A DNA stretch of 64,000 nt from Gemmatimonadota bacterium (GTDB lineage Bacteria; Gemmatimonadota; Gemmatimonadetes; Gemmatimonadales; GWC2-71-9), in the NCBI GenBank assembly GCA_039930765.1, contig JBDTTF010000181.1:29307-93306 (forward strand). The letters are read 5' to 3'. The position numbers were made by a program, and so were the translations under genes. This document shows, in pieces, positions 1 through 64,000 of the stretch; position 1 is the stretch's first letter, and each line of letters starts with the position of its first letter. The notes beneath the pieces are model-generated. The model was not told where the DNA came from. It made no database searches and saw only the letters and a list, made by a program, of their open reading frames with translations.

Positions 1-912
1 GAGAATCCGGTTCATCCCGTCGGTGGCCGACCCCTGCGCCTGCTCGGCGATAAAGGCCATCGGTGAAGCCTCATACAGCAGCCGCAGCTTGCCGTTGACG
101 TTCCGCGCATCGGCCGGGTAGAGGTAGATCCCGCCGGCCACCAGGTTGCGATGGAAGTCGGCGACCAGCGAACCGATGTATCGGCTGTTCTTGCCGGCGA
201 TCTCGTCCGGCCGGTCGCCGTGGAATCCCCGCACCGCCGTCTGCATCCCTCGGTCCCAGCGGGCAAAGTTGCTCTCGTTGACACTGTAGTACTTGCCGAC
301 GCGCGGAGTGACCATTCTGGGATGGCTGAGCAGGAACTCGCCAATCGTGGGGTCGAGCGTAAAGCCCGCCACTCCCTGTCCGGTGGTATAGACCAGCATG
401 ACGCTGGACCCGTAGATCACATATCCCGCCGCCACCTGCCGGCAGCCGGGCTGCAGCACGTCGACCACGGTGCCCGGCCCCTCCGAGCTGACCCGGCGAT
501 AGATACTGAAGATCGTGCCGACCGGTCCATTGGCGTCGATATTGCTGGATCCATCGAGCGGGTCGTACAGCACCACGTACCTGCCCGGAATCTGCCCGTC
601 GGGCACGGGAATCAGCTCCTCATCCTCTTCTGACGCCATCACGCAGATCCGGCCGGTGCCCTCCAGCGACTGCTTCATCGTCTCGTTGGCAAAGATGTCC
701 AGCTTCTGCTGCTCCTCGCCCTGGATGTTGGCGGTGCCGGCGCTGCCCAGCACCCCGACCAGCCCGGCCCGCCGGATGGCGGCCGCCACGATCTTGGCCG
801 CCAGCATGATGTCGTACAGCAGGTTGGACAGTTCGCCCGTGGCATCGGGGTATTGGTCTTCCTGCTCGAGGATGAACTTCTCGATGGTGACGATGGATGT
901 GCGATTGAGCAC
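1..912 (-). CDS. fbp: Fructose-1,6-bisphosphatase class 1 (3' end runs off the window)
   Basis: My own minus-strand translation from GTG at 912 gives VLNRTSIVTIEKFILEQEDQYPDATGELSNLLYDI...VVLYDPLDGSSNIDANGPVGTIFSIY...GKLRLLYEASPMAFIAEQAQG. The frame stays open to position 1. It is absent from the ORF track because it reaches the window edge. Confidence 0.85.
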   Translation of the reverse strand, partial: MLNRTSIVTIEKFILEQEDQYPDATGELSNLLYDIMLAAKIVAAAIRRAGLVGVLGSAGTANIQGEEQQKLDIFANETMKQSLEGTGRICVMASEEDEELIPVPDGQIPGRYVVLYDPLDGSSNIDANGPVGTIFSIYRRVSSEGPGTVVDVLQPGCRQVAAGYVIYGSSVMLVYTTGQGVAGFTLDPTIGEFLLSHPRMVTPRVGKYYSVNESNFARWDRGMQTAVRGFHGDRPDEIAGKNSRYIGSLVADFHRNLVAGGIYLYPADARNVNGKLRLLYEASPMAFIAEQAQGSATDGMNRIL

Positions 913-930
913 GCAATCTCCCGGCAAGCG

Positions 931-3216
931 TCAGGAATCGGTTGAATGACAGGGCAGTCGGGTGGTGGCCCGCCGGCTGCTGATTTCGAGACCATGATCG
1001 TGGACCCGGACCGTGATCTCGCCATCCTGGTCGGTGCGCCAGACCGGGATCTGGTGCTGGGCCAGCCGGGCCAGCGTTTCCGGCGAAGGATGACCATACC
1101 GGTTGCGGGCGCCGACGCTGATCACGGCGGCAGCCGGATCGAGGGTACTGAGCCACGCCTCGCCGCTGGCACCGTGCGAACCGTGGTGCCCCACCTTGAG
1201 CAGGTCAACCGCCCCCACCCGTGCCGTCATCACTGCCTCTGCATCGAACCCGGCATCCCCGGAAAAGAGTATCCGGCAGCCGCCGAATTCGAGCCGCAGC
1301 ACCGCCGAGTCCTCATTGAGATCGAGCCCGCGATCCGGCCAGCTGGGATCGGGATGGACGATGATGAACCGAACGCTATCCACTGTCAGGGTATCGCCGT
1401 TGCGGGCCGCCCGCCAGCGACTGCCCCGCTCCGCCACCCGGTCCAGCAGGCCGAGGTAGACCGAATCGGCCACCTCGTCGCCCGGTTCGATCACGAAGCC
1501 CACCGGGTAGCTGGCCAGTACCGCAGCCGCGCCGCCGATGTGATCGAGGTGTGGATGCGACAAGACCATCGCCGCAACCGAGTGGGCACCATGCCGGGCC
1601 AGCTCGGGAACCACCACATCACGGCCGGCATCCCCGGACGGTCCCCGGGGTCCGGCATCGATCACCACCCACTGGTCTGCCGGAGTATGGATCAGCGCCG
1701 CATCACCCTGACCGACGTCGAGGAAATGTAATGTGAGCCCCTCATCGCGGGCACCGAGGCTGGTCATCCCATCCATCAGCAGGATTAGCCAGGCGGCAGC
1801 GGTCGCAATGGCCAGCCACCTGGCTCGCGACAGCGCCGGACTGACCCCGGCCCAGGTGCCCCAGATGGCCGCGGCGAGCAGCGCCAGCCATGGCACTGCC
1901 GAGACCGGCTCAGCCGGCTGCAGGATGGCAAGTCCCGGAATGGCTGCCCCGACACTGGCCAGTCCATCGAGCCCGGCGAGGCCAAGTCCGCTGCCGTCAG
2001 CCAGTGCGGCCGCGAGGGGCGGTACCACCGGTGCCACGAGGACGCTGGCCAGCACCCCGGGGAGCGCAACCGCGGCGAGGGGAATTGCCACGAGGTTGAG
2101 GATGATCCCAGCCAGGCTGACCATTCCGAGGACCGCGGCGGTGAGCGGTGCCGTGGCGAGCGTGGCGCCCACCGATCCAGCCACGACCCGAATCAGCGGC
2201 TGCTCCGCCAGGGCACTATCGCTCCAGCGCACCGCCCGTGACGCGCCCCAGAGCGAAAGAAATGACAGCCACGCCCCGAGGCTGGTGATGCACCAGGGAT
2301 CCAGGGCCAGCAGCACCAGTGCAGTGAAGGCCAGCAGTGAATCGGAATCGATCCGACGCTGGCGGAATCGCTCGAGTGCCAGGACCAGCACCAGCAGCGC
2401 TGCCCGTGCGGCTGGTGGTGGCCAACCGAGGAAGGCCACGTAGGCCGCCGCCACCACGGCCGCCGCCATCGGTACCTTCGCGATCGAACCGGGAGGTCCG
2501 TACCGCACTGCCAGCGGGCGGCCGAGCAGCAGCACCCATGCCGCGATCAGTCCGACGTGGAACCCGCTGATCGACAACAGGTGCACCAGTCCCGAACGGG
2601 CATACCGCTGCCGCACTTCGGGCGACATCGAGGCCCGGTGGTTCAGGATCAGGGCTTCGACCACCCCGGCCCGCGAGCCATACAGCGACCGAATCCGTCG
2701 GGTGATGGCGGTGCGCAGCCGGTCGGATAGTCCGGGCATGCCGCCCGCCGGCCTGACCGTCTCCACCAGCAATATTCCGCTCGGCGGGCCCAGCGCCACC
2801 GTGTCCGGAATCCACCGACCCCGAGCCCTGGCATCACGTCCGACCGTGAGCGTCGTGTCGCCGGCGGGCCACCTGGCCAATATGGAACCCTGGCACTCTC
2901 CGCCCACCGGGCTGACCTCCAGCAGCCCCCCGCGCCAATCCGGCAGCTCGTTCAGTCGCACCGTGAGGTCGATCTGGCCGCCAGGCAGCAGCGCCGCACA
3001 GCTGTTCTCCGATTCGGCCAGTGCGGTGAGCGCGGCCAGCCGGCCGAGCAGTGCAATGAGCAGTACCGCTCCCGCAGTGGGCCAGCGGTGCCAGCTACCC
3101 AGTACCGCGAGGCCGAGCACCACCAGCGCGAGTCGTGGATCCCCAAAACGCGAGAGGCCGGTCAATAGACCGGCCCCAAAAGCCAACAGGATGACTGGAG
3201 TGGGCCGCCGGATCAC
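931..3216 (-). CDS. comEC: DNA internalization competence protein ComEC/Rec2
   Basis: 761-aa ORF with a polytopic membrane core followed by a C-terminal metallo-beta-lactamase domain (LSHPHLDHIGG ... VGHHGSHGAS). This is the typical ComEC domain order. Confidence 0.85.
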   Translation of the reverse strand: MIRRPTPVILLAFGAGLLTGLSRFGDPRLALVVLGLAVLGSWHRWPTAGAVLLIALLGRLAALTALAESENSCAALLPGGQIDLTVRLNELPDWRGGLLEVSPVGGECQGSILARWPAGDTTLTVGRDARARGRWIPDTVALGPPSGILLVETVRPAGGMPGLSDRLRTAITRRIRSLYGSRAGVVEALILNHRASMSPEVRQRYARSGLVHLLSISGFHVGLIAAWVLLLGRPLAVRYGPPGSIAKVPMAAAVVAAAYVAFLGWPPPAARAALLVLVLALERFRQRRIDSDSLLAFTALVLLALDPWCITSLGAWLSFLSLWGASRAVRWSDSALAEQPLIRVVAGSVGATLATAPLTAAVLGMVSLAGIILNLVAIPLAAVALPGVLASVLVAPVVPPLAAALADGSGLGLAGLDGLASVGAAIPGLAILQPAEPVSAVPWLALLAAAIWGTWAGVSPALSRARWLAIATAAAWLILLMDGMTSLGARDEGLTLHFLDVGQGDAALIHTPADQWVVIDAGPRGPSGDAGRDVVVPELARHGAHSVAAMVLSHPHLDHIGGAAAVLASYPVGFVIEPGDEVADSVYLGLLDRVAERGSRWRAARNGDTLTVDSVRFIIVHPDPSWPDRGLDLNEDSAVLRLEFGGCRILFSGDAGFDAEAVMTARVGAVDLLKVGHHGSHGASGEAWLSTLDPAAAVISVGARNRYGHPSPETLARLAQHQIPVWRTDQDGEITVRVHDHGLEISSRRATTRLPCHSTDS

Positions 3217-3235
3217 CGGCAGCCCTGAGGCGGCA

Positions 3236-3514
3236 TCACTTCGGACTCAGCGGACCATGTCTGGGCGCCAGCCCGATCTTCCTCAGCCCGTCGATGACCA
3301 CGACTTCGATCTGCGAGCGCCACTGGTCCTTCTCCAGATTGACCTCCGTCACGACCGTGCCCTCGTTGCCCGAGACATACTTGGGCGGCAGCCGGTTCAG
3401 GGCATAGACCAGGACGTCGGTCTGACAGAGATCGCAGCCGCAGACCTCCGGATAACGAGGCAGCAGCTGCTCGTAAGCCTGGGAGACATGCTGCTCCACC
3501 AGATTCTTGACCAT
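3236..3514 (-). CDS. comFB: ComFB-family late competence protein
   Basis: 92 aa with the ComFB pattern CGCDLCQTDVLVYALNRLPPKY. The start ATG overlaps the miaB stop (ATGA at 3512-3516), and the gene lies directly upstream of comEC. Confidence 0.7.
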   Translation of the reverse strand: MVKNLVEQHVSQAYEQLLPRYPEVCGCDLCQTDVLVYALNRLPPKYVSGNEGTVVTEVNLEKDQWRSQIEVVVIDGLRKIGLAPRHGPLSPK

Positions 3515-4824
3515 CAGAGCACCGCCAGCTGGGGACGCACCACCGAGCCCGTGAAGGTCGAGCCCGTCGTGCCGGTAAGCACCACCTGATGATACTCACC
3601 GATCTGGTCCGGCGGCAGGTCGAGCAGGACCATAAGATTTCCCCGGGTACGGCCGAGCAGCAGATCGCCGCGCCGCGCGGGACGCTCGACCAGCACCTCA
3701 TGTGACGACCCCACCCTGGCCAGATTCCGCTGGGTCCCCTGTCGCCGCATTGCCTCGATGAGCCGCCCCAGCCGTTCGGCGGCGATTTCTTCTGGCACGT
3801 GGTGCGGGATCCGTTCGGCCGGAGTTCCTTCGCGGACCGAGTACTTGAAGGTGAAGGCGGCATCGAACCCGGCGGCGGACACCAGCGAACAGGTCTCGCT
3901 GAAATCGGTCTCGGACTCGCCGGGGAATCCGACGATGATGTCAGTCGAAAGTGTGATGGCGGGAATGGCCGCCCGCAGCCGGGCCACGACTTCGAGGTAG
4001 CCTTCACGGGTGTAGCGCCGCAGCATCCGGCGGAGCACCGCAGTGGAGCCACTCTGGGCCGGCAGGTGCACGTGCTCGCAGACCTCGGGGGTCGTGGCCA
4101 TGGCCTCGACCACCCGGTCGGTGAAATCGGTGGGATAGGGACTGGTAAACCGGACCCGGCGGATGCCGTCGACGGCGCCAACCGCGCGGAGCAGGTCGGC
4201 AAAATCGTGGGTTCCGTCAGTATAGCTGTTGACCGTCTGCCCAAGCAGCGTCACCTCCGAGGTGCCCTGGGCGGCGAGCATCGCCACCTCCCGCACCACA
4301 TCCTCCAGTGTACGGCTGCGCTCGGCGCCCCGCGTATACGGAACTATGCAGAAGGTGCACTTATAATCGCAGCCACGCTGGACCGTGACGAACTGGGTGA
4401 CGCCCGGCTGGCGGACCGGCGGCACATCCTCGTAGTGCTCCCACGAGCGAAATCCGGTCTCACTGACCCGGTCACCGCCCTGGGCCTGGCAGACCAGTTC
4501 ATCGAGGTTGCGATAGGCATCGGGTCCGACCACGAGGTCGACGCGAGGCACCTGTTCGAGCAGCCGGGGTCCGAGGCGCTGGGCCATGCAGCCGACCACG
4601 CCCAGGATATCACCGGGGCGCTTGTGCCGCTGCAGCTCGCCCATCCGGCCGATGACCCGCTGCTCGGCGTTGTCGCGGACGGCACAGGTGTTGAGCAGCA
4701 TGACATCCGCCTCGGCCGGATCCTCGGTCCTGACGTAGCCGGCGCGGACCATGACCCCGAGCATCAACTCGGAGTCGGCCACATTCATCTGGCAGCCGTA
4801 GGTCTCAAGGTAGATCCGCTTCAT
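3514..4824 (-). CDS. miaB: tRNA-2-methylthio-N6-dimethylallyladenosine synthase
   Basis: 436 aa. It has the N-terminal MTTase motif YLETYGCQMN, the radical-SAM motif CDYKCTFCIVP and a C-terminal TRAM-like region. Confidence 0.9.
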   Translation of the reverse strand: MKRIYLETYGCQMNVADSELMLGVMVRAGYVRTEDPAEADVMLLNTCAVRDNAEQRVIGRMGELQRHKRPGDILGVVGCMAQRLGPRLLEQVPRVDLVVGPDAYRNLDELVCQAQGGDRVSETGFRSWEHYEDVPPVRQPGVTQFVTVQRGCDYKCTFCIVPYTRGAERSRTLEDVVREVAMLAAQGTSEVTLLGQTVNSYTDGTHDFADLLRAVGAVDGIRRVRFTSPYPTDFTDRVVEAMATTPEVCEHVHLPAQSGSTAVLRRMLRRYTREGYLEVVARLRAAIPAITLSTDIIVGFPGESETDFSETCSLVSAAGFDAAFTFKYSVREGTPAERIPHHVPEEIAAERLGRLIEAMRRQGTQRNLARVGSSHEVLVERPARRGDLLLGRTRGNLMVLLDLPPDQIGEYHQVVLTGTTGSTFTGSVVRPQLAVL

Positions 4825-4831
4825 CGGTCGA

Positions 4832-5968
4832 TCAGGGACGGAGCATGACCTGGAGGCTCACGATCGTCGCCCGCTCCTTGCGGCCGGCGTTGTCCGACCG
4901 GAACACCTCTTCCAGCGACGCCTCGATGGCGCCGCGGCCGCGGGCAAAGCGGATCCCGGTGCCGGCGGAGAATCCCAACTCATCGGGGTAATCGCCCTGG
5001 TCCAGCGAGAAAGGCAGCCGCGAGTAATGCAGGCCCAGCCGCAGTGGCAGCTGATCGCCCGATTTGTGGGTCTTATATTCCACACCAGTGGAGAGGTCGA
5101 ACGAGTTACGCGACCCGGGCACGCCCATCCTGAGCAGATCGCTGTTGGCCCCCGACCAGGTCCGATAGACCCCCTGCACCGCCAGCTGGATCTTGGGACT
5201 GGGCCGCAGCAGCGCCGCGGCACTGAAGGTGTACGGCAGATCAATGCGAGTCACGGCCAGCGAATCGACCTGCTGCTTGGCCTCGCCGTCACTGCGGACC
5301 GAGGCCGCCAGCAGCAGCGTGCTCCCGACCCGTCGGATCACTCCGATATCCACACCGAAGGAGTTATAGGAAAGCTCCGAGCGGTAGGAGATCGATTGAA
5401 AACTGGTGTCGGGGAAGGCCCGCCGCACCCGGACCCGGTTGGACCCCGGCAGCAAATGGAGCCCGACGGCAATCACCCACTCGGGCGAGGGACGCCAGGC
5501 CACCACTCCACGGATATCCGAAATACCGCCGGTCGCGCCGACCGAGTCGAACACCGCGACTCGCTGTCCTCCCAAGGTCACCGTGTCAGTCCGAAAGGCA
5601 TCGTAGTCTCGATCGGCGTAGCTGCTGAAGCCGATGCCCACCACCAGCTTGGATTTCCGGATCGGGCCGCCGACCAAGAACGAGGGAAAGCGCGAGTCGC
5701 GGAGGGAGGCATCGCCATCGGGGCTCTGCCACGACCGCCACTCGCCCAGCACACTGAAGGTCGCGGTCAGGCCGCCCAGCGAGGAGATCGACGCGGGGTT
5801 GAGCGTCGAGGTCCCGTCGAACGAGGCAAAGCTTCCGCCGGTCCCCAGCGCGGTGACGCTGGCGCCCCGGTACGGATGGCCGAGGTCGAGAATGCCGAAC
5901 TGTGATGATTGGGCCAGGGCCGAGGCCGGCGCCGTGAACAACAGCAGAAGGCAGAGGAGCCGTCGCAC
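4832..5968 (-). CDS. Putative outer-membrane beta-barrel protein, unknown function
   Basis: 378 aa with signal peptide MRRLLCLLLLFTAPASALA-QS and a Gly/Ser/aromatic-rich alternating pattern. The start overlaps the stop of the upstream lipoprotein gene by 1 nt. I recognise no family. Confidence 0.5.
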   Translation of the reverse strand: MRRLLCLLLLFTAPASALAQSSQFGILDLGHPYRGASVTALGTGGSFASFDGTSTLNPASISSLGGLTATFSVLGEWRSWQSPDGDASLRDSRFPSFLVGGPIRKSKLVVGIGFSSYADRDYDAFRTDTVTLGGQRVAVFDSVGATGGISDIRGVVAWRPSPEWVIAVGLHLLPGSNRVRVRRAFPDTSFQSISYRSELSYNSFGVDIGVIRRVGSTLLLAASVRSDGEAKQQVDSLAVTRIDLPYTFSAAALLRPSPKIQLAVQGVYRTWSGANSDLLRMGVPGSRNSFDLSTGVEYKTHKSGDQLPLRLGLHYSRLPFSLDQGDYPDELGFSAGTGIRFARGRGAIEASLEEVFRSDNAGRKERATIVSLQVMLRP

Positions 5969-7179
5969 TAGGGCCTCGAGAAGATGTAGGGCAGCGAATA
6001 GGTCACGATCAGCCTGGGCTCGAACCCCGGAGTCCGAGTGGACCCGAAGATTGGCTGGGCAAAGCTGCCGCCCTCCTCATTGAGTGACACTACCAGGATG
6101 TGCGGCAGATCGATGGTGCCGCCCCAGGATCGGACCAGGGTGGTGACCGGCAGCGAGACGGTATCCGAGGTACCAAAGTTGAGTGAGTCGCTGAGCACGA
6201 GAATGCTGCTGACCGGTGACTTCCGCCCCAGGTCGGTCAGCGCATTCCGGGCCGCTACCCTGGCACTGACATGAGGCAGCCCGTTGATCGGGGCGATGGG
6301 AATCAGGATAAGCTTGGCCTTGACCACCGTCCCGGTGTCGGTGATCCGCTTGGGCAGTTCGAACCGGAAGATGGCGCGCGAGGAGGGAATGCCGCCGAGC
6401 GTGATATGGTCGTTGTCCGGCACCACTGGAGCGGCCGCCCGTGTCCCGGTGAGAAATCCTGCCCGGCTCATGATCTGGTGCTGCACCAGCGTGTCGGCGG
6501 TATCGGCCGTGACGAACGAGGCCCACAGCGGTGAATTGGCGGCCAGACCGCCGGAGAGGATCACCCCGGTGGCCGAGGGGCCACCAAGCCTGAGCCCAAT
6601 CGACAGCTTGCCCGAGTCGGCAACCGGAATCTGCAATCGGGCCAGGTCCGGGCCGGTCAGCACAGTCTGCAGGATGCCGCTGTGCACGCTATCGGGAATC
6701 GGAATGCTGGCCAGCAGCTTGGTTGGATCGGTGACGCCGGCCTGGATTTCCGGGTACTCGACGGTGGAATCAACCGTCGGGGCCAGCTGATACAGGTAGA
6801 GCGTATCGCCGAGGGCCAGGGTGTCCCGGACCACCAGATTGAACCGGAAGGCGACGGAGTCGACCGTATACGCCAGAGTATCGGTCGTGGTATCAGAGCC
6901 GAGCACGATGAAAGTCGCCCGGGGGACGAACCGTACGTAGGCCCGGTCATCGGCCGCCGGCAGTCCGTTGGAGACCAGGATGGTGAGTTCGTGATCCCGC
7001 AGGATGTAGCCGGCAAAGCTGCTGTCGGCGCCATCCAGCGGGGCGATGGTGTCCTGCACCAGCTGCGGGGCCGCGAGGCAGGGTTCCTTGCATGGGGCGG
7101 GGGCCGCCAGCCGCTCGGAACAGGCGCCGACCACCAGCGCCACCAGTCCGACCAGCGCAAATCCATTCCTTCCCTTCAT
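5968..7179 (-). CDS. Putative lipoprotein, unknown function
   Basis: The track ORF is 5968-7323. I trimmed it to ATG 7179 (MKGRNGFALVGLVALVVGAC, a lipobox-like signal). This ATG overlaps the cdd stop (ATGA at 7177-7181). Confidence 0.5.
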   Translation of the reverse strand: MKGRNGFALVGLVALVVGACSERLAAPAPCKEPCLAAPQLVQDTIAPLDGADSSFAGYILRDHELTILVSNGLPAADDRAYVRFVPRATFIVLGSDTTTDTLAYTVDSVAFRFNLVVRDTLALGDTLYLYQLAPTVDSTVEYPEIQAGVTDPTKLLASIPIPDSVHSGILQTVLTGPDLARLQIPVADSGKLSIGLRLGGPSATGVILSGGLAANSPLWASFVTADTADTLVQHQIMSRAGFLTGTRAAAPVVPDNDHITLGGIPSSRAIFRFELPKRITDTGTVVKAKLILIPIAPINGLPHVSARVAARNALTDLGRKSPVSSILVLSDSLNFGTSDTVSLPVTTLVRSWGGTIDLPHILVVSLNEEGGSFAQPIFGSTRTPGFEPRLIVTYSLPYIFSRP

Positions 7180-7574
7180 CACGAACCTTTCGTCGTTGCG
7201 TCGAAGCGGAACGGTGCTGGCAACAACTCGGCCAGCGTCCAGCGTCGCTCTTCCATGCGGCCAAGCGCCCGAACTTCGAGATCGGGCCCGAATTCCATCA
7301 GTACCTGCCGGCAAGCGCCGCACGGTGGCGCCGGCGGATCCTGCTCGGTCACGATCACCAGACGAACAAACCGCCTGGCTCCTTCCGCCACCCCGGCCGC
7401 AACCGCATTACGCTCGGCGCAAACGGTCAGGCCGTACGAGGCATTTTCCACGTTGCAGCCGAAAAACCGCCGGCCATCATCGGTCTCGATCGCGGCGCCG
7501 ACCCGGAACCCGGAATACGGGGCGTGGGCATGCGCCAGCGCGGTGCGGGCCAGCCGTTCGAGCGGATCAGCCAT
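7179..7574 (-). CDS. cdd: Cytidine deaminase
   Basis: Trimmed to ATG 7574 (MADPLERL...). It carries the zinc motifs CAERNA and PCGACRQ of the cytidine deaminase family and overlaps the deoB 3' end by 8 nt. Confidence 0.85.
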   Translation of the reverse strand: MADPLERLARTALAHAHAPYSGFRVGAAIETDDGRRFFGCNVENASYGLTVCAERNAVAAGVAEGARRFVRLVIVTEQDPPAPPCGACRQVLMEFGPDLEVRALGRMEERRWTLAELLPAPFRFDATTKGS

Positions 7575-8733
7575 GGAGCAGCGCATCCAGGAAGGACGTT
7601 CCGCTGGCCAGCGGGGCCACGCCGAGGAACTCCGCCACCGTCTGTCCCACATCGGCGAAGCTGCGCCGGACCCCCAACGGTACGGGGTGGAGCTGGGGTC
7701 CCACCGCCAGGACCGGCACTCGCTCACGCGAATGATCGGTCGACGGAGTAGTGGGATCATTGCCGTGATCGGCGGTAAAGATAACGAGATCCTCGGACCG
7801 CATTGTGGCCAGAATTTCCGGGACGGCCTCATCCAGTTGGGCCAGACCCCGCCGGAATCCGGCCACGTCGTTGCGGTGGCCCCAGCTCTGGTCGAACTCG
7901 ATCACATTGGCCAGCAGCAAGCCATCAGGCATCGACGTCAGCGCCGAGATGATCTCGGTGTAGGCCTCAGGATTGGTCGGGGCATGCCGGCTGCTGATGT
8001 TCCGTGCGGCAAACAGGTCGTCGACCTTCCCCACCCCACGAGTGCCCAGTCCCGCTTCGGCCAGCCGGTCGAGCAGCGTTACGCCGGGCGGCGGGAGACT
8101 CAGGTCCCGCCGGTTTCCGGTGCGCCAGAATGACCCCGGACTTCCGACAAACGGCCGGGCAATCACCCGGGCCACCGCCAGCGGACCAGCGAGCAGTTCC
8201 CGGGCGGTGACACAGGCCGCGTACAGCTCCTCGAGCGGCACCTTTTCTTCATGGGCCGCAACCTGGAAGACGCTGTCGGCCGAGGTGTAGACGATCCAGT
8301 CGCCGGTGGCGAGATGCCGAGTGCCGAATCGTTCGATGATCTCGGTGCCTGATGCGGCGATGTTGCCCAGAATTCCGCGGCCGGTCTGCTGGCGGAAGGC
8401 CTCGATCAGGCCGGATGGAAATCCATGGGGAAACACCGGAAAGGCCCGCTCGATCACCACGCCGCAGAGTTCCCAGTGGCCGGTGGTGCTGTCCTTTCCG
8501 GGGCTCACTGGCTCGGCGACGCCGTAGGCGGCCGCCGGCCGATCGACCGCGGCGATTCCAGGCAGTGTGGCGCAGCACCCCAGCCCCAGCCATTCGAGGT
8601 TCGGCAGCCGAAGCGGCTCCCCCGCCCGCGCGACGTTGCCCAGCGTATCGCTGCCGCTGTCCCCGTAGCTCGCCTGGTCGTGCGCTGGCCCGATGCCCAG
8701 GCCATCGAGGACAATGATCGCCGCGCGCCGCAC
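7567..8733 (-). CDS. deoB: Phosphopentomutase
   Basis: 388 aa with N-terminus RRAAIIVLDGLGIG and the metal-binding region FTADHGNDPT, both typical of DeoB. Confidence 0.9.
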   Translation of the reverse strand: MRRAAIIVLDGLGIGPAHDQASYGDSGSDTLGNVARAGEPLRLPNLEWLGLGCCATLPGIAAVDRPAAAYGVAEPVSPGKDSTTGHWELCGVVIERAFPVFPHGFPSGLIEAFRQQTGRGILGNIAASGTEIIERFGTRHLATGDWIVYTSADSVFQVAAHEEKVPLEELYAACVTARELLAGPLAVARVIARPFVGSPGSFWRTGNRRDLSLPPPGVTLLDRLAEAGLGTRGVGKVDDLFAARNISSRHAPTNPEAYTEIISALTSMPDGLLLANVIEFDQSWGHRNDVAGFRRGLAQLDEAVPEILATMRSEDLVIFTADHGNDPTTPSTDHSRERVPVLAVGPQLHPVPLGVRRSFADVGQTVAEFLGVAPLASGTSFLDALLHG

Positions 8734-8737
8734 CGGA

Positions 8738-8992
8738 TCAGGCGCGAGGGGTGGTCTGCACGAACCGGAATCGCAAGGCGGTCAGCGCTTCGGTCAGCAA
8801 CCGCAGCTCATCGGCGTCGAGATTGCCCTTGGTTTTCAGTTCCAGCATGGCCAGGGTGTCGATCATGGCCTGCGCCATCTGGCGCGCATCGGCGCCCTTG
8901 ATCTGCTCGGCGCCGGGCGGCAGCTGGCCGTTGAGCGCCTGTTCCGACTGCTGGGCCAGGCCCAGGACCAGTGAGGCAAAGTGATTGTTCAT
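8738..8992 (-). CDS. DUF1844-like small protein
   Basis: Trimmed to ATG 8992 (MNNHFASLVLGLAQQ...IDTLAMLELKTKGNLDADE...). The KTKGNL core resembles DUF1844. The start overlaps the alr stop (ATGA). Confidence 0.55.
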   Translation of the reverse strand: MNNHFASLVLGLAQQSEQALNGQLPPGAEQIKGADARQMAQAMIDTLAMLELKTKGNLDADELRLLTEALTALRFRFVQTTPRA

Positions 8993-10065
8993 GGCTCGTA
9001 GTAGCGCCGCTCGACGCGCGGTGAAAGTGAAGTGAGCAGTTCGTAGCTGTTGGTTCCGGCCAGGCGCGCCTGCTCGCCGAGCGAGACCTGGCCGCCCCAG
9101 ATGGTGGCGATGTCGCCGACCGCGCACGGTACCGTCGGGCTGACCATGGTCATGTCCATCGTGACCCGACCGACGATCGGGGCCCGGTTCTCACCCAGTT
9201 CGATGGTGCCGCGATTGGACAGCGCCCGGGGCACCCCGTCGGCGTAGCCGATGGCAAGGGTGGCCACCACGGTATCGCGCGGTGCCCGCCAGGTGGCACC
9301 ATAACTCACCGATTCTCCGGCCGGGACCGTCCGGGTGGCCACGACGCGAGTACGGAGTCGGGCGGCTACCTGGGGTGCCGGCCCCTGAATCCCGGCTCCG
9401 CCGCCGTACAGATAGATGCCTGGGCGGACCAGATCGCCGGCCATCCGGGGCCCCGCCATGGCAGCGGCGCTGTTGGCAGCGTGGACCAGCGGTGGCCGGC
9501 GGGGCAATCCGCCCACCGCCTCCTGAAACCGGCGCCACTGCTCCTCGGTGGCCTGGGAGTCGGTGTCAGACGAGTGGAAATGGGTGAAGACCCCTTCCCA
9601 GCGAGTGGCTCGCTCGAGTCGGGGCCGGATCGCGGCCCAGACCGCGGCGTTGTCCCACCGCAGGCCAGACCGGTGCATGCCGGTGTCGACTTCGAGATGA
9701 AAGGGGTGGTCGCCCGAATCGAGCCAGGCGGAGAGGGCGACAGGGTCGCCGATGGTGGGACGGAGCCGATGGGCCACCAGCCCGGGGACCAGCACTGCGG
9801 AGAGCGGCTCGAAAACCACGATCGGCTGCACGATGCCGCCCCGGCGCAGTTCAATTCCTTCCGCCAGACTGGCCACCCCGAACCCCCATGGGTTGGTGAC
9901 CAGCAGCGCCCGGGCCACCGGCAGCGCACCCAGTCCGTAGCCAGCGGCCTTGACCATCGGCAGTAGCCTGGCCCCGCTTGCAGCCGCTACCGCCCTCGCA
10001 TTGGCGACCACCGCCGCGAGATCGACCTCCACCCAGGCGCGCGCCGACTGCTCGGTATTTGACAT
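8989..10065 (-). CDS. alr: Alanine racemase
   Basis: 358 aa with the PLP-lysine motif LPMVKAAGYGLG and overall Alr length and layout. Confidence 0.9.
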   Translation of the reverse strand: MSNTEQSARAWVEVDLAAVVANARAVAAASGARLLPMVKAAGYGLGALPVARALLVTNPWGFGVASLAEGIELRRGGIVQPIVVFEPLSAVLVPGLVAHRLRPTIGDPVALSAWLDSGDHPFHLEVDTGMHRSGLRWDNAAVWAAIRPRLERATRWEGVFTHFHSSDTDSQATEEQWRRFQEAVGGLPRRPPLVHAANSAAAMAGPRMAGDLVRPGIYLYGGGAGIQGPAPQVAARLRTRVVATRTVPAGESVSYGATWRAPRDTVVATLAIGYADGVPRALSNRGTIELGENRAPIVGRVTMDMTMVSPTVPCAVGDIATIWGGQVSLGEQARLAGTNSYELLTSLSPRVERRYYEP

Positions 10066-10088
10066 GGTATTCGGGCGGCGGGTATGAT
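10059..10088 (+). promoter_or_regulatory. Sigma70-like promoter candidate for mazG
   Basis: TTGACA at 10059-10064, an 18-nt spacer, then TATGAT at 10083-10088. GGAGG follows at 10098-10102, 4 nt before the mazG ATG at 10107. The -35 box overlaps the divergent alr start codon. Confidence 0.5.
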
Positions 10089-10106
10089 AGGTCTCACGGA
10101 GGCTAA

Positions 10107-10898
10107 ATGCAAGAAAATTCAGCGCTTGGACGTGCTATCGCGGTGGTCACGGACCTGCGGAACCGGTGCCCCTGGGACCGGGCCCAGACCCGGCAAACCC
10201 TCCGCCCCTACCTGGTCGAAGAGGTGCTGGAACTTGATCAGGCACTGGGGCAGGAAGATCCCGACCGGATCCGCGATGAGACCGGGGATTTCCTCCTGCA
10301 CCTGGCCTGGCAGTTCGTGATCGCGGCCGAAAAGGGTGAATTCACCCCGGCCGAGATCGCCACTGACCTGGAGGCCAAGATGCGGCGCAGGCATCCACAC
10401 CTGTATGACCTCGGTCCGGCCGAATCCTGGCAGCGGCTGAAGCAAAAGGAGGGGCGCCGCCAGCTGCTGGATGGGCTGCCGCCGACCTTGCCGGCGCTGA
10501 TGCTGGCGTACCGACTGCAGGAACGGGCTGCAAGTGTCGGTTTCGATTGGCCGGACACCGGGGGGCCGGCCGGAAAGGTTCGCGAAGAGCTGGCCGAAGT
10601 CGAAAGTGAACTGGGCAAACCCGGGGCCCTCAGCCGCAGCTCAGCCGAGGCCGGCGCCCCGATGGTCGCGGCAGACGATCTGGTCGACGAAGTTGGTGAC
10701 CTGCTGTTTGCTGTGGTCAATCTGGCCCGGAAGGCCCACGTCCATCCCAGCCTGGCCCTCGACCGGGCCAACCAGAAATTCCAGAATCGGTTCACGGCCG
10801 TGGAGCGGCTGGCGGAACAGCGCGGGATCGACCTGGCGGGCGCGGGGCTGGAGAAGCTGGATGAGATCTGGGACGAGGTCAAACAGCGTGAGAGGTGA
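10107..10898 (+). CDS. mazG: Nucleoside triphosphate pyrophosphohydrolase MazG
   Basis: 263 aa with a tandem MazG-domain layout and an N-terminal RNRCPWDRAQT motif. A good SD lies upstream. Confidence 0.85.
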   Translation: MQENSALGRAIAVVTDLRNRCPWDRAQTRQTLRPYLVEEVLELDQALGQEDPDRIRDETGDFLLHLAWQFVIAAEKGEFTPAEIATDLEAKMRRRHPHLYDLGPAESWQRLKQKEGRRQLLDGLPPTLPALMLAYRLQERAASVGFDWPDTGGPAGKVREELAEVESELGKPGALSRSSAEAGAPMVAADDLVDEVGDLLFAVVNLARKAHVHPSLALDRANQKFQNRFTAVERLAEQRGIDLAGAGLEKLDEIWDEVKQRER

Positions 10899-10948
10899 CA
10901 GGTGACCGGGAGCCGCTCTCTCGATCCCTCTCACCTCTTACCTGTCAC
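10888..10948. repeat. Inverted pair of heptamer arrays (GTGAGAG GTGACAG GTGAC ... CTCTCAC CTCTTAC CTGTCAC) between convergent genes
   Basis: Read directly. The left arm is 10888-10906 and overlaps the mazG stop. The right arm is 10928-10948. An imperfect stem-loop is possible, so this could be a bidirectional terminator between mazG and asnS. Confidence 0.5.
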
Positions 10949-10964
10949 GCAGTTGCAGTTTTAG

Positions 10965-12260
10965 CTACGGGTAGAGCCTGTGCAGTTGCCGGGGAAAGGC
11001 AATCATCTCCCGCACATGCGGCTGGCCGGTGATCCAGGCCACAGTCCGTTCGACACCGAGGCCGAATCCGGAATGCACGAAGGTGCCATACTTCCTGAGA
11101 TCCAGGTACCAGCGATACGCATCCGGATCGAGGCCCTGCGCCTTGATCCGGGCCAGCAGGATATCGTAGCTGTCTTCGCGCTGGCTGCCGCCGATGATTT
11201 CGCCATATCCCTCGGGGGCCAGGCAGTCGTTGTTGAGCACGGTCCGTGAATCGTCGGGGTTTTCCTTCATGTAGAAGGCCTTGACCCCCTTGGGATAGTT
11301 GAACACGAACACCGGCCGGTCGTACTCCTTGGCCAGCAGCGTTTCATCGTCCCCTCCCAGATCCTTGCCCCATGTCATTTCGGACCCGAGCGTCGCTAGT
11401 CTGGCCACGGCATCGGAATAGGAAATCCGCGGGAAGGGGGCCTGGACCTTGAGGAGTGGCGCGGTGTCGCGTTCCAGCTCCTTGAGCTCCTCGGCCCGCC
11501 GCTCCAGCGCCCGACCGACAACATAGGCAACGAGATCCTCCTGCAGCCGCATGTTGTCGTCGGAATTATTGAACGCCACCTCCGGCTCGACCATCCAGAA
11601 CTCGGTCAGGTGCCGGCGCGTCTTCGATTTCTCGGCCCGGAAGGTCGGGCCGAAGCAGTACACCCGGCCGAGCGCGGCCGCGGCCGCTTCCACGTAGAGC
11701 TGGCCGGTCTGGGCCAGATATGCCTTGCCAAGGTCGAAATAATCGGTGGAGAACAGGTTGCCGGCGTCCTCGCCAATGGCGCCGGTCAGGATCGGGGTAT
11801 CCACCAGGATGAAGCCGCGGTCATTGAAGAAGTCGCGGATGGATTGGACCACCTCGTGGCGGACCCGGGCAATGGCCGCCTGACGACGGCTCCGGAGCCA
11901 GAGGTGTCTATACTCGAACAGGTAGGACGTCCCATGCTCTTTGGGAGTGATGGGATAGTCCACACTGCCACCGATGATCTCGAGCGTGGTGGCGTGCATC
12001 TCGAAGCCGCCCGGGGCCCGGGCCTCGGCCCGCACCACCCCCGTCACCGAGGCGGAGGTTTCCTGGGTCAGTTCCGCAAACCGCAGCCAGGTTTCGTCCG
12101 AGACTTCCTTGCGGGAGAGCACCACCTGCAGGTATCCGGTACCGTCACGCAACACCAGAAAGGCGATCTTGCCGCTCGACCGGGTGGTACTCACCCAGCC
12201 GCGGACGGTCACCGACTCGCCAGCATGGCGACCGAGGGCATCAATAGTGGCGAAAGTCAT
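10965..12260 (-). CDS. asnS: Asparagine--tRNA ligase
   Basis: 431 aa with class-II motifs FRAEKSKTRRHLTEFWMVEPEVAF and GFGLGVERTV. The FRAE.S.T.RHL.EFWM.EPE pattern is AsnRS-type. Confidence 0.9.
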   Translation of the reverse strand: MTFATIDALGRHAGESVTVRGWVSTTRSSGKIAFLVLRDGTGYLQVVLSRKEVSDETWLRFAELTQETSASVTGVVRAEARAPGGFEMHATTLEIIGGSVDYPITPKEHGTSYLFEYRHLWLRSRRQAAIARVRHEVVQSIRDFFNDRGFILVDTPILTGAIGEDAGNLFSTDYFDLGKAYLAQTGQLYVEAAAAALGRVYCFGPTFRAEKSKTRRHLTEFWMVEPEVAFNNSDDNMRLQEDLVAYVVGRALERRAEELKELERDTAPLLKVQAPFPRISYSDAVARLATLGSEMTWGKDLGGDDETLLAKEYDRPVFVFNYPKGVKAFYMKENPDDSRTVLNNDCLAPEGYGEIIGGSQREDSYDILLARIKAQGLDPDAYRWYLDLRKYGTFVHSGFGLGVERTVAWITGQPHVREMIAFPRQLHRLYP

Positions 12261-12293
12261 GGCTCAGTGAGAAAACGAAGGTGGTCCGGCCGA

Positions 12294-13373
12294 ATGCGCG
12301 GGTGGAGTGTAGCCCTGGCTGTGGGAGGCGTCAACGCGGCGTGCGGGGGCTATCGGCCCGATCCGGCGGCCCGTTCCGCGCCGGTACTCGCGCCCGCTCC
12401 GGTCAGTGGCACCCCGCTGACCCATCTCTGGACCGCCCACGGCCCCAAGGCCATCACCGAACCGGTCGCCCTCATCGATTCGACGATCTACGTCGGCGGC
12501 GGCGGACGACAGATCGCCAAGCTGGACCTGCGCAGCGGTGCGGTCATCTGGAACCAGCGGGTCGGCGGGCCGATGGCGGGCGGTGTGCTGTACAGCGATG
12601 GACGGGTCTACACCGCCACCGACCAGCCCGAAGGAAAGCTTCACGCCTGGACGGCACTGGCCGGCAACGACGTCTGGTCCGCCTCGATCGGCCCGGTCAG
12701 CACGCCACTGACCATCGTCGGCACGCTGATCCTGGTCCGGACCCGAACCGGGATGACACTGGCCTTCGACGCCATCAACGGCAAACAGAAATGGAAAGCC
12801 AGGACCAGCCCGGGCCCGGCTGCGGCGCTGCCCGGACGTACCGGCGAGATCATCGTGCCCGCACTCGACTCGATCTTCCGGCTCGACCTGGCCACCGGTC
12901 GAGTGCTGCAGCGGTCCGCCGCGCCCGGACCACTGGTCTTTCCGCTGGTCGGCCACGACAGCACCGTGCGGGGAGTCACCGCCGATGGACTCTTCTTCGA
13001 ATTGAGTGCCGCGGATCTACGGGTGCAGTGGCGTCTGGCCACCCATGCTCCGCCGGCGGGGCCAATTCTCCAGCGGGGCGATACCCTGGAGTTCGTCTCC
13101 CGGCTCGGCCAGTTCTATCGCGCCGCCGTGGGCACTAGAGACGTACCGCTAGCCGTCGGGGATTCCGCCTCACCAGTGGCGTCCGGTCCGGTGCTGATCA
13201 ACGGGATGTGGCTGATCGGTGGGGCCGACGGAGCGGTGAGTGCCAGGGACTCGGCCGGCACCGAGCGCTGGCGGGTCCCGCTCAAGCGGCCGGCCGATGT
13301 GGCCCCGCTGATGATTCCCGGAGGACTCATTCTCATCGGCGGCGATGGATCGATCCATCGATTCCAGTGGTGA
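12294..13373 (+). CDS. PQQ-like beta-propeller repeat protein (BamB-like), probable lipoprotein
   Basis: The 5' part of track ORF 11610-13373 is an antisense shadow of asnS. I trimmed it to the in-frame ATG at 12294 (MRGWSVALAVGGVNAAC...). Repeated blades are visible (IYVGGG..., GAVIWNQRVGG, DGRVYTAT, NDVWSASIG, GKQKWKA). Confidence 0.6.
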   Translation: MRGWSVALAVGGVNAACGGYRPDPAARSAPVLAPAPVSGTPLTHLWTAHGPKAITEPVALIDSTIYVGGGGRQIAKLDLRSGAVIWNQRVGGPMAGGVLYSDGRVYTATDQPEGKLHAWTALAGNDVWSASIGPVSTPLTIVGTLILVRTRTGMTLAFDAINGKQKWKARTSPGPAAALPGRTGEIIVPALDSIFRLDLATGRVLQRSAAPGPLVFPLVGHDSTVRGVTADGLFFELSAADLRVQWRLATHAPPAGPILQRGDTLEFVSRLGQFYRAAVGTRDVPLAVGDSASPVASGPVLINGMWLIGGADGAVSARDSAGTERWRVPLKRPADVAPLMIPGGLILIGGDGSIHRFQW

Positions 13374-13840
13374 AGTGGAGCCGCGCGGCACTCACCGTCC
13401 TGCTGGCGGCGGCCCTGACGTCCAGTGCCTCGGCCCAGGACTCCCTGCGGGCCAATCCCCTGGTGCACTGGGGCAAGTGGGGCACCGCTGGTATCAGCCT
13501 GGCCTTTCACCTGATCGCCATCTCAGCGCATAACCGATCGGACCGCACCCTCAGCCAACTGACACTCAACTGCTTCGAGACACCGGTGTCCTGCTCGGTG
13601 GGATCTGATGGCCGTTACGTCGATTCGCAATCGGAAGCGATGTTCCAGAGTGTCCTGCACGACAACCGGAAGGCCCGGGCCTACCTGATCGGCGGAGAGG
13701 TAGCCCTGCTCGGCACGGTGGTCCTGTTCGTCGCAGACCTGACCCGCCACAAGGCCCATCCACCCAACCAGCCGTTCAATCCCGAAATTTCGCCGGGGCC
13801 GAACGGCACCACTCACCTCGGATTCCGGTTCAGCTTCTAG
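13370..13840 (+). CDS. Hypothetical secreted/membrane protein
   Basis: The GTG at 13370 overlaps the upstream stop (GTGA). It has signal peptide VKWSRAALTVLLAAALTSSASA-QD, one internal hydrophobic helix and a C-terminal FRFSF. Confidence 0.4.
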   Translation: MKWSRAALTVLLAAALTSSASAQDSLRANPLVHWGKWGTAGISLAFHLIAISAHNRSDRTLSQLTLNCFETPVSCSVGSDGRYVDSQSEAMFQSVLHDNRKARAYLIGGEVALLGTVVLFVADLTRHKAHPPNQPFNPEISPGPNGTTHLGFRFSF

Positions 13841-13860
13841 AACAATGCTGCCGCGGCTGC

Positions 13861-15966
13861 TCAACCAGTGCGGAACAACTCCATCGCGCGGGGATAGCGG
13901 CCCAGCGCCCGCTGCCGCAACGGCTGGTTTTCCCGCCGCTCCAGCAGCGGATCAGCATCGAGCAGACGCCGGGCCAGTGCCCGGGCCTGTTCCAGTAGTG
14001 GGGTGTCCAGCGGCAGCCGGGCGTGACGCAACTCGAATTCGCCGGCCTGGCGGGCGCCGAGCAGGTCTCCCATCTGGCGCTCGGCGAGGTCGAGCTCGGC
14101 GATCTCGAAGCCGTCCTCGGTGGCGGCAAACTTCTTCAGCCGGTCGGAGACTCGAGCCCCGCCCAGCAGGACGCAGTAGCTCTCGGCCGCGCCCCGGCCT
14201 ACCCTGCCGCGCAACTGGTGCAGCTGGGCCAGGCCAAACCGTTCGGGATGATCGATGACCATGACCGTCGCGTTCGGAACATCGATCCCGACTTCGATGA
14301 CCGTAGTGGCCACCAGTGCGTCAATCTTGCCTTCCCTGAACCTGACCATGATCCGGTCCCGCTCCTCGGGCTTGAGCCGGCCGTGGATCAGGGCCACGGT
14401 CAGTTGCTTCCAGCGGGCCGCCAGGAATTCGGCCATGGTGGTCGCGTCACGAAGATCGGTCTTTTCCGACTCCTCGATGATCGGCAGGACGATATAGGCC
14501 TGCCGGCCCGCCGAACATTCGTCGTGTACAAAATCGAAGACCTTCTCGCGCTGTGCGCTGGTCCGGGCGGCGGTGCGGATTCTGCCACGCCCAGGCGGGC
14601 GCTGCCGGATGATGGAGACGTCCAGATCTCCGTAGCGGGTGAGGGCCAGCGACCGGGGAATCGGCGTGGCGGTGAGCAGCAGCACGTCCGGCGCATCCCC
14701 CTTGGCAATCAGCGATGCCCGCTGCTCGACGCCAAAACGATGCTGCTCATCGACGATGACGAGGCCCAGTCGCTGGAACGAGACAGTCTCCTGCACCAGC
14801 GCATGGGTTCCGATCACGATCCGTGATGACCCCTTGGCCAGCCGCTGTTTTCGCTCGGCTTTTTCCGCGGCGCTGAGCCGGCCGAGCAGCAGCTCGGGCC
14901 GGAGGTCGAGCGGGGCCAGCAACCGGGTCAGGGTCGCGGCGTGCTGCTCGGCCAGCAGTTCAGTCGGCGCCATCAGTGCCGCCTGGTAGCCATTCTCGAC
15001 GGCCAGCAGCATGGCCCAGAGTGCCACGACCGTCTTGCCGGTCCCGACATCCCCCATCAGCAGCCGGTGCATCCGCTCCGGCGAACCCATATCGGTAGTA
15101 ATGTCGGCGATGGCCTTGCCCTGATCCTCGGTCAGCGGCCACGGCAGCGACTTGATCAGACGATCGGTAAAGTCGTGCCTGACCGTGAAGGCCACCCCCT
15201 TCCGGGCCCGCTTGGCCAGCAGCCGGGCGCGGGCCAGCATCAGCTGCAGGTCCACCAGTTCGTCGAAGGCCAGTCGCCGGCGCCCCTGCTCGGCCTGTTC
15301 CATGGTGTCAGGCTTATGGACCTGGCGCAGCGCGTCGTTCAGCGTGGGAAGGTTGAGCTGGGTGCGGATGGCAGGCGGGAGGATGTCGATGGACAGCCCG
15401 ATCAACGCCGGCAGGTGCCGGTCGATCAGCGCCCGGATGATCTTGTGGCTGAGATTCTCGGTCGCGGGATAGACCGGCAGGATCTTGCCGCTGGTGAACT
15501 CGACTTCGGCCCCAGCCTCGCTGAGTACCAGGTACTCCCGCGGCACCATCTGCCGGCCATGGTAGAATCGCACCGGACCTGACACCAGCAGCGTCTGGCC
15601 TTCCTCGATGGTTCGATCGAGAAACGGCTGTCCGGGCCAGGAACATTCGAGCACGCCTGACGCATCGCGCAGCACCGCATGGAATACTCGAAGTCCGCTG
15701 CGGGTTGGCAGAACCCGCTTGGTGATGACCCGCCCCACACAGGCCACTTCATCCCCAACCCGGGCCTGGGCCAGCGGGGTGATGTTCGAAGCGTCGAGAT
15801 AACGATGAGGCAGGTGCCAGAGCAGATCGCGCGCGGTCCGAATGCCAAGCCGGGCCAGCGCCTCGGCCCGGCGCTCACCGATGCCCTTGAGGAATTTGAC
15901 CGGGGTGTCGAGGGTGAGAGGCAAAGGGTCCCGGGTTCCGCGGTGGCGCCGTGAACGAACGGACAC
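13861..15966 (-). CDS. recG: ATP-dependent DNA helicase RecG
   Basis: 701 aa with an N-terminal wedge/OB region and helicase motifs GDVGTGKT and VDEQHRFG, plus a C-terminal helicase domain. Confidence 0.9.
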   Translation of the reverse strand: MSVRSRRHRGTRDPLPLTLDTPVKFLKGIGERRAEALARLGIRTARDLLWHLPHRYLDASNITPLAQARVGDEVACVGRVITKRVLPTRSGLRVFHAVLRDASGVLECSWPGQPFLDRTIEEGQTLLVSGPVRFYHGRQMVPREYLVLSEAGAEVEFTSGKILPVYPATENLSHKIIRALIDRHLPALIGLSIDILPPAIRTQLNLPTLNDALRQVHKPDTMEQAEQGRRRLAFDELVDLQLMLARARLLAKRARKGVAFTVRHDFTDRLIKSLPWPLTEDQGKAIADITTDMGSPERMHRLLMGDVGTGKTVVALWAMLLAVENGYQAALMAPTELLAEQHAATLTRLLAPLDLRPELLLGRLSAAEKAERKQRLAKGSSRIVIGTHALVQETVSFQRLGLVIVDEQHRFGVEQRASLIAKGDAPDVLLLTATPIPRSLALTRYGDLDVSIIRQRPPGRGRIRTAARTSAQREKVFDFVHDECSAGRQAYIVLPIIEESEKTDLRDATTMAEFLAARWKQLTVALIHGRLKPEERDRIMVRFREGKIDALVATTVIEVGIDVPNATVMVIDHPERFGLAQLHQLRGRVGRGAAESYCVLLGGARVSDRLKKFAATEDGFEIAELDLAERQMGDLLGARQAGEFELRHARLPLDTPLLEQARALARRLLDADPLLERRENQPLRQRALGRYPRAMELFRTG

Positions 15967-15982
15967 CCCTGCGCGGCGTTGA

Positions 15983-16045
15983 GGCTGATGGCTGATGGCT
16001 TACGGCTAATGGCTTACGGCTTATGGCTGATGGCTGATGGCTGGC
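15983..16045. repeat. Tandem heptanucleotide array, 9 units, consensus GGCTNAY
   Basis: Read directly: GGCTGAT GGCTGAT GGCTTAC GGCTAAT GGCTTAC GGCTTAT GGCTGAT GGCTGAT GGCTGGC. It fills most of the 79-nt spacer between the recG start (15966) and the ftsY stop (16046). Confidence 0.9.
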
Positions 16046-16972
16046 TCATCCTTCGAGCAGCGACTCCGCAAATTTGCGGGCGTCAAACGGCTGCAGATCC
16101 TCAACCGTCTCCCCGGTACCGATGAATCGGATCGGAATGTTCAGCTCCCGCCGCTGGGCCACCACTGCCCCACCCCGGGCGCTGCCATCCAGCTTGGTGA
16201 TGATGATGCCGGTGGGTGATGCGGCCTGGGCGAACAGCTTGCCCTGTTGCACCGCATTCTGCCCCACGCTGCCATCGAGCACCAGCAGGGTCTCGTGCGG
16301 TGCGCCGGGCCGCCGCCGAGCGATGACCCGCACCACCTTCTTGAGCTCCTCCATCAGCCCTTCCTGGGTATGCAGCCGGCCGGCAGTATCGATCAGGACC
16401 GTATCAGCATTCCGGGCCGCCGCCGCTTCGATCGCGTCAAAGGCGACTGAAGCAGGATCGCCGCCAGGCGCGCCGGACACGCAGGGCACCTTCAGTCGTT
16501 CCGCCCAGGTTTCCAGCTGCTGAATGGCACCGGCCCGGTAGGTATCGGCGGCGGCCAGCAGGACCTTCCGGCCCTCGCGGGTCAGGCGATGAGCCAGCTT
16601 GGCGACCGACGTGGTCTTGCCCACGCCGTTGACCCCGATGAACAGCACGACGGTCGGTCCGGCGCCGTCCCCGGTGGCTATCCGCCCTGGCTCCGCGGGC
16701 CCGGTCAACAGCGCCTCGATCCTGGCTACGACCGCCGCCTTGAGATCGGCTTCGGTCTTGAGCTTGCCCCGCCGAACCTCATCCTCTACCGCCTGGACCA
16801 GGTCGAGCGTGGCCGGTACCCCGAAGTCAGCTTCGATCAGCGCCCGTTCCAGCGCCTCGAGATCGGCGGCGTTCATGCCGCGGACCAGCGCTCCGACGTC
16901 AGTCAATGCTACCCGCTTGAGCCGGCCCCACAGTCCCAGCTTCTGGCCCTCTCCCAGTCGATCGGCTTTCAT
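16046..16972 (-). CDS. ftsY: Signal recognition particle receptor FtsY
   Basis: Trimmed from 17245 to ATG 16972 (MKADRLGEGQK...). It carries the SRP-GTPase motifs GVNGVGKTT, DTAGR and TKLD. Confidence 0.9.
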   Translation of the reverse strand: MKADRLGEGQKLGLWGRLKRVALTDVGALVRGMNAADLEALERALIEADFGVPATLDLVQAVEDEVRRGKLKTEADLKAAVVARIEALLTGPAEPGRIATGDGAGPTVVLFIGVNGVGKTTSVAKLAHRLTREGRKVLLAAADTYRAGAIQQLETWAERLKVPCVSGAPGGDPASVAFDAIEAAAARNADTVLIDTAGRLHTQEGLMEELKKVVRVIARRRPGAPHETLLVLDGSVGQNAVQQGKLFAQAASPTGIIITKLDGSARGGAVVAQRRELNIPIRFIGTGETVEDLQPFDARKFAESLLEG

Positions 16973-16988
16973 CGTGTTCCCATCATGA

Positions 16989-18785
16989 CTATCGCAGGCC
17001 TTTGCGCCGCCGGGCAAACCACTCACCGGCCAACGCCAGAATACAGAGTAAGAAGAGCCAGACCAGGCGGCGGGCATTGCCCGACTCACGTGGGATCTGG
17101 TGCTGTCCATGTTGTGACTTGATGCTGGGCGACCGCGGCCACCACTCGTCACTGTACTGCTCCACCACGACCGAGCCTTCCCCCCCGCTGGCCAGCCGGT
17201 ATCGATACCGACCCGGTGCAAGGTACAGCCTCGAGCGACCGGCACCGTCGAATCGCAGGGTGTCCCGTACCGAAGCCTGACCCTCGAGGCTGATCGGGAT
17301 GGAACCGGTGGTGCCGGCCGCCGTCCGCTCGAAGATCACCGGACGCCCCCGCTCGACCACCGATCTGGCCGGCTTGGCCGCCGCGTGGCTCGAATCGCTG
17401 GCGCCCAGCAGCCAGGTTACTGTGGCGCCGATCAGCGACCGGTACGCGGCTTCGCTGCTACCGCCCCGGAAAGCCCAGCGCCAGAGGCCATCGACCGCCA
17501 CCGTCGCCTCTCGGCGCGTGCCACTGGTGTGCCCGGTCAATGCTGACCGCTCGGCACCGCGGCGGCCGAGCTGGGCGGTCAGCGCCGTCCAGTCGCCTTC
17601 GGTGACGGGAACGGTGGCCAGGCGGGTGGCGGGGGGAAAGCTGTCCAGCGGAAAGCCGTACAGTGCGCCGGCCAACAGCCCGGCGGTCGGGGCCGAGAGA
17701 TACCAGTCGCCATCGATCAGCGATTCCCCGGCTTCACCGCTGGACCACCGCAGGATGCCGCGGGCCCGGGTGCCCTCGGTCACGTCCTTCACATTCCCCT
17801 TGGCGACCAGCAGATCGGCTCGGCCCGCTGCCTGGCGCACCTCGGCTTCGTTCACCGGTTTGAGGGTGGCGATCTCACGCCACCTGCCAGCCTCGAGCCG
17901 CACGAATCCCTTGACCGGCAAATGGGCCACATCCTTCAGCGCGCGGTACAGCGCTCGGCTGTCGAAGTCCGGTGGTGAAGCCACCAGGACCACACCGGGC
18001 GTCCGGTCCATCGTCAGCAGCCGCAGCCGCGCATCGTCACGCGGTTCGGCGTCCCCGGCGCCCGCCAGCGCGATGGTCAGCAGATGCTCGCCCGGCGAGA
18101 GCGCCGCGGTCGGCAGCGGGATGGTGCCGTGCAGCGTCGCACCGGCCTGCAGCGCCAGCGCTTTTCGACTCAGGACCCGAGCTCCTTCTCGCACCTCGAT
18201 GCGGAGTGAGTCGCTGTGATATCCGGCGGTGGCCTGCGCCGCAAACTCGAATTGGGCAGTATCTCCGGCGGTGACCCGTGTGGGCCCGTTCACATCCTGA
18301 AGTGCGGCGTCCACAATCAATGCGCGCGGAACCCCGATGACATCCACCTGGCGCAACAGGTCGGGCGGGATCTCGCCGGCGTCGTCGATCTCGCCGTCGG
18401 TCACGACAGTAACAGGACGTCCGGTGGCCAGCGCGGAGATCAGGGCCGCGCCCAGCTCCGATCGGCCACGGAGCGCGGTGTCGGTCCCGGGCCGTTCATC
18501 ACCGAAGTTGAGGACCTGGCCCAGTCGCGCGGCGGAATCACGTACGGTCGCGAAATGGGCGCTATCGGCGGCAAAGCTCAGGCTCCGGTCCAGCAAGACC
18601 AGCGGCTGGGCCGTGGCACCCGGTCGGTCGGAACAGCTGAGATCGGCGAGCAGGACCAGGAGGGCAGTCCACGCCACCGCGCGGAGCAGCATTGGCAGCA
18701 GTGCGCGCCGACCCATCCGCTCGAACACCAGATAGGTGACCGCCGCCATGGCCGTGCCGAGCAACGCGAGCAGGATGAGACGCAT
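16989..18785 (-). CDS. Hypothetical membrane protein
   Basis: 598 aa with two N-terminal TM helices (LILLALLGTAMAAVTYLVF, AVAWTALLVLLADL) and one C-terminal TM helix (LVWLFLLCILALAGEWF). No family is confidently recognised. Confidence 0.5.
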   Translation of the reverse strand: MRLILLALLGTAMAAVTYLVFERMGRRALLPMLLRAVAWTALLVLLADLSCSDRPGATAQPLVLLDRSLSFAADSAHFATVRDSAARLGQVLNFGDERPGTDTALRGRSELGAALISALATGRPVTVVTDGEIDDAGEIPPDLLRQVDVIGVPRALIVDAALQDVNGPTRVTAGDTAQFEFAAQATAGYHSDSLRIEVREGARVLSRKALALQAGATLHGTIPLPTAALSPGEHLLTIALAGAGDAEPRDDARLRLLTMDRTPGVVLVASPPDFDSRALYRALKDVAHLPVKGFVRLEAGRWREIATLKPVNEAEVRQAAGRADLLVAKGNVKDVTEGTRARGILRWSSGEAGESLIDGDWYLSAPTAGLLAGALYGFPLDSFPPATRLATVPVTEGDWTALTAQLGRRGAERSALTGHTSGTRREATVAVDGLWRWAFRGGSSEAAYRSLIGATVTWLLGASDSSHAAAKPARSVVERGRPVIFERTAAGTTGSIPISLEGQASVRDTLRFDGAGRSRLYLAPGRYRYRLASGGEGSVVVEQYSDEWWPRSPSIKSQHGQHQIPRESGNARRLVWLFLLCILALAGEWFARRRKGLR

Positions 18786-18798
18786 GAGTGCGGATGGC

Positions 18799-19515
18799 TC
18801 AGACCGAGACCGCGACCGCCTCCCGCACGGTCAGCCGGCCTTCGTAGATGGCGCGGCCGACAATGGCGCCGGCCAGTCCCGCGTCTCGCACCCGAATCAG
18901 GTCATCCAGTGAAGCCACCCCTCCTGAGGCGATGACCTGCGCTCCCAGCTGCTGCAATTGGGCCGCTCCTTCGAGATCGGGGCCGGTCAGCATTCCGTCC
19001 CGGCTCACATCGGTATAGATGATGGTGCGAATGCCGTCCGCCAGCACCCTCCGGGCCACGGTCTCGACCTTCTGGTCCGAGGTCTCGACCCAGCCCCGGA
19101 TGGCCAGCATGCCGTTCCTGGCGTCGAGCCCCGCGGCCAGCCGCTCCCCGCCGACCAGGGCAACTGCCTGCGGTACGAACGACGGATCGGTGACCAGTGC
19201 GGTGCCCAGTACAAAGCGGGCAACTTCGAGCTGCCGGACCGACTCCAGGGCCTCAAGGGTCCGGATGCCTCCGGACAGTTCGAGCTTGACCTCGTGACCC
19301 ACCGCCTCGGTCAGCTGCCGGATGACAGCGCGGTTCTCGCCGTCGCCGAAGGCGCGGTCCAGGTCCACCACGTGGATCCAGCGGGCCCCTTCCGACATGA
19401 ACTGCCGCGCCAGCAGGACGGGATCAGCATGGTAGACGGTTTCACGGCCGGGTTCGCCCTGGCTCAGGCGGACAGCGCGACCGTTCCGGATATCGATGGC
19501 GGGAAGAATGTCCAC
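18799..19515 (-). CDS. hisA: Phosphoribosylformimino-5-aminoimidazole carboxamide ribotide isomerase (HisA/PriA type)
   Basis: 238 aa with a GTG start. It has ILPAIDIRNGRAVRL at the N-terminus and ASGGVASLDD near the C-terminus. Confidence 0.85.
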   Translation of the reverse strand: MDILPAIDIRNGRAVRLSQGEPGRETVYHADPVLLARQFMSEGARWIHVVDLDRAFGDGENRAVIRQLTEAVGHEVKLELSGGIRTLEALESVRQLEVARFVLGTALVTDPSFVPQAVALVGGERLAAGLDARNGMLAIRGWVETSDQKVETVARRVLADGIRTIIYTDVSRDGMLTGPDLEGAAQLQQLGAQVIASGGVASLDDLIRVRDAGLAGAIVGRAIYEGRLTVREAVAVSV

Positions 19516-19524
19516 GGCGGCAAG

Positions 19525-19544
19525 ATCACCCCGAACGGGGTGAT
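19525..19544 (-). other. Intercistronic stem-loop between the M23 peptidase gene and hisA
   Basis: ATCACCCC-GAAC-GGGGTGAT forms an 8-bp perfect stem. No U-tract follows on the minus strand, so terminator function is uncertain. Confidence 0.35.
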
Positions 19545-19548
19545 TCGA

Positions 19549-20799
19549 CTAGCGGGTCGCGCGCGAAGGCAGCGGTCTGGGCGCGGACAGAATCGTCTCG
19601 AGACGATCGCGCTCGAGCAGGAAAGCCGGCTTGCTGGCGGCATTGATCGGGTCGCCGGCACCGGCCTCGATGCTGCGATTGTCGCGCGCCACGCCGTTGA
19701 CCCGGAATTCGTAGTGCAGATGTGGCCCGGTCGCGAGGCCGGTGGAACCAACGAAGCCGATGATCTGGCCCTGGGTCACGATCGATCCGCTCCGGATGCC
19801 CGCCGCAAAGCCGCGGAGATGACCGTAGCGGGTCTCGATTCCGTTGCGGTGCCTGATCTCGATCAGGTTGCCGTATCCATTGCTCCAGCCGGCCCGCTCC
19901 ACCCGCCCATCGCCGGCGGCCATGACCGGAGTGCCCGGCGCCGCCGCGTAGTCGGTGCCTTCATGCTTGCGGGCGTACCCCAGGACTGGATGGAATCGTG
20001 AGGTGGTGAAGTTGGAACTGATCCGGCGGAACTGGAGCGGAGCACGGAGAAAGGCGCGGTGCAGCGAATTGCCGCTGCCATCGAACCAGCTATTCCGGCC
20101 GCCATTGTCCGGATCGAACCGAAAGGCGCTGAGGGCCCGGCCACCGACGATCAGGTGCGCCGCCAGGATCCGCCCGAAGCGGACATCCCCCTCCTCCGAC
20201 ACCAGCCGCTCAAAGGCGACGACGAACCGGTCGCCCGGCCGGATGTCCCGGCTGAAATCGACCTGCCAGGCAAAGACGTCGGCCAGGTCCCAGCCCATCC
20301 GGGCCCGCTCGCCATCGTCCAGCAGTTCATCGGGCACGCCGTTGTCGAGTGCCTCGACCAGCGAGTTGTCGATCCCGCCTTCGACCCGGGTAATCTCGGC
20401 GTTCCAATGGATAGCCTGTTTCTGCGCGGCCCAGCCGGCGCTGTCCCGGGTCAGTTCCAGCCGTTCCTCGGGACCGAGCCGCACCAGCACCTTGGAGGGT
20501 GCGGAATCGGCCAGCTTCCGGCGAAAATTGAAGATCATCCCCGCCTTGAGCCGGCGGGGGTCGAGACCGAGTCGTGAGGTCAGAGTGGAGAATTCAGGAG
20601 TGGCGACACCCTGCCGGGCCAGCAAGTCGGACAGCGTCTCGCCGCGCCGGAGGGTGTCGGCACTCTCGAGAAACTGCTGGACCACGACGGCGGGCGGCTG
20701 AACATCCAGCCGTTTCCAGGGCCAGCGCCCATCGAGCGTGAACCAGACTGCCGCGACGACCACGCCGAGGGGGAGCAACCGCTGGAGACGGAACTGCAT
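19549..20799 (-). CDS. M23 family metallopeptidase (cell-wall endopeptidase-like)
   Basis: 416 aa with an N-terminal TM helix and C-terminal M23 motifs HEGTDYAAAPGTPV and GPHLHYEF. It lies immediately downstream of ftsZ with a 1-nt overlap. Confidence 0.85.
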   Translation of the reverse strand: MQFRLQRLLPLGVVVAAVWFTLDGRWPWKRLDVQPPAVVVQQFLESADTLRRGETLSDLLARQGVATPEFSTLTSRLGLDPRRLKAGMIFNFRRKLADSAPSKVLVRLGPEERLELTRDSAGWAAQKQAIHWNAEITRVEGGIDNSLVEALDNGVPDELLDDGERARMGWDLADVFAWQVDFSRDIRPGDRFVVAFERLVSEEGDVRFGRILAAHLIVGGRALSAFRFDPDNGGRNSWFDGSGNSLHRAFLRAPLQFRRISSNFTTSRFHPVLGYARKHEGTDYAAAPGTPVMAAGDGRVERAGWSNGYGNLIEIRHRNGIETRYGHLRGFAAGIRSGSIVTQGQIIGFVGSTGLATGPHLHYEFRVNGVARDNRSIEAGAGDPINAASKPAFLLERDRLETILSAPRPLPSRATR

Positions 20800-21974
20800 C
20801 AGTCCATCTGCCGCCGGATGAAGGTCGGAATTTCCATATCGGCGACATCCGAGGCGTTGCTACCGGGGCGGCGGGGCTCTGGTCGCGGCGCCGGGGGCTG
20901 CAGCGGCGCGGACGGCGCCTGCTGGGTCTGCGGTGTTACCATCGGGCGGGCCTTGCCGCCGGTCGGGAAGTTGATCACTCCAGGCACCGCCGGGGTCATC
21001 TTCGGGGCCTCGGCCACCCGGTCAAAGCCGGTCGCGATGGCGGTGACCCGGACTTCACCCTCCATGGCCGGATCGATGGCAGCGCCGAAGATGATTTCGG
21101 CATCCTCGCCGGCGGCATCGTGGATGATCTCGCTGATCGTGGTGGTCTCACCCAGGGTCAGGTCGCCGCCGCCCACGATGTTGATCAGCACACCGCTGGC
21201 GCCGGCAATGGAAATGTTGTCCAGCAGCGGGCTCGAAATGGCCTGCTGGGCCGCTTCATGCGAGCGGTTTTCCCCGCGGGCCGACCCGATGCCCATCAGC
21301 GCCGCGCCGCCATTCTGCATCACGGTGCGGACGTCGGCAAAGTCGACGTTGATCAGGCCGGTGGCGGTGATCAGCCCCGCAATGCCCTGGGTGGCATGCA
21401 GCAGCACTTCGTCGGCCTTCTTGAGTGAATCCTGGAACGGAATGCCCTTCCCGACCACCGCCAGCAGCCGTTCGTTGGGCACCACGATGATGGTGTCCAC
21501 GCAGCGCCGCATTTCGGCGATCCCCATTTCGGCCTGCTTCATCCGCTTGCGACCTTCGAACAGGAACGGCTTGGTCACGATCCCGACCGTCAGCGCGCCG
21601 CAGTCGCGCGCCATCTGGGCGATGATCGGTGCCGCCCCGGTTCCGGTGCCGCCGCCCATGCCGCAGGTGACGAACACCAGGTCCGCGCCCTGGAGGTGCT
21701 TGAGCACCTCCTCGCGGTTTTCCTCGATGGCCTGGCGCCCGATCTCGGGCCGGGCACCGGCGCCGAGTCCGCGGGTCAGCTTGCGACCGATCTGGACCTT
21801 GATGTCGGCCTTGGAAGTAGTCAGCGCCTGGGCGTCGGTGTTCACCGAGATGAACTCGACCCCCTGCAGCCGCTCGTCGACCATTCGATTGACGGCATTG
21901 CCACCGCCGCCGCCGACGCCCACCACCTTCATGCGGGCGTCCTGTGCTCCGGTCTCTTCCAGCTCGAAGATCAT
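20799..21974 (-). CDS. ftsZ: Cell division protein FtsZ
   Basis: Trimmed to ATG 21974 (MIFELEE...). It has [13 protein letters not shown] and the tubulin signature [20 protein letters not shown] lies upstream. Confidence 0.95.
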
Positions 21975-21996
21975 GGGATTCTTTCTCCGGCGAGTC

Positions 21997-23250
21997 TCAG
22001 AAGAAGTCCTGCAGCCATCGCTTGACGGGACCCAGATATTTTTCCATCGACTGCGAGCGCCGGGCGCCGGCGCCGAATGCACTGCCCATGGCCACCTGCC
22101 GGGCGCCATACAGCGCCAGCCCCGCGATCACCGCATGCCGCGGCGATTCCACACTGTCCGCCAGTCCGGTCAGCCCCTGCCCCGGGATCCCGACCCGCAC
22201 CGGCATCGCGAAGATCTCGCGGCCAAGTTCCACGATTCCCGGAGTCATGGCCCCGCCGCCGGTCAGCACCACGCCGGCCGGCAGCCGGCCCTGGTATCCG
22301 GCCTGCGAAATGGCATCGCCGGCGTACTGCAGCGTCTCTTCCATCCGCTTGTGCATGATATGCGCGAGCACTCGGCGATGGGCGGTGCGGGTGCCCTGGC
22401 CCGGGGTGCCCGGCAATTCGATCACATCACTTTCGGGTACCAGCGGCTCGTAGGCTGAGCCGTACCGTTCCTTCAGCTTTTCCGCGTCCTGCTGGGTAAC
22501 CTGGAGGCCGTAGACCAGATCACCGGTCACGTGGCCGCCCGCCATCAGGATCGAACCGGTGTGCCTGATCTTGCCGCCGTGGAAGATAGCCACGTTGGTC
22601 GATCCCGCGCCCAGTTCGACGATGGCGCAGCCCAGTTCCCGTTCATCAGGGGTCAGCACGGCCAGCGAGGCGGCCAGCGGTTCCAGCACGAACTCCGCAG
22701 CGGTGTAGCCGGCCCGCTCCACGCATTTGCGCAAATTGAGCAGCGCACTCGACAGCACCGTGACCAGGTAGACCTCGGCCTCCAGCCGCGAACCGGTCAT
22801 CCCGATCGGCTCGCTGATGCCGGGCTGCTGGTCGATAATGTAGTCCTGCGGAATGGCGTGCAGCAGCTCATGATCACGGCCGAACGAAACATTGCTGGCC
22901 ATGTCATTCACCCGGGCCACATCTCCGGTACGGATTTCCTCACCGGTGACCGAGACCATCCCGTGCGAGCTCCGACCAGAGACGTGCTCCCCCGCAATTC
23001 CGCAGTACACTGCTCCGACTTCCACCCCCGCCATCCTCTCAGCGGTCTTGAGCGCCCGCTGAATGGCACCGGTGGCTTCTTCTATGTCTCTGACCACTCC
23101 ACGGCGGATGCCGGCGGTGCGTTCGACGCCCAGCCCCAGAACTCTGGCTCCGCCGCTCCGGGCGTCGCCGGTGGCCTCGGCCACAATGGCCGAAATCCTG
23201 GAGGAGCCGAGGTCGAGGGCGGCGACCAGGCGCTGCGGCTGGGCGCTCAT
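21997..23250 (-). CDS. ftsA: Cell division protein FtsA
   Basis: 417 aa with an actin-like fold ([26 protein letters not shown]). Its position between ftsQ and ftsZ supports the call. Confidence 0.9.
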
Positions 23251-23939
23251 ACCGTCCCCCGGCGCACGATCACCATGCCGGCGAACCGGCCATCGAGTTC
23301 GCGCCAGGGACGTTTGGTCCGGGCGCAGTCCTGGGCAACCAGCATCACGGTCCTGATGACCTCCAACGAAGCCTCGGGGCGAAAGAGCAGCAGCTGTCCA
23401 CCCAGATCGAGTTCCACCGCATTGGCGCCGCCCCGCGCCGCCTGAATCCGGGCGAACAGCGTCGGGTCGGCATCCCTGATCCGGCCCAGCAGTCCGGCCA
23501 CCGGCGCCGAGGCGGCATCGGCCAGCGGCAGATCGGGAGCACCCAGCGCGGCATCGAACGGGAGCACTCGGCCGGCCGAGTCCATCATGGCCAGGCGGCC
23601 ATTGCGGGGTAGCAGCGCAACCGGTGCCACCTCATCGATCACAATCCGCAGGGTGCCGGGAAACCGGCGGCCGATCTCGACCCGCTCAGTGCCAGGAATC
23701 CCGACGGCGCGCTTGCGCAGGGCACTCAAGTCATCGAAGACGCTGAGTCGAGCCGGAATCTTGAGCTGGTCGGTAATCACATCTGCTGCAAGGTAGCGGA
23801 CTCCGACCAGCTCCACCCGTCTGACTCGAAAGAAATCGAGGCGCCTGAGCAGTCGAGGAGCGCCGAACCAGACAAGCAGCGCCAGGGCTGACCCGCCGAG
23901 GACCAGCCAGCCCGGCCGGTTCAGGCGGTCGGCGAACAC
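23247..23939 (-). CDS. ftsQ: Cell division protein FtsQ (POTRA)
   Basis: 230 aa with an N-terminal TM helix followed by a POTRA-like FRVRRVELVGVRYL. The dcw context supports it. Confidence 0.75.
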   Translation of the reverse strand: MFADRLNRPGWLVLGGSALALLVWFGAPRLLRRLDFFRVRRVELVGVRYLAADVITDQLKIPARLSVFDDLSALRKRAVGIPGTERVEIGRRFPGTLRIVIDEVAPVALLPRNGRLAMMDSAGRVLPFDAALGAPDLPLADAASAPVAGLLGRIRDADPTLFARIQAARGGANAVELDLGGQLLLFRPEASLEVIRTVMLVAQDCARTKRPWRELDGRFAGMVIVRRGTV

Positions 23940-25291
23940 TGGGTCAGCTCACGTCCCACCTTGGTGATATCGCCGGCACCCATCGTGATCAGGACATCGC
24001 CAGGTCGAATCAGCTCCTGAACCCGTCCGGTGAGCTGGCCGCGGGACGGTTCATAGACCGTTTCGGCACCGGCTCGGCTGGCCGCCGCTGCCACCAGGGC
24101 GCCGGTGATACCGGGTACAGCTTTTTCCCGGGCACCGTAGACATCGGAGACGACGACCAGATCGGCGGCGGCCAGCGCCAGACCCATGGCGCCGCCGTGC
24201 TCCGCGGTCCGACTGTAGAGATGCGGCTGGAACACCGCGACCAGCCGTCGACCCGGAAAGGCCTGACGGGCCGCCGCCAGGGTGGCCACCAGTTCGGTCG
24301 GGTGATGAGCGTAGTCGTCGATGATCTCGACGCCGTTGACCTCACCCAGTCGTTCGAACCGGCGGCCCAGCCCCTGATACTCGGCCAGCGCCTGCAGCGC
24401 GGGCGCCAGGGGAGCGTCCAGCGCGGCCACGACGCCGAGGGCGGCGGTGGCGTTCCGGAGATTGTGGATTCCGGGGACCCGCAGCCGGAGCCTGACCTGT
24501 CGACCATCCGCCAGCCGGACATCGGCCTGGCTGCCGGCGGCGCTCTGTGAAATATTTGTGATGTGGATGTCTGATTCAACGAGACCGAAGCGCCAGGCCT
24601 TTTTTCCCAGCCTGGCCGCCAGCCGCTGGGCTCCGGCGTCATCCGCCCCGACCAGCACCCGCTCGGCCCGATCGGCAAAGATGGCAAAGGCGTCTTCCAG
24701 CGCCTCCAGCGACCCGTAACACTCCAGGTGATCGGCCTCAACGTTGTTGACCACCGCGATCGAGGGGGTCAGGGCCAGGAACGCCTTGTCGTACTCGTCG
24801 CTCTCGACCACAAAGATCCGGTCCGCGCCAGGACGCGCATTGCCGCCCCAGCCGTTGACCCGTCCACCGGCCAATCCGGTCGGGTCAAGACCAGCCGCGG
24901 CCAGCGCTTCGGTGGTCATTACGGTGGTGGTCGATTTGCCATGGGTGCCCGCGATTCCAACCGTCCGGCCGACCGACACCAGCTCGGCCAGCGCCTCTTT
25001 GCGAGGAATGACCGGAATGCCCAGCTCGCGGGCACGGAGCACTTCGGGCTGATCGGGGGGAATGGCGGCCGTGGCGACGACCGCCCGGACTCCCGCCAGG
25101 TGCTTCGGATCGTGCCCCTGCCACACCTGCACGCCCATGGCGACCAGATCGGCCGCGCCTGAGGGGTCAGGGTCGCAGCCGCTGACGGCAACCCCGCGCC
25201 GTCGGGCGATGAGCGCCAGAGCGCTCATCCCGGCACCGGCGATTCCCATGAAGTGGATCGGGCGGGAGTCAGAGGCGTCAAACAAGGTCAT
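23921..25291 (-). CDS. murC: UDP-N-acetylmuramate--L-alanine ligase
   Basis: 456 aa with MGIAGAGMSALA and the Mur ligase P-loop GTHGKSTTT. Confidence 0.9.
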   Translation of the reverse strand: MTLFDASDSRPIHFMGIAGAGMSALALIARRRGVAVSGCDPDPSGAADLVAMGVQVWQGHDPKHLAGVRAVVATAAIPPDQPEVLRARELGIPVIPRKEALAELVSVGRTVGIAGTHGKSTTTVMTTEALAAAGLDPTGLAGGRVNGWGGNARPGADRIFVVESDEYDKAFLALTPSIAVVNNVEADHLECYGSLEALEDAFAIFADRAERVLVGADDAGAQRLAARLGKKAWRFGLVESDIHITNISQSAAGSQADVRLADGRQVRLRLRVPGIHNLRNATAALGVVAALDAPLAPALQALAEYQGLGRRFERLGEVNGVEIIDDYAHHPTELVATLAAARQAFPGRRLVAVFQPHLYSRTAEHGGAMGLALAAADLVVVSDVYGAREKAVPGITGALVAAAASRAGAETVYEPSRGQLTGRVQELIRPGDVLITMGAGDITKVGRELTQCSPTA

Positions 25292-25303
25292 GTGTGGTGA
25301 GCT

Positions 25304-25331
25304 AATTTAAGTATTCACCGTGAGTTGCGAA
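25304..25331 (-). promoter_or_regulatory. Weak sigma70-like promoter candidate upstream of murC
   Basis: The minus strand reads TTCGCA (25331-25326), a 16-nt spacer, then TAAATT (25309-25304), about 12 nt before the murC ATG. This is the only AT-rich patch in the region. Confidence 0.3.
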
Positions 25332-25337
25332 AGAGTC

Positions 25338-25365
25338 GAGAGACGAGAGACAAGAGACAAGAGAC
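25338..25365. repeat. Tandem heptanucleotide array, 4 units (GAGAGAC GAGAGAC AAGAGAC AAGAGAC)
   Basis: Read directly in the noncoding region upstream of murC. Confidence 0.85.
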
Positions 25366-25711
25366 GAGCGTCAGGTGGGCATTGGCCGGCGGGCGGGATC
25401 GGCATCCCCGCCTAGCGGCCGGGATGCCCGGTGGGGCGGCCGACCTCGGCCGCCAGATACGATTTTGGGAGGACAGTGCCGCGTGCTTGCCTTGGCTGAC
25501 CTCCGGCACTGCGGCCGCGCCGCGGCAATCGCCGAGCCGTGGCCCTCAACCACGGGTCACAACGGGTGGGGCGGCCGTCCTCGGTTGCCTTTGCCATTTC
25601 CGTTCGACGGGCTCCCCCGTCTCAGGTCAACAAGCGCCACGCAAGATCTGACCGCCGGCCGGCTAAACCCAAGGTCGCAGCTGAAATTCGGGTTCGGTCA
25701 GGCCATCCGGT

Positions 25712-26695
25712 TCATTCTGACATCAGGTAATCAAGGCCCGATTCGAGCAAGAGTTCCCCGACGCGTTCAGCCATAGAATTCCCACACTTCGCGGCGCGAT
25801 CGAGCCATTGCATCGCTTCGTGCTTTTGGCCTCGCTCCAACAGGAATTCCCCAAGCGAGAAAGCACATTCAGGATCGTCGGGGTCCACCGCTACTGCTCG
25901 CCGAAAATGAAACTCCGCTTGGGCCAAGTCATCGAGGTCTGAGTAGCAATCGCCCAACCACCGGTGGGTCAAGCCGATATCAGGAGCCAACTCAGAAGCA
26001 ATTTCCAACTCGCTCGCTGCAGCCTTGTAGTTGCCCTGCGCGCGAAGCAGATTGGCCAGGTAAATCCTGGGCCATGGCAGAGATGGGTCTAGTTCGATCG
26101 ACCGACGAATCAAGACCTCAGCCTCCCCATCCGTCCCGCGACGACCCAGGTGAAATCCAAGCTCGGCAAGTGCCACGGAGTAATCGGGATCTATTTCAAT
26201 CGCGTTTCGAAGCAGGCGCTCGGCTTCCTGGGGTTTCGATGCCTTGAGAAGCAATGCAAGGTTGAACATCGCCTCTTCATCTCTGGGGTCGAGACGTAGA
26301 GCCTGGCGAAAACTGGCCTCCGCTTCCGTGCGCATCCCAAGCGACTCTTGCACGTTTCCGAGCAAGACAAACCTGTAGGCCGCTGGACCGAGCTCGACAC
26401 TGGTCCGATATGCCGCCTCCGCTTCCCGAACCTTGCCGATGGCAGCCATTGCCTCACCGCACCCGGTGTACGCGAGCGCCTGGTTTGGATCGAGACTAAT
26501 CGCCCGCGCAAACGCGTCACAGGCGGCCGCGTACTGCTCTCGCTCGTTGTACTGCTTCCCGAGCCACGCCCAGAAGAAGGGCTGCGCGGGGTCGAGCGCC
26601 AGGCCCTGTTGAAGCGCTGAAATGACCTCGGGAACGTCGTCCATCTTCGCGGCGTCCATCGCGAGTGCGAAGAAGCGCCTCGCGTCATCCTTCAT
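25712..26695 (-). CDS. TPR repeat protein, compositionally atypical insert in the dcw cluster
   Basis: 327 aa with about 8 TPR units (repeated A..Y/F...LDP motifs). Its codon usage is visibly less GC3-biased than its neighbours (frequent GAT, GAA, TTT, ATT, TTG). Confidence 0.8.
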   Translation of the reverse strand: MKDDARRFFALAMDAAKMDDVPEVISALQQGLALDPAQPFFWAWLGKQYNEREQYAAACDAFARAISLDPNQALAYTGCGEAMAAIGKVREAEAAYRTSVELGPAAYRFVLLGNVQESLGMRTEAEASFRQALRLDPRDEEAMFNLALLLKASKPQEAERLLRNAIEIDPDYSVALAELGFHLGRRGTDGEAEVLIRRSIELDPSLPWPRIYLANLLRAQGNYKAAASELEIASELAPDIGLTHRWLGDCYSDLDDLAQAEFHFRRAVAVDPDDPECAFSLGEFLLERGQKHEAMQWLDRAAKCGNSMAERVGELLLESGLDYLMSE

Positions 26696-26913
26696 GGCCC
26701 ACCCCCGATGACAGCGACAGCGAGTGATTGACGATGTCCAGGACGGGTCCTTCGTGCCTGCCCGCCTTGCTCCGTGCCTGCATCGACTCGGCGCGCCGTA
26801 GTTCGCGATCGATTTGGGAGTCAGGGCGCTTCAGCTCCCAGCGCCGAGCCTCGGCTTTAGCCGAGGATGCGAGGCGCCCGTCTCACTGCGTGTCCACCCA
26901 CCGCGCTCGCAGC

Positions 26914-28023
26914 CTATGGCATCCTGACCAAGGTGAGCAATCGCCGCACAATCTCACTCGCCGCCGCCGGCCTGCCCCGAGCTTTTGCCGCCGTGGCCAT
27001 CGAAGCCAGCCGCGTTTTGTCAGCGATCAGCCGCTCGATCTCGGTGCCAAGCCCTGCCGCGGTGAGTCCTGCCTGCACCAGCATCTTGGCCGCCCCGGCC
27101 TGATCAAGCGCCCGCGCGTTCCACGTCTGGTGATCGGCCGCCGCGGTGGGCAGCGGAATCAGGATGCTGGGCAATCCCCAGGCGCAGAGCTCCGCACCGG
27201 TCATCATCCCCGCCCTGGCGACGACCAGATCCGCCACCGCGTACGCATCGGCCATCGGATCGAGAAAATCGACAACCTGAATGTCCGGCATCCGGTGCAG
27301 TGCTGCATACCGATCGTAGCTGCCGCGACCGGTCGCCCAGAGGACGGTCATTCCCTTCCCTCCGCCACCACGAAGCCACTCCGACACCAGATCGTTGACA
27401 GCGACGGCCCCCTGGCTGCCGCCGGTAATCAGCAGCACCGGCCGATCGTCGGTGAGACCGAATCGCGCTCGTGCGGTGGCGCGACGCGGATGATCCGGCG
27501 GCGTGATCGGATTGCCGGTGTCGAACAGTTCCGTCTTGGGCCCCGCTTTGAGGCGTCCACGCGCCTCCGGAAGCCCGAGGTAGATGTGACGGACCGAGCG
27601 ACTGAGCCAGCGGGTGGCGAGACCGGGAAAGGCGTTCTGCTCCTGCACCGCCGTCGGAATGCCGCGCAGCGCCGCGAGCCAGACCACAGGCGCGGAGGCG
27701 TACCCGCCGGTTCCCAGCACTGCCGCGGGCTTTTCACGCTCGAGCAGCTCGCCAACCTGCTGGATCAGCCGGAATGCCAGCCACGGCCAGCGCACATTCT
27801 TCCACCACTGGCGACGGTAGATCGGTTCCGACGACAGCAGCTGATAGCGGAGCTCCCGCCTCGGCAGCAGCGTGGCTTCAATACCGCGCTGAGCGCCGAC
27901 CAGCACCGGCTCGATCTCGGGCGCCTGGCGCCGCAACTCTGCCGCAATTGCCAGGGCCGGCATCAGGTGGCCGCCGGTGCCGCCACCGGCGATGAGGATG
28001 CGGACGGGTTTCGGATCAGCCAT
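26914..28023 (-). CDS. murG: UDP-N-acetylglucosamine--N-acetylmuramyl-(pentapeptide) pyrophosphoryl-undecaprenol GlcNAc transferase
   Basis: 369 aa with N-terminal ILIAGGGTGGHLMPALA and a GT28 layout. Confidence 0.9.
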   Translation of the reverse strand: MADPKPVRILIAGGGTGGHLMPALAIAAELRRQAPEIEPVLVGAQRGIEATLLPRRELRYQLLSSEPIYRRQWWKNVRWPWLAFRLIQQVGELLEREKPAAVLGTGGYASAPVVWLAALRGIPTAVQEQNAFPGLATRWLSRSVRHIYLGLPEARGRLKAGPKTELFDTGNPITPPDHPRRATARARFGLTDDRPVLLITGGSQGAVAVNDLVSEWLRGGGGKGMTVLWATGRGSYDRYAALHRMPDIQVVDFLDPMADAYAVADLVVARAGMMTGAELCAWGLPSILIPLPTAAADHQTWNARALDQAGAAKMLVQAGLTAAGLGTEIERLIADKTRLASMATAAKARGRPAAASEIVRRLLTLVRMP

Positions 28024-28052
28024 GGCAGGCCGACTGCAGGCACCGACACAGC

Positions 28053-28073
28053 GTGAGAGGTGAGAGGTAAGAG
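28053..28073. repeat. Tandem heptanucleotide array, 3 units (GTGAGAG GTGAGAG GTAAGAG)
   Basis: Read directly in the 57-nt spacer between the ftsW stop (28081) and the murG start (28023). The unit family matches the arrays at 10888-10948. Confidence 0.8.
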
Positions 28074-28080
28074 GGGGCTC

Positions 28081-29265
28081 TCATCGGGATTTGGCTGCTG
28101 CCTCGGTTTTTGACCGCGGTGACCCCTTTCCGCGCATCCGGCCGACGCTGATCAGCAGCCCGGCGCCGGCCAGCGTGACGATCAGGCTGGAGCGGCCGTA
28201 GGACATGAACGGCAGCGTCAGCCCGGTGGTCGGCATCATGCCGAGGGTGACGGCCATGTGCATGAAGGCGGTGAGGCCGACGGCCATCGTCAGCCCGGTG
28301 GCCAGATACTGTCCGAATGGATCCTCCGCGGTCCGCGCGATCCGGAAACCGAGCCAGCAGAACAGCCCGTACAGCATCACGGTCATGACGACGCCGATGA
28401 ATCCCCATTCTTCACCGATGATGCTGAACAGAAAATCCGAATAGGCATACGGCAGATAGCCCAGCTTCTGCTGGCCATGACCGAAGCCGACGCCGAACAC
28501 ACCGCCCGACCCGATCCCGACCAGCGATTGGTGGATCTGCAATGCCGCGTCCGAGGTGGCGTTCCCCGGATTGAGCCAGGTGTGCAGGCGCCCCGCTCGA
28601 TACTGTGCATCGTTGATCTTGTGATACACAAGGAAAAGCCCGAATGTCCCGATCAGGATGAAGTGCCCGATCCGCGCCCCTGCCGTAAATACCACAAGCA
28701 GGCCGAGCAGCACGATCAAGATGGCCATCGAAAGATTCGGCTCGCCCAGGACCAGCAGGAAGACCCCGCCGAGCACCACCAGGAACGGCATGATCCCCTT
28801 CTTGAGATCGCGAATCTGCTCGCCCTTCTTGGCCGCCAGCATGGCACACCAGATCACCACCGCCAGCCGGGCAATTTCCGATGGTTGGAACTGGATCGGG
28901 CCCACCCGGATCCAGCGGCGGGCGCCGTTGAGCATGGGGGAGAACTGCAGCTTGATGCCGGGAGTGACCGGGACCAGCAGCAGGATGATGGCCCCAATCA
29001 TGATCGGCCACGCCAGTGGCTTGAGCCGGCGGTAATCGACGCGGGACAGGATCATCAGGAGGAGCCCGCCGGCCAGTGCTCCGCTCAACTGGCGGAGCGC
29101 AAAGCCGTAGCCGACGATTCCGCTCTTGGTCCCGACCAGGCTCGAGGCGCCATAACTGTTGGCCAGCCCGAACACCACCAGTGTGGCCGTCACCATGGCG
29201 AGCAGCCGGGTTTCCCAGCGGAACTCGCCAGGGTGGCGGACGACCGGGGCGGGAGTAGTGCTCAC
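28081..29265 (-). CDS. ftsW: Peptidoglycan glycosyltransferase FtsW (SEDS family)
   Basis: 394 aa polytopic membrane protein with SEDS-like conserved stretches (SEIARLAVVIW, LQIHQSLVGIGSGGVFG, PYAYSDFLFSIIGEEWG). Confidence 0.9.
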   Translation of the reverse strand: MSTTPAPVVRHPGEFRWETRLLAMVTATLVVFGLANSYGASSLVGTKSGIVGYGFALRQLSGALAGGLLLMILSRVDYRRLKPLAWPIMIGAIILLLVPVTPGIKLQFSPMLNGARRWIRVGPIQFQPSEIARLAVVIWCAMLAAKKGEQIRDLKKGIMPFLVVLGGVFLLVLGEPNLSMAILIVLLGLLVVFTAGARIGHFILIGTFGLFLVYHKINDAQYRAGRLHTWLNPGNATSDAALQIHQSLVGIGSGGVFGVGFGHGQQKLGYLPYAYSDFLFSIIGEEWGFIGVVMTVMLYGLFCWLGFRIARTAEDPFGQYLATGLTMAVGLTAFMHMAVTLGMMPTTGLTLPFMSYGRSSLIVTLAGAGLLISVGRMRGKGSPRSKTEAAAKSR

Positions 29266-30617
29266 ATGGCCTCGACCGCGGCCCGGAACTGCTGGCCCCG
29301 GTCTTCATAGTTCTTGAACATGTCGTAGCTGGAGCAGGCAGGTGACAGCAGCACCGCATCCCCCGGTCGGGTAAGCGCCCTGGCCCGCCCAAGGACATCG
29401 GCAAATGTGCCGCCCCGCACGACCTTTACCCTGGCGGCAAGGTCGTGCTCAACCTGAGCGGCCGCCTCGCCAAAGCCGATCACCGCCTTGCAGCGGCCGT
29501 GCATCCGATCGGCCAACGAGGTGTAAGGTTCACCCTTGTGACGACCGCCGAGCAGCAGGACGTAGGGCCGGTCGATGGCGTCGAGGGCCACCGAGGTCGA
29601 GGAGACGTTGGTCGCCTTGCTGTCGTTGATCCAGATCACGCCATTGACCTCGCGGACCGGCTCCAGCCGGTGAGTCAGGGCGCGGAACGAAGCCATCGCG
29701 GCCCCAATGGCGGCGGTCGATCCGCCGGCGCGGGCGGCGGCGAGGGCGGCGGCCAGTGCGTTGGCCACGTTGTGATCGCCCAGCAGGCCCAGCTGATCGC
29801 GGTCGAGCAGGAGGTCGTCGCCCAGGTAGAGCCTTCGCGCCACCCGGTCGTACCAGCCATCGGCTTTTCTCGCCACCGAGAACAACCGCTCGGTGCCCGG
29901 CTTGCCCCGCGCCATGTCCAGCACCGCGTGGTCATCAGCATTGAGCACCCAGACCGATTCGGCCCGGGCGTTGAGAAACAGCAGCCGCTTGTCCCCGAAG
30001 TAGGCTTCGAGCGTCGGATAGCGATCGAGATGGTCGGGCGCGAGGTTGGTCAGCACCCCGATGTCGGGCACCAGGTCGCGGGTATCATGCAGCTGAAAGG
30101 AGCTGACTTCGAGCGCCACCCATTCGGGCTGGGGCCTGGTGAGCGCCACTTCACTGAGCGGCGTCCCGATATTTCCCGCAGCCACCACCCGATGACCGGT
30201 GCCGGCCAGCAGGTGAGCGGTCAGGGCGGTGACGGTCGACTTGCCGTTGGTGCCGGTGACGACCGCAAACCTGGTATTTGGCATGGCCGCGGCACCGACA
30301 TCAATCTCGGAGCGGATCTCGACGGCGTGTTCCCGGGCGGTCACCAGTGGTGGGGCGTCGGGTGGCACCCCGGGCGAGACAATGACCGCCGCCGCTCGGC
30401 TGATGCGCTCAAGGTCATGCTTCCCGGTGTCGATCGATGTACCCATCGCGCGGATCCGCCCGACTCGCGCTTCGACCTCGGGACCGGTCGCCGGATCAGA
30501 GGCGTAGACGGCAATTCCCTGCTGGCGGAGCAGCTGGGCCGCCGCGACGCCGCTGCGGGCCAGTCCGACAACGGCAATCTCGCGGCCGTCGGCCCGCCAC
30601 CGATCGAAGAGGCTCAT
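29262..30617 (-). CDS. murD: UDP-N-acetylmuramoylalanine--D-glutamate ligase
   Basis: 451 aa with the Mur ligase P-loop GTNGKSTV. It has 4-nt overlaps with both neighbours. Confidence 0.9.
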   Translation of the reverse strand: MSLFDRWRADGREIAVVGLARSGVAAAQLLRQQGIAVYASDPATGPEVEARVGRIRAMGTSIDTGKHDLERISRAAAVIVSPGVPPDAPPLVTAREHAVEIRSEIDVGAAAMPNTRFAVVTGTNGKSTVTALTAHLLAGTGHRVVAAGNIGTPLSEVALTRPQPEWVALEVSSFQLHDTRDLVPDIGVLTNLAPDHLDRYPTLEAYFGDKRLLFLNARAESVWVLNADDHAVLDMARGKPGTERLFSVARKADGWYDRVARRLYLGDDLLLDRDQLGLLGDHNVANALAAALAAARAGGSTAAIGAAMASFRALTHRLEPVREVNGVIWINDSKATNVSSTSVALDAIDRPYVLLLGGRHKGEPYTSLADRMHGRCKAVIGFGEAAAQVEHDLAARVKVVRGGTFADVLGRARALTRPGDAVLLSPACSSYDMFKNYEDRGQQFRAAVEAM

Positions 30618-31741
30618 CGCAGCTTGAGCGTGGCGAGCCCGATCAGGGCGCAGAAGATCCCGAGGATATAGAACCGGGTCACCACCGTCGACTCGGCCCA
30701 GCCCAGCTTCTCGAAATGGTGATGCAGCGGCGCCATCCGGAACACCCGGTGACTATCGGCGTACTCCTTGCCCCGGCTCCGCTTGTAGTACTTGTACACG
30801 CTGGTCTGCAGCATCACCGAAATGGCCTCGGCCACGAACACCCCGCCGATCAGCAGCAGCAGGAATTCCGCCTTGAGCAGGATGGCCACGGTGCCAAAGG
30901 CGCCGCCGATGGCCAGGCTGCCCGTGTCTCCCATGAAGACCTGGGCCGGGTAGCAGTTGAACCAGAGGAAGCCGAGGCTGGCACCGAGCAGTGCGGCGCA
31001 GAAGATGGTGAGCTCGCCGGCGCCTGGCAGGTGGAACAGGTAGAGATACTGGGTCGCGTCGACCCGGCCGATGACGTAGGCAAAGAACGCAAAGGCGGCC
31101 GCCGCGATCGTGGTGAGCCCCGTGGCCAGACCATCGAGGCCATCGGTCAGGTTGACCGCATTGCTGCTGCCGGTGACCACCAGGGTCACGAACAGCACGA
31201 AGATGACGGGCGAGAAGTTGATGACCAGGTATTTGAAGAACGGCAGCGTCGTCGCGGTGGCCGGGATCGAACCCGGTGGCACCAGCGGCTGGTAGATCAG
31301 GTACAGTCCGAGGGCCAGGCCGAATACGCACTGGCCCACCAGCTTCCAGCGCGCCACCAGGCCGCGCGACTTGCCCTGCACAATCTTGAGGTAGTCGTCG
31401 AGGAAGCCGATGGCCCCCATCCAGAGCGTGGCCAGCACCGCCACAATCACGAACCGGTTGGTCAGCGGCGCCCAGAGCAGCGTCGGAACGATGGTGGCAA
31501 ACAGGATGATGATCCCGCCCATCGTGGGAGTGCCGCGCTTGCCCTGGTGGGTGGCCGGCCCCTCGGCCCGGATGATCTGCCCGACCTTGTGTTCTCGCAG
31601 CCGCCGGATGATCCCCGGTCCGATCAGGAACGACAGCAGCAGTGCGGTGACGGTGGCGGCGCCGGCCCGGAAGCTGATGTAATTGAGGAGATTGAAGATG
31701 ATGTACTGCTTGGCCAGCGGCGCCAGCAAATGATAGAGCAA
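30614..31741 (-). CDS. mraY: Phospho-N-acetylmuramoyl-pentapeptide transferase
   Basis: 375 aa with conserved MraY stretches GTPTMGG, NAVNLTDGLDGLA and MGDTGSLAIGG. Confidence 0.95.
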   Translation of the reverse strand: MLYHLLAPLAKQYIIFNLLNYISFRAGAATVTALLLSFLIGPGIIRRLREHKVGQIIRAEGPATHQGKRGTPTMGGIIILFATIVPTLLWAPLTNRFVIVAVLATLWMGAIGFLDDYLKIVQGKSRGLVARWKLVGQCVFGLALGLYLIYQPLVPPGSIPATATTLPFFKYLVINFSPVIFVLFVTLVVTGSSNAVNLTDGLDGLATGLTTIAAAAFAFFAYVIGRVDATQYLYLFHLPGAGELTIFCAALLGASLGFLWFNCYPAQVFMGDTGSLAIGGAFGTVAILLKAEFLLLLIGGVFVAEAISVMLQTSVYKYYKRSRGKEYADSHRVFRMAPLHHHFEKLGWAESTVVTRFYILGIFCALIGLATLKLR

Positions 31742-31748
31742 ATGGACC

Positions 31749-33104
31749 TCAGTGCTGGAGTGCGGGCGCGCCGGTGAGCGACGGAATAATACGTTCGAGC
31801 GCGACGCCGCGGGATGCCTTGAGGACGATGAGTTCGGAGCCGTTGAGCCGGGCAGCGAGAGGGACCGCCAGCGTCGGCGCGTCGGCGGCCACCATCAGCC
31901 GGCTGCCCAGCCGCTCGGCGTAGGGCGCCAGCGCCATTCCGAACTCACCGACCACCGCCAGCAGCTCCGGATCGAGTTCCACCAGCAGCGCCGCGATCTC
32001 CGCATGCAGCGCCGCAGACTCGGCGCCGAGTTCACGCATCGTTCCGGCCACGAAGACCAGGCGGCGGCCGGTCCGCATCGACTTGGCGGCACTGATTGCT
32101 GCCCGGAACGAGACCGGATTGGCGTTGTAGCTGTCGTTGAGGATCGTGAGTCCACCCGATTGGATCAGGTCGCCGCGGCCGGGCGGCAGCACCAGCTGCC
32201 CCAGCGCCTGGGCGGCGGCAGCTCGATCGAGATCGAGCTCACGCACCATCGTCCAGGCGAACATCGCGTTGGCCGCCTGGTGCCGGCCGATCAGCGGGAG
32301 CGTGACCGTCTGTCCATCGATGCTGAAAGTCGGGCGGCCGTCGGTTCCGACGCTGAGCCGGTCCGGTCGCACTTCGGCCCCTTCAGAGCCGGCCGTGATG
32401 ACCCGCCTGGCGTGACTGCGGGCCTGCGCCGCCAGGTCTGACGGCTCGGTGCCGACGATGGCCAGCGGCACCTCATCGGTCAACGCCAGCTTTTCCCGCA
32501 TGACGCCGGCCAGCGAACCAAATCCCTCGAGGTGACTGGCGCCGACATTGGTCACGATGGCCGCGGTCGGCTCGACGATGACCCGGAGCCGGGGAATTTC
32601 ACCCAGCAGGCTGGCGCCGGCCTCGAGAACCAGCGCCTCGGTGTCGTCGGGCGCCGCAAGGATGGTCAGTGGCACGCCGACCAGGTTGTTGTCGTTGGCC
32701 CGGGTGGCCCAGGTTCGGAACCGGGTACGCAGCACTGCCGCGACCATTTCCTTGGTGCTGGTCTTGCCATTGCTGCCGGTGATGCCGATGACCGGCCCGG
32801 AGATCTCCCGCCGGCGCGCCCTGGCCAGCAAGCCGAGTGCTTCGAGGGTATCGGCCACTTCATAGAGCCGCAGCCCTGACACCGGTGCCGTACCGTGGCG
32901 GACCACCGCCCCACGCGCTCCAGCCGCCAGCGCGGCGGCCAGGAACTGGTGGCCGTCGAATCGCTCACCATGAAGGGCCACAAACAGCGCCCCGAACGAC
33001 ACCGACCGGGTGTCGGTGCAGATGCTGGTGAACTCGGTGGAGTCAGTCGTGCCGGCTGGCAGTCCGAGCGCCGAGCGTACGCTGGCATCGGTCCAGCGAG
33101 TCAT
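31749..33104 (-). CDS. murF: UDP-N-acetylmuramoyl-tripeptide--D-alanyl-D-alanine ligase
   Basis: 451 aa with GITGSNGKTSTKEM. Its position between murE and mraY supports the call. Confidence 0.9.
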   Translation of the reverse strand: MTRWTDASVRSALGLPAGTTDSTEFTSICTDTRSVSFGALFVALHGERFDGHQFLAAALAAGARGAVVRHGTAPVSGLRLYEVADTLEALGLLARARRREISGPVIGITGSNGKTSTKEMVAAVLRTRFRTWATRANDNNLVGVPLTILAAPDDTEALVLEAGASLLGEIPRLRVIVEPTAAIVTNVGASHLEGFGSLAGVMREKLALTDEVPLAIVGTEPSDLAAQARSHARRVITAGSEGAEVRPDRLSVGTDGRPTFSIDGQTVTLPLIGRHQAANAMFAWTMVRELDLDRAAAAQALGQLVLPPGRGDLIQSGGLTILNDSYNANPVSFRAAISAAKSMRTGRRLVFVAGTMRELGAESAALHAEIAALLVELDPELLAVVGEFGMALAPYAERLGSRLMVAADAPTLAVPLAARLNGSELIVLKASRGVALERIIPSLTGAPALQH

Positions 33105-34573
33105 TCCTGCTCCAGTGCGTGAAGGACGATGGCCCGTTCATCGAACGGAACCTTGTCGTGGCCGACGACCTGGTAGGTCTCGTGGCCCTTGCCGGCCAGC
33201 AGGACCGTGTCCCCGGCTCCTGCCCTTCCCAGTGCGGCCTTGATCGCGTCAGCCCGATCGGTAATCCGGAGATGGGGCCGGCCCGCCAGGCCGGGCACGA
33301 TATCGTCGATGATGGCTTCGGGATCCTCGGTCCGCGGGTTGTCGGAGGTGACCACCACCAGGTCGGCCCCCTCCGCCGCCACCCGGCCCATGACCGGCCG
33401 TTTGCCGCGATCGCGGTCGCCACCGGCGCCGAACAGCACGATCAGCTTCCCCGGAGTGAGCGGCCGCAGGGTCTCGAGGGCCCGGGCCAGCGCATCAGGC
33501 GTGTGGGCATAGTCGCGCAACACCACGCACGGCCGTTCGGTGATCCGCTCCATCCGGCCCGGCACCTGCGGCGCGGCATTCAGCCCAGCGGCCACGCTGG
33601 CGAACGGCTCGCCCACTGCCAGTGCGGCGGCGGCCGCGGCCAGGGCGTTGGCCACATTGAATTCGCCGAGCAGCGGCAACCGGATGGCGGCGTGCCCGTG
33701 GGGAGCCTTGAGCAGGAAGGTGCTGCCGCCATGATCGAGTGCCAGCGCTTCGGCCCGGACATCGGCCGTCAGCGACAGTCCAAAGCTCAGCCGCGGAGTC
33801 CGCCTCGGCATCCCATTCCACGCCGGGTCATCCTGATTGACCACCTCGATGCCGTCGGGCGCCAGCAGCGCGCTCAGCCGGAGCTTGGCCGCCAGGTAGT
33901 CCTCCATCGTGCCGTGGTAGTCGAGATGATCACGGGTGAAGTTGGTGAACACCCCCGCCGCAAACGACAGCCCCTCGAGTCGGCCCTGGTCGAGGCTATG
34001 AGAGGATGTCTCCATTGCCACCCGCGTGACCCCGCGCCGGACCAGTTCGGCCAGTGTGGCCTGCAGGTCGACCGGTCCCGGCGTGGTGAGTGAGCCCGCC
34101 GTGGAAGCCACCGTATTGCCGGCGCCGTCAAAGGCGCCCAGCGTGCCAAGACTTCCCGCGTTGCCGGCGCCATTCAACAGGTGCCGGATCAGCGCAGTCG
34201 TCGTGGTCTTGCCGTTGGTACCGGTCACACCGATGAGCATCAGCTCGGCGCCGGGGTTGTCATACCAGGCTCGCGCGGCGGCGATGGCAGCCAGGCGCCC
34301 GTCGCGGACCACGAGTTCAGGCACTCCACTAGCCTGCGGCGCTTCGACCACCAGCGCCGCCGCTCCCCGTCGCAGCGCCTCGGCCACGAACTTGTGCCCG
34401 TCGGTCTGGGAACCGCGGACCGCGATGTAGGCCATCCCCGGGGCGAGACTGCGGCTGTCAGTGGTGAGACCGGTGAGCGGAACAGTCCGCTCGGGTCCCT
34501 GCACCAGCAGCCCGGCGCGGGTAAGCGCCAGTCCGACCCCGGCGGCGTCGTGGCTGATGGTCATTGGGCCCAC
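33101..34573 (-). CDS. murE: UDP-N-acetylmuramoyl-L-alanyl-D-glutamate--2,6-diaminopimelate ligase
   Basis: 490 aa with GVTGTNGKTTTT and the DNPR motif (TSDNPRTEDP) associated with meso-DAP-adding enzymes. Confidence 0.9.
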   Translation of the reverse strand: MGPMTISHDAAGVGLALTRAGLLVQGPERTVPLTGLTTDSRSLAPGMAYIAVRGSQTDGHKFVAEALRRGAAALVVEAPQASGVPELVVRDGRLAAIAAARAWYDNPGAELMLIGVTGTNGKTTTTALIRHLLNGAGNAGSLGTLGAFDGAGNTVASTAGSLTTPGPVDLQATLAELVRRGVTRVAMETSSHSLDQGRLEGLSFAAGVFTNFTRDHLDYHGTMEDYLAAKLRLSALLAPDGIEVVNQDDPAWNGMPRRTPRLSFGLSLTADVRAEALALDHGGSTFLLKAPHGHAAIRLPLLGEFNVANALAAAAAALAVGEPFASVAAGLNAAPQVPGRMERITERPCVVLRDYAHTPDALARALETLRPLTPGKLIVLFGAGGDRDRGKRPVMGRVAAEGADLVVVTSDNPRTEDPEAIIDDIVPGLAGRPHLRITDRADAIKAALGRAGAGDTVLLAGKGHETYQVVGHDKVPFDERAIVLHALEQE

Positions 34574-36528
34574 ACGGTGACACTGCCGCCAGTCAGGGTT
34601 GAATCGCCTGGCGCCGGAATGGTGCGGATCACCTTGCCACTTCCTCTCAGGTCCACCTCGAAGCCTCGGCGGTGCAGTGCCAGCACCGCTCGCCGAACCG
34701 GAGTGCCGATGATATTGGGAACCGGCAGCCGCAGCCGCGTAGTGGCAGCAGTATCGTCAGCCGGCCAGGGCATCACCACATTCGGCGCCGGTTCGGCGTC
34801 CTCGGCATGGGCCGCCGGAGTCGAATCCGGTGTGGCCCTGGACGCGAACCGTGAGCGGTCGATCGCAATGGTCCGGGTGGCCAGGACCTGATCGAGCATC
34901 CGCCGGGTGGCGGGCGCCGCGGTGAACCCACCGTAATAGTTGCCCTTCGGATCGTCGATTTTGAAGACCACGACCAGCTGTGGATCGTCCGCCGGAAACA
35001 GCGATGCAAACGAGGCGGTGTACGATCCCGGCACGTAATGACCATCAGCGAATCGCATGGCGGTGCCGGTTTTCCCCATCAGGCTGTAGTTGACCAGCTG
35101 CGCCTTGTCGCCGGTGCCGCCTTCCCCGACCGCACCCTGCAGAAACTCCCGAAGCCGGGCCGTGATTTCCGGACTGACCACCTGACGGACCGGCTCCGGT
35201 CTGTGGCGGTAGAGCACCACGCCGAATGGATCACGAATCTCCTTCACCAGGGTCGGGGCCAGCAGGATGCCGTCATTGGCCACGGCGCCGTAGGCCGCGG
35301 CCAGCTGAAGCGGGGTGACCGACAATTCGTATCCCATTGCCAGGCTGGGACCGCTATACCCCACCTCCCAGCGATCCGGTCGATCGAGCGTGCCCCGAGC
35401 CTCCTGGGGGAATTCGACCCCGGTCGGACTGCCGAAACCGAAATCACGCAGCGCCTCGAAATGCCGCTCTGGAGTGAGCCGGGTTGAGAACTTGGCCATG
35501 GCGATATTGCTGGACACCTGGATGGCCTGCGCCAGCGTCAGACTACCCTTCCGCGGCTCGGCATCCCGGATGACCCTGAACTTCCCGCGGGGCACCGGCA
35601 GGTTGTACACCCCGTTCTCGGCGAACACCTTGTCGCCGGGCTCAACCAGCTTGTGAGATAGCAGCGCCGCCGCGGTGAACAGCTTGGCGGTCGAGCCGGG
35701 CTGGAACGGCTCGGTGATGGTAGTCGGTGCGGCCTCGAGGCTCTGGTCAGGACCACGCCGAACGGAAGCCAGCGCCAGAATTTCGCCAGTCCGCGGGTCG
35801 AGAAAGACCACGTCTCCGCCCAACGCCTTCATCCCCTCGACCGCCCCGGTCAGCGCCTCCTGGGCGATCTCCTGGATCTCGGCATCTAGCGTCAGGACCA
35901 CATCTTCACCCGCCACCGGATCACGCACCCGCCGCGATGGTGATTCGTACCTGCGGCCGGCCCGGTCCTTCAGCAACTCGTCGGCGCCGGGAACTCCGGT
36001 CAGCAGCGAATCGAGCGCCAGCTCGAGTCCGCCGACCCCATGCCCGCTGTCCGCATTGAACCCGCCGATGATGGGCCGGGCCAGGTCACCACCTGGATAA
36101 AATCGCCGGAATTCCGATTCGAGGTGAACGCCCTTGAGGCGACGAATCGGCTGGACCTGCACCGCGGTATACGGCCCGTGGAAATACAGATATTTCCTGC
36201 CACTGTCGAACTGCCGTCCCAGTTCGCCCGCCGACACCTCGAGGGCGACGGCGCCCAGCTGAATCAGCTGGCGCCGGTCGAGCACCTGGTCCGGCGCAAT
36301 CCCGACATGATAGAATTCCTGGGTCTCGGCCAGCGGGCTGCCAGTCCGGTCCAGCAGCGCACCGCGGCGGGCTGGCAACACCACCTGGACCCGGCGCTGA
36401 TCGGCCGCCTCGGTCGCGTACTGCCTGCCCCGCACGATCTGCAGTTGTGCGGCACGAAACAGCACCGCCACGACGGCAACGCCGAGGCCGATCTCCAGCA
36501 GCAGCATCCGAGCGCGAGCCCGTGCCAT
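34561..36528 (-). CDS. ftsI: Peptidoglycan D,D-transpeptidase FtsI (class B PBP) with a C-terminal PASTA-like domain
   Basis: 655 aa with an N-terminal TM helix and transpeptidase motifs STAK, SSN and KTGTA. The last ~60 aa (PNIIGTPVRRAVLALHRRGFEVDLRGSGKVIRTIPAPGDSTLTGGSVTVW) look like a PASTA domain. Confidence 0.9.
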   Translation of the reverse strand: MARARARMLLLEIGLGVAVVAVLFRAAQLQIVRGRQYATEAADQRRVQVVLPARRGALLDRTGSPLAETQEFYHVGIAPDQVLDRRQLIQLGAVALEVSAGELGRQFDSGRKYLYFHGPYTAVQVQPIRRLKGVHLESEFRRFYPGGDLARPIIGGFNADSGHGVGGLELALDSLLTGVPGADELLKDRAGRRYESPSRRVRDPVAGEDVVLTLDAEIQEIAQEALTGAVEGMKALGGDVVFLDPRTGEILALASVRRGPDQSLEAAPTTITEPFQPGSTAKLFTAAALLSHKLVEPGDKVFAENGVYNLPVPRGKFRVIRDAEPRKGSLTLAQAIQVSSNIAMAKFSTRLTPERHFEALRDFGFGSPTGVEFPQEARGTLDRPDRWEVGYSGPSLAMGYELSVTPLQLAAAYGAVANDGILLAPTLVKEIRDPFGVVLYRHRPEPVRQVVSPEITARLREFLQGAVGEGGTGDKAQLVNYSLMGKTGTAMRFADGHYVPGSYTASFASLFPADDPQLVVVFKIDDPKGNYYGGFTAAPATRRMLDQVLATRTIAIDRSRFASRATPDSTPAAHAEDAEPAPNVVMPWPADDTAATTRLRLPVPNIIGTPVRRAVLALHRRGFEVDLRGSGKVIRTIPAPGDSTLTGGSVTVWAQ

Positions 36529-36824
36529 CAGGGTTTGTCAGTCTGGCCCGGACGAGCCATGAAGTCGATGAATTCGGAATCACTGGGCATGTGGAGATTG
36601 AGCGACTGAACCCCGTGCTCGACCAGGGTCTGGCGGCTCGAGGCGCTGCGGATCTGGCGCTCGAGCTCGGCCCGGCGAGCGATCAGGGCCCGGTGATCCT
36701 CCCGCAGCAGGTTGAGCCGCTTGGCCGATTCGAGGCCGGAGGTCTGCCGGGTCACGACCAGACCGGTCACGACCAGGAACAGGACCAGCCATAGCATGAC
36801 CCAGTGCCGGCCCTTGAAATTCAT
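36528..36824 (-). CDS. ftsL: Cell division protein FtsL-like
   Basis: Trimmed to ATG 36824 (MNFKGRHWVMLWLVLFLVVTGLVV, then a coiled coil). It has ATGA overlap with the rsmH stop and a 1-nt overlap with ftsI. This is the canonical position. Confidence 0.7.
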   Translation of the reverse strand: MNFKGRHWVMLWLVLFLVVTGLVVTRQTSGLESAKRLNLLREDHRALIARRAELERQIRSASSRQTLVEHGVQSLNLHMPSDSEFIDFMARPGQTDKP

Positions 36825-37723
36825 CGGGGAACCTGGAAGATCCGGAGCCGGGCGCTGCGGGCCCGCGGATTGGCGGAGAGCTCGGACTGGTCGGCCGTGA
36901 TCGGCTTGCCAACCACCTGACCCAGTGCCGTGCCGCGGCAGATGCATAGCGGCAACTCGGAGGGGCAGATGCAGGACCGGGCCCAGTCACGAAAGCTGTG
37001 CTTGACGAGGCGATCTTCGCCGGAATGATAGCTGATTACCACGAGCTTGCCGCCCACGCTCAGCGCGTCGCGAAAGGCCGGCAACGCCAGCTCGAGCCCG
37101 GTCAGCTCCCCGTTGATCTCGATCCTGACCGCCTGGAACAGCCGGGCAAACTCTCCCGGACCGGAGCGCGGGCCCAGGACTGCCCGAATCGCATTGACCA
37201 GGTCGTCGCTGGTCTCGAACTGGTGCTGGGCCCGGCGGCGCACGATCTCGCGGCCGAGCGCCGGCGCTCGGCGCTCATCGCCGTATTCCTTGAATACCTG
37301 GATCAGCTCGGAATCATCGGCGCTGTTGAGCCATTCTGCGGCTGACATTCCGGTGCCGGACATCCGCATATCGAGCGGGGCGCCCGGCCGGAACGAAAAT
37401 CCCCGCCCCTCGTCATCAAGCTGCCGGGACGAGACCCCAAGATCGAGCAGGATGAAATCCGGGTTGAATGCGACCACCGCGGCCAGGGCGGCCGGATCGG
37501 CATAGGGAAGTTGCAGCGTGGTGATCCTTGCCAGTTCGGGCCGGCTCCTGGCCTGAGCGATTGCCGCCGGATCACGATCGATGCCGAGCAGCTCCGCTCC
37601 TGCCGCCGCGAGCAGGGCCGCGTGCCCTCCGCCACCCAGCGTGGCATCCACGGCCCGACGCGCTCCCGCGGCCGCGGCGAGCACCGGGCCGGCAAGGACG
37701 GGCTGGTGGTACTGGTCAGTCAT
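36821..37723 (-). CDS. rsmH: 16S rRNA (cytosine1402-N4)-methyltransferase RsmH/MraW
   Basis: 300 aa with HQPVL, DATLGGGGHA and DLGVSSRQLD motifs. It is the first gene of the dcw cluster. Confidence 0.9.
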   Translation of the reverse strand: MTDQYHQPVLAGPVLAAAAGARRAVDATLGGGGHAALLAAAGAELLGIDRDPAAIAQARSRPELARITTLQLPYADPAALAAVVAFNPDFILLDLGVSSRQLDDEGRGFSFRPGAPLDMRMSGTGMSAAEWLNSADDSELIQVFKEYGDERRAPALGREIVRRRAQHQFETSDDLVNAIRAVLGPRSGPGEFARLFQAVRIEINGELTGLELALPAFRDALSVGGKLVVISYHSGEDRLVKHSFRDWARSCICPSELPLCICRGTALGQVVGKPITADQSELSANPRARSARLRIFQVPR

Positions 37724-37747
37724 CGGAATTCGTGGTTGCCGGAAACG

Positions 37748-37785
37748 AAAACGGCCCGTCCGCCGAGGCGGAACGGGCCGTTTTT
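37748..37785. terminator. Bidirectional rho-independent terminator between tRNA-Asp and rsmH
   Basis: AAA-ACGGCCCGTCCGCC-GAG-GCGGAACGGGCCGT-TTTTT. The stem has 9 perfect bp plus 4 more after a bulge, and it is flanked by A and T runs on both strands. Confidence 0.75.
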
Positions 37786-37798
37786 CGAGAAGAGCCAG

Positions 37799-37873
37799 CG
37801 GGGCTGACGGGGCTCGAACCCGCGACCTCCGCAGTGACAGTGCGGCACTCTAACCAAGCTGAGCTACAGCCCC
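37799..37873 (-). tRNA. tRNA-Asp (GTC)
   Basis: I folded the cloverleaf by hand. Acceptor GGGGCTG/CAGCCCC, anticodon stem CCGCA/TGCGG with loop CTGTCAC, T-arm GCGGG-TTCGAGC-CCCGT, discriminator G. No CCA is encoded. Confidence 0.9.
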
Positions 37874-37946
37874 TGGCGTGAAGCGCGGTGAATATAGAGA
37901 ATGGCGGTGCCGGAGGGTAGTCCCCGGCATTCGGCCCACTCGTCAC

Positions 37947-39662
37947 CTAGGGCTTGCAATACGCCTTGAGCATCGAGGCCACGCGCGGCTTGTAACCCTC
38001 GACGTACTTGAGGTACTTGGCCGCATCCTCCGGCTTGTATGTGGTACTGCCCTGCAGCGCCTTTTCCGCCTCGGCCAGGAGTCCCTGCTCCTTGTTGGCC
38101 AGGTCGCAGGATTTCCCCTTTTCGGTCTCGGCATCAATTTTCTGGACCTGACCCATGACCAGGACGCCCAGGTAGAAATTCGCGATCGGGGCCACCTTGC
38201 CAGTCGGCGATGCGTTGGGGATCACGGTTCGCAACATGGCCACCGCCGTATCCGGCTGGTCCTTGATCAGGGCCAGTGCACCGTTCAGGGTCAGGGCCGC
38301 GACATTCTCCTTGGCCGTGGCATCGCCCTTGGCTGAGGCGTACGCCAGGAACGGCGCCGCTTCCTGGCCCCGCTTGGCCGCAATCAGTTGCTGGGCAATC
38401 GACAACGCGGCGGGCACCTGGGTCGAATCGACAGCCATCAGCCGCTTGGCCACCGATACGGCGCTATCGAGCGGTCCGGCAAGGGTGTAGGCCGTGAGCA
38501 GCTGCTGAATCAGGCCGGCGTTGGCCGGATACTTGTTGACGCCGAGCCGGGCCCACTTGAGCAGACGGACGGTATCGGGCTGCTGGCTGGCCATGACGGT
38601 GATCTTGAGCAGGAAGCTGCTGTCGGCCTTGGCGGAGTCGTTGATGGCCACCTGTTCCAGCGCGTCCACCGCGCCCTTGTAGTCGCTCTTGTACACCCGG
38701 GCGTTGCTGAGCAGGTCCCAGAGATCAGCGTTGGTTGGATCGAGCTTGAGGCCGTCGAGCGCAGCCTGTTCGGCTGCCTCGGGGTGTTCGTACTTGATGA
38801 ACAGCTTGAAGGCCAGCTCGCGGAGGGGCTGGTTGGTCGGGGCCACCACCAGCATCTGCTTGAGGGCATCGACGGTGTGAGTGGTATCGCCACGGGCTTC
38901 ATAGACACTGGCCAGGAGCGTCCAGGCCGCCAGGCTCAACTGGTCGCCGGTCACCGCGGCCTGCAGATCCTTCACCGCCTCGGCGGTATCGGCCTTGGTC
39001 TTCCGATCCATGGCCAGCAGCGCCAGGCAGAAGTTGGCCACCCCGCTGGTCGGCATGGCGGCCAGCGCCTTCTTGGCCGCCGACTGGGCCTTTTCCGCAG
39101 CCGCGGTCCGCTGGTTGATGCACTCGCGGGAATCGTTCAGGCTCTTGATGGCGGGAGCAAAGGCATCGGCGGCGGCGGTCCCGAAGGCGTCGAGGCTCTG
39201 TCCGGCCTCCTGGGCCACCACGAAGGTGTTGCCTGCCGAGTCAGACAGACCAGCCAGCCGCGCGGTGACACTGTACCGACCACCTTCCGCCTTGGTGAGC
39301 GCGGTGCTGACCATGGCGCGGGCCTGCAGCGACGAGGCCAGGGTCCGCTGCTGCGGCGTCGGGAAGATGGCATCCGGCGGAATCCCGTACTGGGCCAGCG
39401 CCTCGTTGATCTTCTCACGGGGAATCACGAAATAATTGGTACCGACCACCTTTTCCATCCGGAGCCGCATGGCAGTTCCGACCTTGACCGCGGCCCCACT
39501 GTCCTGCGGTGCGAAGGTGTAGGGATTGGCGACCAACAACCGCGGGGCCTGGGCAACGACCTGGTCAGGCGAGGTCCGCTTGACCGGAATCTGGGCCGCG
39601 AGTGCTCCCGCGGTCAGCAGAGCTATCGACAACGCAACAGAAATCAGACGAATCAGCTTCAT
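37947..39662 (-). CDS. Secreted TPR/helical-repeat protein, unknown function
   Basis: 571 aa with signal peptide MKLIRLISVALSIALLTAGALAAQ. It is Ala/Lys-rich and helical with TPR-like units, and sits between two tRNA genes. Confidence 0.7.
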   Translation of the reverse strand: MKLIRLISVALSIALLTAGALAAQIPVKRTSPDQVVAQAPRLLVANPYTFAPQDSGAAVKVGTAMRLRMEKVVGTNYFVIPREKINEALAQYGIPPDAIFPTPQQRTLASSLQARAMVSTALTKAEGGRYSVTARLAGLSDSAGNTFVVAQEAGQSLDAFGTAAADAFAPAIKSLNDSRECINQRTAAAEKAQSAAKKALAAMPTSGVANFCLALLAMDRKTKADTAEAVKDLQAAVTGDQLSLAAWTLLASVYEARGDTTHTVDALKQMLVVAPTNQPLRELAFKLFIKYEHPEAAEQAALDGLKLDPTNADLWDLLSNARVYKSDYKGAVDALEQVAINDSAKADSSFLLKITVMASQQPDTVRLLKWARLGVNKYPANAGLIQQLLTAYTLAGPLDSAVSVAKRLMAVDSTQVPAALSIAQQLIAAKRGQEAAPFLAYASAKGDATAKENVAALTLNGALALIKDQPDTAVAMLRTVIPNASPTGKVAPIANFYLGVLVMGQVQKIDAETEKGKSCDLANKEQGLLAEAEKALQGSTTYKPEDAAKYLKYVEGYKPRVASMLKAYCKP

Positions 39663-39712
39663 CCTGGAATGCCTCCAAATGCGTGAACCCGAGGCCTGGA
39701 TTCAGGCCACGA

Positions 39713-39787
39713 TGGGCGAAGAGGGATTCGAACCCCCGACATCCTGCGTGTAAGGCAGGCGCTCTGAACCGGCTGAGCTATTCGCCC
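39713..39787 (-). tRNA. tRNA-Val (TAC)
   Basis: I folded the cloverleaf by hand. Acceptor GGGCGAA/TTCGCCC, anticodon stem CCTGC/GCAGG with loop CTTACAC, T-arm GGGGG-TTCGAAT-CCCTC, discriminator A. Confidence 0.9.
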
Positions 39788-39793
39788 GTGGAG

Positions 39794-39985
39794 CTACAGC
39801 GCGATACCGAGGGGCAGGAGAATGCAATAGCCCAGTACCAGCAGTGCCGCTGCACCGGTCGTGCCTCCGGCTTTGAGCCACCAGTATCCGATGGCAATGA
39901 CCACAAAGCCGGCGGCGAGCAACGCGATGTTCCGCGGCCTGAAACGCAGATCAGCAGAAGACGGTGAGGAAGTTGCAGGGGCCAT
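39794..39985 (-). CDS. Small two-TM membrane protein (hypothetical)
   Basis: 63 aa with two hydrophobic helices (IALLAAGFVVIAIGYWW, AAALLVLGYCILLPLGIAL). The gene is short, so the call is weak. Confidence 0.4.
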   Translation of the reverse strand: MAPATSSPSSADLRFRPRNIALLAAGFVVIAIGYWWLKAGGTTGAAALLVLGYCILLPLGIAL

Positions 39986-39996
39986 GGGTCGGGATT

Positions 39997-40965
39997 CTAG
40001 CCGTTAAATTCTTCGGGGTCAACCGGTTCGCCCTCGTCCGGGACCACCCAGCCCTGATCGAGCGCTGCCCTCCGGGGACGATCGGAACGACGTTTCAACC
40101 ACGTCGCAAGGATCACTCCGCCAGCCGCCACCAGCCAGAAACCGCCCGCCAGCAGCCAGGTAGCAAGGTTGTAGCGGACCCGCACCGCCCGCTGCCAGGC
40201 GTCCTCGAATCGGGACATTGACAGCCCGGTGGTCTGCTGGACCGCGGCATCGAAATCGGTCCCGCTGGCCAGCCGTTCCAGCAACGGGTCCAGCGTCCCT
40301 GAGGGATTGCGCCGAGCCAGATCCACGACTGCGGAGGTGGCCAGTGCGTAAGCCACGTCTGCGGTCCGGGCCGACCCTCGCAGCATTCCATCCAGTCCGG
40401 TGAAGCTGGGCGGGGTGACCCCGGCCAGCGCCGCTCCCATCCGCAGAAACTCGAGTCGTTCCCACTCACCGCTGGCCCAGGCGGCATATCCCTCGTCGAA
40501 CCACAGTGGTACTCGTACCCGGATGGCCGAGTGAAGTGCCAGGTGCGCCAGTTCGTGATACAGGGTGGCCGCAGGATCCGGCAGATCGGCGCGAAGCACG
40601 ATGGTGCGGCTGGCCGGGAGCGCGAAGCCGGCGCCCCAGCCTGGTGCCCGGCCCCGGAAGGTGGCGGACATGGCTGCGGAATCCTTGACCAGAACCAGGG
40701 TCAGCGGCAGGGTGTCCACCCGGCCGAGCCCCGGCCAGCGGCGGATCTGGTCGGCGGCTTCGGCCAGCTGGATAGCCAGGGCAGTCCGCTCGGGCGGGGC
40801 GATCGCGGTCACTCGGCCGACCAGGGTGGCGTCGGTCGGCCCCTGAAGCCCGAGCAGCAGGAGGATCAGGCCGGGGAGGTGCGCGGCGGCTCTCCTCCGG
40901 CAGCGACCGATTCCAGCATTTCCTTGCAGCGCTTGCCCCAGGGACTGAACTTGTTGGCCTTCCAC
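39997..40965 (-). CDS. Peptidase MA-like (HExxH) protein with a C-terminal membrane anchor
   Basis: It has the motif YHELAHLALH...WFDEGYAAWASGEW and a C-terminal TM helix WLLAGGFWLVAAGGVILATW. The start is uncertain. The track ORF begins at GTG 41013, and I list GTG 40965. Either start overlaps the upstream TPR gene (which ends at 40866). Confidence 0.55.
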   Translation of the reverse strand: MEGQQVQSLGQALQGNAGIGRCRRRAAAHLPGLILLLLGLQGPTDATLVGRVTAIAPPERTALAIQLAEAADQIRRWPGLGRVDTLPLTLVLVKDSAAMSATFRGRAPGWGAGFALPASRTIVLRADLPDPAATLYHELAHLALHSAIRVRVPLWFDEGYAAWASGEWERLEFLRMGAALAGVTPPSFTGLDGMLRGSARTADVAYALATSAVVDLARRNPSGTLDPLLERLASGTDFDAAVQQTTGLSMSRFEDAWQRAVRVRYNLATWLLAGGFWLVAAGGVILATWLKRRSDRPRRAALDQGWVVPDEGEPVDPEEFNG

Positions 40966-41744
40966 CCTTCGGTCCAGGATTGCCGGGCCCCGTCGCGATC
41001 CTCGGAGAACCACTGGGCCCGGCCGAGCTCGTAATACGCTTCGATCAGGTTCGGCCCCAGTTGTACCGTCTTCTGGAAGAAGGTCTGGGCATCCTCGAAC
41101 ATTTCGCGCTCCAGGTAGACCAGCCCGAGATAGTAGTGGGCGTACAGCGTGGCCTTGCGGTCATTGTCGAGCCGGATGGCCTTGGACAGGTGCTCGATGG
41201 CCTCGCCGAAGATCCGCTTCTTGAGGCAGATATACCCGACGTTGATTCGGGCCAGTGAGTTGGCCGGCTCCCGCATCAGCACCTTTGAAAAGGTGGCCAG
41301 CGCGTCGTCGTATTCCTCGTGTAGCATCTGGGCCCACCCCAGCAGCGACTGGGCCTGGGTGTCGTTGGGCGACAGGGTCAGCGCCCGGGTGAGCGACTGA
41401 ATGGCACCGGAGTAATCACCCAGTGAGATCAGGCTCCAGCCCTTCTCGATGAAGGTCGAGGCACCCAGGTGATCGGCATGGATCATCGGCCGCTGGCCGG
41501 TGAACTGGGGTGCCGGGGCTGACTCCGACGAGGCCGCCAGCTGCTTGTAGCGCTCGACCAGTCCCCGGATCTCTTCCTTCAACGCGGTGAGATCGGCCAG
41601 CGCGCCATCGACCCGCTTGAAAAAGGCGATGATCTCCCGCTTGACGATCTCCCGGTCGTTCCCGGTGGTGACTTTCTGCAGCCGGTTGTCGAGTTCGGCG
41701 TACTGCGAGCGGAGCGACGCCACCAATCCTTCTGGCGAATCCAT
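40866..41744 (-). CDS. Coiled-coil + TPR protein
   Basis: 292 aa with an N-terminal coiled coil (SLRSQYAELDNRLQK...EEIRGLVERYKQL) followed by about 5 TPR units. The start ATG overlaps the cheW stop by 1 nt. Confidence 0.7.
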   Translation of the reverse strand: MDSPEGLVASLRSQYAELDNRLQKVTTGNDREIVKREIIAFFKRVDGALADLTALKEEIRGLVERYKQLAASSESAPAPQFTGQRPMIHADHLGASTFIEKGWSLISLGDYSGAIQSLTRALTLSPNDTQAQSLLGWAQMLHEEYDDALATFSKVLMREPANSLARINVGYICLKKRIFGEAIEHLSKAIRLDNDRKATLYAHYYLGLVYLEREMFEDAQTFFQKTVQLGPNLIEAYYELGRAQWFSEDRDGARQSWTEGWKANKFSPWGKRCKEMLESVAAGGEPPRTSPA

Positions 41745-42208
41745 CAGGCCTCCATGGCGGCCAGCGCCAGCCGCTCCTCGGAATTGAGCAGCCGAGCGGC
41801 GTTGAGCAGGATGATCGTCCGATCGGGCTGCGCCACGATGCCGGAGATGTAGACCGCGGCCAGTCCCCTCACCATCGGCGGGGGGGCCGAGATCAGGGCG
41901 GCGTCGATCCGGAGGACTTCGAGCACCTGGTCGACCACGATGGCCACCCGCTGGGTTTCCAGTTCGAGGACCATCATCCGGACCTCTTCGCGGTGATCCG
42001 CCGGCACCGACAGGCGCTTGCGGAGGTCCACCACCGGTACCACCCCGCCGCCGTACCGGACTACCCCTTCGAGGAAGTCGGGGGTACCGGGCAGCATGGC
42101 CGGACGTTCGTAGCGGATGATTCGCTCGACCTGGAAGATGTTGACCGCGAATTCCTGCGGCCCCACCCGGAATGCCACGAACTGTAATTCGTCGCCCGGA
42201 GTGTTCAT
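41744..42208 (-). CDS. cheW: CheW-like coupling protein
   Basis: 154 aa with the CheW domain pattern LQFVAFRVGPQEFAVNIFQVERII...PDFLEGVVRYGGGVVPVVDLRKRL. Confidence 0.85.
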   Translation of the reverse strand: MNTPGDELQFVAFRVGPQEFAVNIFQVERIIRYERPAMLPGTPDFLEGVVRYGGGVVPVVDLRKRLSVPADHREEVRMMVLELETQRVAIVVDQVLEVLRIDAALISAPPPMVRGLAAVYISGIVAQPDRTIILLNAARLLNSEERLALAAMEA

Positions 42209-42636
42209 GCTCGGGTCCCCGCCTCGGCCAGTCGATCGCGAAGCGCGTTCAGGTTGAGTATCGGCACCAGGCCATCGTCCCGCCGGACCACGGCGCTGGC
42301 CCAGGGCAGTGTTTCACCGCTGGGTACCGGCAGCAATTCGCCCCGGGTCATCACATCCACCGCATCGACCTCGAAACAGATCGGTGACCCGTTCAGCTCA
42401 GCTACCAGGGCCAGCTCCGACTGGTGCGCCGGGTGCGGCCCACCAGACAGCAGCGCACCGAGATGAAAGACCGGCATCAGGGTGCCCCGGGCCCAGGTGA
42501 CACCCCGGAGCGACGGTTCGGTGCCGGGAACCTGGTGCACTGCTCCCAGGTCGGCGACTTCAATCACGTCGGCCAGGCGGATCCCGACCGACCGGCCGCC
42601 GGCGGTGGCCAATAGAAAATCGCTGATTTCATTCAT
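42205..42636 (-). CDS. CheW-like coupling protein (divergent)
   Basis: 143 aa with a CheW-like layout ([21 protein letters not shown]...[21 protein letters not shown]). It has 4-nt overlaps on both sides. Confidence 0.7.
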
Positions 42637-43700
42637 GCCCGCCGCCGCCGATCGAGCAGGCCGGTGAGCCGGGCCGCAATTCCCGTCAGCGGCAGCACCT
42701 CATCGGCGCCGCCTCCCTGCACCGCCGATTTGGGCATGCCCCAGACGGTCGAACTGGCCTGGTCCTGCGCGATCCCCCATCCGCCGGCGTCGTGAATGGC
42801 TTTGAGCCCGATGGCGCCATCGCGTCCGAGTCCCGTGAGCACCACGCCGATGGCGGCCCTGCCCCAGACCTGGGCCACCGAGTGAAACAGGGGGTCTGCC
42901 GAGGGACGCACACCCCAGATCGGCGCGGCCTGGTCCAGGGCGATCACCGGCTCCTCGGCTGCCATGATGACTCGCATGTGCCAGTCTCCCGGCGCGATGT
43001 ACACCGTATCGGGGCGCACCGCTTCACCATCCCTGGCTTCCACCACCGCCAGCTGACTCATGGCCGACAGCCGCTCGGCCAGGCTGGCGGTAAACCTCGG
43101 TGGCATGTGCTGGGCGACGACCACCGCGGTGTCCTGGCCGGCCACCAGGTTGGGAATCAGTTCTGCCAGCGCTCGTGGTCCGCCGGTCGAACTTGCGATG
43201 GCCACGGCGCAGCGGGCGTGGCCGATTCGCGGGGTGCTGCTGAGGGAACCGCGCTTGGGACGGGCCAGCATCGGCAATCGTCCAACCACCGCCGCCTGCG
43301 CCGCCCGCATGGCCTCGAGCAGGCGCGGCGCCAGCCGGATCGCCGCGCCGGGGCCGGGAGCGGCATCCTTGGCCACCAGCTCCACCGCGCCAAGTTCGAG
43401 GGCCCGGATCGTGGCCTCGGAACCGGGGCCGGCATAGGCGCTGACCACCACGATTGGGCGGGGCGACTCCGACATGATGTAGCCGATGGCGCCCAGCCCA
43501 TCCAGCTCCGGCATCTGAAGGTCCATGGTGACCAGATCCGGTTGCAGCGAATGGACCAGTTGCAGCCCTTCCATCCCGTTACTGGCGGTGCCCACCACCA
43601 GGAATTCCCCCGACCCGCCGAGAATATCGGAGATCATTCGCCGGTACAGTGCGCTGTCGTCGACGACCAGCACGGTCGGACGGTCAGAGATTCTGGTCAC
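42633..43700 (-). CDS. cheB: Chemotaxis response regulator protein-glutamate methylesterase CheB
   Basis: Trimmed to GTG 43700 ([23 protein letters not shown]...). It has a receiver domain followed by a methylesterase domain ([19 protein letters not shown]) and overlaps cheD by 17 nt. Confidence 0.9.
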
Positions 43701-44172
43701 CGTGCGCCACCGAGCGGACCCTGATCCGGCCATCCGCAACCGCAAAGTGGACCGAGCGGCCGAAGTCGCCACCCACCGCCTCGCCGACGACCGGGATGCC
43801 ATGCTGGTTGAGCACTTCGCGGGTGGCGACCACATTGCGCTCCCCCATCTGCATCGAGCCGGGGGGAGCCAGGTTGGCAAACATCGAAGCCCCGCCGATC
43901 AGCCGCGCCGTGATCCGTCGCTTCTCGGCACCCAGTGCAGTCATTTCCGCCAGCAGCGCGGGAATCGCCGACTGGGGAAATTTGGCGGGATTTTCCGAGC
44001 CGCGCCGCCCCAGCGAGAGCGACGGGAGCAGCACGTGGGCCAATCCGCCAATTTTCGCGGTCGAATCGTACAGGGCGATGGCCACGCAGCTGCCCAGACC
44101 GAGTGTAATCAGCTGGTCGCCGCTGACAGCAGCGGCGAAGTCCGCGACCCGGACAATCTTGTCGGCCGGCAT
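43684..44172 (-). CDS. cheD: Chemoreceptor glutamine deamidase CheD
   Basis: 162 aa with the CheD core [29 protein letters not shown]. Confidence 0.85.
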
Positions 44173-44993
44173 CAGGCGGCCAGCCGGTAGAGTCGTTCGC
44201 GGGCGTCGATCAATTCCAGCCGGTGCCGGCTGGGGCCGAGGATCGTCTCGACCTTGCCGAGCAGCAGGTATCCGCCGGGCCGGAGGGCATCGCAGAAAAT
44301 CTGCATCAATCGTTCCTGGCCTGGCCGGTCGAAATAAATGATGACATTGCGACAGGTGATGAAGTCATAGTTCGGCGCCGGAGCCGGCTCCCGCAGCATG
44401 TCGTGGCGGCGGACCCTGATCCGCTGCCGCAAACGTGGGTCGACCAGGTAGCGCTGGTCGGGCAGGCTGGTAAACCAGCGAGCGATGAGAGCCGGCTCGA
44501 CATCGGCCAGGGCCGCTTCGCTGTAGATGCCGGCCGCCGCCTTTTCGAGCGACAGCCGGTCGATATCGGTGGCATCGATCACGATCCGCTCCAGCCACGC
44601 TGCATGGCCCAGGTCCGCGGCCGCCTCGGCCAGGACCATCGCGAGGGTGTGCGCCTCTTCGCCGGAGGCACAGCCGGCGCACCAGATCTGCCGGAGGCCA
44701 TTGCCGCTGAACAACTCGGGAGCCACCAGCCGGCTGACCGTCTGCCAGGTTTCCCGGTTGCGGTAGAACCGGGTGACGTTGATTGTGAGCACGTCGGTCA
44801 ATCGCTGCATTTCGGTGGCGGACTGCTGGAGCAGCGTCCGAAATTCATCATAGGTATGGACCCCGCACGCCCGCATCCTGACCGCCACCCGCCGGCGGAG
44901 GCACTTGTCCTTGTAGTCACCCAGGGCCAGCCCGGCGCTGGTTGAGATGTAGCCGGTGAGCCGGGCAAACCCTTCATCGTCGCCGGAGGTCAT
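44172..44993 (-). CDS. cheR: Chemotaxis protein methyltransferase CheR
   Basis: 273 aa with TINVTRFYRN and the SAM-binding region IWCAGCASGEEAHTLAMVL. Confidence 0.9.
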   Translation of the reverse strand: MTSGDDEGFARLTGYISTSAGLALGDYKDKCLRRRVAVRMRACGVHTYDEFRTLLQQSATEMQRLTDVLTINVTRFYRNRETWQTVSRLVAPELFSGNGLRQIWCAGCASGEEAHTLAMVLAEAAADLGHAAWLERIVIDATDIDRLSLEKAAAGIYSEAALADVEPALIARWFTSLPDQRYLVDPRLRQRIRVRRHDMLREPAPAPNYDFITCRNVIIYFDRPGQERLMQIFCDALRPGGYLLLGKVETILGPSRHRLELIDARERLYRLAA

Positions 44994-46609
44994 TCGGGTC
45001 CGCCCAGCGTATCCAGGTTGGCCCGGGCCAGCTGGTGGGCCGGATTGAGTTCAAGGGTACGCTGCCACGCCTCGCGGGCCCGCTCGCGATCGCGCCGTTT
45101 GTAGGCAATGTTGCCGAGCTTGAAGTGCAGGTCGTCGCCCAGCTCGGGGCTGAGCTTGGCCGCCCGTTCGTAGGCCTCGAACGCCTCATCGTACATCCCG
45201 GCGCGGTAAGCCAGGTCGCCGAGATTCTTGGAGACCTGCGGCAGCGACGGATCCTCGGCCAGGGCGGCCTTGAGCAGCACCGCGGCACCGTCGAGGTCTC
45301 CGACCAGTTCCAGCAGGGCCGCGAGATTGTTGCGCAGCACCGGGTTGGCCGGATACGCCTCGATCGATTCGCGGCCCAGCGCCAGGGCCGGCTCGATCTC
45401 GCCATTGCCGGCGGCCGCGAGCATCGCGGCCCAGTACCAGAGGGCCGGCGGGGTGCGCTCCCCCAGCAGTTCCCTGGCCCGGGCCAGCCGGCCCTGTGCC
45501 ACGGCCGGATCCTGCCGCTTCAGCGCTGCCACTCCCCAGGCGATCATCGGCCGGATGTCGTCGCGCGCCTTGCTGGCCGCTTCTCCATACAGCTGCTCCG
45601 CTTCGGCAATCCGGCCCAGCTGTTCGAGGGCAAAGGCCAGGTTGTGCAGCACCGCCGGGCGGGCCCCGGGCTGCCCCTGCGCTTCCTTCAGCACCTCCAC
45701 CGCGTCCGACCACCGGGCCTGCCGCAGCGCGATCAGGCCCAGGTAGAACGCCGAACTGGGGTCAGCGGCCCGGAGCTCTGCCACCCGGCGAAATTCGCGC
45801 TGCGCCTCGTCCAGCATTCCGGTCTTGTAGAACGCGATGCCCAGGTTCTGGTGCTCCATGACCCGGGCATCGGTGGCGCGCGGCTCGGTCTTGGCCACCG
45901 AGGTGCCGGTGCGCTTCACGAAACCGGCAGTGATCAGGCCGTACAGGGCCTTGCCGACCTCGAACTCCACCAGACCCGACTCCTCCACCAGCTGGTGGAC
46001 ATCGCGGCGCCCGTCCATCAGGGCCAGTAGCCGGACCTGGCTCGATGACAGTTCGGCATCCGACCCTTCTACCCGCAGCTTGTCGGCCTCAAAGATCAGA
46101 TCGAACGACGGCAGCTTCTTCTCGATCAGGCTCCACTCATCGATCCGGCGGGCCCCTTCGAGCAGCAGCGATTCCGGATTGATGGCGACCAGGAAATCCT
46201 GCTGCTCCGGTCGCATCCCGGCTTCAAAATTGAAAGTGCCGGAGGTCCAGGTAAACAGGAAATAGACCGCCTCCTCGATCTGGAGGCGCATGTACTCCTC
46301 CAGATCGTCGCGGGCGATGACACCCATACCGAGGAGGATCTGGCCCAGCTTCTTGTCGCGGCGATCGGCCTGCTGGCGGATGGCGTCGTCAAGCTGGTCG
46401 ACCGTGATCCGGCCATTCTTGACCAGCAGGTCGCCGATCCGGTCGCGGCGGTTGACGATGCTGGCGTAGCTGATCCGCCCCTGGTCGAAGAAGATGTAGC
46501 CGAAGTTCTGCCGGTCGGCGACCGCCAGGCAGCCGCTCTTCTTGCCCAGCGCCAGGAGCTGGAGCACGTCGGGGAGGCTGGCCTCCTTGAGACTTCCCTT
46601 GATCGCCAT
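44990..46609 (-). CDS. PATAN/DUF4388 domain + TPR protein (paralog 1)
   Basis: 539 aa. The N-terminus MAIKGSLKEASLPDVLQLLALGKKSGCLAVADRQNFGYIFFDQGRISYA matches the DUF4388 pattern. It is followed by LG.IL...G.I helical repeats and a C-terminal TPR array. Confidence 0.75.
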   Translation of the reverse strand: MAIKGSLKEASLPDVLQLLALGKKSGCLAVADRQNFGYIFFDQGRISYASIVNRRDRIGDLLVKNGRITVDQLDDAIRQQADRRDKKLGQILLGMGVIARDDLEEYMRLQIEEAVYFLFTWTSGTFNFEAGMRPEQQDFLVAINPESLLLEGARRIDEWSLIEKKLPSFDLIFEADKLRVEGSDAELSSSQVRLLALMDGRRDVHQLVEESGLVEFEVGKALYGLITAGFVKRTGTSVAKTEPRATDARVMEHQNLGIAFYKTGMLDEAQREFRRVAELRAADPSSAFYLGLIALRQARWSDAVEVLKEAQGQPGARPAVLHNLAFALEQLGRIAEAEQLYGEAASKARDDIRPMIAWGVAALKRQDPAVAQGRLARARELLGERTPPALWYWAAMLAAAGNGEIEPALALGRESIEAYPANPVLRNNLAALLELVGDLDGAAVLLKAALAEDPSLPQVSKNLGDLAYRAGMYDEAFEAYERAAKLSPELGDDLHFKLGNIAYKRRDRERAREAWQRTLELNPAHQLARANLDTLGGPE

Positions 46610-46610
46610 A

Positions 46611-48575
46611 TCAGCGCGGGTCCTCGATCAGGCGATCGGCTGGATCGGGCCAGTCCCAGACCACCTTTTCCCGGCTCTTGATCGAGGCCAGCGGCGAAAT
46701 CACTCCGCTTGCCCGGCCCGCGGTTGACCGGCGAGCCGGAGCGGCGGGCGCCCCTTCAAGCACCCGGCGCGCCAGCCCGGCGGTCGGGGCCAGCTGCTGG
46801 GTTTCCGCTGCGTTGAGCACCCGCTGCACCAGCCCCTGCAGCGCCCGGACCGAATCGACCGCCCGGCCGGCCAGGTAGCTGGCCAGCGGTTCCAGTTCCG
46901 CCGGATCGAGCTGGGCCGGCAGCAGTTTGCGGACGATACCGAACCGGACATCGCGATCCGGAGCGGGCAGTTCAACCACCAGCCCGCCTTCGAGCCTGGT
47001 AATCAGGCGGGCGTCGATGCCCTTGAGCTGGTCCAGCGGCACGGCGCAGGTGAACACCAGCTGGCGGCTGCCCTCGGCCATCAGGTTGAACAGCCAGAAC
47101 AACTCCTCCTGCGAGCGCTCCCGGCCGGCCAGCAACTGCACGTCATCGAGCAGCAGCGCGGTCGCCCGGCGATAACGTGACCGCCACCAGTTGACCCGGT
47201 CCTTCTCGATGGCCTTGATCAGGTCGTCAATGAAATCGGCGGTACCGAGGCAGGCGACGATCGAACCAGGCGCGCGGGCCAGTTCATTGCCCAGGGCCTG
47301 CAGCAGGTGCGTCTTGCCCACACCGGGCTGGCCAACGATCACCAGCGGATTGTACGCCGTGCCCGGCTTGTCGATGATTTCGCGAACCGCACGCAGGGCG
47401 ATCCGGGTCCCGACTCCTTCGGCGAAATCCGACAGGCTGAAGTGCGGACTTGGTGCCGGTGGCGGAAGGGTGCCCTGCCGGGCAGCCTCGACCCGGGCCT
47501 GGGCCTCCGCAACGCTATCGGGATCGCGAAAGATCGAATTGCCGGCCAGGGCAGGATCAAGTTCGGACGCCTCAACCTCGAGCAGCCGGAGCTGTTCGAC
47601 GTCGGCCAGGAACTCGCGCAGCACGGCATCGGGATCGACGGGCGTGTCCTGGTTGAGCAGGGTGGTCAGTCGATGCACCCGGTACCCTTCACCCTCCCAG
47701 CTTTGCAGCGCCTCCGCCACCCGGGTGCGCCAGACCTCGACTTGCTGATTGACCGCCTGGGTGACCTCGGAAAGGAACGAGCTGAATTCATCTCCGGTGG
47801 CGCGCAGCGGCGGCAGCCCGCCACTCGGTGCGCCGGACTCGCCGGCCTGACTGCGACCCTTCTGTCCCAGCACCGCCAGGGCGCCCGCCGCGTCGAGCGG
47901 GCTATCGCTCACGGCCTGAAACGCGATCAGCCGGTTGAGTGCGCCGATCAATTCCCTGACACTGCCATGGCCGAGCCCCGCCACGGTGTCGAGCACCGAC
48001 GGATCGAGCACGGCGCCCCGTTCCTCGGCCTGGCGGCGGAGAATGGCCACCCGGGTCTCGAATTCCGGCGCGGCGATATCGATGACCAGCCCGCCGGCAA
48101 ATCGCTGGATCAGCCGCTCATCCAGCGATTCGATTTCCGAGGGCGCGCGGTCACTGGTCAGCACGATCTGGCGTCCCGCCACCAGCATGGCATTGACCAC
48201 CCGCAGCAACTCGGCCTGCATCTCGCGCCGGTGGGTGAGAAACTGGACGTCATCGAGCAGCAGCAGGTCGATCTCGGTGAACCGGCGGCGGTAGGCATCG
48301 CCCTGGCCAGCGGCCACCGCGGCATGAAAAGCCTCGACGAAATCATCCAGGGTGAGATATTCCACCCGGAGCTGCGGATTGATCGCGGTGGCGGCATGCC
48401 CGATGGCCATCTGCAGGTGGGTCTTGCCGAGCCCCGAGCCGCCGTAGATGAAGAGCGGGTTGTAGACCGCACCGGGGGACTCGCTGACGGCCCGGCCGGC
48501 GGTGGCCGCCAGCCGATTGGCCGCACCCACCACGAAGCTCTCGAACCGGTACCGGGGATTGAGCGGCAGGGTCAC
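46611..48575 (-). CDS. Tandem DnaA-type AAA+ ATPase (two complete DnaA domain-III-like modules, no domain I or IV)
   Basis: 654 aa with a GTG start overlapping the mglA stop (GTGA). Module 1 has [43 protein letters not shown] and [11 protein letters not shown]. Module 2 has [38 protein letters not shown] and [11 protein letters not shown]. No helix-turn-helix DnaA C-terminal domain is visible. Confidence 0.8.
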
Positions 48576-49174
48576 CCGATCGATCCCCCGGCCGCCAGCC
48601 GCTTGAGGACCAGTTCCGAAATGGCCCGCAGGGTCTCGAACACGCCGCTGCCCCGGATCGCATCGGCGCCGAAGCTCCTGAGCTCGCGGAAGTTCAGCAT
48701 CTCGTCGAGGTCCTGCGGATTCAGGATCAGGTCGCGCGGCAGGTCCTGCTTGTTGTACTGCAGCACAATCGGGAAATGGCGGACGTCGATGCCCTGCTGC
48801 AGCAGATTCTGCTGCAGGTTCTGCAGGCTTTCGAGGTTGTCATCCTGGCGCCGGGCCTGGCTGTCGGCCACGAAGACCACCCCGTCAGTGCCCTGGAGGA
48901 CCAGCCGGCGGGTGGCGTTGTAGTACACCTGGCCCGGTACGGTGTAGAGCTGGAACCGGGTGGTGAACCCGGAGATGACCCCGAGATCAAGCGGCAGGAA
49001 ATCGAAGAACAGGGTGCGGTCTGTCTGGGTAGCCAGCGAGACCATCCGTCCCCGCCGGCTCTCCGGCACCCGGCCGTAGATGTAGTGGAGGTTGGTGGTC
49101 TTGCCCGATCGCCCGGGACCGTAGTACACGATCTTGCAGGTGATTTCGCGGGTGGTGAAGTTCACGAGCGACAT
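48572..49174 (-). CDS. mglA: Ras-like small GTPase MglA
   Basis: Trimmed to ATG 49174. [33 protein letters not shown]...[11 protein letters not shown]...YTVPGQVYY...QYNKQDLP aligns along its whole length with Myxococcus MglA, including the P-loop, the intrinsic Arg, the catalytic Gln and the NKxD motif. Confidence 0.9.
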
Positions 49175-49178
49175 CAGG

Positions 49179-49640
49179 TCACCGTCCGAAGAGCGTGCGC
49201 AAGCTGGCATTCAGCTCGCGCTCGAAATCGATGGCCAGCACCTGGCGGGGTGGCTCGGCCACCGGGGCAGCCGCAGCCAGTTGCTCGACCATCCGTTCGA
49301 AGAAGAATTGCACGACTCCCAGCTTGGTTTCGGTTCCGAAGACCACCAGGCCGATCCAGTTGGCCCGCGGCATCGGGATCTGGGCCAGCAGGTGTGACTG
49401 CCGCATGCCCTGGTGGACCAGGATCCGGAACTGGGGCCAGCCCATCAGTACGGTCAGCTCCTGCGACGACGCCATGATGCCGGCGCCCAGGGCCGCCGCC
49501 GACATGACGTCGAGTGAGCGGGCAAAGCCGTGTTGCGCCACGACCTGCCCTGAGCCGGTCATGATGAGGGTCAGTCGCGGCGCCGCATCATCGACGAACC
49601 CACGCAGCGGACCCTCAACCCAGCCCTCGATCGTCCTCAT
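49179..49640 (-). CDS. mglB: MglB-like Roadblock/LC7 protein (probable MglA GAP)
   Basis: Trimmed to ATG 49640 ([10 protein letters not shown]...). The core [16 protein letters not shown]...[17 protein letters not shown]...[18 protein letters not shown] parallels Myxococcus MglB. The gene lies 4 nt upstream of mglA. Confidence 0.75.
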
Positions 49641-49987
49641 CAGGCGACCTGCTCCGCGGCCCGCAGCAACTCCAGCCGGGCCAGCCCGACCGGGGTCTGG
49701 GGGCCGGTGACGATGGCCAGCAGCATGTCCCCGGGTACCCTGGCAATCAGGATACTGCCCTTCTCGGCATGCATCTGCAGGCAGCGGAGATTGCCCCGCC
49801 CCAGCACTTCGCTGAGTGCGGTCACGTGGTCGGCGAGATTGGCGGCCAGCGCGGCAACCCCGGCGCTCTGGATGTCCTCTGCCAACGCCTCGGTGATGAC
49901 CACACCGTCGCTGGCGGAGAGCAGCACGGCGCCGCGGACTCCGCGGATCCGGACCAGCGGCTCGAGAATGGCTTGCAGATCGGGCAT
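49640..49987 (-). CDS. Roadblock/LC7 domain protein (MglB paralog, MglC-like)
   Basis: 115 aa. IRGVRGAVLLSASDGVVITEAL...AALAANL...GSILIARVPGDMLLAIVTGPQTPVGLARLEL is a typical RLC7 pattern. It has 1-nt overlaps on both sides. Confidence 0.75.
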   Translation of the reverse strand: MPDLQAILEPLVRIRGVRGAVLLSASDGVVITEALAEDIQSAGVAALAANLADHVTALSEVLGRGNLRCLQMHAEKGSILIARVPGDMLLAIVTGPQTPVGLARLELLRAAEQVA

Positions 49988-50853
49988 CAGCCGAGCGCTT
50001 CCAGCCAGGCCCGGGCACCGCGAGCCGAACGCTCGGCCATCAGGGTGATCTGGCCGATCGGCACCTCGCGCTCCTGCACTTCGAGCAGGATGGTCTCGGC
50101 AGTCGGTGCCAGCAGGCAGGCGTGCATCCCGTCGCTCTCGATGACCAGCGACCGCCAGGCCCCGAGGCCGACCCGGTCGGCGGTGCGATGGGCTTCGTGG
50201 ACCACCCCTTCCGATTCCGACGCGGCCCGTTCGGTGACATCCTCACCGGTCCAGGTTTCCAGCTTGCCCGCCATGCTCAGGCCGCCACTCCCGATCAGCA
50301 GCCGATGACCGCTCTGCGACCCGGCCGCGCCGAATGGAGTGACCGGACCGCTGGGCGCGGGAGCGGCGGCAGCCGCAGTGGCCGTGGCGATCGCTGACGC
50401 GAATGCATCGACCGGCGGCGCTGCCGCACTCGGCGCGGTCCCGCGTTCCTCGTCCAGCAATTCACGCAGGCGGATAATCGCCGCGTGGAGTCCCTCATCG
50501 CCGGGGGATTCTCGCCAGGCCGCCTCGAGGTGCACCAGCGCCTGGCCGTGGTCAGCGGCCTGGTAGTAGAGGAAGCCGAGCCCCTTGAGCGCGCCCAGGT
50601 GGGTGGGATCGAGCCGGAGCGCCATGTCCCACTCGTCAAAGGCCCGCTGGAAATCCTGGCGGTCCGCCAGGATCCTGGCATACTGGTCGTGGGCGGCGGG
50701 CAGGTGCGGATAGCGGCTGAGACCGTTGACCACGACCTTCTCCGCAACTTCCACCTGCCCTTTGCGGCGCAGTGCCTCCGCCAGGTCGAGAAAGGCCAGG
50801 CTCGAGGGGTCCGACGCGACTTCCGCCGTCAGCGCCCGAATGTCCTCATTCAT
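49987..50853 (-). CDS. TPR + C-terminal Roadblock/LC7-like fusion protein
   Basis: Trimmed to ATG 50853 (MNEDIRALTAEV...). It has N-terminal TPR units, an Ala/Pro linker, then an RLC7-like region at the C-terminus (HRLLIGSGGLSMAGK...WRSLVIESDGMHACLLAP...LLEVQEREVPIGQITL). Confidence 0.6.
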   Translation of the reverse strand: MNEDIRALTAEVASDPSSLAFLDLAEALRRKGQVEVAEKVVVNGLSRYPHLPAAHDQYARILADRQDFQRAFDEWDMALRLDPTHLGALKGLGFLYYQAADHGQALVHLEAAWRESPGDEGLHAAIIRLRELLDEERGTAPSAAAPPVDAFASAIATATAAAAAPAPSGPVTPFGAAGSQSGHRLLIGSGGLSMAGKLETWTGEDVTERAASESEGVVHEAHRTADRVGLGAWRSLVIESDGMHACLLAPTAETILLEVQEREVPIGQITLMAERSARGARAWLEALG

Positions 50854-51994
50854 GTGCGCTCCGCAGAACCTGGTCGAGGGAGATGGTGGCCTGACGTACC
50901 TGATCCAGCCCTGGGGCCTGTGACTCTTCTTCCGGCGGCTTCGGTGCGTGTCCGAACCAGCGGTCGAAGACCTCGGTGGCCTCACGAAACCTGCCCACGG
51001 CAGCCAGGGCGTAACCGAGGTAGCGGAGCGGCACGGCCGTGGTGGTGTCCAGTTCGGCCGACCGCCAGAGGGCATCGACGGCTTCCTCGTACCGGCGGGC
51101 CGCCAGCAGGGCGCGGCCGTAGACCAGCGAGGCCAGCGCCTGGTGTTCGTGAGCCGCGACCGCCGACTCGGCCGCGGCCAGCGCTGCGCTCACGTCGCCG
51201 GCCACGAGGTGGGCCTCGGCCTCTCCGATCTGGAAGGTCAGGCCGCCAGCGGTCGGAGACGCCAGCCTGCGCGAGGCGGGATCTTCAAGGAGAATAATCC
51301 CGGCACTGGCGAGCCCGAAGAGGGTTTTGGCCACGTCGAACTCGGGCCGGCCGAGGGCCGAGGCCAGGGCCCGCACATCGCCGGTGCCGTCGACCACACC
51401 GAGCAGCTCCCACTCATTGGGCAGCAGGTCCAGCGATCCGGCGCTGTCGGAGGCCGGGGCAAAAACCGGAATGATCCCGAGATTCGGAATCCGCTTCTCG
51501 ATCCGGGACCATTCGTCGATTCGCCGGGCCGCCTCCATGAGCAGGAAGCCGACTGGAGTCCGGATCAGCGCTTCGGCCGGCGCCTCGGAGACCGGCCGGT
51601 CCTGAAAAGAGAAATATCCCTCGGACCAGCTCATCAGCTCGAACACCACCTCTTCCGACTGCCGGCGGACCTGGCGGGTCAACTCTCGCTCCGAGATGGC
51701 GCCGATCCCGACCAGGATTTCCCCCAGCCGCCGGGGATCACCGCTCTGCTGCATGGCCCGGGTCCGCATCAGGTCGGCTTCCGCAATCTTGCCAGCCCGC
51801 ACCAGGATGGTGCCGAGCGGATGGGGATTGCTGTCGATCACCGCACCGATGACGCTGCCGTTCTCGAACCAGACCGTGCCCTGATTCTGCCGCAGCTCCG
51901 AGGTGACCTTGAGCACTCCCGTCTTCTGGCTCAGGTCGAGGAGCTGGAACACGTCGTGGATGCCCAGCTCCTTGAGCGGCCCCTCGATGGCCAT
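50846..51994 (-). CDS. PATAN/DUF4388 domain + TPR protein (paralog 2)
   Basis: Trimmed to ATG 51994. MAIEGPLKELGIHDVFQLLDLSQKTGVLKVTSELRQNQGTVWFENGSVIGA matches DUF4388. It has the same middle region as paralog 1 (RRIDEWSRIEKRIP versus RRIDEWSLIEKKLP) and C-terminal TPR units. Confidence 0.75.
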   Translation of the reverse strand: MAIEGPLKELGIHDVFQLLDLSQKTGVLKVTSELRQNQGTVWFENGSVIGAVIDSNPHPLGTILVRAGKIAEADLMRTRAMQQSGDPRRLGEILVGIGAISERELTRQVRRQSEEVVFELMSWSEGYFSFQDRPVSEAPAEALIRTPVGFLLMEAARRIDEWSRIEKRIPNLGIIPVFAPASDSAGSLDLLPNEWELLGVVDGTGDVRALASALGRPEFDVAKTLFGLASAGIILLEDPASRRLASPTAGGLTFQIGEAEAHLVAGDVSAALAAAESAVAAHEHQALASLVYGRALLAARRYEEAVDALWRSAELDTTTAVPLRYLGYALAAVGRFREATEVFDRWFGHAPKPPEEESQAPGLDQVRQATISLDQVLRSAHE

Positions 51995-51996
51995 GG

Positions 51997-54693
51997 CTAG
52001 ACGGCCTGCGGAGTGAAGATCCGCTGCAGATCCTTGGCCGAGCGCGCATTGCTGCGCGCCGCTTGTGCGTGCGGACCGGCAGGATCGGACTGGACCGTCC
52101 GCTCCCACGCGAGGATGGCTTCGGGGTATCGGCGCAGCCGCGCCTGGGCCGTGCCCAGGCTGTACAGCGCCGCCGCATGATCGGGCTGGAATCGCAGGAT
52201 CCGCTCGAACGCCTCGACGGCCCGCTCGGGACGCGCGTCATCGATCAGGCATTTGCCCAGCAGCAGCAGCGCGTCGAGGTCGAACGGTTCGGCGGCCAGG
52301 ATCTGGACCAGGATATCAATACCCGCCGCCGGTGAATCGACCCGGCGCACCAGGTCGGCCAGCGCCAGGGCGGCTTCCATATAGGTGGGCAGCAGGTCGA
52401 TGGCGCGCTGATACGCGACCTTGGCGGCAACCCAGTTTTCCCGCGCCTCCTCGAGACGGCCCAGTTCGACCCATACCGAGGCCACGCCTGGGTCCAGTTG
52501 CAGGGCGGCCTGGTACGCCTCCACCGCAGCGCTCGAATCGCCGAGCCGCAGGGTGGCCCGGGCCTGCAACTGCAGCAGGTCGGCCCGGCCCGGGGCCAGG
52601 ATCTGGGCCTGCCGCAGCGGTTCCAGTGCCCCGCCGGGGTTGGCGCTGGCCAGCCGGGCGCGAGCGGCCGCGACCAGCACCTCGACATCACCGGGATAGT
52701 CCCGAAGCAGTTCGTCCGCCAGCGGGGCCGCCTCTTCGCCGTGATCGAGCGAGAGCAGCGACCTGACTTCGCCAAGCCGGGCGTCCAGGGCCCGCGGGTC
52801 GAGCATCCGGGCCTGCCGGTACCGCTCCAGCGCCTCACCGTGGAGGCCCCGCCGCGCGAACACCAATCCCGTCAGCGCCAGTCCCCGCGCCCGCGGCGCC
52901 CCCCGCTGCAGCGCCCGGTCCAGCTCGGCCGAAGCCTGGTCGAGCAACCCCTTGGCCACGCAGTCAGCGGCGAGGGTCAATCCGTCCTCGACGCCGGGTT
53001 CGCCGACCGCGGTCGGGGCCACCGGCGCCAGCTCCTCGAAAATCCGGTCGAGCAGCCGGGTATCGAGCGTAAAATCCTCGCCGACCTCGGAGCCTTCGAC
53101 ATCGGCCGAGATCTGCGGGGCGATCGCGATCTGGGAATTCTCGAACTGGAGATCGATGGTCAGGGCGTACTTCTGCGGGATGTAGTACGGCTCGATCTCG
53201 AGGGCCCGCTTGGTCTCCCGCAGCGCGCCGTCGAAATCGCCCAGGTGGCTGAGCGTAAAGCTGAGGTTGTAGTGGGCGGCGGCGTGGCCGCTGTCGGCGT
53301 CGACCGCCCGGGAAAAAGCATTGCGGGCATCATCGTACCGCTTGAGCTCGACCAGCACCATGCCGATGCCGTTCCAGGCCACGCTTTCCGACGGCCGGTC
53401 GCTCAACGCCTGACGGTACGCCTCGATGGCATCCTGGAATTTCCGGCGCTGGAACAGCAGCAGCCCGTAGTTGAGCCGCGGACCCGACAGCCCGGAGCTG
53501 ATCCGCAGCGCCTGGCGGAACGCCTCGAGGGAGGCGGCCGGATCGGGATCCTGCGCCAGCAAGACGCCGAGGTTATTCCAGGCCAGTGCATATGAGCTGT
53601 CGAGCGCCAGCGCCTGGCGGTACGAGTCCTCGGCGGCCTGACGGCGTCCGGACTGATGCAGGCAGACTCCCCGCTCGTTCCAGATCTTGGGCGAGTCAGC
53701 CGCTTCCTTCGACAACTGCTCGTACAGTCCGAGTGCGGCGGGCAGGTCCCGCCGGAGCAGATGGACTTCAGCCATGGCCTGCAGCACCAGCCGCCGGTCC
53801 TCACTGGCCTCGAGCGCCAGCTTGTATTCCCGCAGGGCCTCGACGTAGTAACCCTTTTGCCGGAAGGCGAGGCCGAGGTTGTAATGCGCCAGCGCCCCGC
53901 CAACGCTGATCGCCGGACGGGGACTCTCGATGGCCTTCTGGACCTCCCGCGAAATCCGCCCGCTGTCCCGGCGGCGGCCGAGCGAGAGATTACTCTGGGC
54001 CCGGGCCAGCGTCGGGTTCAGTGCGATGGCGCGCTTGGTCGCGGCCCGGGCCGCCTCGTGATCGCCCTGGTCGCCATACACAAAGGCCAGCAGGTAGTGC
54101 GCGTCGGCGTGATCCGGGTTTCTGGCAATGACCTTTTCCAGCACCCGCTGCGACTGCTCCGAGATGCCGCGGTTGTACAGCACCTCGCCGTAATGGAACA
54201 ACGTGACCGGTCCATCCGGATCGAGGCTGGTGGCCCGCCGCAGGTAATCCTCGGCCGCTTCGAGCCGGCCCCGGGCCTTTTCCGCCATGCCCAGCTGCAC
54301 CAGGCAGGCGACATCATCGGGATCCTTCTGCAGCAGCAGCTCGTACTCCGCCACCGCCTCGGCATGGTGCCCGAGCGAGGCGTAGGTCCGGGCCAGTTCC
54401 CAGCGGGCCTCGTGATCGTCCTCGCCGCGGCGCAGCCGGTCCTTGAGTTCGCCGACCCGCCGGTCGTAGTAACCATGGGCGTGGTAGGCGATCTCGAGAT
54501 TGGTCTGGGCCACCTGCATCTTGGGATCGAGCTCGAGCGAACGCAGAAACTGGGTGATGGCTTCCGCCACCAGCCCTTTCTGGTAGTACAGCACCCCGAG
54601 ATTGTTGTGGGCACCTGCGTCGGAGGGATCGATCCGGCGGGCAAAGGAGCGAAGAACCGCGAGGTCCCGCTCGGAGAGGGCGGGAACGCTCAC
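51997..54693 (-). CDS. Large TPR repeat protein (898 aa)
   Basis: TPR units are near-continuous from N- to C-terminus (repeated A...Y..AL.LDP motifs). There is no signal peptide and no enzymatic motif. Confidence 0.8.
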   Translation of the reverse strand: MSVPALSERDLAVLRSFARRIDPSDAGAHNNLGVLYYQKGLVAEAITQFLRSLELDPKMQVAQTNLEIAYHAHGYYDRRVGELKDRLRRGEDDHEARWELARTYASLGHHAEAVAEYELLLQKDPDDVACLVQLGMAEKARGRLEAAEDYLRRATSLDPDGPVTLFHYGEVLYNRGISEQSQRVLEKVIARNPDHADAHYLLAFVYGDQGDHEAARAATKRAIALNPTLARAQSNLSLGRRRDSGRISREVQKAIESPRPAISVGGALAHYNLGLAFRQKGYYVEALREYKLALEASEDRRLVLQAMAEVHLLRRDLPAALGLYEQLSKEAADSPKIWNERGVCLHQSGRRQAAEDSYRQALALDSSYALAWNNLGVLLAQDPDPAASLEAFRQALRISSGLSGPRLNYGLLLFQRRKFQDAIEAYRQALSDRPSESVAWNGIGMVLVELKRYDDARNAFSRAVDADSGHAAAHYNLSFTLSHLGDFDGALRETKRALEIEPYYIPQKYALTIDLQFENSQIAIAPQISADVEGSEVGEDFTLDTRLLDRIFEELAPVAPTAVGEPGVEDGLTLAADCVAKGLLDQASAELDRALQRGAPRARGLALTGLVFARRGLHGEALERYRQARMLDPRALDARLGEVRSLLSLDHGEEAAPLADELLRDYPGDVEVLVAAARARLASANPGGALEPLRQAQILAPGRADLLQLQARATLRLGDSSAAVEAYQAALQLDPGVASVWVELGRLEEARENWVAAKVAYQRAIDLLPTYMEAALALADLVRRVDSPAAGIDILVQILAAEPFDLDALLLLGKCLIDDARPERAVEAFERILRFQPDHAAALYSLGTAQARLRRYPEAILAWERTVQSDPAGPHAQAARSNARSAKDLQRIFTPQAV

Positions 54694-54696
54694 GGC

Positions 54697-55317
54697 TCAG
54701 GTCAGGCGGATGGCGTCGAAAATCACCCGGAGCGACGCCACGTCCGGCAGCAGCAGGAAGTGACCGGTCAGGTTGAGGGTGCGGTCCTCGAGCAGGAACT
54801 CGGTCTCGACGCAGAACACGAAATCGCGGGCATAGCCGAAGTTCATGTAGGTCGAGGTCAGCACGGCCCCGCACAGGTCGATGGCCAGGCTGGGCACCGA
54901 GGGAACCAGCATCATCCCCATGAAATCACTGAGGGCGTTGAGATAGGCGCTCGACAGGATGTTGCCGACCTCCTTGAGGCCGGACTGCTCCATGGCGCCG
55001 AACACCTCGGTAGTGCCGATCGGACGCTTGAGCAGGATGTCGCAGAGCTGCCGGGCGCTGGGCTCGGGGAAGATCAGCAGGGTGCGGCCGGTCAGATCGC
55101 CCATCATGTGCATCAGCACCGCGGCGACGACATCATCCGCCTTGCCCAGCACTTCGGGCACTTCCTCGAGGCGGGTGATATTCACCTCGGGAACGCTGAT
55201 CATGATGGTGCGATTGGTCAGCTGCGACAGCGCAGTGGCCGCGTGGCCCGCCCCGATGTTGGCCACCTCGCGGAGGGCATCCTGCTGCAGTGCGTGCAAG
55301 TCCCGTACGTCGTCCAT
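54697..55317 (-). CDS. cheC: CheC-like CheY-P phosphatase
   Basis: 206 aa with DALREVANIGAGHAATALSQL and a second half-site, GLKEVGNILSSAYLNALS. Confidence 0.8.
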   Translation of the reverse strand: MDDVRDLHALQQDALREVANIGAGHAATALSQLTNRTIMISVPEVNITRLEEVPEVLGKADDVVAAVLMHMMGDLTGRTLLIFPEPSARQLCDILLKRPIGTTEVFGAMEQSGLKEVGNILSSAYLNALSDFMGMMLVPSVPSLAIDLCGAVLTSTYMNFGYARDFVFCVETEFLLEDRTLNLTGHFLLLPDVASLRVIFDAIRLT

Positions 55318-55325
55318 GGCAGCTC

Positions 55326-57206
55326 CTAGACCAGCGCGGCCGGATCGAGGATGAGCACCGGCACTCCGTCACCCAGAATCGTTGCACCGCTGAAGACCGG
55401 CAGCATTCCCCGCGGCCCATCGAACGGCTCCACCACGATCTCCTGCTGGCCGACCAGGGCATCGACCACCAGCGCCAGCCGGCGACCTCCGACATCGATC
55501 ACGATGGCGGGCCGGCGGCCCTCGGTGCGCCGCGGTCCCACGCCCAGCCGTTCACGCAGGTGCATGGTCGGAATCACCTGGTCCCGCAGCACCAGCGCCT
55601 CGCGGCCCTGGACCTCGGCCGAACGAGCGCCACTGAACTCCAGGGTCTCGGCCACGCTGGTCAGCGGCACCGCGTAGCGTTCGTCGCCGACCCGGGCCAG
55701 CAGTGCCCGCAGGATCGCGAGGCTGGTGGGCAGGTGCAGGGTGAAGGTGCTGCCCTCTCCCTCGACCGAGTGCAGGTGGACCGAGCCGCCGAGCGACCGG
55801 ACCCGCGACACCACCGCGTCCATTCCCATGCCACGACCCGACACATCCGTGACCTGTGCCGCGGTCGAGAAACCAGGCCGGATGACGACTCGCAGCAGCT
55901 GGTCGTCGGTCAACGACGTGGAACCCGGTTCCACCAGGCTTTCCCGCAGCGCCTTATCCAGGACCCGCTGCCGGTTGATCCCGGCGCCGTCATCGATCAC
56001 CCGGATCGCGACGCCGGCCCGCTCGCGGGTGGCGCTCAGTTTGACCCGGGCTTCGGCCGGCTTGTTCCGCCGCTTCCGCTCCGCCGGCGATTCGATCCCG
56101 TGATCGACCGCGTTGCGGAGCAGGTGGATCAGCGGCTCGCCGAGTTCGTCGAGCAGGGCGCGATCGAGTTCGATCTCTTCGCCTTCGACCTCGAACGCCA
56201 CCCGCTTGCCGAGCTGACGGGACAGGTCACGCACCACCCGCGGGAACCGGTCGAACACCTGCCACACCGGTGTCATCCGGGCCTGGATGACCTCGGACTG
56301 CATCTCGGCGACCACCCGGGCCACCCGGGCACTCACCGCTTCGAGCTCGGGATTGCCTTCGCGGGAAACCAGTTCCGCCAGCCGGCCCTTGGCCACCACC
56401 AGCTCACCGACCTGGTTCATCAGGGCGTCGAGCCGGCGGAGGTCGACCCGGATCTGTCGATTGCGGCCGGTGCCCTCTGCCCCCGCCCTGTCATCGGCCG
56501 CCGGGGCAATCGGGGGGGCCAGATCACCGATGTCGACGCTGCCGACATCCCCGGCGCCCAGCAGGATGGTGCGGATTTCGTCGTCCGTCCGGGACGATTC
56601 CAGCCGGAAGGCAAACCGGCCATCGAACTCGTCCTGGTCGAAGCTGGCCGAGGCGGGCCTGACCGATGCCACGGTGCCCAGCCCTTCGGCCTTGCGCAGC
56701 GCGATTAATGCCCGGGCCCCACGCATGGCGGCACCTGGCCGGATCGCGATCCGGACCACCCGCCCGGTGGTACCGACCACCGGCTCGGGAATCCGGGCCG
56801 GGATGGCCCAGCTGCCGGTGGGCTGCGCCGCAACCGAGGCGTTGTCGAGCCCGGCGAACAGCCCGGTAAAATCCAGGGCGCTGTCGTTGCCGGCCACTGC
56901 ATCGTTAACGCCAGCTTCCAGCGCGTCCACGATGGCGAACATCAGGTCATGCAGCTCGGGCGAGGCGGAGCCCGGATCGCTGCGAAGCACATCGAGCAGG
57001 CTCTCGGCCCGGTGCGCCAGCTCGGTGAGGTTCGAGTACCCCATCGCGGCGGCCATGCCCTTGAAGGTGTGCATGGCCCGGAAAATTCCGACCACCGGTT
57101 CGGTGGCCCGGGGATCCCGCTCCCAGTCGAGCAACAGCTGGCTGCAGGCGCCGAGGTGTTCGCGGCTCTCGGTAACGAAGAGGGTGGCGTACCTCGACAG
57201 GTCCAT
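55326..57206 (-). CDS. cheA: Chemotaxis histidine kinase CheA
   Basis: Trimmed to ATG 57206 (MDLSRYATLF...). It has an Hpt domain with AMHTFKGMAA, a dimerisation region, HATPase boxes HLLRNAVDHGIE, DDGAGI and GRGMGMD, and a C-terminal CheW-like P5 domain. Confidence 0.9.
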   Translation of the reverse strand: MDLSRYATLFVTESREHLGACSQLLLDWERDPRATEPVVGIFRAMHTFKGMAAAMGYSNLTELAHRAESLLDVLRSDPGSASPELHDLMFAIVDALEAGVNDAVAGNDSALDFTGLFAGLDNASVAAQPTGSWAIPARIPEPVVGTTGRVVRIAIRPGAAMRGARALIALRKAEGLGTVASVRPASASFDQDEFDGRFAFRLESSRTDDEIRTILLGAGDVGSVDIGDLAPPIAPAADDRAGAEGTGRNRQIRVDLRRLDALMNQVGELVVAKGRLAELVSREGNPELEAVSARVARVVAEMQSEVIQARMTPVWQVFDRFPRVVRDLSRQLGKRVAFEVEGEEIELDRALLDELGEPLIHLLRNAVDHGIESPAERKRRNKPAEARVKLSATRERAGVAIRVIDDGAGINRQRVLDKALRESLVEPGSTSLTDDQLLRVVIRPGFSTAAQVTDVSGRGMGMDAVVSRVRSLGGSVHLHSVEGEGSTFTLHLPTSLAILRALLARVGDERYAVPLTSVAETLEFSGARSAEVQGREALVLRDQVIPTMHLRERLGVGPRRTEGRRPAIVIDVGGRRLALVVDALVGQQEIVVEPFDGPRGMLPVFSGATILGDGVPVLILDPAALV

Positions 57207-57210
57207 CGCG

Positions 57211-57573
57211 TCAGCCGAGGATGCGCTGCACCGCCTCGAGCACCCGTGACGGCTGGAATGGCTTGACCACGAAATCCTTGGCCCCCGCCTGCACCGCCTC
57301 CACGACCAGCGCCTGCTGTCCCATGGCACTGCACATCAGGATCTTGGCGTCGGGGTCGTTCTTGCAGATTTCGCGCACGGCATCGATGCCGCCCATGTCG
57401 GGCATCACGATGTCCATGGTGACCAGGTCGGGCTTGAGTTCACGATAGCGATCCACCGCCTCGCGACCGGTCTCGGCCTCGCCGACGACCTCGAATCCGG
57501 CCTGGGTCAGGATGTCGCTGATCATGGTGCGCATGAAGATGGCGTCGTCGCAGACTAGCACAGTGTGGCTCAC
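57211..57573 (-). CDS. cheY: Single-domain response regulator CheY
   Basis: 120 aa with a GTG start preceded by GGAGGG. It has the receiver residues VCDDA, TMDIVMP and FVVKPF. Confidence 0.9.
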   Translation of the reverse strand: MSHTVLVCDDAIFMRTMISDILTQAGFEVVGEAETGREAVDRYRELKPDLVTMDIVMPDMGGIDAVREICKNDPDAKILMCSAMGQQALVVEAVQAGAKDFVVKPFQPSRVLEAVQRILG

Positions 57574-57614
57574 GCGCCCTCCGGGCGATATGGGTCCAGC
57601 AGTAGCGGGGCGGC

Positions 57615-58052
57615 TCAGCCGCCGACGAGCGGAGCCACCAGGGCCCCGGGATCCAGCAGAATAAAAACTCGATCGTTGTAGCGCCCGACCGCGCGGACCA
57701 GTGCGGGATCAATACCGGGCATCCGCTCCGCAGCGGCCAGGCTGGCGACCTCGACGTCAATCAGGTCCAGCACTTCATCGACCTCCAGCCCGACCATCCG
57801 CCCTTCGAGTGCCAGCACCAGGACGGATGTGGCCCCGACCGCGACCGGTGCCCGCTGCAGCACGGCCGCTCCCCGGGCCACCGTCAACAATGAGCCCCGA
57901 ACGTTGATCAGGCCGTCGATCGCAGCCGGGGCTCCCGGAATTCGGGTGGCCGGCTGGGCCGGGATGATTTCGCGGATGGTCTCGACGGCCAAGGCGCAGC
58001 ACAGGTCAGCGACCTGGAAGACCACGAGCCGGACCCTCGGAGAATCAGCCAT
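57615..58052 (-). CDS. cheW: CheW-like coupling protein
   Basis: Trimmed to ATG 58052 (MADSPRVRLVVFQVADLCCALAVETIREII...IDGLINVRGSLLTV). The start overlaps the rluD 3' end by 8 nt. Confidence 0.8.
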   Translation of the reverse strand: MADSPRVRLVVFQVADLCCALAVETIREIIPAQPATRIPGAPAAIDGLINVRGSLLTVARGAAVLQRAPVAVGATSVLVLALEGRMVGLEVDEVLDLIDVEVASLAAAERMPGIDPALVRAVGRYNDRVFILLDPGALVAPLVGG

Positions 58053-59055
58053 GTCCTTTAAAGAAACCAAGATACCGAAGCCAATCAGTGGCGGCAACGG
58101 GAGCGAACTCTCCCGCCGCGCTCGCCAGGAGTGGCCGGAGATCGGCCGGCCAGTCAGACTCGAATTCGACCGGGATTCCAGTGATCGGATGGCGGAAGGC
58201 CAGGTAGGCCGCATGCAGGGCCTGGCGCACCGCCAGCCGCTCCAGCGCCTCGGCCCGAAGCCGCGCTGCCCCCGAAATCCGCTTGCTGCCGCCCAGGCCA
58301 TAGACCTCGTCCCCGAGTAGCGGATGGCCAACATGTCCGAGGTGCACCCGGACCTGGTGGGTACGGCCGGTGTGCAGTTCCAGCCGGACCAGCTCTGCTA
58401 CGTCGAATCGGCCGACGACATAGGCATCGGTCCGCGCCGGCCGTCCCTCGGGCAGCACCGCCATCCGTTTGCGATCGTTGGTGGACCGGGCCAGCGGCGC
58501 GTCGATGGTCAGGGGGCTTTCGCTCAGGTGGCCCCACGAGAGCGCGGCGTAGTGCCGTTTCACCCGTCGAGCCGCCAGCGCAGCGCCAAGCCGGCGGTGG
58601 GCCAGGTCGGTCTTGGCGACGACCATCAGGCCGGAAGTATCCCGATCGAGCCGGTGTACGATCCCGGGCCGTCCGGCCGCTCCACCAGCCAGCGTCGTTC
58701 CCCGCGCAATCAGGGCATTGACCAGGGTGTCCTGCCAGTGACCCGGGGCTGGATGCACGACCAGGCCGGCCGGCTTGTCGATGACGGCCAGGTACTCGTC
58801 CTCGAAAACCACGGTGAGCGGAATGTCGGCTGGCTGCAGCGTGCGGGCGGGCTCGTCCTCGGGAAACTGTACTTCAATGAGATCGCGGCGGAGCAGCAGG
58901 CGGGAGGCCCTGGCCACGGTGCCGTTGACCCGGACGCTGGCCTGCCCCACCAGGCGCGCGGCCTGGGTTCGCGAAAGCTGAAGCTGGTCAGCGAGGAATC
59001 GGTCGATCCGCTCGGTCTGGTCAGCCGAGACGGCGAGCCGCAGCGGCTCGGCCAC
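58045..59055 (-). CDS. rluD: 23S rRNA pseudouridine synthase, RluD family
   Basis: 336 aa with an N-terminal S4-like domain (RIDRFLADQL) and the catalytic motif HRLDRDTSGLMVVAK. Confidence 0.85.
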   Translation of the reverse strand: MAEPLRLAVSADQTERIDRFLADQLQLSRTQAARLVGQASVRVNGTVARASRLLLRRDLIEVQFPEDEPARTLQPADIPLTVVFEDEYLAVIDKPAGLVVHPAPGHWQDTLVNALIARGTTLAGGAAGRPGIVHRLDRDTSGLMVVAKTDLAHRRLGAALAARRVKRHYAALSWGHLSESPLTIDAPLARSTNDRKRMAVLPEGRPARTDAYVVGRFDVAELVRLELHTGRTHQVRVHLGHVGHPLLGDEVYGLGGSKRISGAARLRAEALERLAVRQALHAAYLAFRHPITGIPVEFESDWPADLRPLLASAAGEFAPVAATDWLRYLGFFKGHG

Positions 59056-59060
59056 GGGGG

Positions 59061-59609
59061 TCAGACCGGGGTGATGGACTGGGATCCGGCGCCCTCGGCT
59101 GTGCGGAGCGCAGCCTCGGCTTCGGAGGCGCGGCGGGCGTCTTCACGCCAGAACGAGATGGCCAGAAGCACCGCGCCACAGCTCACCGCGATGTCCGCCA
59201 CGTTGAAGGTCGGCCACCGCATCTGGCCGATGCCGACATCCAGAAAATCCACCACCCCCTGCGGATTGCGGATCCGGTCGATCAGGTTGCCGAACGCTCC
59301 GCCGGCCACGGCACCGGTCGAGAGCTGCCGGAACAGGTCGCCCACCGGCGCGCGCTCGGACAGCCGCTGCAGCAGCACCACCGCCACCAGGGCGATGACC
59401 AGCAGGATCCAGCGGGAGTAGGGCCCCACGTGGAGGCCGAACGCCGCTCCCGGATTATAGACCAGGCGGAGCTGCAGCCAGTCGCCCATGACCTCGATGC
59501 CCGAGGACCGGAGCAGCCGGGCCTGGGCCGCGACCTTGGTCAGGATATCCAGCGCCACGACCGTGGCGGCCGTGGCCCAGAAAATCCGCCGGTCAGCGGC
59601 GCTTGCCAT
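59061..59609 (-). CDS. lspA: Lipoprotein signal peptidase II
   Basis: Trimmed to ATG 59609 (MASAADRRIFW...). It has conserved YNPGAAFG, GNLIDR and FNVADIAV motifs. Confidence 0.85.
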   Translation of the reverse strand: MASAADRRIFWATAATVVALDILTKVAAQARLLRSSGIEVMGDWLQLRLVYNPGAAFGLHVGPYSRWILLVIALVAVVLLQRLSERAPVGDLFRQLSTGAVAGGAFGNLIDRIRNPQGVVDFLDVGIGQMRWPTFNVADIAVSCGAVLLAISFWREDARRASEAEAALRTAEGAGSQSITPV

Positions 59610-59976
59610 CCTCTTCCTTTTCCTTGCACTTGATGCAGAGCCGGGCATGCGGCAGCGCATCGAGCCGTTCGAAGGTGATCTCCTCGCCGCAGGTGTGGCA
59701 GTGGCCGAACTTGTCCGGGCTGGTGTACAGCCGCCGCAGCGCCTCGTTCACGTGCCAGAGGTACCGCCCTTCCTGCGAGGCGAACAGGAACTGCTTTTCC
59801 CGTTCCATGGCGTCGGTGCCCTGATCGGCCATATGGAACGAGTATGAGCTCAGGTCGCCGTCGGCGCCCTGGAGGGTGTTGTTGAAGGACTCATCGTAGT
59901 AGCCGAGTTCCTTCATGACGCGAGCCCGCTCCTCGAGCAGCCGCTTTTCCAGATGGGTCAGGTTCTTCTTGATCAT
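59593..59976 (-). CDS. DksA/TraR family C4-type zinc-finger protein
   Basis: Trimmed to ATG 59976 (MIKKNLTHLEKRLLEE...). It has a coiled coil followed by CHTCGEEI...CIKCK. Confidence 0.8.
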   Translation of the reverse strand: MIKKNLTHLEKRLLEERARVMKELGYYDESFNNTLQGADGDLSSYSFHMADQGTDAMEREKQFLFASQEGRYLWHVNEALRRLYTSPDKFGHCHTCGEEITFERLDALPHARLCIKCKEKEEDGKRR

Positions 59977-59992
59977 CCAGTCCTGTTCCGGT

Positions 59993-62900
59993 TCAGGCCG
60001 GCGTGGCGCCGGCCGACAACTGCTTGACTGCCACCGTGACCTGCTGTCCCTCGATTGCGAACGACTCCTGGCGATCGGCCGCCGGGAGTATTTCCCCCAC
60101 CTTGAATTCCCTGGCCAGGGTTTCTTCGGCGATGAAGCTCCGGTGGTTGAGCGCCGCCGAAAGGATGTCCGGACCACCGGTGATCGACAGTCTGATCCGG
60201 GCCGAGAAGGCGAAGCCCGCCTCTTTGCGGAGCCGCTGGATCAGGTGCACCAGCTCCCTCGCAATCCCTTCCAGCCGGAGCTCCGGGGTCAGGACCGGAT
60301 CGAGCGCAGCCACATACGGCCCGTCGCTCTGCACCAGCCAGTCGGTGGCCACTTCCCGCTCGACCACCACATCCTCGGAAAGATAAGTGATCCGGGCCCC
60401 GTCCACCTCAAGGAAGGCCTCCCCGCCGGTTTCCAGCGTCCGGAGCTGATCGGGGGTCAGCTGGCTGGCCAAGCCCGCCACGTGGGGGGTCTGCTTGCCA
60501 TAGCGCTTGCCCAGTGAGCGGAAGTTGGCCCTGGCCTTGAGCCGCACCAGCTCGGTATCGGAGCCGACCACCGAGACCTGCTTGACGTTGACCTCGTGGG
60601 AGAGGGTCGCGAGCAGCGCGTCGAAGTGGGGGCCGAGGACGGCGGCAGGAACTGCCACCTGCATCCGGGCCAGCGGCTGCCGGACCTTGCGGTCCGGGCC
60701 CCGAGCCGCTCGCGCCAGCGAGGCCAGGCGGCGGATGGCATCCATGGCTGCATCGAGCCTGGGCTCGTGAACCCCGGCAACCTTGGGAAACTCCGCCAGG
60801 TGCACCGAAGTTCCCGTCAGCGACCGATGCAGCCAGTCGGCGGCGAACGGCGCCGCCGAGGCCAGCAGCCGGCACACCGTGACCAAGGCATGATGGAGGG
60901 TGGCCACCGCCGCCGGATCGGCCTCGTGGTCCGGCGCCCAGAATCGGGGCTTGTTGGTCCGGATGTACCAGTTGGACAGGTCGGTGACCACGAAGTCCAT
61001 CAGGGCCCGGGTGCCGGTGGTCACATCGTACGACTCCCAGGCCGCGGTTACCGCACCGACCGTATAGTCGAGCCGCGAGCGGAGCCAGCGATCGGCCAGG
61101 GTTGGAGTGCCGGCCGCGCTGGCTGGAGTCCAGTCGCCTGAAAACGCCGCAAAGAACTTGTAGCTGTTGCTCAGCGTGTTGAGGAATCCACCGGCGCTCT
61201 CGGGAATCGTCCTGGGATCGAACTTCTTGGGCAGCCAGACCTGACTCGAGACCAGCAGGTAGAGCCGGACTGCATCGGCTCCGAACTCGCGGACCATGGC
61301 CCAGGGGTCGACCACATTGCCCCGGCTCTTTGACATCTTGAGCCCTTCGGCATCCAGCACCAGCTCATTGACGATGACATTGCGATAGGCCGGGGCGTCG
61401 AACGCGGTCGTGGCAATGGCCAGCAACGAGTAGAACCAGCCGCGGGTCTGGTCGATCCCCTCGCAGATGTAGTCCGCCGGGAAATGCGCCTTGAACTCGG
61501 CCTCATGCTCGAACGGATAGTGCCACTGGGCATATGGCATCGACCCCGAATCGAACCAGGTGTCGATCACCTCGGCGGCGCGAGTCATGGTGCCGCCGCA
61601 GCTGCACGTCCAGGTGTAGCTGTCAATGAAGGGCTTGTGCGGATCGAAATCGGCGGGCAGGGGCTTGCCCCACAGTTCGGCCAGCCGGGCGTAGCTGCCG
61701 ACCACTTCGATGTGGGACGGGTCCTGGTCGCAGCTCCAGACCGGCAGCGGCGTGCCCCAGTAGCGATCACGGGACAGCGCCCAGTCGACGTTGTTGGCCA
61801 GCCACTCGCCGAACCGGCCACTGCCGATTTCGGGCGGATGCCACTGGACGCCGGCGTTGAGCTCGATCATCCGCTGCTTGACCGCCGAAGTCCGGACGAA
61901 CCAGGAGTCACGGGCGTAGTAGATCAGCTTGCTCTTGCAGCGCCAGCAGTGGGGATAGCTGTGCTCGTAGGCCTCGGTGGCCAGCCAGCGGCCATCCTGC
62001 TTGAGCTTTCGGATGATCAGATCATTGGTCTCGTCGGCGGTGACCAGCCGGCCTTCGATCTCGGGCCAGGTGGTGCCGACAAAGGTCCCGTCCGCGGCGA
62101 CAGGACGGACCAGCGCCAGGCCATGTTCCTTGCCGGCGGCGTGGTCATCGGCGCCGAAAGCCGGCGCCAGGTGCACCATGCCGGAGCCATCGTCGGCGGT
62201 GACGAAATCAGCCGCGACCACCAGCCGGGATTTGAATTCGGGGGGGAGCGGCACCACCTCGAGCGGCCGGGTATAACTCAGCCCCGCCAGCGCCGACCCC
62301 TTGATCGTGCGCCGGAGCGGCAATTCTCCGATCGGCGTGATCCTGCCCTCGTGCGGCACTTTCACCGATTCGGCCCGCGACGTGGCAATGACCAGGGTGC
62401 GGTTGCCGAGCGCGTATTCGCCGTAATCCATCTCGGCATGCACCGCCACCGCCACATTCGCCGGCAGGGTCCACGGTGTCGTGGTCCACACCACCAGCTC
62501 GCGATTGGATCCGTCGGTCAGCGGAAAAGTCACATAGACCGACTTGTCCTTCACATCCTCGTAGCCCAGCGCCAGCTCGTGACTCGACAGCACCGTGCCG
62601 CAGCGGGGGCAGTACGGCAGCACCCGGTGCCCGCGGTATAGCAGGTCCCGGTCTGCCAGCCGCTTGAGCAGCCACCAGACCGACTCGACGTACTGGTTGG
62701 TATAGGTAACGTAGGGATGGTCGTAGTCGAGCCAGTACCCGGTCCGGTCCGACAGCTCCTCCCAGTCCGTCTTGTACTTGAAGACGCTGGCGCGGCACAA
62801 GGCGTTGAACCTCTCGACCCCGTAGGCCTCGATGTCCTTCTTGCCCTTGAGCTCGAGCTGTTTCTCGACTTCGATTTCGACCGGCAGCCCGTGGGTGTCC

Positions 62901-63154
62901 CACCCGGCGATCCGGGTAACCTGCCGCCCCTGCATGGTGCGGAACCGGCAGATCAGGTCCTTGATGGTCCGGGAAAAGACGTGATGAATGCCGGGCCGGC
63001 CGTTGGCGGTCGGCGGCCCCTCGTAGAAGACAAACGGCTGGCCATTCCGGGTGCGGTCGAGCGTCTGCTGGAACAGCGCCTCCTTTTTCCAGGTAGCGCG
63101 CAGCCCTTCCTCGAGTGCATCCGCGGTACCAGCCGGCCACGGCGCAAAACTCAT
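59993..63154 (-). CDS. ileS: Isoleucine--tRNA ligase
   Basis: 1053 aa with the HIGH-region PTANGRPGIHH, a CP1 editing insertion and KMSKS. Confidence 0.95.
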   Translation of the reverse strand: MSFAPWPAGTADALEEGLRATWKKEALFQQTLDRTRNGQPFVFYEGPPTANGRPGIHHVFSRTIKDLICRFRTMQGRQVTRIAGWDTHGLPVEIEVEKQLELKGKKDIEAYGVERFNALCRASVFKYKTDWEELSDRTGYWLDYDHPYVTYTNQYVESVWWLLKRLADRDLLYRGHRVLPYCPRCGTVLSSHELALGYEDVKDKSVYVTFPLTDGSNRELVVWTTTPWTLPANVAVAVHAEMDYGEYALGNRTLVIATSRAESVKVPHEGRITPIGELPLRRTIKGSALAGLSYTRPLEVVPLPPEFKSRLVVAADFVTADDGSGMVHLAPAFGADDHAAGKEHGLALVRPVAADGTFVGTTWPEIEGRLVTADETNDLIIRKLKQDGRWLATEAYEHSYPHCWRCKSKLIYYARDSWFVRTSAVKQRMIELNAGVQWHPPEIGSGRFGEWLANNVDWALSRDRYWGTPLPVWSCDQDPSHIEVVGSYARLAELWGKPLPADFDPHKPFIDSYTWTCSCGGTMTRAAEVIDTWFDSGSMPYAQWHYPFEHEAEFKAHFPADYICEGIDQTRGWFYSLLAIATTAFDAPAYRNVIVNELVLDAEGLKMSKSRGNVVDPWAMVREFGADAVRLYLLVSSQVWLPKKFDPRTIPESAGGFLNTLSNSYKFFAAFSGDWTPASAAGTPTLADRWLRSRLDYTVGAVTAAWESYDVTTGTRALMDFVVTDLSNWYIRTNKPRFWAPDHEADPAAVATLHHALVTVCRLLASAAPFAADWLHRSLTGTSVHLAEFPKVAGVHEPRLDAAMDAIRRLASLARAARGPDRKVRQPLARMQVAVPAAVLGPHFDALLATLSHEVNVKQVSVVGSDTELVRLKARANFRSLGKRYGKQTPHVAGLASQLTPDQLRTLETGGEAFLEVDGARITYLSEDVVVEREVATDWLVQSDGPYVAALDPVLTPELRLEGIARELVHLIQRLRKEAGFAFSARIRLSITGGPDILSAALNHRSFIAEETLAREFKVGEILPAADRQESFAIEGQQVTVAVKQLSAGATPA

Positions 63155-63984
63155 CCAGGCAGCTCGGCCAGCAGGCGGGTGACCAGCTTGGTCAACGACG
63201 GCTCGGCTCTGGCCGCCACGGCGATGATCCTGGTGATGTCGGCCGGCTCAAGGGCATCCGGCAGGCACTGATCGGTGATGATCGAGATGCCGAGGGCCCG
63301 CATGCCCTGATGCACCGCCACGATCACCTCGGGCACCGTCGACATTCCGACGACGTCGGCGCCCATGCCCCGGAGCATTCGGTACTCCGCGCGGGTCTCG
63401 AGGCACGGACCGGTGACGGCCACGTAGACCCCTTCCCGCAGCACGATGCCGTCCTTGCGGGCGACTTCACGCGCAATGGCGCGCAGCGCTGCGTCATACG
63501 GCGCCGACATATCCGGGAAACGCGGTCCCAGCCGGTCGTCGTTGTTCCCGATCAGCGGGTTATCGCCAAGGAAGTTGATGTGATCGCTGATCAGCATCAG
63601 GTCGCCGGGGGCCCACAACGGATTCATCCCGCCACAGGCGTTGGACACGAGGAGGACCGGCGCACCCAGCGCGTGCAGCACGCGCACCGGAAAGGTCACC
63701 TGGCGAAGGGTATATCCCTCGTACCGATGGAACCGCCCCTGCATGGCTACCACGCGCTTGCCACCCAGAGTGCCGAACAGCAGCCGTCCGGCGTGGGTCT
63801 CGACGGTGGACAGTGCAAAACCGGGGACCTCGCCGTACGGAATCTCGGCCTCGATCTTCATTTCGCCGACCAGGCCGCCGAGCCCGGTGCCGAGGATGAT
63901 GGCGGCCTGGGGCTCGAGCGGGGTGCGCTTGCGGATGGCAGCGACCGCCGCCTGGACTTCGTCGTACAGTGACGCGGGGGTCAT
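63151..63984 (-). CDS. punA: Purine nucleoside phosphorylase (PunA type)
   Basis: 277 aa with ILGTGLG, STVETHAGRL, GRFHRYEGY and MSTVPEV motifs. It overlaps ileS by 4 nt. Confidence 0.9.
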   Translation of the reverse strand: MTPASLYDEVQAAVAAIRKRTPLEPQAAIILGTGLGGLVGEMKIEAEIPYGEVPGFALSTVETHAGRLLFGTLGGKRVVAMQGRFHRYEGYTLRQVTFPVRVLHALGAPVLLVSNACGGMNPLWAPGDLMLISDHINFLGDNPLIGNNDDRLGPRFPDMSAPYDAALRAIAREVARKDGIVLREGVYVAVTGPCLETRAEYRMLRGMGADVVGMSTVPEVIVAVHQGMRALGISIITDQCLPDALEPADITRIIAVAARAEPSLTKLVTRLLAELPG

Positions 63985-64000
63985 GACTGCCGCTTGAGGA

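Follow-up and report, generated by a model that had tools for sequence, protein, structure and literature searches.

In Myxococcus, the Frz chemosensory pathway acts on MglA/MglB (PMC3441718), and the frz and mgl genes lie at separate loci there (PMC4316618). In chemosensory regulators of the PatA type, the PATAN domain has been described as the output domain, which binds PilB1 and PilC (bioRxiv 10.1101/2021.06.11.447907), and PATAN proteins have been among the candidates weighed alongside the MglA effector SgmX (PMC11580455). The adjacency of PATAN genes and MglA/MglB was itself reported earlier (Makarova 2006, cited in PMC4316618), and Table S2 of Wuichet and Sogaard-Andersen 2014 (PMC4316618) lists GAU_1409 of Gemmatimonas aurantiaca as 'PATAN>MglA>-PATAN>'. 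As far as the available text of both surveys goes, bracketing che genes, a tandem DnaA-like gene, Roadblock paralogues, phylum-wide conservation and modular variants are unrecorded. The locus described here had been predicted, from its sequence, to have an uncharacterised composition. This stands for the whole, since no description of the che interleaving or of the DnaA-like partner was found in the literature searched, whereas the PATAN-MglA/MglB adjacency within it was known. The locus suggests that sensing and cell polarity are hard-wired to each other, a connection that has not been studied so far.

Results

The window analysed is a 64-kb stretch from a Gemmatimonadota bacterium (GCA_039930765.1 JBDTTF010000181.1:29307-93306), and coordinates are counted from its first letter. 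Open reading frames and Pfam searches over the window reveal a train of 17 genes at 41744-58052, all on the minus strand (Table 1). The genes and their order are those of the original prediction, and every junction overlap it had claimed, together with the 41-nt gap between cheW and cheY, was recovered from the coordinates; the 17-nt cheD/cheB overlap hinges on a GTG at 43700 taken as the cheB start. The limits claimed for the train did not hold, as it continues past both ends. At the upstream end, rluD overlaps cheW1 by 8 nt, and lspA, a DksA-type zinc-finger gene, ileS and a PNP gene lie further upstream; at the downstream end come a 292-aa TPR gene, which shares 1 nt with cheW3, and then a Peptidase_MA_2 gene. 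Nearly all of the 64-kb window, the dcw cluster included, is co-directional with tight junctions, so the tight coupling is not peculiar to the che and mgl genes. The train contains no MCP (receptor) gene, and terminator-like sites show no enrichment (6 found versus 7.0 expected).

Table 1. Genes of the train and its downstream continuation, in transcriptional order
Gene or product	Position	Strand	Supporting match
cheW1	57615..58052	-	Pfam CheW, E 1.5e-25
cheY, single-domain response regulator	57211..57573	-	Pfam Response_reg, E 3e-31
cheA, P1-P2-P3-P4-P5, no receiver domain	55326..57206	-	Pfam Hpt, P2, H-kinase_dim, HATPase_c, CheW; PDB CheA, E 1e-86
cheC, CheY-P phosphatase family	54697..55317	-	Pfam CheC, E 1e-21
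898-aa cytoplasmic TPR scaffold	51997..54693	-	many Pfam TPR families
PATAN(DUF4388)-TPR protein 1 (PATAN1)	50846..51994	-	Pfam DUF4388, E 4e-30
TPR protein with C-terminal Roadblock-like domain	49987..50853	-	Pfam TPR; hhalign
Roadblock/LC7 protein, MglB paralogue	49640..49987	-	Pfam Robl_LC7, E 2e-9
mglB-like Roadblock protein, 153 aa	49179..49640	-	PDB MglB 6h5b, E 4e-6
mglA, group-1 MglA GTPase	48572..49174	-	PDB MglA 5ymx, E 4e-72
Tandem DnaA-domain-III AAA+ ATPase (AAA2)	46611..48575	-	two Pfam Bac_DnaA stretches
PATAN(DUF4388)-TPR protein 2 (PATAN2)	44990..46609	-	Pfam DUF4388, E 2e-36
cheR	44172..44993	-	Pfam CheR, CheR_N
cheD	43684..44172	-	Pfam CheD, E 3e-28
cheB, REC + methylesterase	42633..43700	-	Pfam CheB_methylest, Response_reg
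cheW2	42205..42636	-	Pfam CheW
cheW3	41744..42208	-	Pfam CheW, E 5e-32
292-aa coiled-coil + TPR protein	40866..41744	-	Pfam TPR
Peptidase_MA_2 membrane protein	39997..40965	-	Pfam

A collection of species genomes contains 363 stretches encoding a relative of the tandem ATPase, of which the best 80, each from a different species' genome record, were compared. In these 80 Gemmatimonadota loci, the best of the 363, the colinear order from rluD to rsmH is the same to the limits of the contigs, and no insertion of more than 400 bp lies inside the train. Median junctions across loci range from -17 to +10 nt, with the exception of cheW1-cheY (36 nt), and at both edges of the block the start/stop overlaps (cheC/TPR and PATAN2/cheR) are kept in at least 98% of loci. 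The possibility, raised with the original prediction, that relatives place che and mgl genes at unrelated loci is therefore not borne out: the interleaving is real and conserved in the best 80 of 363 loci, and the arrangement is not a one-off. PATAN2 follows AAA2 directly in syntenic loci, and G. phototrophica shows a syntenic RluA-CheW-RR...DUF4388-GTPase...CheB arrangement. cheW2 is variable, being undetected in several loci (e.g. L016, L022, L023). Order conservation within Gemmatimonadales is weak evidence alone, because the ileS-rluD genes and the dcw cluster are equally syntenic and packed.

Several loci, from lineages further away, show modular variants. Two of them (L083, L084) hold the full set without both trailing cheW genes, L085 combines the mgl block with cheY and cheC and lacks cheA and cheW, and L086 has the mgl block and no che genes. 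L088, which lies at another genomic site, shows the order cheW-cheY-cheA-x-cheW-cheC-TPR-PATAN-AAA2 without mglAB; L082 and L087 consist of AAA2-PATAN2-peptidase only, and L081 sits outside the usual placement, beside bactofilin genes. Every syntenic variant lies between (yggS-divIVA-)PNP-ileS-lspA-rluD and rsmH-ftsL-ftsI. As these variants drop mglAB, che or both, the invariant core is the tandem ATPase with its PATAN/TPR partner and not the GTPase. Onto this ATPase-PATAN core, the Che pathway and MglA/MglB seem to have been built as regulatory layers. L086 and L088 show that neither layer depends on the other to work. The che genes stay tied to the block in L085, which keeps cheY and cheC, and in L088, which keeps che-TPR-PATAN-AAA2. 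A fixed GTPase output, as once proposed, does not agree with loci that have mgl without che, che without mglAB, or neither (L082, L087), nor is the machine self-contained, since the locus has no receptor gene.

AAA2 is composed of two copies of DnaA domain III, a helical middle domain between them and a conserved disordered C-terminal tail. It scores 453 bits on TIGR00362 DnaA (cutoff 344), and public records annotate it as DnaA; no DnaA_N or DnaA_C is found in it by Pfam, and profile searches find DNA-binding domain IV, DnaA domain I and the Hda-type clamp motif all absent. The protein matches PDB 8bv3 (E 5e-56), and its AF2 model (pLDDT 83.8) aligns with 8bv3 by Foldseek with a TM of 0.95 and an rmsd of 1.4 A, the N-terminal half being ~42-47% identical to domain III of bona fide DnaA. 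Neither half shows variation in its Walker A/B and sensor residues, and both ATPase sites are intact in this clade. The Peptidase_MA_2 protein has a signal or TM segment at its N-terminus and a TM helix at its C-terminus, its cytoplasmic tail (DRPRRAALDxGW) is conserved, and its gene stays beside AAA2-PATAN2 even in the minimal loci L082 and L087.

The insertion in PATAN2 contains two tandem 24-residue motifs, RIGDLLVKNGRITVDQLDDAIRQQ and KLGQILLGMGVIARDDLEEYMRLQ. PATAN2 reaches 46.5 bits against NF053729, over the cutoff of 38, and the MshE-related c-di-GMP motif of PATAN1 scores 33.5 bits, under the cutoff of 38. Residues 45-120 of PATAN2 match PilF 6f8l (E 2.7e-7), PilB 5tsg and MshE 5htl (E 1.2e-4). 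The PATAN insertions are thus assigned MshEN-type c-di-GMP motifs as in type IV pilus ATPases, and binding is predicted. The PATAN core modelled poorly in structure prediction.

The name mglA is well founded on the match to Myxococcus MglA (Table 1) and on the group-1 catalytic motifs, which inspection by eye finds kept: the P-loop GPGRSGKT, the R-T pair in 'TDRTLFFDF', the G3 motif TVPGQ and NKQD. MglA is 78-100% identical across loci. For the name mglB, Pfam gives no match; the protein resembles Myxococcus MglB (Table 1), and its 29 bits on NCBIfam MglB fall far under the cutoff of 200. By homology, it is predicted to be the GAP of MglA. For the protein labelled TPR-Roadblock, Pfam confirms the TPR part and detects no Roadblock domain in the window's copy; the latter was recovered by profile-profile comparison of the C-terminus with the Roadblock family (hhalign, 89% probability, E 2e-6) and through the orthologue in L083, which has a precomputed Robl_LC7 match. 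The 898-aa scaffold is kept in all mgl-block variants, and L081 and L088 contain a TPR analogue. The 292-aa TPR protein is highly conserved (69-100% identity across loci) and in L085 and L086 accompanies the mgl block. The claimed absence of a RomR/RomX-type protein was confirmed for the locus, where receiver domains occur only in CheY and CheB.

CheY matches T. maritima CheY 1TMY with 181 bits (E 8e-53). Its conservation is the highest in the train (86-99% identity across loci; 77% of its positions do not vary among 52 sequences), and it is with MglA among the slowest-evolving proteins. Its alpha4-beta5-alpha5 face, compared by eye, is presumably nearly identical to that of T. maritima CheY. 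The solved complexes of the latter include those with FliM and CheA P2. CheC is 72-99% identical across loci, and cheC is always immediately upstream of the large TPR gene. The set CheA/W/Y/B/R/C/D without MCP presumably matches the flagellar F1 class; a Thermotoga-like CheY, an F1-like set and no MCP in the locus fit an ordinary flagellar pathway. In G. phototrophica, the CheA reported as co-induced with flagellar genes is RS15835, at another locus and not in the syntenic cluster (PMC9862903); the rows for four genes of that cluster (cheW, response regulator, GTPase and cheB) show small changes.

Discussion

The most likely explanation, held as a whole with about as much confidence as doubt, is that the train encodes a signalling and polarity module for a polar organelle, inherited vertically throughout Gemmatimonadota and modulated by Che and c-di-GMP. 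Its core, as comparative genomics shows, is the tandem DnaA-domain-III AAA+ ATPase and a PATAN-TPR protein, usually by the membrane-anchored MA-type peptidase. One layer would comprise group-1 MglA, MglB, two more Roadblock-domain proteins, the second PATAN-TPR protein and the large TPR scaffolds, and the other CheA, three CheW, CheY, the CheC phosphatase and the adaptation enzymes CheR/CheB/CheD, with receptors encoded elsewhere. Beyond the observed gene content, conservation, variants, intact catalytic motifs and MshEN-type motif, we infer a chain of protein-protein steps and an output organelle. Receptor arrays would act through CheA to phosphorylate CheY, and CheY-P, timed by CheC, would dock on the TPR/PATAN/Roadblock scaffold, cheC always being adjacent to the big TPR gene. 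Docking would shift either the location of MglA or its MglB-controlled GTP/GDP state, with a c-di-GMP input through the PATAN insertions. The tandem ATPase would serve as an ATP-dependent assembly platform, whose conserved disordered C-terminal tail may be gripped by the PATAN partner through its TPR domain. The output would be the identity or activity of the pole bearing the motility organelle, with type IV pili favoured by analogy and a polar flagellum possible.

A rather unlikely alternative is that the che genes are the flagellar F1-type operon of the organism, and the embedded block a polar system that positions the chemoreceptor array, the single polar flagellum or both, or serves them as a landmark, co-expressed with the che genes and without CheY-P signalling to MglA. 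The Che set without MCP in the locus, presumably of the F1 class, and the CheY match to T. maritima are consistent with this, and the parC-parP genes inside the Vibrio che operon offer a precedent. Moreover, Gemmatimonas cells bear one polar flagellum (PMC9862903), and the block of L086 functions without che genes. However, L085 retains cheY and cheC and not cheA/cheW, which is odd for array positioning, the relocated L088 still has cheW-cheY-cheA-cheC joined to TPR-PATAN-AAA2, the CheA reported as co-induced with flagellar genes in G. phototrophica sits at another locus, and the block has neither a ParA-type ATPase nor a CheW-fusion adaptor.

The similarity of the N-terminal half of AAA2 to DnaA domain III, in identity and fold, would also suit a block that, chiefly through this DnaA-derived ATPase, ties polarity to the cell cycle (replication initiation, division-site choice or budding) via DnaA hetero-oligomers or the division apparatus, with che and mgl as inputs. 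This is improbable: the fixed placement between PNP-ileS-lspA-rluD and rsmH-ftsL-ftsI in all syntenic variants, which favours it together with the bactofilin genes adjoining L081 and the envelope-anchored partner peptidase, may be frozen synteny, and L088 and L081 are sited elsewhere; AAA2 lacks domain IV, domain I and the Hda-type clamp motif; and MglA, PATAN and MshEN-type motifs all indicate motility machinery in known systems. It is very improbable that the adjacency is functionally meaningless, an unrelated block having once been inserted in the che operon of a compact, co-directional and slowly rearranging region. The flanking housekeeping genes are indeed equally syntenic and tightly packed, but the che-TPR-PATAN-AAA2 linkage is seen again at the other genomic site of L088, cheY and cheC are selectively retained with the block in L085, the boundary overlaps persist at the frequency given above, and there are independent precedents for functional che-PATAN and Che-MglA links.

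The favoured polarity module can be set against several described systems. As in DnaA and Hda, both halves of AAA2 have the domain III fold with Walker A/B, box VII and sensor II; unlike DnaA, AAA2 has two domain III copies per chain around a helical domain, no domains I, II and IV, and a conserved disordered tail with the motif EKxVWxWPxxxDRLIEE, and its genomic partners are PATAN/TPR proteins instead of replication genes. By NF053729 and PDB 6f8l, 5tsg and 5htl, the PATAN2 insertion resembles the MshEN domains of MshE, PilB and PilF, which are N-terminal on secretion ATPases, whereas here the putative binder is inserted in a PATAN domain. The cyanobacterial Tax/Pix systems (PatA-type PATAN-REC, type IV pili) likewise combine che genes and a PATAN protein in one operon, with an alpha-helical PATAN insertion resembling the N-terminus of pilus/T2SS ATPases. 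In contrast to Tax/Pix, PATAN is fused here to TPR and not to a receiver, which CheY supplies as a separate protein; MglA/MglB and an AAA+ protein are present, and the locus has no MCP or photoreceptor.

The association is the same as in the published PATAN-MglA/MglB neighbourhoods, where, in Table S2, the tandem DnaA-like gene corresponds to the unnamed '-'. With the Frz-Mgl system of Myxococcus, the locus shares a group-1 MglA with intrinsic arginine finger and TVPGQ G3 motif, an MglB Roadblock GAP with extra Roadblock paralogues (cf. MglC), large TPR proteins (cf. SgmX) and a CheA-CheW-CheR-CheB pathway paired with the GTPase. RomR/RomX, an FrzZ-type dual receiver, a CheA-CheY hybrid and an in-cluster cytoplasmic receptor are absent here. 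Unlike the separate frz and mgl loci of Myxococcus, che and mgl genes are here interleaved and translationally coupled, with a Thermotoga-like CheY, CheC and CheD, and with PATAN-TPR proteins and a tandem DnaA-like ATPase as integral parts.

Organization of the gene train

The genes, their order on the minus strand and their junctions, as listed in the original prediction, were all reproduced by ORF listing, inspection of start codons and Pfam scans. A first che block (cheW1, cheY, cheA and cheC) is followed by a middle block encoding a TPR protein of 898 aa (TPR898), a PATAN-TPR protein (PATAN1; PATAN is DUF4388), a TPR protein with a C-terminal extension (TPR-Rbl), a Roadblock protein (Rbl), a 153-aa protein, a small GTPase, a protein with two Bac_DnaA domains (the tandem ATPase, AAA2) and a second PATAN-TPR protein (PATAN2), whereas the last che block comprises cheR, cheD, cheB, cheW2 and cheW3. 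Three labels rest on more than Pfam, namely MglA, the MglB-like 153-aa protein and the Roadblock domain of TPR-Rbl. The ends proposed for the train did not hold, as it is continued by rluD upstream, which overlaps cheW1 by 8 nt and is preceded by lspA, a DksA-type zinc-finger gene, ileS and a PNP gene, and downstream by a 292-aa TPR gene (TPR292), which overlaps cheW3 by 1 nt, and then by a Peptidase_MA_2 gene. Nor is the locus self-contained, as had been supposed, since there is no receptor gene within the train.

The remainder of the window comprises tRNA-Val, tRNA-Asp, the gene of a secreted 571-aa TPR protein (TPR571), which these two tRNA genes flank on the way from the che/mgl train to rsmH, and the complete dcw cluster (rsmH to ftsZ). 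This stretch lies almost entirely on the strand of the train, with similarly tight junctions, which indicates that the close coupling is a property of the region and no special mark of the che and mgl genes. In a promoter and terminator scan, terminator-like sites were not enriched (6 found against 7.0 expected), and the only sigma-70-like promoter match in the 20 kb scanned (39600-59500) lies just upstream of tRNA-Val. As a separate observation, a 327-aa TPR gene sits between murG and murC, bordered by the only sizeable intergenic gaps of the dcw cluster, of about 220 and 420 nt.

Coordinates of the features discussed
Feature	Sequence	Position
327-aa TPR gene	window	25712-26695
tRNA-Asp	window	37798-37873
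tRNA-Val	window	39713-39787
Sigma-70-like promoter match	window	40022-39994
Peptidase_MA_2 protein	window	39997-40965
PATAN2	window	44990-46609
AAA2	window	46611-48575
AAA2 C-terminal tail	window	46611-46740
PATAN1	window	50846-51994
TPR-AAA2 pair downstream of bactofilin genes	locus L081	3765-4667
146-aa MglB-like Roadblock protein	locus L087	9564-10004
STAND-like and CheW-domain proteins	locus L088	4035-5923
Syntenic variant	G. phototrophica	~1.872-1.887 Mb
Roadblock+MglA pair	G. phototrophica	1.536 Mb
Second CheA (RS15835)	G. phototrophica	3.74 Mb

Conservation in close relatives

Alignment of tandem-ATPase homologues against a collection with one genome per species gave 363 confirmed relatives, and the best 80 of these 363 were examined as loci extending only 10 kb to either side. 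All come from Gemmatimonadota/Gemmatimonadales records except one contig. In every one of these 80, tblastn with the window proteins recovered, up to the contig limits, the order rluD-cheW1-cheY-cheA-cheC-TPR898-PATAN1-TPRrbl-Rbl-mglB-mglA-AAA2-PATAN2-cheR-cheD-cheB-cheW2-cheW3-TPR292-peptidase-TPR571-rsmH, with colinearity persisting down to an ATPase identity of 56% and no insertion above 400 bp inside the train. Median junction gaps range from -17 to +10 nt, except for cheW1-cheY (36 nt), and the seams cheC/TPR898, mglA/AAA2, AAA2/PATAN2 and PATAN2/cheR do not exceed 20 nt in at least 98% of the loci. Order and junctions are thus kept among the best 80 of 363 loci, and the adjacency of che and mgl genes is no one-off rearrangement. 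Evolution is slowest in CheY, at 86-99% identity with 77% of its positions invariant, and in MglA (78-100%); CheC and TPR292 come next. A reading as a defence island or mobile element was set aside, given a flat GC content of ~67% across the whole window and a locus that is syntenic and vertically inherited.

The exceptional contig (L063) is recorded as a 'Myxococcales bacterium' MAG. As the contig shares the gene order of the Gemmatimonadales loci, and the AAA2 it encodes has 58% identity with the window protein, the public record is probably in error here, either in binning or in taxonomy.

Distant relatives and locus variants

In a full-library search the tandem family extends to about 25-30% pairwise identity, and all its taxon-named members are Gemmatimonadota. 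A profile built from distant members did not reach the distant groups, since its best 120 matches were all at least 52% identical to the window protein. A metagenome scan with the group-D alignment, which used the non-specific pattern GKTHLLHAI, gave 80 loci; 75 of them were plain dnaA genes, and the informative ones were L089-L093.

Arrangements of the loci around tandem-ATPase relatives (mgl block, TPR898 through mglA)
Arrangement	Loci
Full train	window clade, L090, L093; partial contigs L089, L091 and L092 consistent
Full train minus both trailing cheW genes	L083, L084
ileS-dksA-lspA-rluD-cheY-cheC-mgl block-AAA2-PATAN2-TPR292-peptidase, without cheA/W/R/D/B	L085
As L085, without any che gene	L086
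yggS-divIVA-PNP-ileS-rluD-AAA2-PATAN2-peptidase, without che or mglA	L082, L087 (additional MglB-like gene in L087)
cheW-cheY-cheA-(STAND-like)-cheW-cheC-TPR-PATAN-AAA2, in another genomic context, without mglAB or Roadblock genes	L088
TPR-AAA2 near bactofilin genes	L081

Only one element is common to all these variants, namely the tandem ATPase next to a partner that has PATAN, TPR or both. The Che and Mgl layers are each found without the other, so that the original picture of a sensory input leading to a GTPase output is too simple, the GTPase being one optional layer. Reduced che sets retain cheY and cheC, and cheC always adjoins the large TPR gene. The strongest in-silico case for functional coupling is that of L088, where the che-TPR-PATAN-AAA2 linkage has been kept after relocation.

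Some of these loci show further peculiarities. Between cheA and cheC, L088 encodes one STAND/AAA_22-like protein (272 aa) and one with a CheW domain (344 aa); its PATAN protein is short (248 aa) and devoid of TPR repeats. In L087, which lacks an MglA gene, the gene of the extra protein (146 aa) immediately precedes that of the tandem ATPase; the protein is an orphan Roadblock partner. The pair of L081, the most divergent one, follows two tandem bactofilin genes at a distance of a few genes.

The tandem DnaA-like ATPase

Pfam finds in AAA2 two copies of PF00308 and nothing else; DnaA_N (domain I) and the DNA-binding Bac_DnaA_C (domain IV) are both absent, so that AAA2 does not have the make-up of a DnaA replication initiator. 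The N-terminal half matches domain III of B. subtilis DnaA (E 5e-56), and an AF2 model (pLDDT 83.8) predicts two DnaA-type AAA+ modules, a helical domain (263-368) and a disordered tail, with one module superposing on 8bv3 in Foldseek (TM 0.95, 1.4 A). Within the window clade, neither half shows any variation in the Walker A/B, box VII and sensor II residues. AAA2 likewise differs from an Hda/HdaA protein, which has a single short AAA+ domain, in this tandem architecture, in a TIGR03420 score of 145 bits, under the cutoff of 194.8, and in the lack of any QL[SP]LPL-type clamp-binding motif at the N-terminus.

On the other hand, AAA2 passes the DnaA equivalog model TIGR00362 (453 bits, cutoff 344), which explains why JGI records name such proteins 'chromosomal replication initiator protein DnaA'; an NCBI entry 100% identical to the window protein reads 'MAG: DnaA/Hda family protein [Gemmatimonadota bacterium]', which places the window in a Gemmatimonadota metagenome-assembled genome. 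The DnaA label on the tandem proteins is a systematic misannotation across Gemmatimonadota, and is flagged here as such.

The C-terminal tail (residues ~611-654, pLDDT <50) carries the motif EKxVWxWPxxxDRLIEE, kept in nearly all of the divergent relatives that were inspected, at identities as low as about 30%. It looks like a short linear docking motif, whose partner is possibly the TPR domain of the neighbouring PATAN2. In L082, L087 and three further representatives (P0169, P0180 and P0198), the second AAA+ domain has lost Walker A (GVAARVL, not GxGKT) and Walker B (HG, not DD), with the first domain intact; these belong to the lineage in which only AAA2-PATAN2-peptidase is left of the locus.

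GTPase, Roadblock and PATAN proteins

The window GTPase matches M. xanthus MglA with an E value of 4e-72, and its translation displays the P-loop, the R-T pair in G2, TVPGQ in G3 and NKQD in G4, all at positions invariant in 76 sequences. Group-1 MglA is defined in PMC4316618 by the R-T pair in G2 and TVPGQ in G3. By the set of features applied here (Ras-like fold, P-loop, an Arg beside the G2 Thr acting as intrinsic arginine finger, TVPGQ, NKxD and an adjacent mglB), the window protein is, as judged from its sequence, a group-1 MglA. The 153-aa protein is encoded directly upstream of mglA, an adjacency conserved across loci. It has no Pfam match and scores 29 bits with NCBIfam MglB, far under the cutoff of 200, so that its MglB-like label comes solely from a PDB sequence search (6h5b, E 4e-6). 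Of the other names originally proposed, Roadblock agrees with Pfam (Robl_LC7) for the 115-aa neighbour, whereas in TPR-Rbl a putative Roadblock domain is suggested by an hhalign match of its C-terminus to the Roadblock family (89% probability, E 2e-6) together with an orthologue having a Pfam match.

Both PATAN1 and PATAN2 possess the known alpha-helical insertion, and each insertion harbours two tandem MshEN-type 24-residue motifs (PATAN2 aa 57-108, PATAN1 aa 59-112). With NF053729, the NCBIfam model of the MshE-related c-di-GMP motif (cutoff 38), PATAN2 scores above at 46.5 bits and PATAN1 just below at 33.5, and PATAN2 agrees with the MshEN definition of two tandem RLGxxLLxxGxIxxxxLxxALxxQ motifs, with conserved R/K-L/I-G cores. 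Its insertion also matches the c-di-GMP-binding N-domains of PilF, PilB and MshE in the PDB (E from 2.7e-7 for PilF 6f8l to 1.2e-4 for MshE 5htl). In a structural model of PATAN2, the PATAN core is of low confidence. The likeness of the insertion to pilus-ATPase N-termini was noted previously (bioRxiv 10.1101/2021.06.11.447907), and the c-di-GMP argument builds on PMC5013675, which does not mention PATAN itself. These motifs suggest that the PATAN-TPR proteins could be c-di-GMP receptors, with c-di-GMP as a likely input to their PATAN domains.

Near its C-terminus the Peptidase_MA_2 protein has a TM helix, and the cytoplasmic tail beyond it is conserved (RRRxDRPRRAALDxGW and, after it, a proline-rich, acidic end). 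Its gene still adjoins AAA2-PATAN2 in loci without che and mgl genes. A possible role is that of membrane anchor for the cytoplasmic TPR proteins.

Proposed mechanism and alternatives

What the analysis shows is the gene content, the integrity of the catalytic motifs, the conservation of the locus and its series of variants; the steps that follow are those we infer. CheA would pass phosphate to CheY, and CheC would limit the lifetime of CheY-P. The latter would engage the TPR/PATAN/Roadblock assembly, possibly via CheC, a CheY-P-binding module encoded beside the big TPR gene, and this engagement would alter the GAP action of MglB or the localisation of MglA. Finally, c-di-GMP would modulate the PATAN proteins, and the tandem ATPase would serve as an ATP-dependent platform. 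Taken as a whole, we put forward as tentative, and rather unlikely in all its parts, a polarity machine whose heart would be the DnaA-derived tandem ATPase, with a c-di-GMP-sensing PATAN-TPR protein bound to its C-terminal tail, the MA-type peptidase as envelope anchor, and MglA/MglB and a Thermotoga-like Che system as interchangeable plug-ins, where CheY-P docked via CheC on the TPR scaffold would directly flip pole identity. By analogy, the output of the mechanism inferred above may be a polar motility organelle, with type IV pili as the favoured candidate: in Synechocystis, PilB1 and PilC are bound by the PATAN domain (bioRxiv 10.1101/2021.06.11.447907), Myxococcus MglA and the TPR protein SgmX act on pili (PMC7519303), PATAN proteins are among the candidates weighed beside SgmX (PMC11580455), and the PilB-like MshEN motif of PATAN2 also points to pili.

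The main alternative is that the che genes constitute a plain flagellar system, with the block positioning the array or a polar flagellum. Members of the F1 flagellar class (Wuichet and Zhulin 2010) are recognised by class-specific CheA/CheW/CheB/CheR profiles and the receptor heptad class, and typically have CheC and CheD. The gene complement of the window presumably fits this class. Also in favour of this alternative, CheY is close to that of T. maritima (181 bits), the locus has no MCP, and Gemmatimonas bears a polar flagellum (PMC9862903). However, L085 keeps cheY and cheC with the mgl block and has no cheA, L088 retains the che linkage to the tandem ATPase in another context, and G. phototrophica has a second CheA, the one reported as co-induced with flagellar genes, all of which argue against this alternative. 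A minority reading links the block to the cell cycle or division, in line with the DnaA ancestry of the tandem ATPase and the fixed place of the locus between divIVA-ileS and the dcw cluster.

If the polarity machine exists, it would connect a chemosensory array with a Ras-like GTPase by a path independent of RomR, and would be a case of a DnaA domain III filament exapted for cell polarity and a machine hitherto unrecognised in Gemmatimonadota. How the array signals to MglA is unsettled even in Myxococcus, and here the presumed wiring is laid out in one putative operon and kept phylum-wide. The natural 'deletion series' of variants nominates CheY-CheC for the interface, the PATAN-TPR proteins for adaptors and the DnaA-derived tandem ATPase for the core. 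Since a version of the locus is present in Gemmatimonas strains that are in culture and have a polar flagellum, these predictions are testable.

Comparison with known systems

The Frz pathway of M. xanthus uses a CheA-CheY hybrid (FrzE), the dual-receiver FrzZ, an in-cluster cytoplasmic receptor (FrzCD) and a RomR/RomX link. The window che set is not of this type, since its CheA has no receiver, no MCP is present in the locus and, by Pfam, CheY and CheB are the only receiver proteins of the train. Array positioning of the ParC/ParP or PpfA type involves a ParA/MinD-type ATPase and a CheW-domain adaptor inside the che operon. Pfam finds no CbiA/ParA-type domain in the block, whose ATPase is of DnaA type, so that it does not match such a system. 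Similarly, PatA-type response regulators fuse PATAN to a C-terminal receiver, whereas both PATAN proteins of the train have TPR repeats and, by Pfam, no Response_reg domain.

In Myxococcus, the genes of the chemosensory array and those of the MglA switch lie at separate places, and it is disputed which proteins connect the two (PMC13408092). According to Wuichet and Sogaard-Andersen (PMC4316618), mglA lies away from its Frz or RomR partner genes in Myxococcus and Bdellovibrio, and PATAN genes occur in the neighbourhood of certain mglA genes of groups 1 and 5, an association that Makarova et al. saw for mglB; for G. aurantiaca, Table S2 of that paper includes GAU_1115 'MglB>MglA>' and GAU_1409 'PATAN>MglA>-PATAN>'. 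For G. phototrophica (NZ_CP011454.1), the supplement of PMC9862903 includes a syntenic series of RluA, CheW, a response regulator, three genes, DUF4388, a GTPase, three genes and CheB, where the GTPase directly follows PATAN with no Roadblock genes listed in between. Elsewhere this genome has a Roadblock+MglA pair and another CheA (RS15835), reported in the paper as co-induced with flagellar genes. In the literature searched, whose coverage is incomplete, the interleaving with che genes, the DnaA-like partner and the phylum-wide conservation were not found described. The arrangement is real, conserved and only partly anticipated, and is best filed as a chemosensory pathway, an MglA polarity module and a PATAN adaptor, all of known kinds, with the tandem ATPase as a new core component.

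Follow-up and report, generated by a model that had tools for sequence, protein, structure and literature searches.

Which functions are served by three different roadblock genes packed directly 5' of mglA on the minus strand of a soil-dwelling member of the Gemmatimonadota, and do their products form one platform for the MglA GTPase? We examined this question in a window of 64,000 nt (the whole stretch of DNA that was analyzed), in which the trio and mglA were embedded in an 18-gene chemosensory (che) operon.

Layout and conservation of the operon

The genes of the operon are listed below by ascending coordinate, with the basis of each assignment in parentheses.

40866-41744, minus strand: TPR protein at the end of the downstream che block (Pfam)
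41744-42208, minus strand: CheW, second of the downstream pair (Pfam)
42205-42636, minus strand: CheW, first of the downstream pair (Pfam)
42633 to about 43700, minus strand: CheB (Pfam)
43684-44172, minus strand: CheD (Pfam)
44172-44993, minus strand: CheR (Pfam)
44990-46609, minus strand: PATAN (DUF4388)-TPR protein, 539 aa (DUF4388, 125 bits)
46611-48575, minus strand: tandem DnaA-type AAA+ ATPase, 654 aa (Pfam Bac_DnaA twice; TIGR00362 over positions 103-335 only)
48572-49174, minus strand: MglA, group-1 small GTPase, 200 aa (PDB match and alignment)
49179-49640, minus strand: divergent MglB, 153 aa, with helix alpha3 and a C-terminal helix (phmmer, profile, AlphaFold2, Foldseek)
49640-49987, minus strand: stand-alone roadblock/LC7 (RLC7) protein, 115 aa, of generic or MglC-like type (Pfam, PDB profile)
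49987-50853, minus strand: TPR-RLC7 fusion, 288 aa (Pfam TPR, AlphaFold2, Foldseek, orthologues, family profile)
50846-51997, minus strand: PATAN (DUF4388)-TPR protein, 383 aa (Pfam DUF4388, 105 bits)
51997-54693, minus strand: large TPR protein, 898 aa (Pfam TPR families; syntenic in all loci)
54697-55317, minus strand: CheC/CheX (Pfam)
55326-57206, minus strand: CheA (Pfam)
57211-57573, minus strand: CheY (Pfam)
57615-58052, minus strand: CheW (Pfam)

For the upstream che genes (54697 to 58052) the start codons were inspected, and both che blocks were backed by independent L081 gene calls. No MCP, RomR, RomX or motility apparatus was encoded within the 64-kb window.

The three open reading frames of the trio and their junctions were verified by reading the sequence directly. 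The fusion gene runs into the 115-aa gene at 49987 (GGC TGATG CCC) and the latter into mglB at 49640 (GCC TGATG AGG), the A of the stop codon being in both cases the A of the next ATG, exactly as the first-pass annotation had described these 1-nt overlaps. The mglB stop codon is followed by a 4-nt spacer (CCTG) and the mglA ATG at 49174, placing mglA downstream of the trio as had been stated. Additionally, the fusion gene shares 8 nt (ATGAATGA) with the PATAN gene upstream of it, and 4 nt are common to the end of mglA and the start of the AAA+ gene, the latter overlap being conserved across loci.

Among 80 Gemmatimonadota genomes, the trio was found in identical order in every sufficiently long locus, and the fusion protein was encoded by 292 species genomes, with more than 500 further fusions known from metagenomes. 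The spacing between the fusion and 115-aa genes was -4 or -1 nt in 74 of 78 loci, that between the 115-aa gene and mglB was -1 or -4 nt in all 76 loci, and that between mglB and mglA was +2 to +6 nt in 77 of 78, with the mglB-mglA adjacency kept in 78 loci. Because the gene order and the overlapping junctions recur in ~75 other genomes, the arrangement of the trio is not due to chance. The coupled translation proposed earlier agrees with the overlapping or near-contiguous junctions that recur across these loci. The genes of the block strictly co-occurred wherever the locus was long enough, with CheA and CheC conserved upstream in 62-63 loci and CheR downstream in 61. The block is fixed inside the che operon throughout Gemmatimonadota, and this context, which was absent from the first-pass annotation, is what matters most for the function of the trio.

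In public annotation, only the 115-aa gene is called a roadblock, and the 153-aa MglB bears the label "hypothetical". Both this divergent protein and the RLC7 domain of the fusion score below the Pfam threshold used by surveys of the MglB family. Since two of the three roadblock genes escape standard annotation, such surveys may undercount multi-roadblock systems. No account of this operon was found in our literature searches, and a phylum-wide mglA operon with three roadblock genes has not been described before.

The neighboring genes provide further context. The AAA+ protein consists of two modules (halves 32% identical) that both keep Walker A and B, and no DnaA DNA-binding domain was detected in it by Pfam or TIGR00362. 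One MshEN-type motif was found in the 383-aa PATAN-TPR protein (residue 90), and two MshEN-type c-di-GMP motifs were found in the 539-aa protein (residues 57 and 87), which also matched NCBIfam NF053729 (46.5 bits, cut-off 38). The PATAN domains were considered as hidden roadblocks and rejected, with profile-profile comparison against the three RLC7 families giving a probability of <=1.5% for both PATAN families.

Identities of MglA and the three roadblock proteins

The 200-aa GTPase matched M. xanthus MglA (PDB 5ymx) at 3.9e-72, and the comparison for group-1 membership gave 3.9e-72 and 1.1e-66 against the M. xanthus and T. thermophilus proteins, respectively. It keeps the P-loop, the intrinsic Arg (TDRTLFF, Arg53), Thr78 and the catalytic Gln (TVPGQ, Gln82), all of which are invariant in the family. 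The intrinsic Arg and the catalytic Gln are those used by MglA in MglB-stimulated hydrolysis (PMC3199381).

The Robl_LC7 profile (PF03259, gathering cut-off 23 bits), suggested in the first-pass annotation as a check on all three roadblock proteins, recovered the 115-aa protein (37.6 bits); the 153-aa protein scored 14.0 bits, under the cut-off, and the C-terminus of the single fusion sequence from this window gave no match.

Other evidence identified the 153-aa protein. In phmmer searches against the PDB it matched MglB chains only (M. xanthus 4e-6, T. thermophilus 6e-5), as did its family profile (1e-12 and 4e-7). The AlphaFold2 model (pLDDT 86.7) showed the full a1-b1-b2-a2-b3-b4-b5-a3 topology followed by a C-terminal helix at residues 136-151, and the best 30 Foldseek matches in the PDB were all MglB (E 3e-11, TM 0.8-0.89). 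The C-terminal tail is nearly invariant in the family. The score against NCBIfam equivalog NF052242 was 29.1 bits with a cut-off of 200, this model being built on the Thermus type. The 153-aa protein is a divergent but genuine MglB and, as had been proposed, it bears a C-terminal extension. We predict that it is very likely the GAP of MglA.

Among the small residues of helix a2 that face MglA, M. xanthus A64 is kept as A57, and the position of G68 is taken by an invariant Glu (E61), so that details of the MglA interface differ. In the alignment, the MglB K14/R115/K120 (KRK) patch, which binds MglC in Myxococcus (PMC10329633), is not kept in the 153-aa protein, where W7, Q111 and R116 are found instead. 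Therefore, the Myxococcus type of contact between roadblock layers cannot simply be transferred.

The identity of the 115-aa protein as a stand-alone RLC7 protein was confirmed by its Pfam score and by its match to PDB 7f8m, at 1e-8 with the single sequence and 4e-13 with the family profile. PF03259 was carried by all 25 relatives listed in the homologue search, which is little informative on occurrence outside the phylum. In this family D27-G28 is invariant, the Asp preceding the invariant Gly of the b1-b2 turn. An Asp before the turn Gly (D26-G27 in M. xanthus) is the signature that sets the MglC clade apart from the MglB clade (PMC4719450). The motif may point weakly to the MglC type, since Asp-Gly is common in generic roadblocks too.

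The fusion protein starts with TPR repeats (residues 1-138), which a disordered linker (~140-180) joins to a C-terminal roadblock domain of 108 residues (181-288) that lacks helix alpha1. Robl_LC7 was matched by 29 of 42 full-length orthologues, and the family profile matched T. thermophilus MglB (5e-5) and Asgard roadblocks (2e-4) in the PDB. The AlphaFold2 model (pLDDT 87 overall, >90 over residues 181-288) has a predicted b1-b2-a2-b3-b4-b5-a3 topology with helix a1 missing, and the domain superposed on Roadblock3 (9jue, TM 0.75, rmsd 1.9 A) and MglB (1j3w, TM 0.69). The orthologue matches, the family profile and the fold all agree with the earlier suggestion that the C-terminus of this TPR protein is RLC7-like. 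Across the block, we regard the assigned protein identities as close to secure.

Relatedness and co-evolution of the roadblock families

In profile comparison, the RLC7 domain of the fusion and the 115-aa family were mutual closest relatives (hhalign E 2e-6 to 6e-6), and each was far from the MglB family (about 3e-3). As the three families are only remotely related, a recent tandem duplication of the trio was ruled out.

Co-evolution was assessed by mirror-tree analysis, in which distance matrices of 37 taxa were compared by the Mantel test after removal of the shared background. The 115-aa protein and the fusion RLC7 domain gave a partial r of 0.71 (p 0.0005), and the value remained at 0.68-0.77 on omission of any single clade. 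Control segments of equal divergence gave -0.18 to 0.09, ruling out an artefact of fast evolution or composition. The MglB/MglA pair, as positive control, gave 0.30 (p 0.0005), and neither extra RLC7 protein co-varied with MglB or MglA among these taxa.

Based on this covariation, and on their close relatedness, strict co-occurrence and overlapping genes, the fusion RLC7 domain and the 115-aa protein may form a heterodimer, a possibility that we place just short of even. The trio might instead form three separate homodimers, with MglB as the sole GAP and the other two proteins as independent MglC-like localization or sequestration factors. This arrangement would be in line with the bacterial roadblocks characterized to date (MglB and MglC), all homodimeric (PMC10329633), with the homodimeric PDB relatives of the 115-aa and fusion proteins (e.g., 9jue, "Roadblock3 homodimer") and with the loss of the co-evolution signal (0.00) within one shallow clade of 12 close taxa. 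We consider it unlikely, however, in view of the strong and specific co-evolution of the two domains (0.71 versus 0.25 or less for the TPR domain of the same fusion), their strict co-occurrence and their overlapping genes. These features are more easily explained by direct contact, which could also be a contact between dimers.

The first-pass annotation had envisaged a heteromeric RLC7 platform tethered by the TPR protein. The part of this proposal that joins the fusion to the 115-aa protein gained indirect support from their close relatedness and co-evolution; a mixed platform including MglB was not supported, because the data gave no sign of a coupling of either extra RLC7 protein to MglB or MglA.

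The alpha2 helix, which in MglB forms the MglA-facing side, is strongly conserved in all three families, and each RLC7 protein, or mixed dimers with MglB, might on this ground serve as alternative GAPs that stimulate MglA to differing strength or under differing regulation. This explanation appears highly improbable to us, given that co-variation with MglA was limited to the MglB family, that profile comparison sets this family well apart from the other two, and that MglC, the Myxococcus paralogue, no longer binds MglA or acts as a GAP (PMC4719450; PMC10329633).

The missing co-variation with MglA would also fit extra RLC7 proteins that regulate another NTPase or signaling protein of the operon (the AAA+ ATPase or CheA/CheY). 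Roadblock proteins are general NTPase regulators (PMC10329633), and the AAA+ gene, which overlaps mglA, is always present. Nevertheless, the residual correlations of the two proteins with the AAA+ ATPase were negative (-0.34 and -0.47), which speaks against it as their partner, and the RLC7 genes flank mglA on the side of mglB, to which they are coupled, and not to the ATPase gene; we therefore hold this alternative to be quite improbable.

The TPR domain of the fusion showed a residual correlation of 0.34 with MglB (p 0.0005), which dropped to 0.17 without one clade and was -0.19 and 0.17 within clades. This is a hint, drawn from sequence comparison, that the TPR domain may bind MglB.

Proposed mechanism and comparison with known systems

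Our preferred reading, to which we give an even chance, is that MglA would have an MglB dimer as its GAP and that a TPR-tethered RLC7:RLC7 heterodimer would form a second roadblock layer, the whole being under Che control. The 153-aa MglB would form a homodimer whose two-helix face binds MglA-GTP, and this binding would reposition the Arg and Gln of MglA itself to give GAP activity, with the conserved C-terminal helix possibly providing a second, allosteric contact, as in Myxococcus. The fusion RLC7 domain and the 115-aa protein would pair as a heterodimer lacking GAP activity of its own and, much like MglC or a LAMTOR pair, serve as an adaptor layer, and its TPR arm would connect the MglB/MglA switch with a cellular site or with further products of the operon. 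CheA/CheY signaling, and probably c-di-GMP through the PATAN proteins as well, would set the state or position of the module; we consider such Che control fairly likely. The operon could then represent a self-contained, Frz-like polarity switch under chemosensory control, the likely output being a polar motility or surface apparatus.

A counterpart of the Ragulator principle, in which an obligate, TPR-anchored roadblock heterodimer is stacked on the MglB dimer and couples the nucleotide state of MglA to the che system, seems rather doubtful to us; here the C-terminal tail of MglB, nearly invariant in the family, might be bound in the TPR groove. Ragulator (LAMTOR2/3 and LAMTOR4/5) likewise presents stacked paralogous roadblock dimers as a platform for small GTPases (Rag), and contact between its layers is tuned by nucleotide state (discussed in PMC10329633), whereas the heterodimer here is a predicted one. 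Ragulator is eukaryotic and lysosomal, and the Rag GTPases themselves carry roadblock domains; the relationship to the present proteins lies in the fold only, and LAMTOR chains appeared only low in the Foldseek list of the 153-aa MglB model. If the heterodimer is real, no earlier roadblock layer in bacteria would have been heterodimeric, and layered roadblock platforms for small GTPases would not be a eukaryotic or Asgard invention.

In actinobacterial conservons (CvnA-D), an operon likewise hard-wires an MglA-family GTPase and a roadblock protein to a sensor of the histidine-kinase type (PMC4316618; PMC13343842). They contain one roadblock and a membrane kinase instead of CheA/CheW/CheY/CheB/CheR, and their GTPase is of group 2 without the Arg finger, unlike the group-1, Arg-containing MglA described here. 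The cyanobacterial Pix/Tax systems also combine che-type genes with PATAN proteins, through which the motor of polar type IV pili is steered (bioRxiv 10.1101/2021.06.11.447907), but these PATAN proteins carry receiver domains and are not accompanied by an MglA/roadblock module, whereas the PATAN domains of the present operon are fused to TPR.

The first-pass annotation expected its proposed platform to be more elaborate than the canonical MglA/MglB pair, but closer precedents exist than that comparison suggests. The coupling of one group-1 mglA to two genes of the mglB type was reported by Wuichet and Sogaard-Andersen (2015; PMC4316618) and McLoon et al. (2016; PMC4719450), and in seven group-1 cases one coupled gene belonged to the MglB clade and the other to the MglC clade. 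Those surveys described two RLC7 genes and no TPR fusion, whereas three genes, one of them TPR-fused, occur here; for Gemmatimonas aurantiaca, only "MglB>MglA>" and "PATAN>MglA>-PATAN>" were given.

A close likeness is also seen to the Frz-controlled MglA/MglB/MglC (+RomR) module of Myxococcus, where a layered MglC/MglB roadblock complex is established and the contact between layers in RomR/MglC/MglB depends on the GTPase state (PMC10329633). Both systems share a group-1 MglA with the Arg finger, an MglB with a C-terminal helix, extra roadblock paralogue(s) unlikely to be GAPs, a chemosensory pathway as input (a putative one here) and, in MglC and the 115-aa protein, the Asp-Gly signature (PMC4719450). 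The mglC, romR and frz genes of Myxococcus show no linkage to mglBA, and its MglC is homodimeric, whereas here three roadblock genes are translationally coupled to mglA inside a che operon and one roadblock is TPR-fused without alpha1; the KRK patch for MglC is absent, and RomR/RomX were not seen in the window. To our knowledge, the way in which Frz acts on the MglA/MglB/MglC/RomR module has yet to be worked out in Myxococcus, whose genes for these proteins are dispersed. In Gemmatimonadota, all presumed partners, from the che proteins, the three roadblocks and MglA to the two PATAN proteins, the large TPR protein and the AAA+ ATPase, are found in one co-translated, phylum-conserved operon, which provides a defined parts list for reconstitution and, if the Ragulator-like reading is true, a genetically compact model for chemosensory signals reaching a polarity GTPase. 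The operon thereby resembles the polarity switch of Myxococcus in a hard-wired and more elaborate form.

Organization of the RLC7 genes and the surrounding operon

The source of the window is a Gemmatimonadota metagenome-assembled genome, with a G+C content of 64-69% across the whole window. Translation gave a complete protein for each of the three genes upstream of mglA (288, 115, and 153 aa), and all genes of the block and the operon around it are on the minus strand. The genes are listed below.

40866-58052 (-): 18-gene chemosensory operon surrounding the roadblock/LC7 (RLC7) and mglA block, all gaps within about 40 nt
51997-54693 (-): TPR898, all-TPR protein of 898 aa, always upstream of the module
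50846-51997 (-): PATAN (DUF4388)-TPR protein, 383 aa, MshEN-type c-di-GMP-binding motif RLGEILVGIGAISERELTRQVRRQ in helical insert
49987-50853 (-): TPR-RLC7 fusion, 288 aa
49640-49987 (-): stand-alone RLC7 protein, 115 aa
49179-49640 (-): divergent MglB, 153 aa
48572-49174 (-): mglA
46611-48575 (-): tandem DnaA-type AAA+ protein, 654 aa, two modules 32% identical, Walker A and B in both
44990-46609 (-): PATAN (DUF4388)-TPR protein, 539 aa, MshEN-type c-di-GMP-binding motifs RIGDLLVKNGRITVDQLDDAIRQQ and KLGQILLGMGVIARDDLEEYMRLQ in helical insert

The operon begins with CheW, CheY, CheA, and CheC, continues with TPR898, PATAN-TPR, the three RLC7 genes, MglA, the tandem AAA+ ATPase, and the second PATAN-TPR, and ends with CheR, CheD, CheB, two CheW, and a TPR protein. 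No MCP, RomR, RomX, or motility apparatus was found within the window. The single-nucleotide TGATG-type overlaps described in the first-pass annotation were seen at 49987 (GGC TGATG CCC, fusion to 115-aa gene) and 49640 (GCC TGATG AGG, 115-aa gene to MglB), where the A of the stop codon doubles as the A of the next ATG. Additionally, the upstream PATAN-TPR gene and the fusion gene share 8 nt, and CCTG separates the MglB stop from the mglA ATG at 49174.

The fusion is encoded in 292 genomes (scan of one genome per species), and the best 80 of these were nearly all Gemmatimonadota. All loci of sufficient length had the order TPR898, PATAN-TPR, TPR-RLC7, RLC7, MglB, MglA, tandem AAA+, PATAN-TPR. 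At least 61 loci retained the flanking che genes, CheA and CheC on the upstream side and CheR on the downstream side, and one locus on a 3.59-Mb contig with independent gene calls (L081) had the identical set of 18 genes. The chemosensory operon with its RLC7/mglA block is conserved in Gemmatimonadota. The junctions were as follows.

Junction lengths among the loci (negative values, overlaps)
Fusion to RLC7: -4 nt in 67 loci, -1 nt in 7
RLC7 to MglB: -1 nt in 54 loci, -4 nt in 22
MglB to MglA: +2 to +6 nt in 77 of 78 loci
MglA to AAA+: -4 nt in 62 loci, -1 nt in 10

Two loci with the typical complete gene order, on contigs of 3.2 kb (L043) and 15 kb (L048), were labelled as Myxococcales and Acidimicrobiia MAGs; binning errors involving Gemmatimonadota contigs are the probable cause, not presence of the operon in other phyla. 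Downstream of the che operon, after three intervening genes, comes a dcw cell-division/cell-wall cluster (MraW, FtsI-type PBP, MurE, MurF, MraY; 30614-37723, minus strand). In L081, the only other genome followed to this point, these three intervening genes come after the operon in the same order, and the locus stops before the dcw genes.

The tandem AAA+ protein contained no DnaA DNA-binding domain and had a conserved C-terminal motif (SREK.VWDWPD..DRLIED). In most genomes, its gene shares 4 nt with the end of mglA. We know of no comparable partner of MglA. Only the 539-aa PATAN protein, not the 383-aa one, exceeded the cut-off of NCBIfam NF053729, and the strict MshEN-type motif was present in many, not all, PATAN-TPR orthologues.

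Identity of the RLC7 proteins and MglA

All three proteins had been read as RLC7 from the sequence alone. In the Pfam Robl_LC7 search (cut-off 23 bits), the 115-aa protein passed (37.6 bits), while the 153-aa protein (14 bits) and the C-terminus of the fusion (no match of its own) did not; the other evidence nevertheless confirmed three adjoining RLC7 genes.

The fusion was 100% identical to NCBI ABJC74_09580 ('MAG: hypothetical protein' [Gemmatimonadota bacterium]). Three independent lines identify its C-terminus as a roadblock domain: Robl_LC7 matched 29 of 42 full-length orthologues (45-50% identical), the domain profile matched Thermus MglB (5e-5) and Asgard roadblocks, and residues 181-288 of the AlphaFold2 model (pLDDT >90) matched Roadblock3 9jue (TM 0.75, rmsd 1.9 A) and MglB 1j3w. 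In the model, the domain lacks helix a1 and is connected to four TPR pairs by a disordered Ala/Pro-rich linker. This domain type is a small family (129 matches at E <=1e-3 among 1.84 billion representative proteins), and is almost always C-terminal in proteins that exceed the length of a single roadblock domain (most 160-330 aa), consistent with the fusion architecture.

The 115-aa family profile was nearest to Asgard roadblocks (7f8m, 4e-13) and dynein LC7, with MglB farther (3e-4). An Asp-Gly in its b1-b2 turn is invariant, the signature by which McLoon et al. told MglC-clade from MglB-clade proteins (PMC4719450).

The 153-aa protein also fell below the NCBIfam MglB equivalog (29 bits vs 200). 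Despite these sub-threshold scores, it is specifically MglB-like. The single sequence matched only MglB chains in the PDB, and its family profile matched Myxococcus MglB (1e-12) and Thermus MglB (4e-7), with generic roadblocks absent from the match list. Its AlphaFold2 model (pLDDT 86.7, pTM 0.75) showed a1-b1-b2-a2-b3-b4-b5-a3, and the best 30 Foldseek matches were all MglB. The proposed C-terminal extension was recovered as a helix (136-151), and the last 16 residues are nearly invariant across the family (tail region 136-153). Given this conservation, and a weak, non-robust co-variation (r 0.34) of MglB with the fusion's TPR domain, the MglB tail may be bound in the TPR groove.

In public records, only the 115-aa gene carries the name roadblock; the fusion is mostly a 'TPR protein', and the MglB family is 'hypothetical protein' without a Pfam domain in 118 of 120 clusters, so that domain-based surveys would score these mglA genes as MglB-less. 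The downstream GTPase is MglA, matching MglA of M. xanthus (3.9e-72) and T. thermophilus (1.1e-66). Its P-loop, intrinsic arginine (TDRTLFF), and catalytic glutamine (TVPGQ) are kept, and invariant in 71 orthologues.

Relationship and co-evolution of the RLC7 families

In hhalign comparisons, the fusion domain and the 115-aa family were the nearest pair (E 2e-6 and 6e-6), and each was about 3e-3 from MglB. The three families are old paralogues with only a distant relationship to one another, and the trio is not the product of a recent duplication.

Co-evolution was analyzed with pairwise distance matrices from 37 non-redundant loci, and the background shared with MglA, the PATAN protein PATAN-b, TPR898, and the AAA+ protein was subtracted by cubic regression. 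The residual correlation between the 115-aa protein and the roadblock domain of the fusion was 0.71 (Mantel p 0.0005), and 0.68-0.77 with any one clade left out; it was 0.73 in the largest clade and 0.00 in a shallow clade of 12 taxa. Control segments of equal divergence gave -0.18 to 0.09, and the TPR domain of the fusion about 0.25. MglB and MglA, a pair known to bind, gave 0.30 (p 0.0005), and neither extra RLC7 co-varied with MglB or MglA in these loci. These results favor one part of the heteromeric RLC7 platform proposed for MglA, the pairing of the two extra RLC7 proteins, and do not extend to their coupling with MglB or MglA.

Proposed mechanism and comparison with known systems

The most likely arrangement is a canonical MglB2:MglA switch plus a second roadblock layer, all under Che control. 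By homology, MglB2:MglA would act as the GAP switch (PMC3199381; PMC11016934). The TPR-tethered domain and the 115-aa protein may form the second layer, as suggested by their co-evolution, nearest-relative status, and co-translation, and operon membership points to control of the whole module by Che proteins. Such a compact and widely conserved system would allow direct tests of how chemosensing connects to a polarity GTPase, as well as of a possible bacterial roadblock heterodimer.

Group-1 MglA was reported for Gemmatimonadetes by Wuichet and Sogaard-Andersen, who also described PATAN genes as occasional neighbours and the coupling of mglA genes to a pair of mglB genes (PMC4316618). For Gemmatimonas aurantiaca T-27, their Table S2 gives only 'PATAN>MglA>-PATAN>' (GAU_1409) and a separate 'MglB>MglA>' (GAU_1115). 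Either the operon is reduced or split in this cultured species, or its roadblock genes were missed, which bears on the choice of experimental organism. In seven group-1 systems, McLoon et al. found mglA next to a pair of genes, one from the MglB clade and the other from the MglC clade (PMC4719450). Neither a third, TPR-fused roadblock nor an mglA module within a che operon turned up in our literature searches.

The precedent for a second layer is the Myxococcus RomR/MglC/MglB complex (PMC10329633), although the KRK patch that Myxococcus MglB uses for MglC is not kept in the 153-aa protein, which has W7, Q111, and R116 instead. In addition, the residue corresponding to G68 of M. xanthus MglB, which lies on the MglA-binding helix at the MglA interface, is an invariant Glu in the 153-aa family (E61; region 57-61). 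By architecture, TPR898 can be likened to Myxococcus SgmX, which has 14 TPRs and is an effector of MglA-GTP (PMC11580455).
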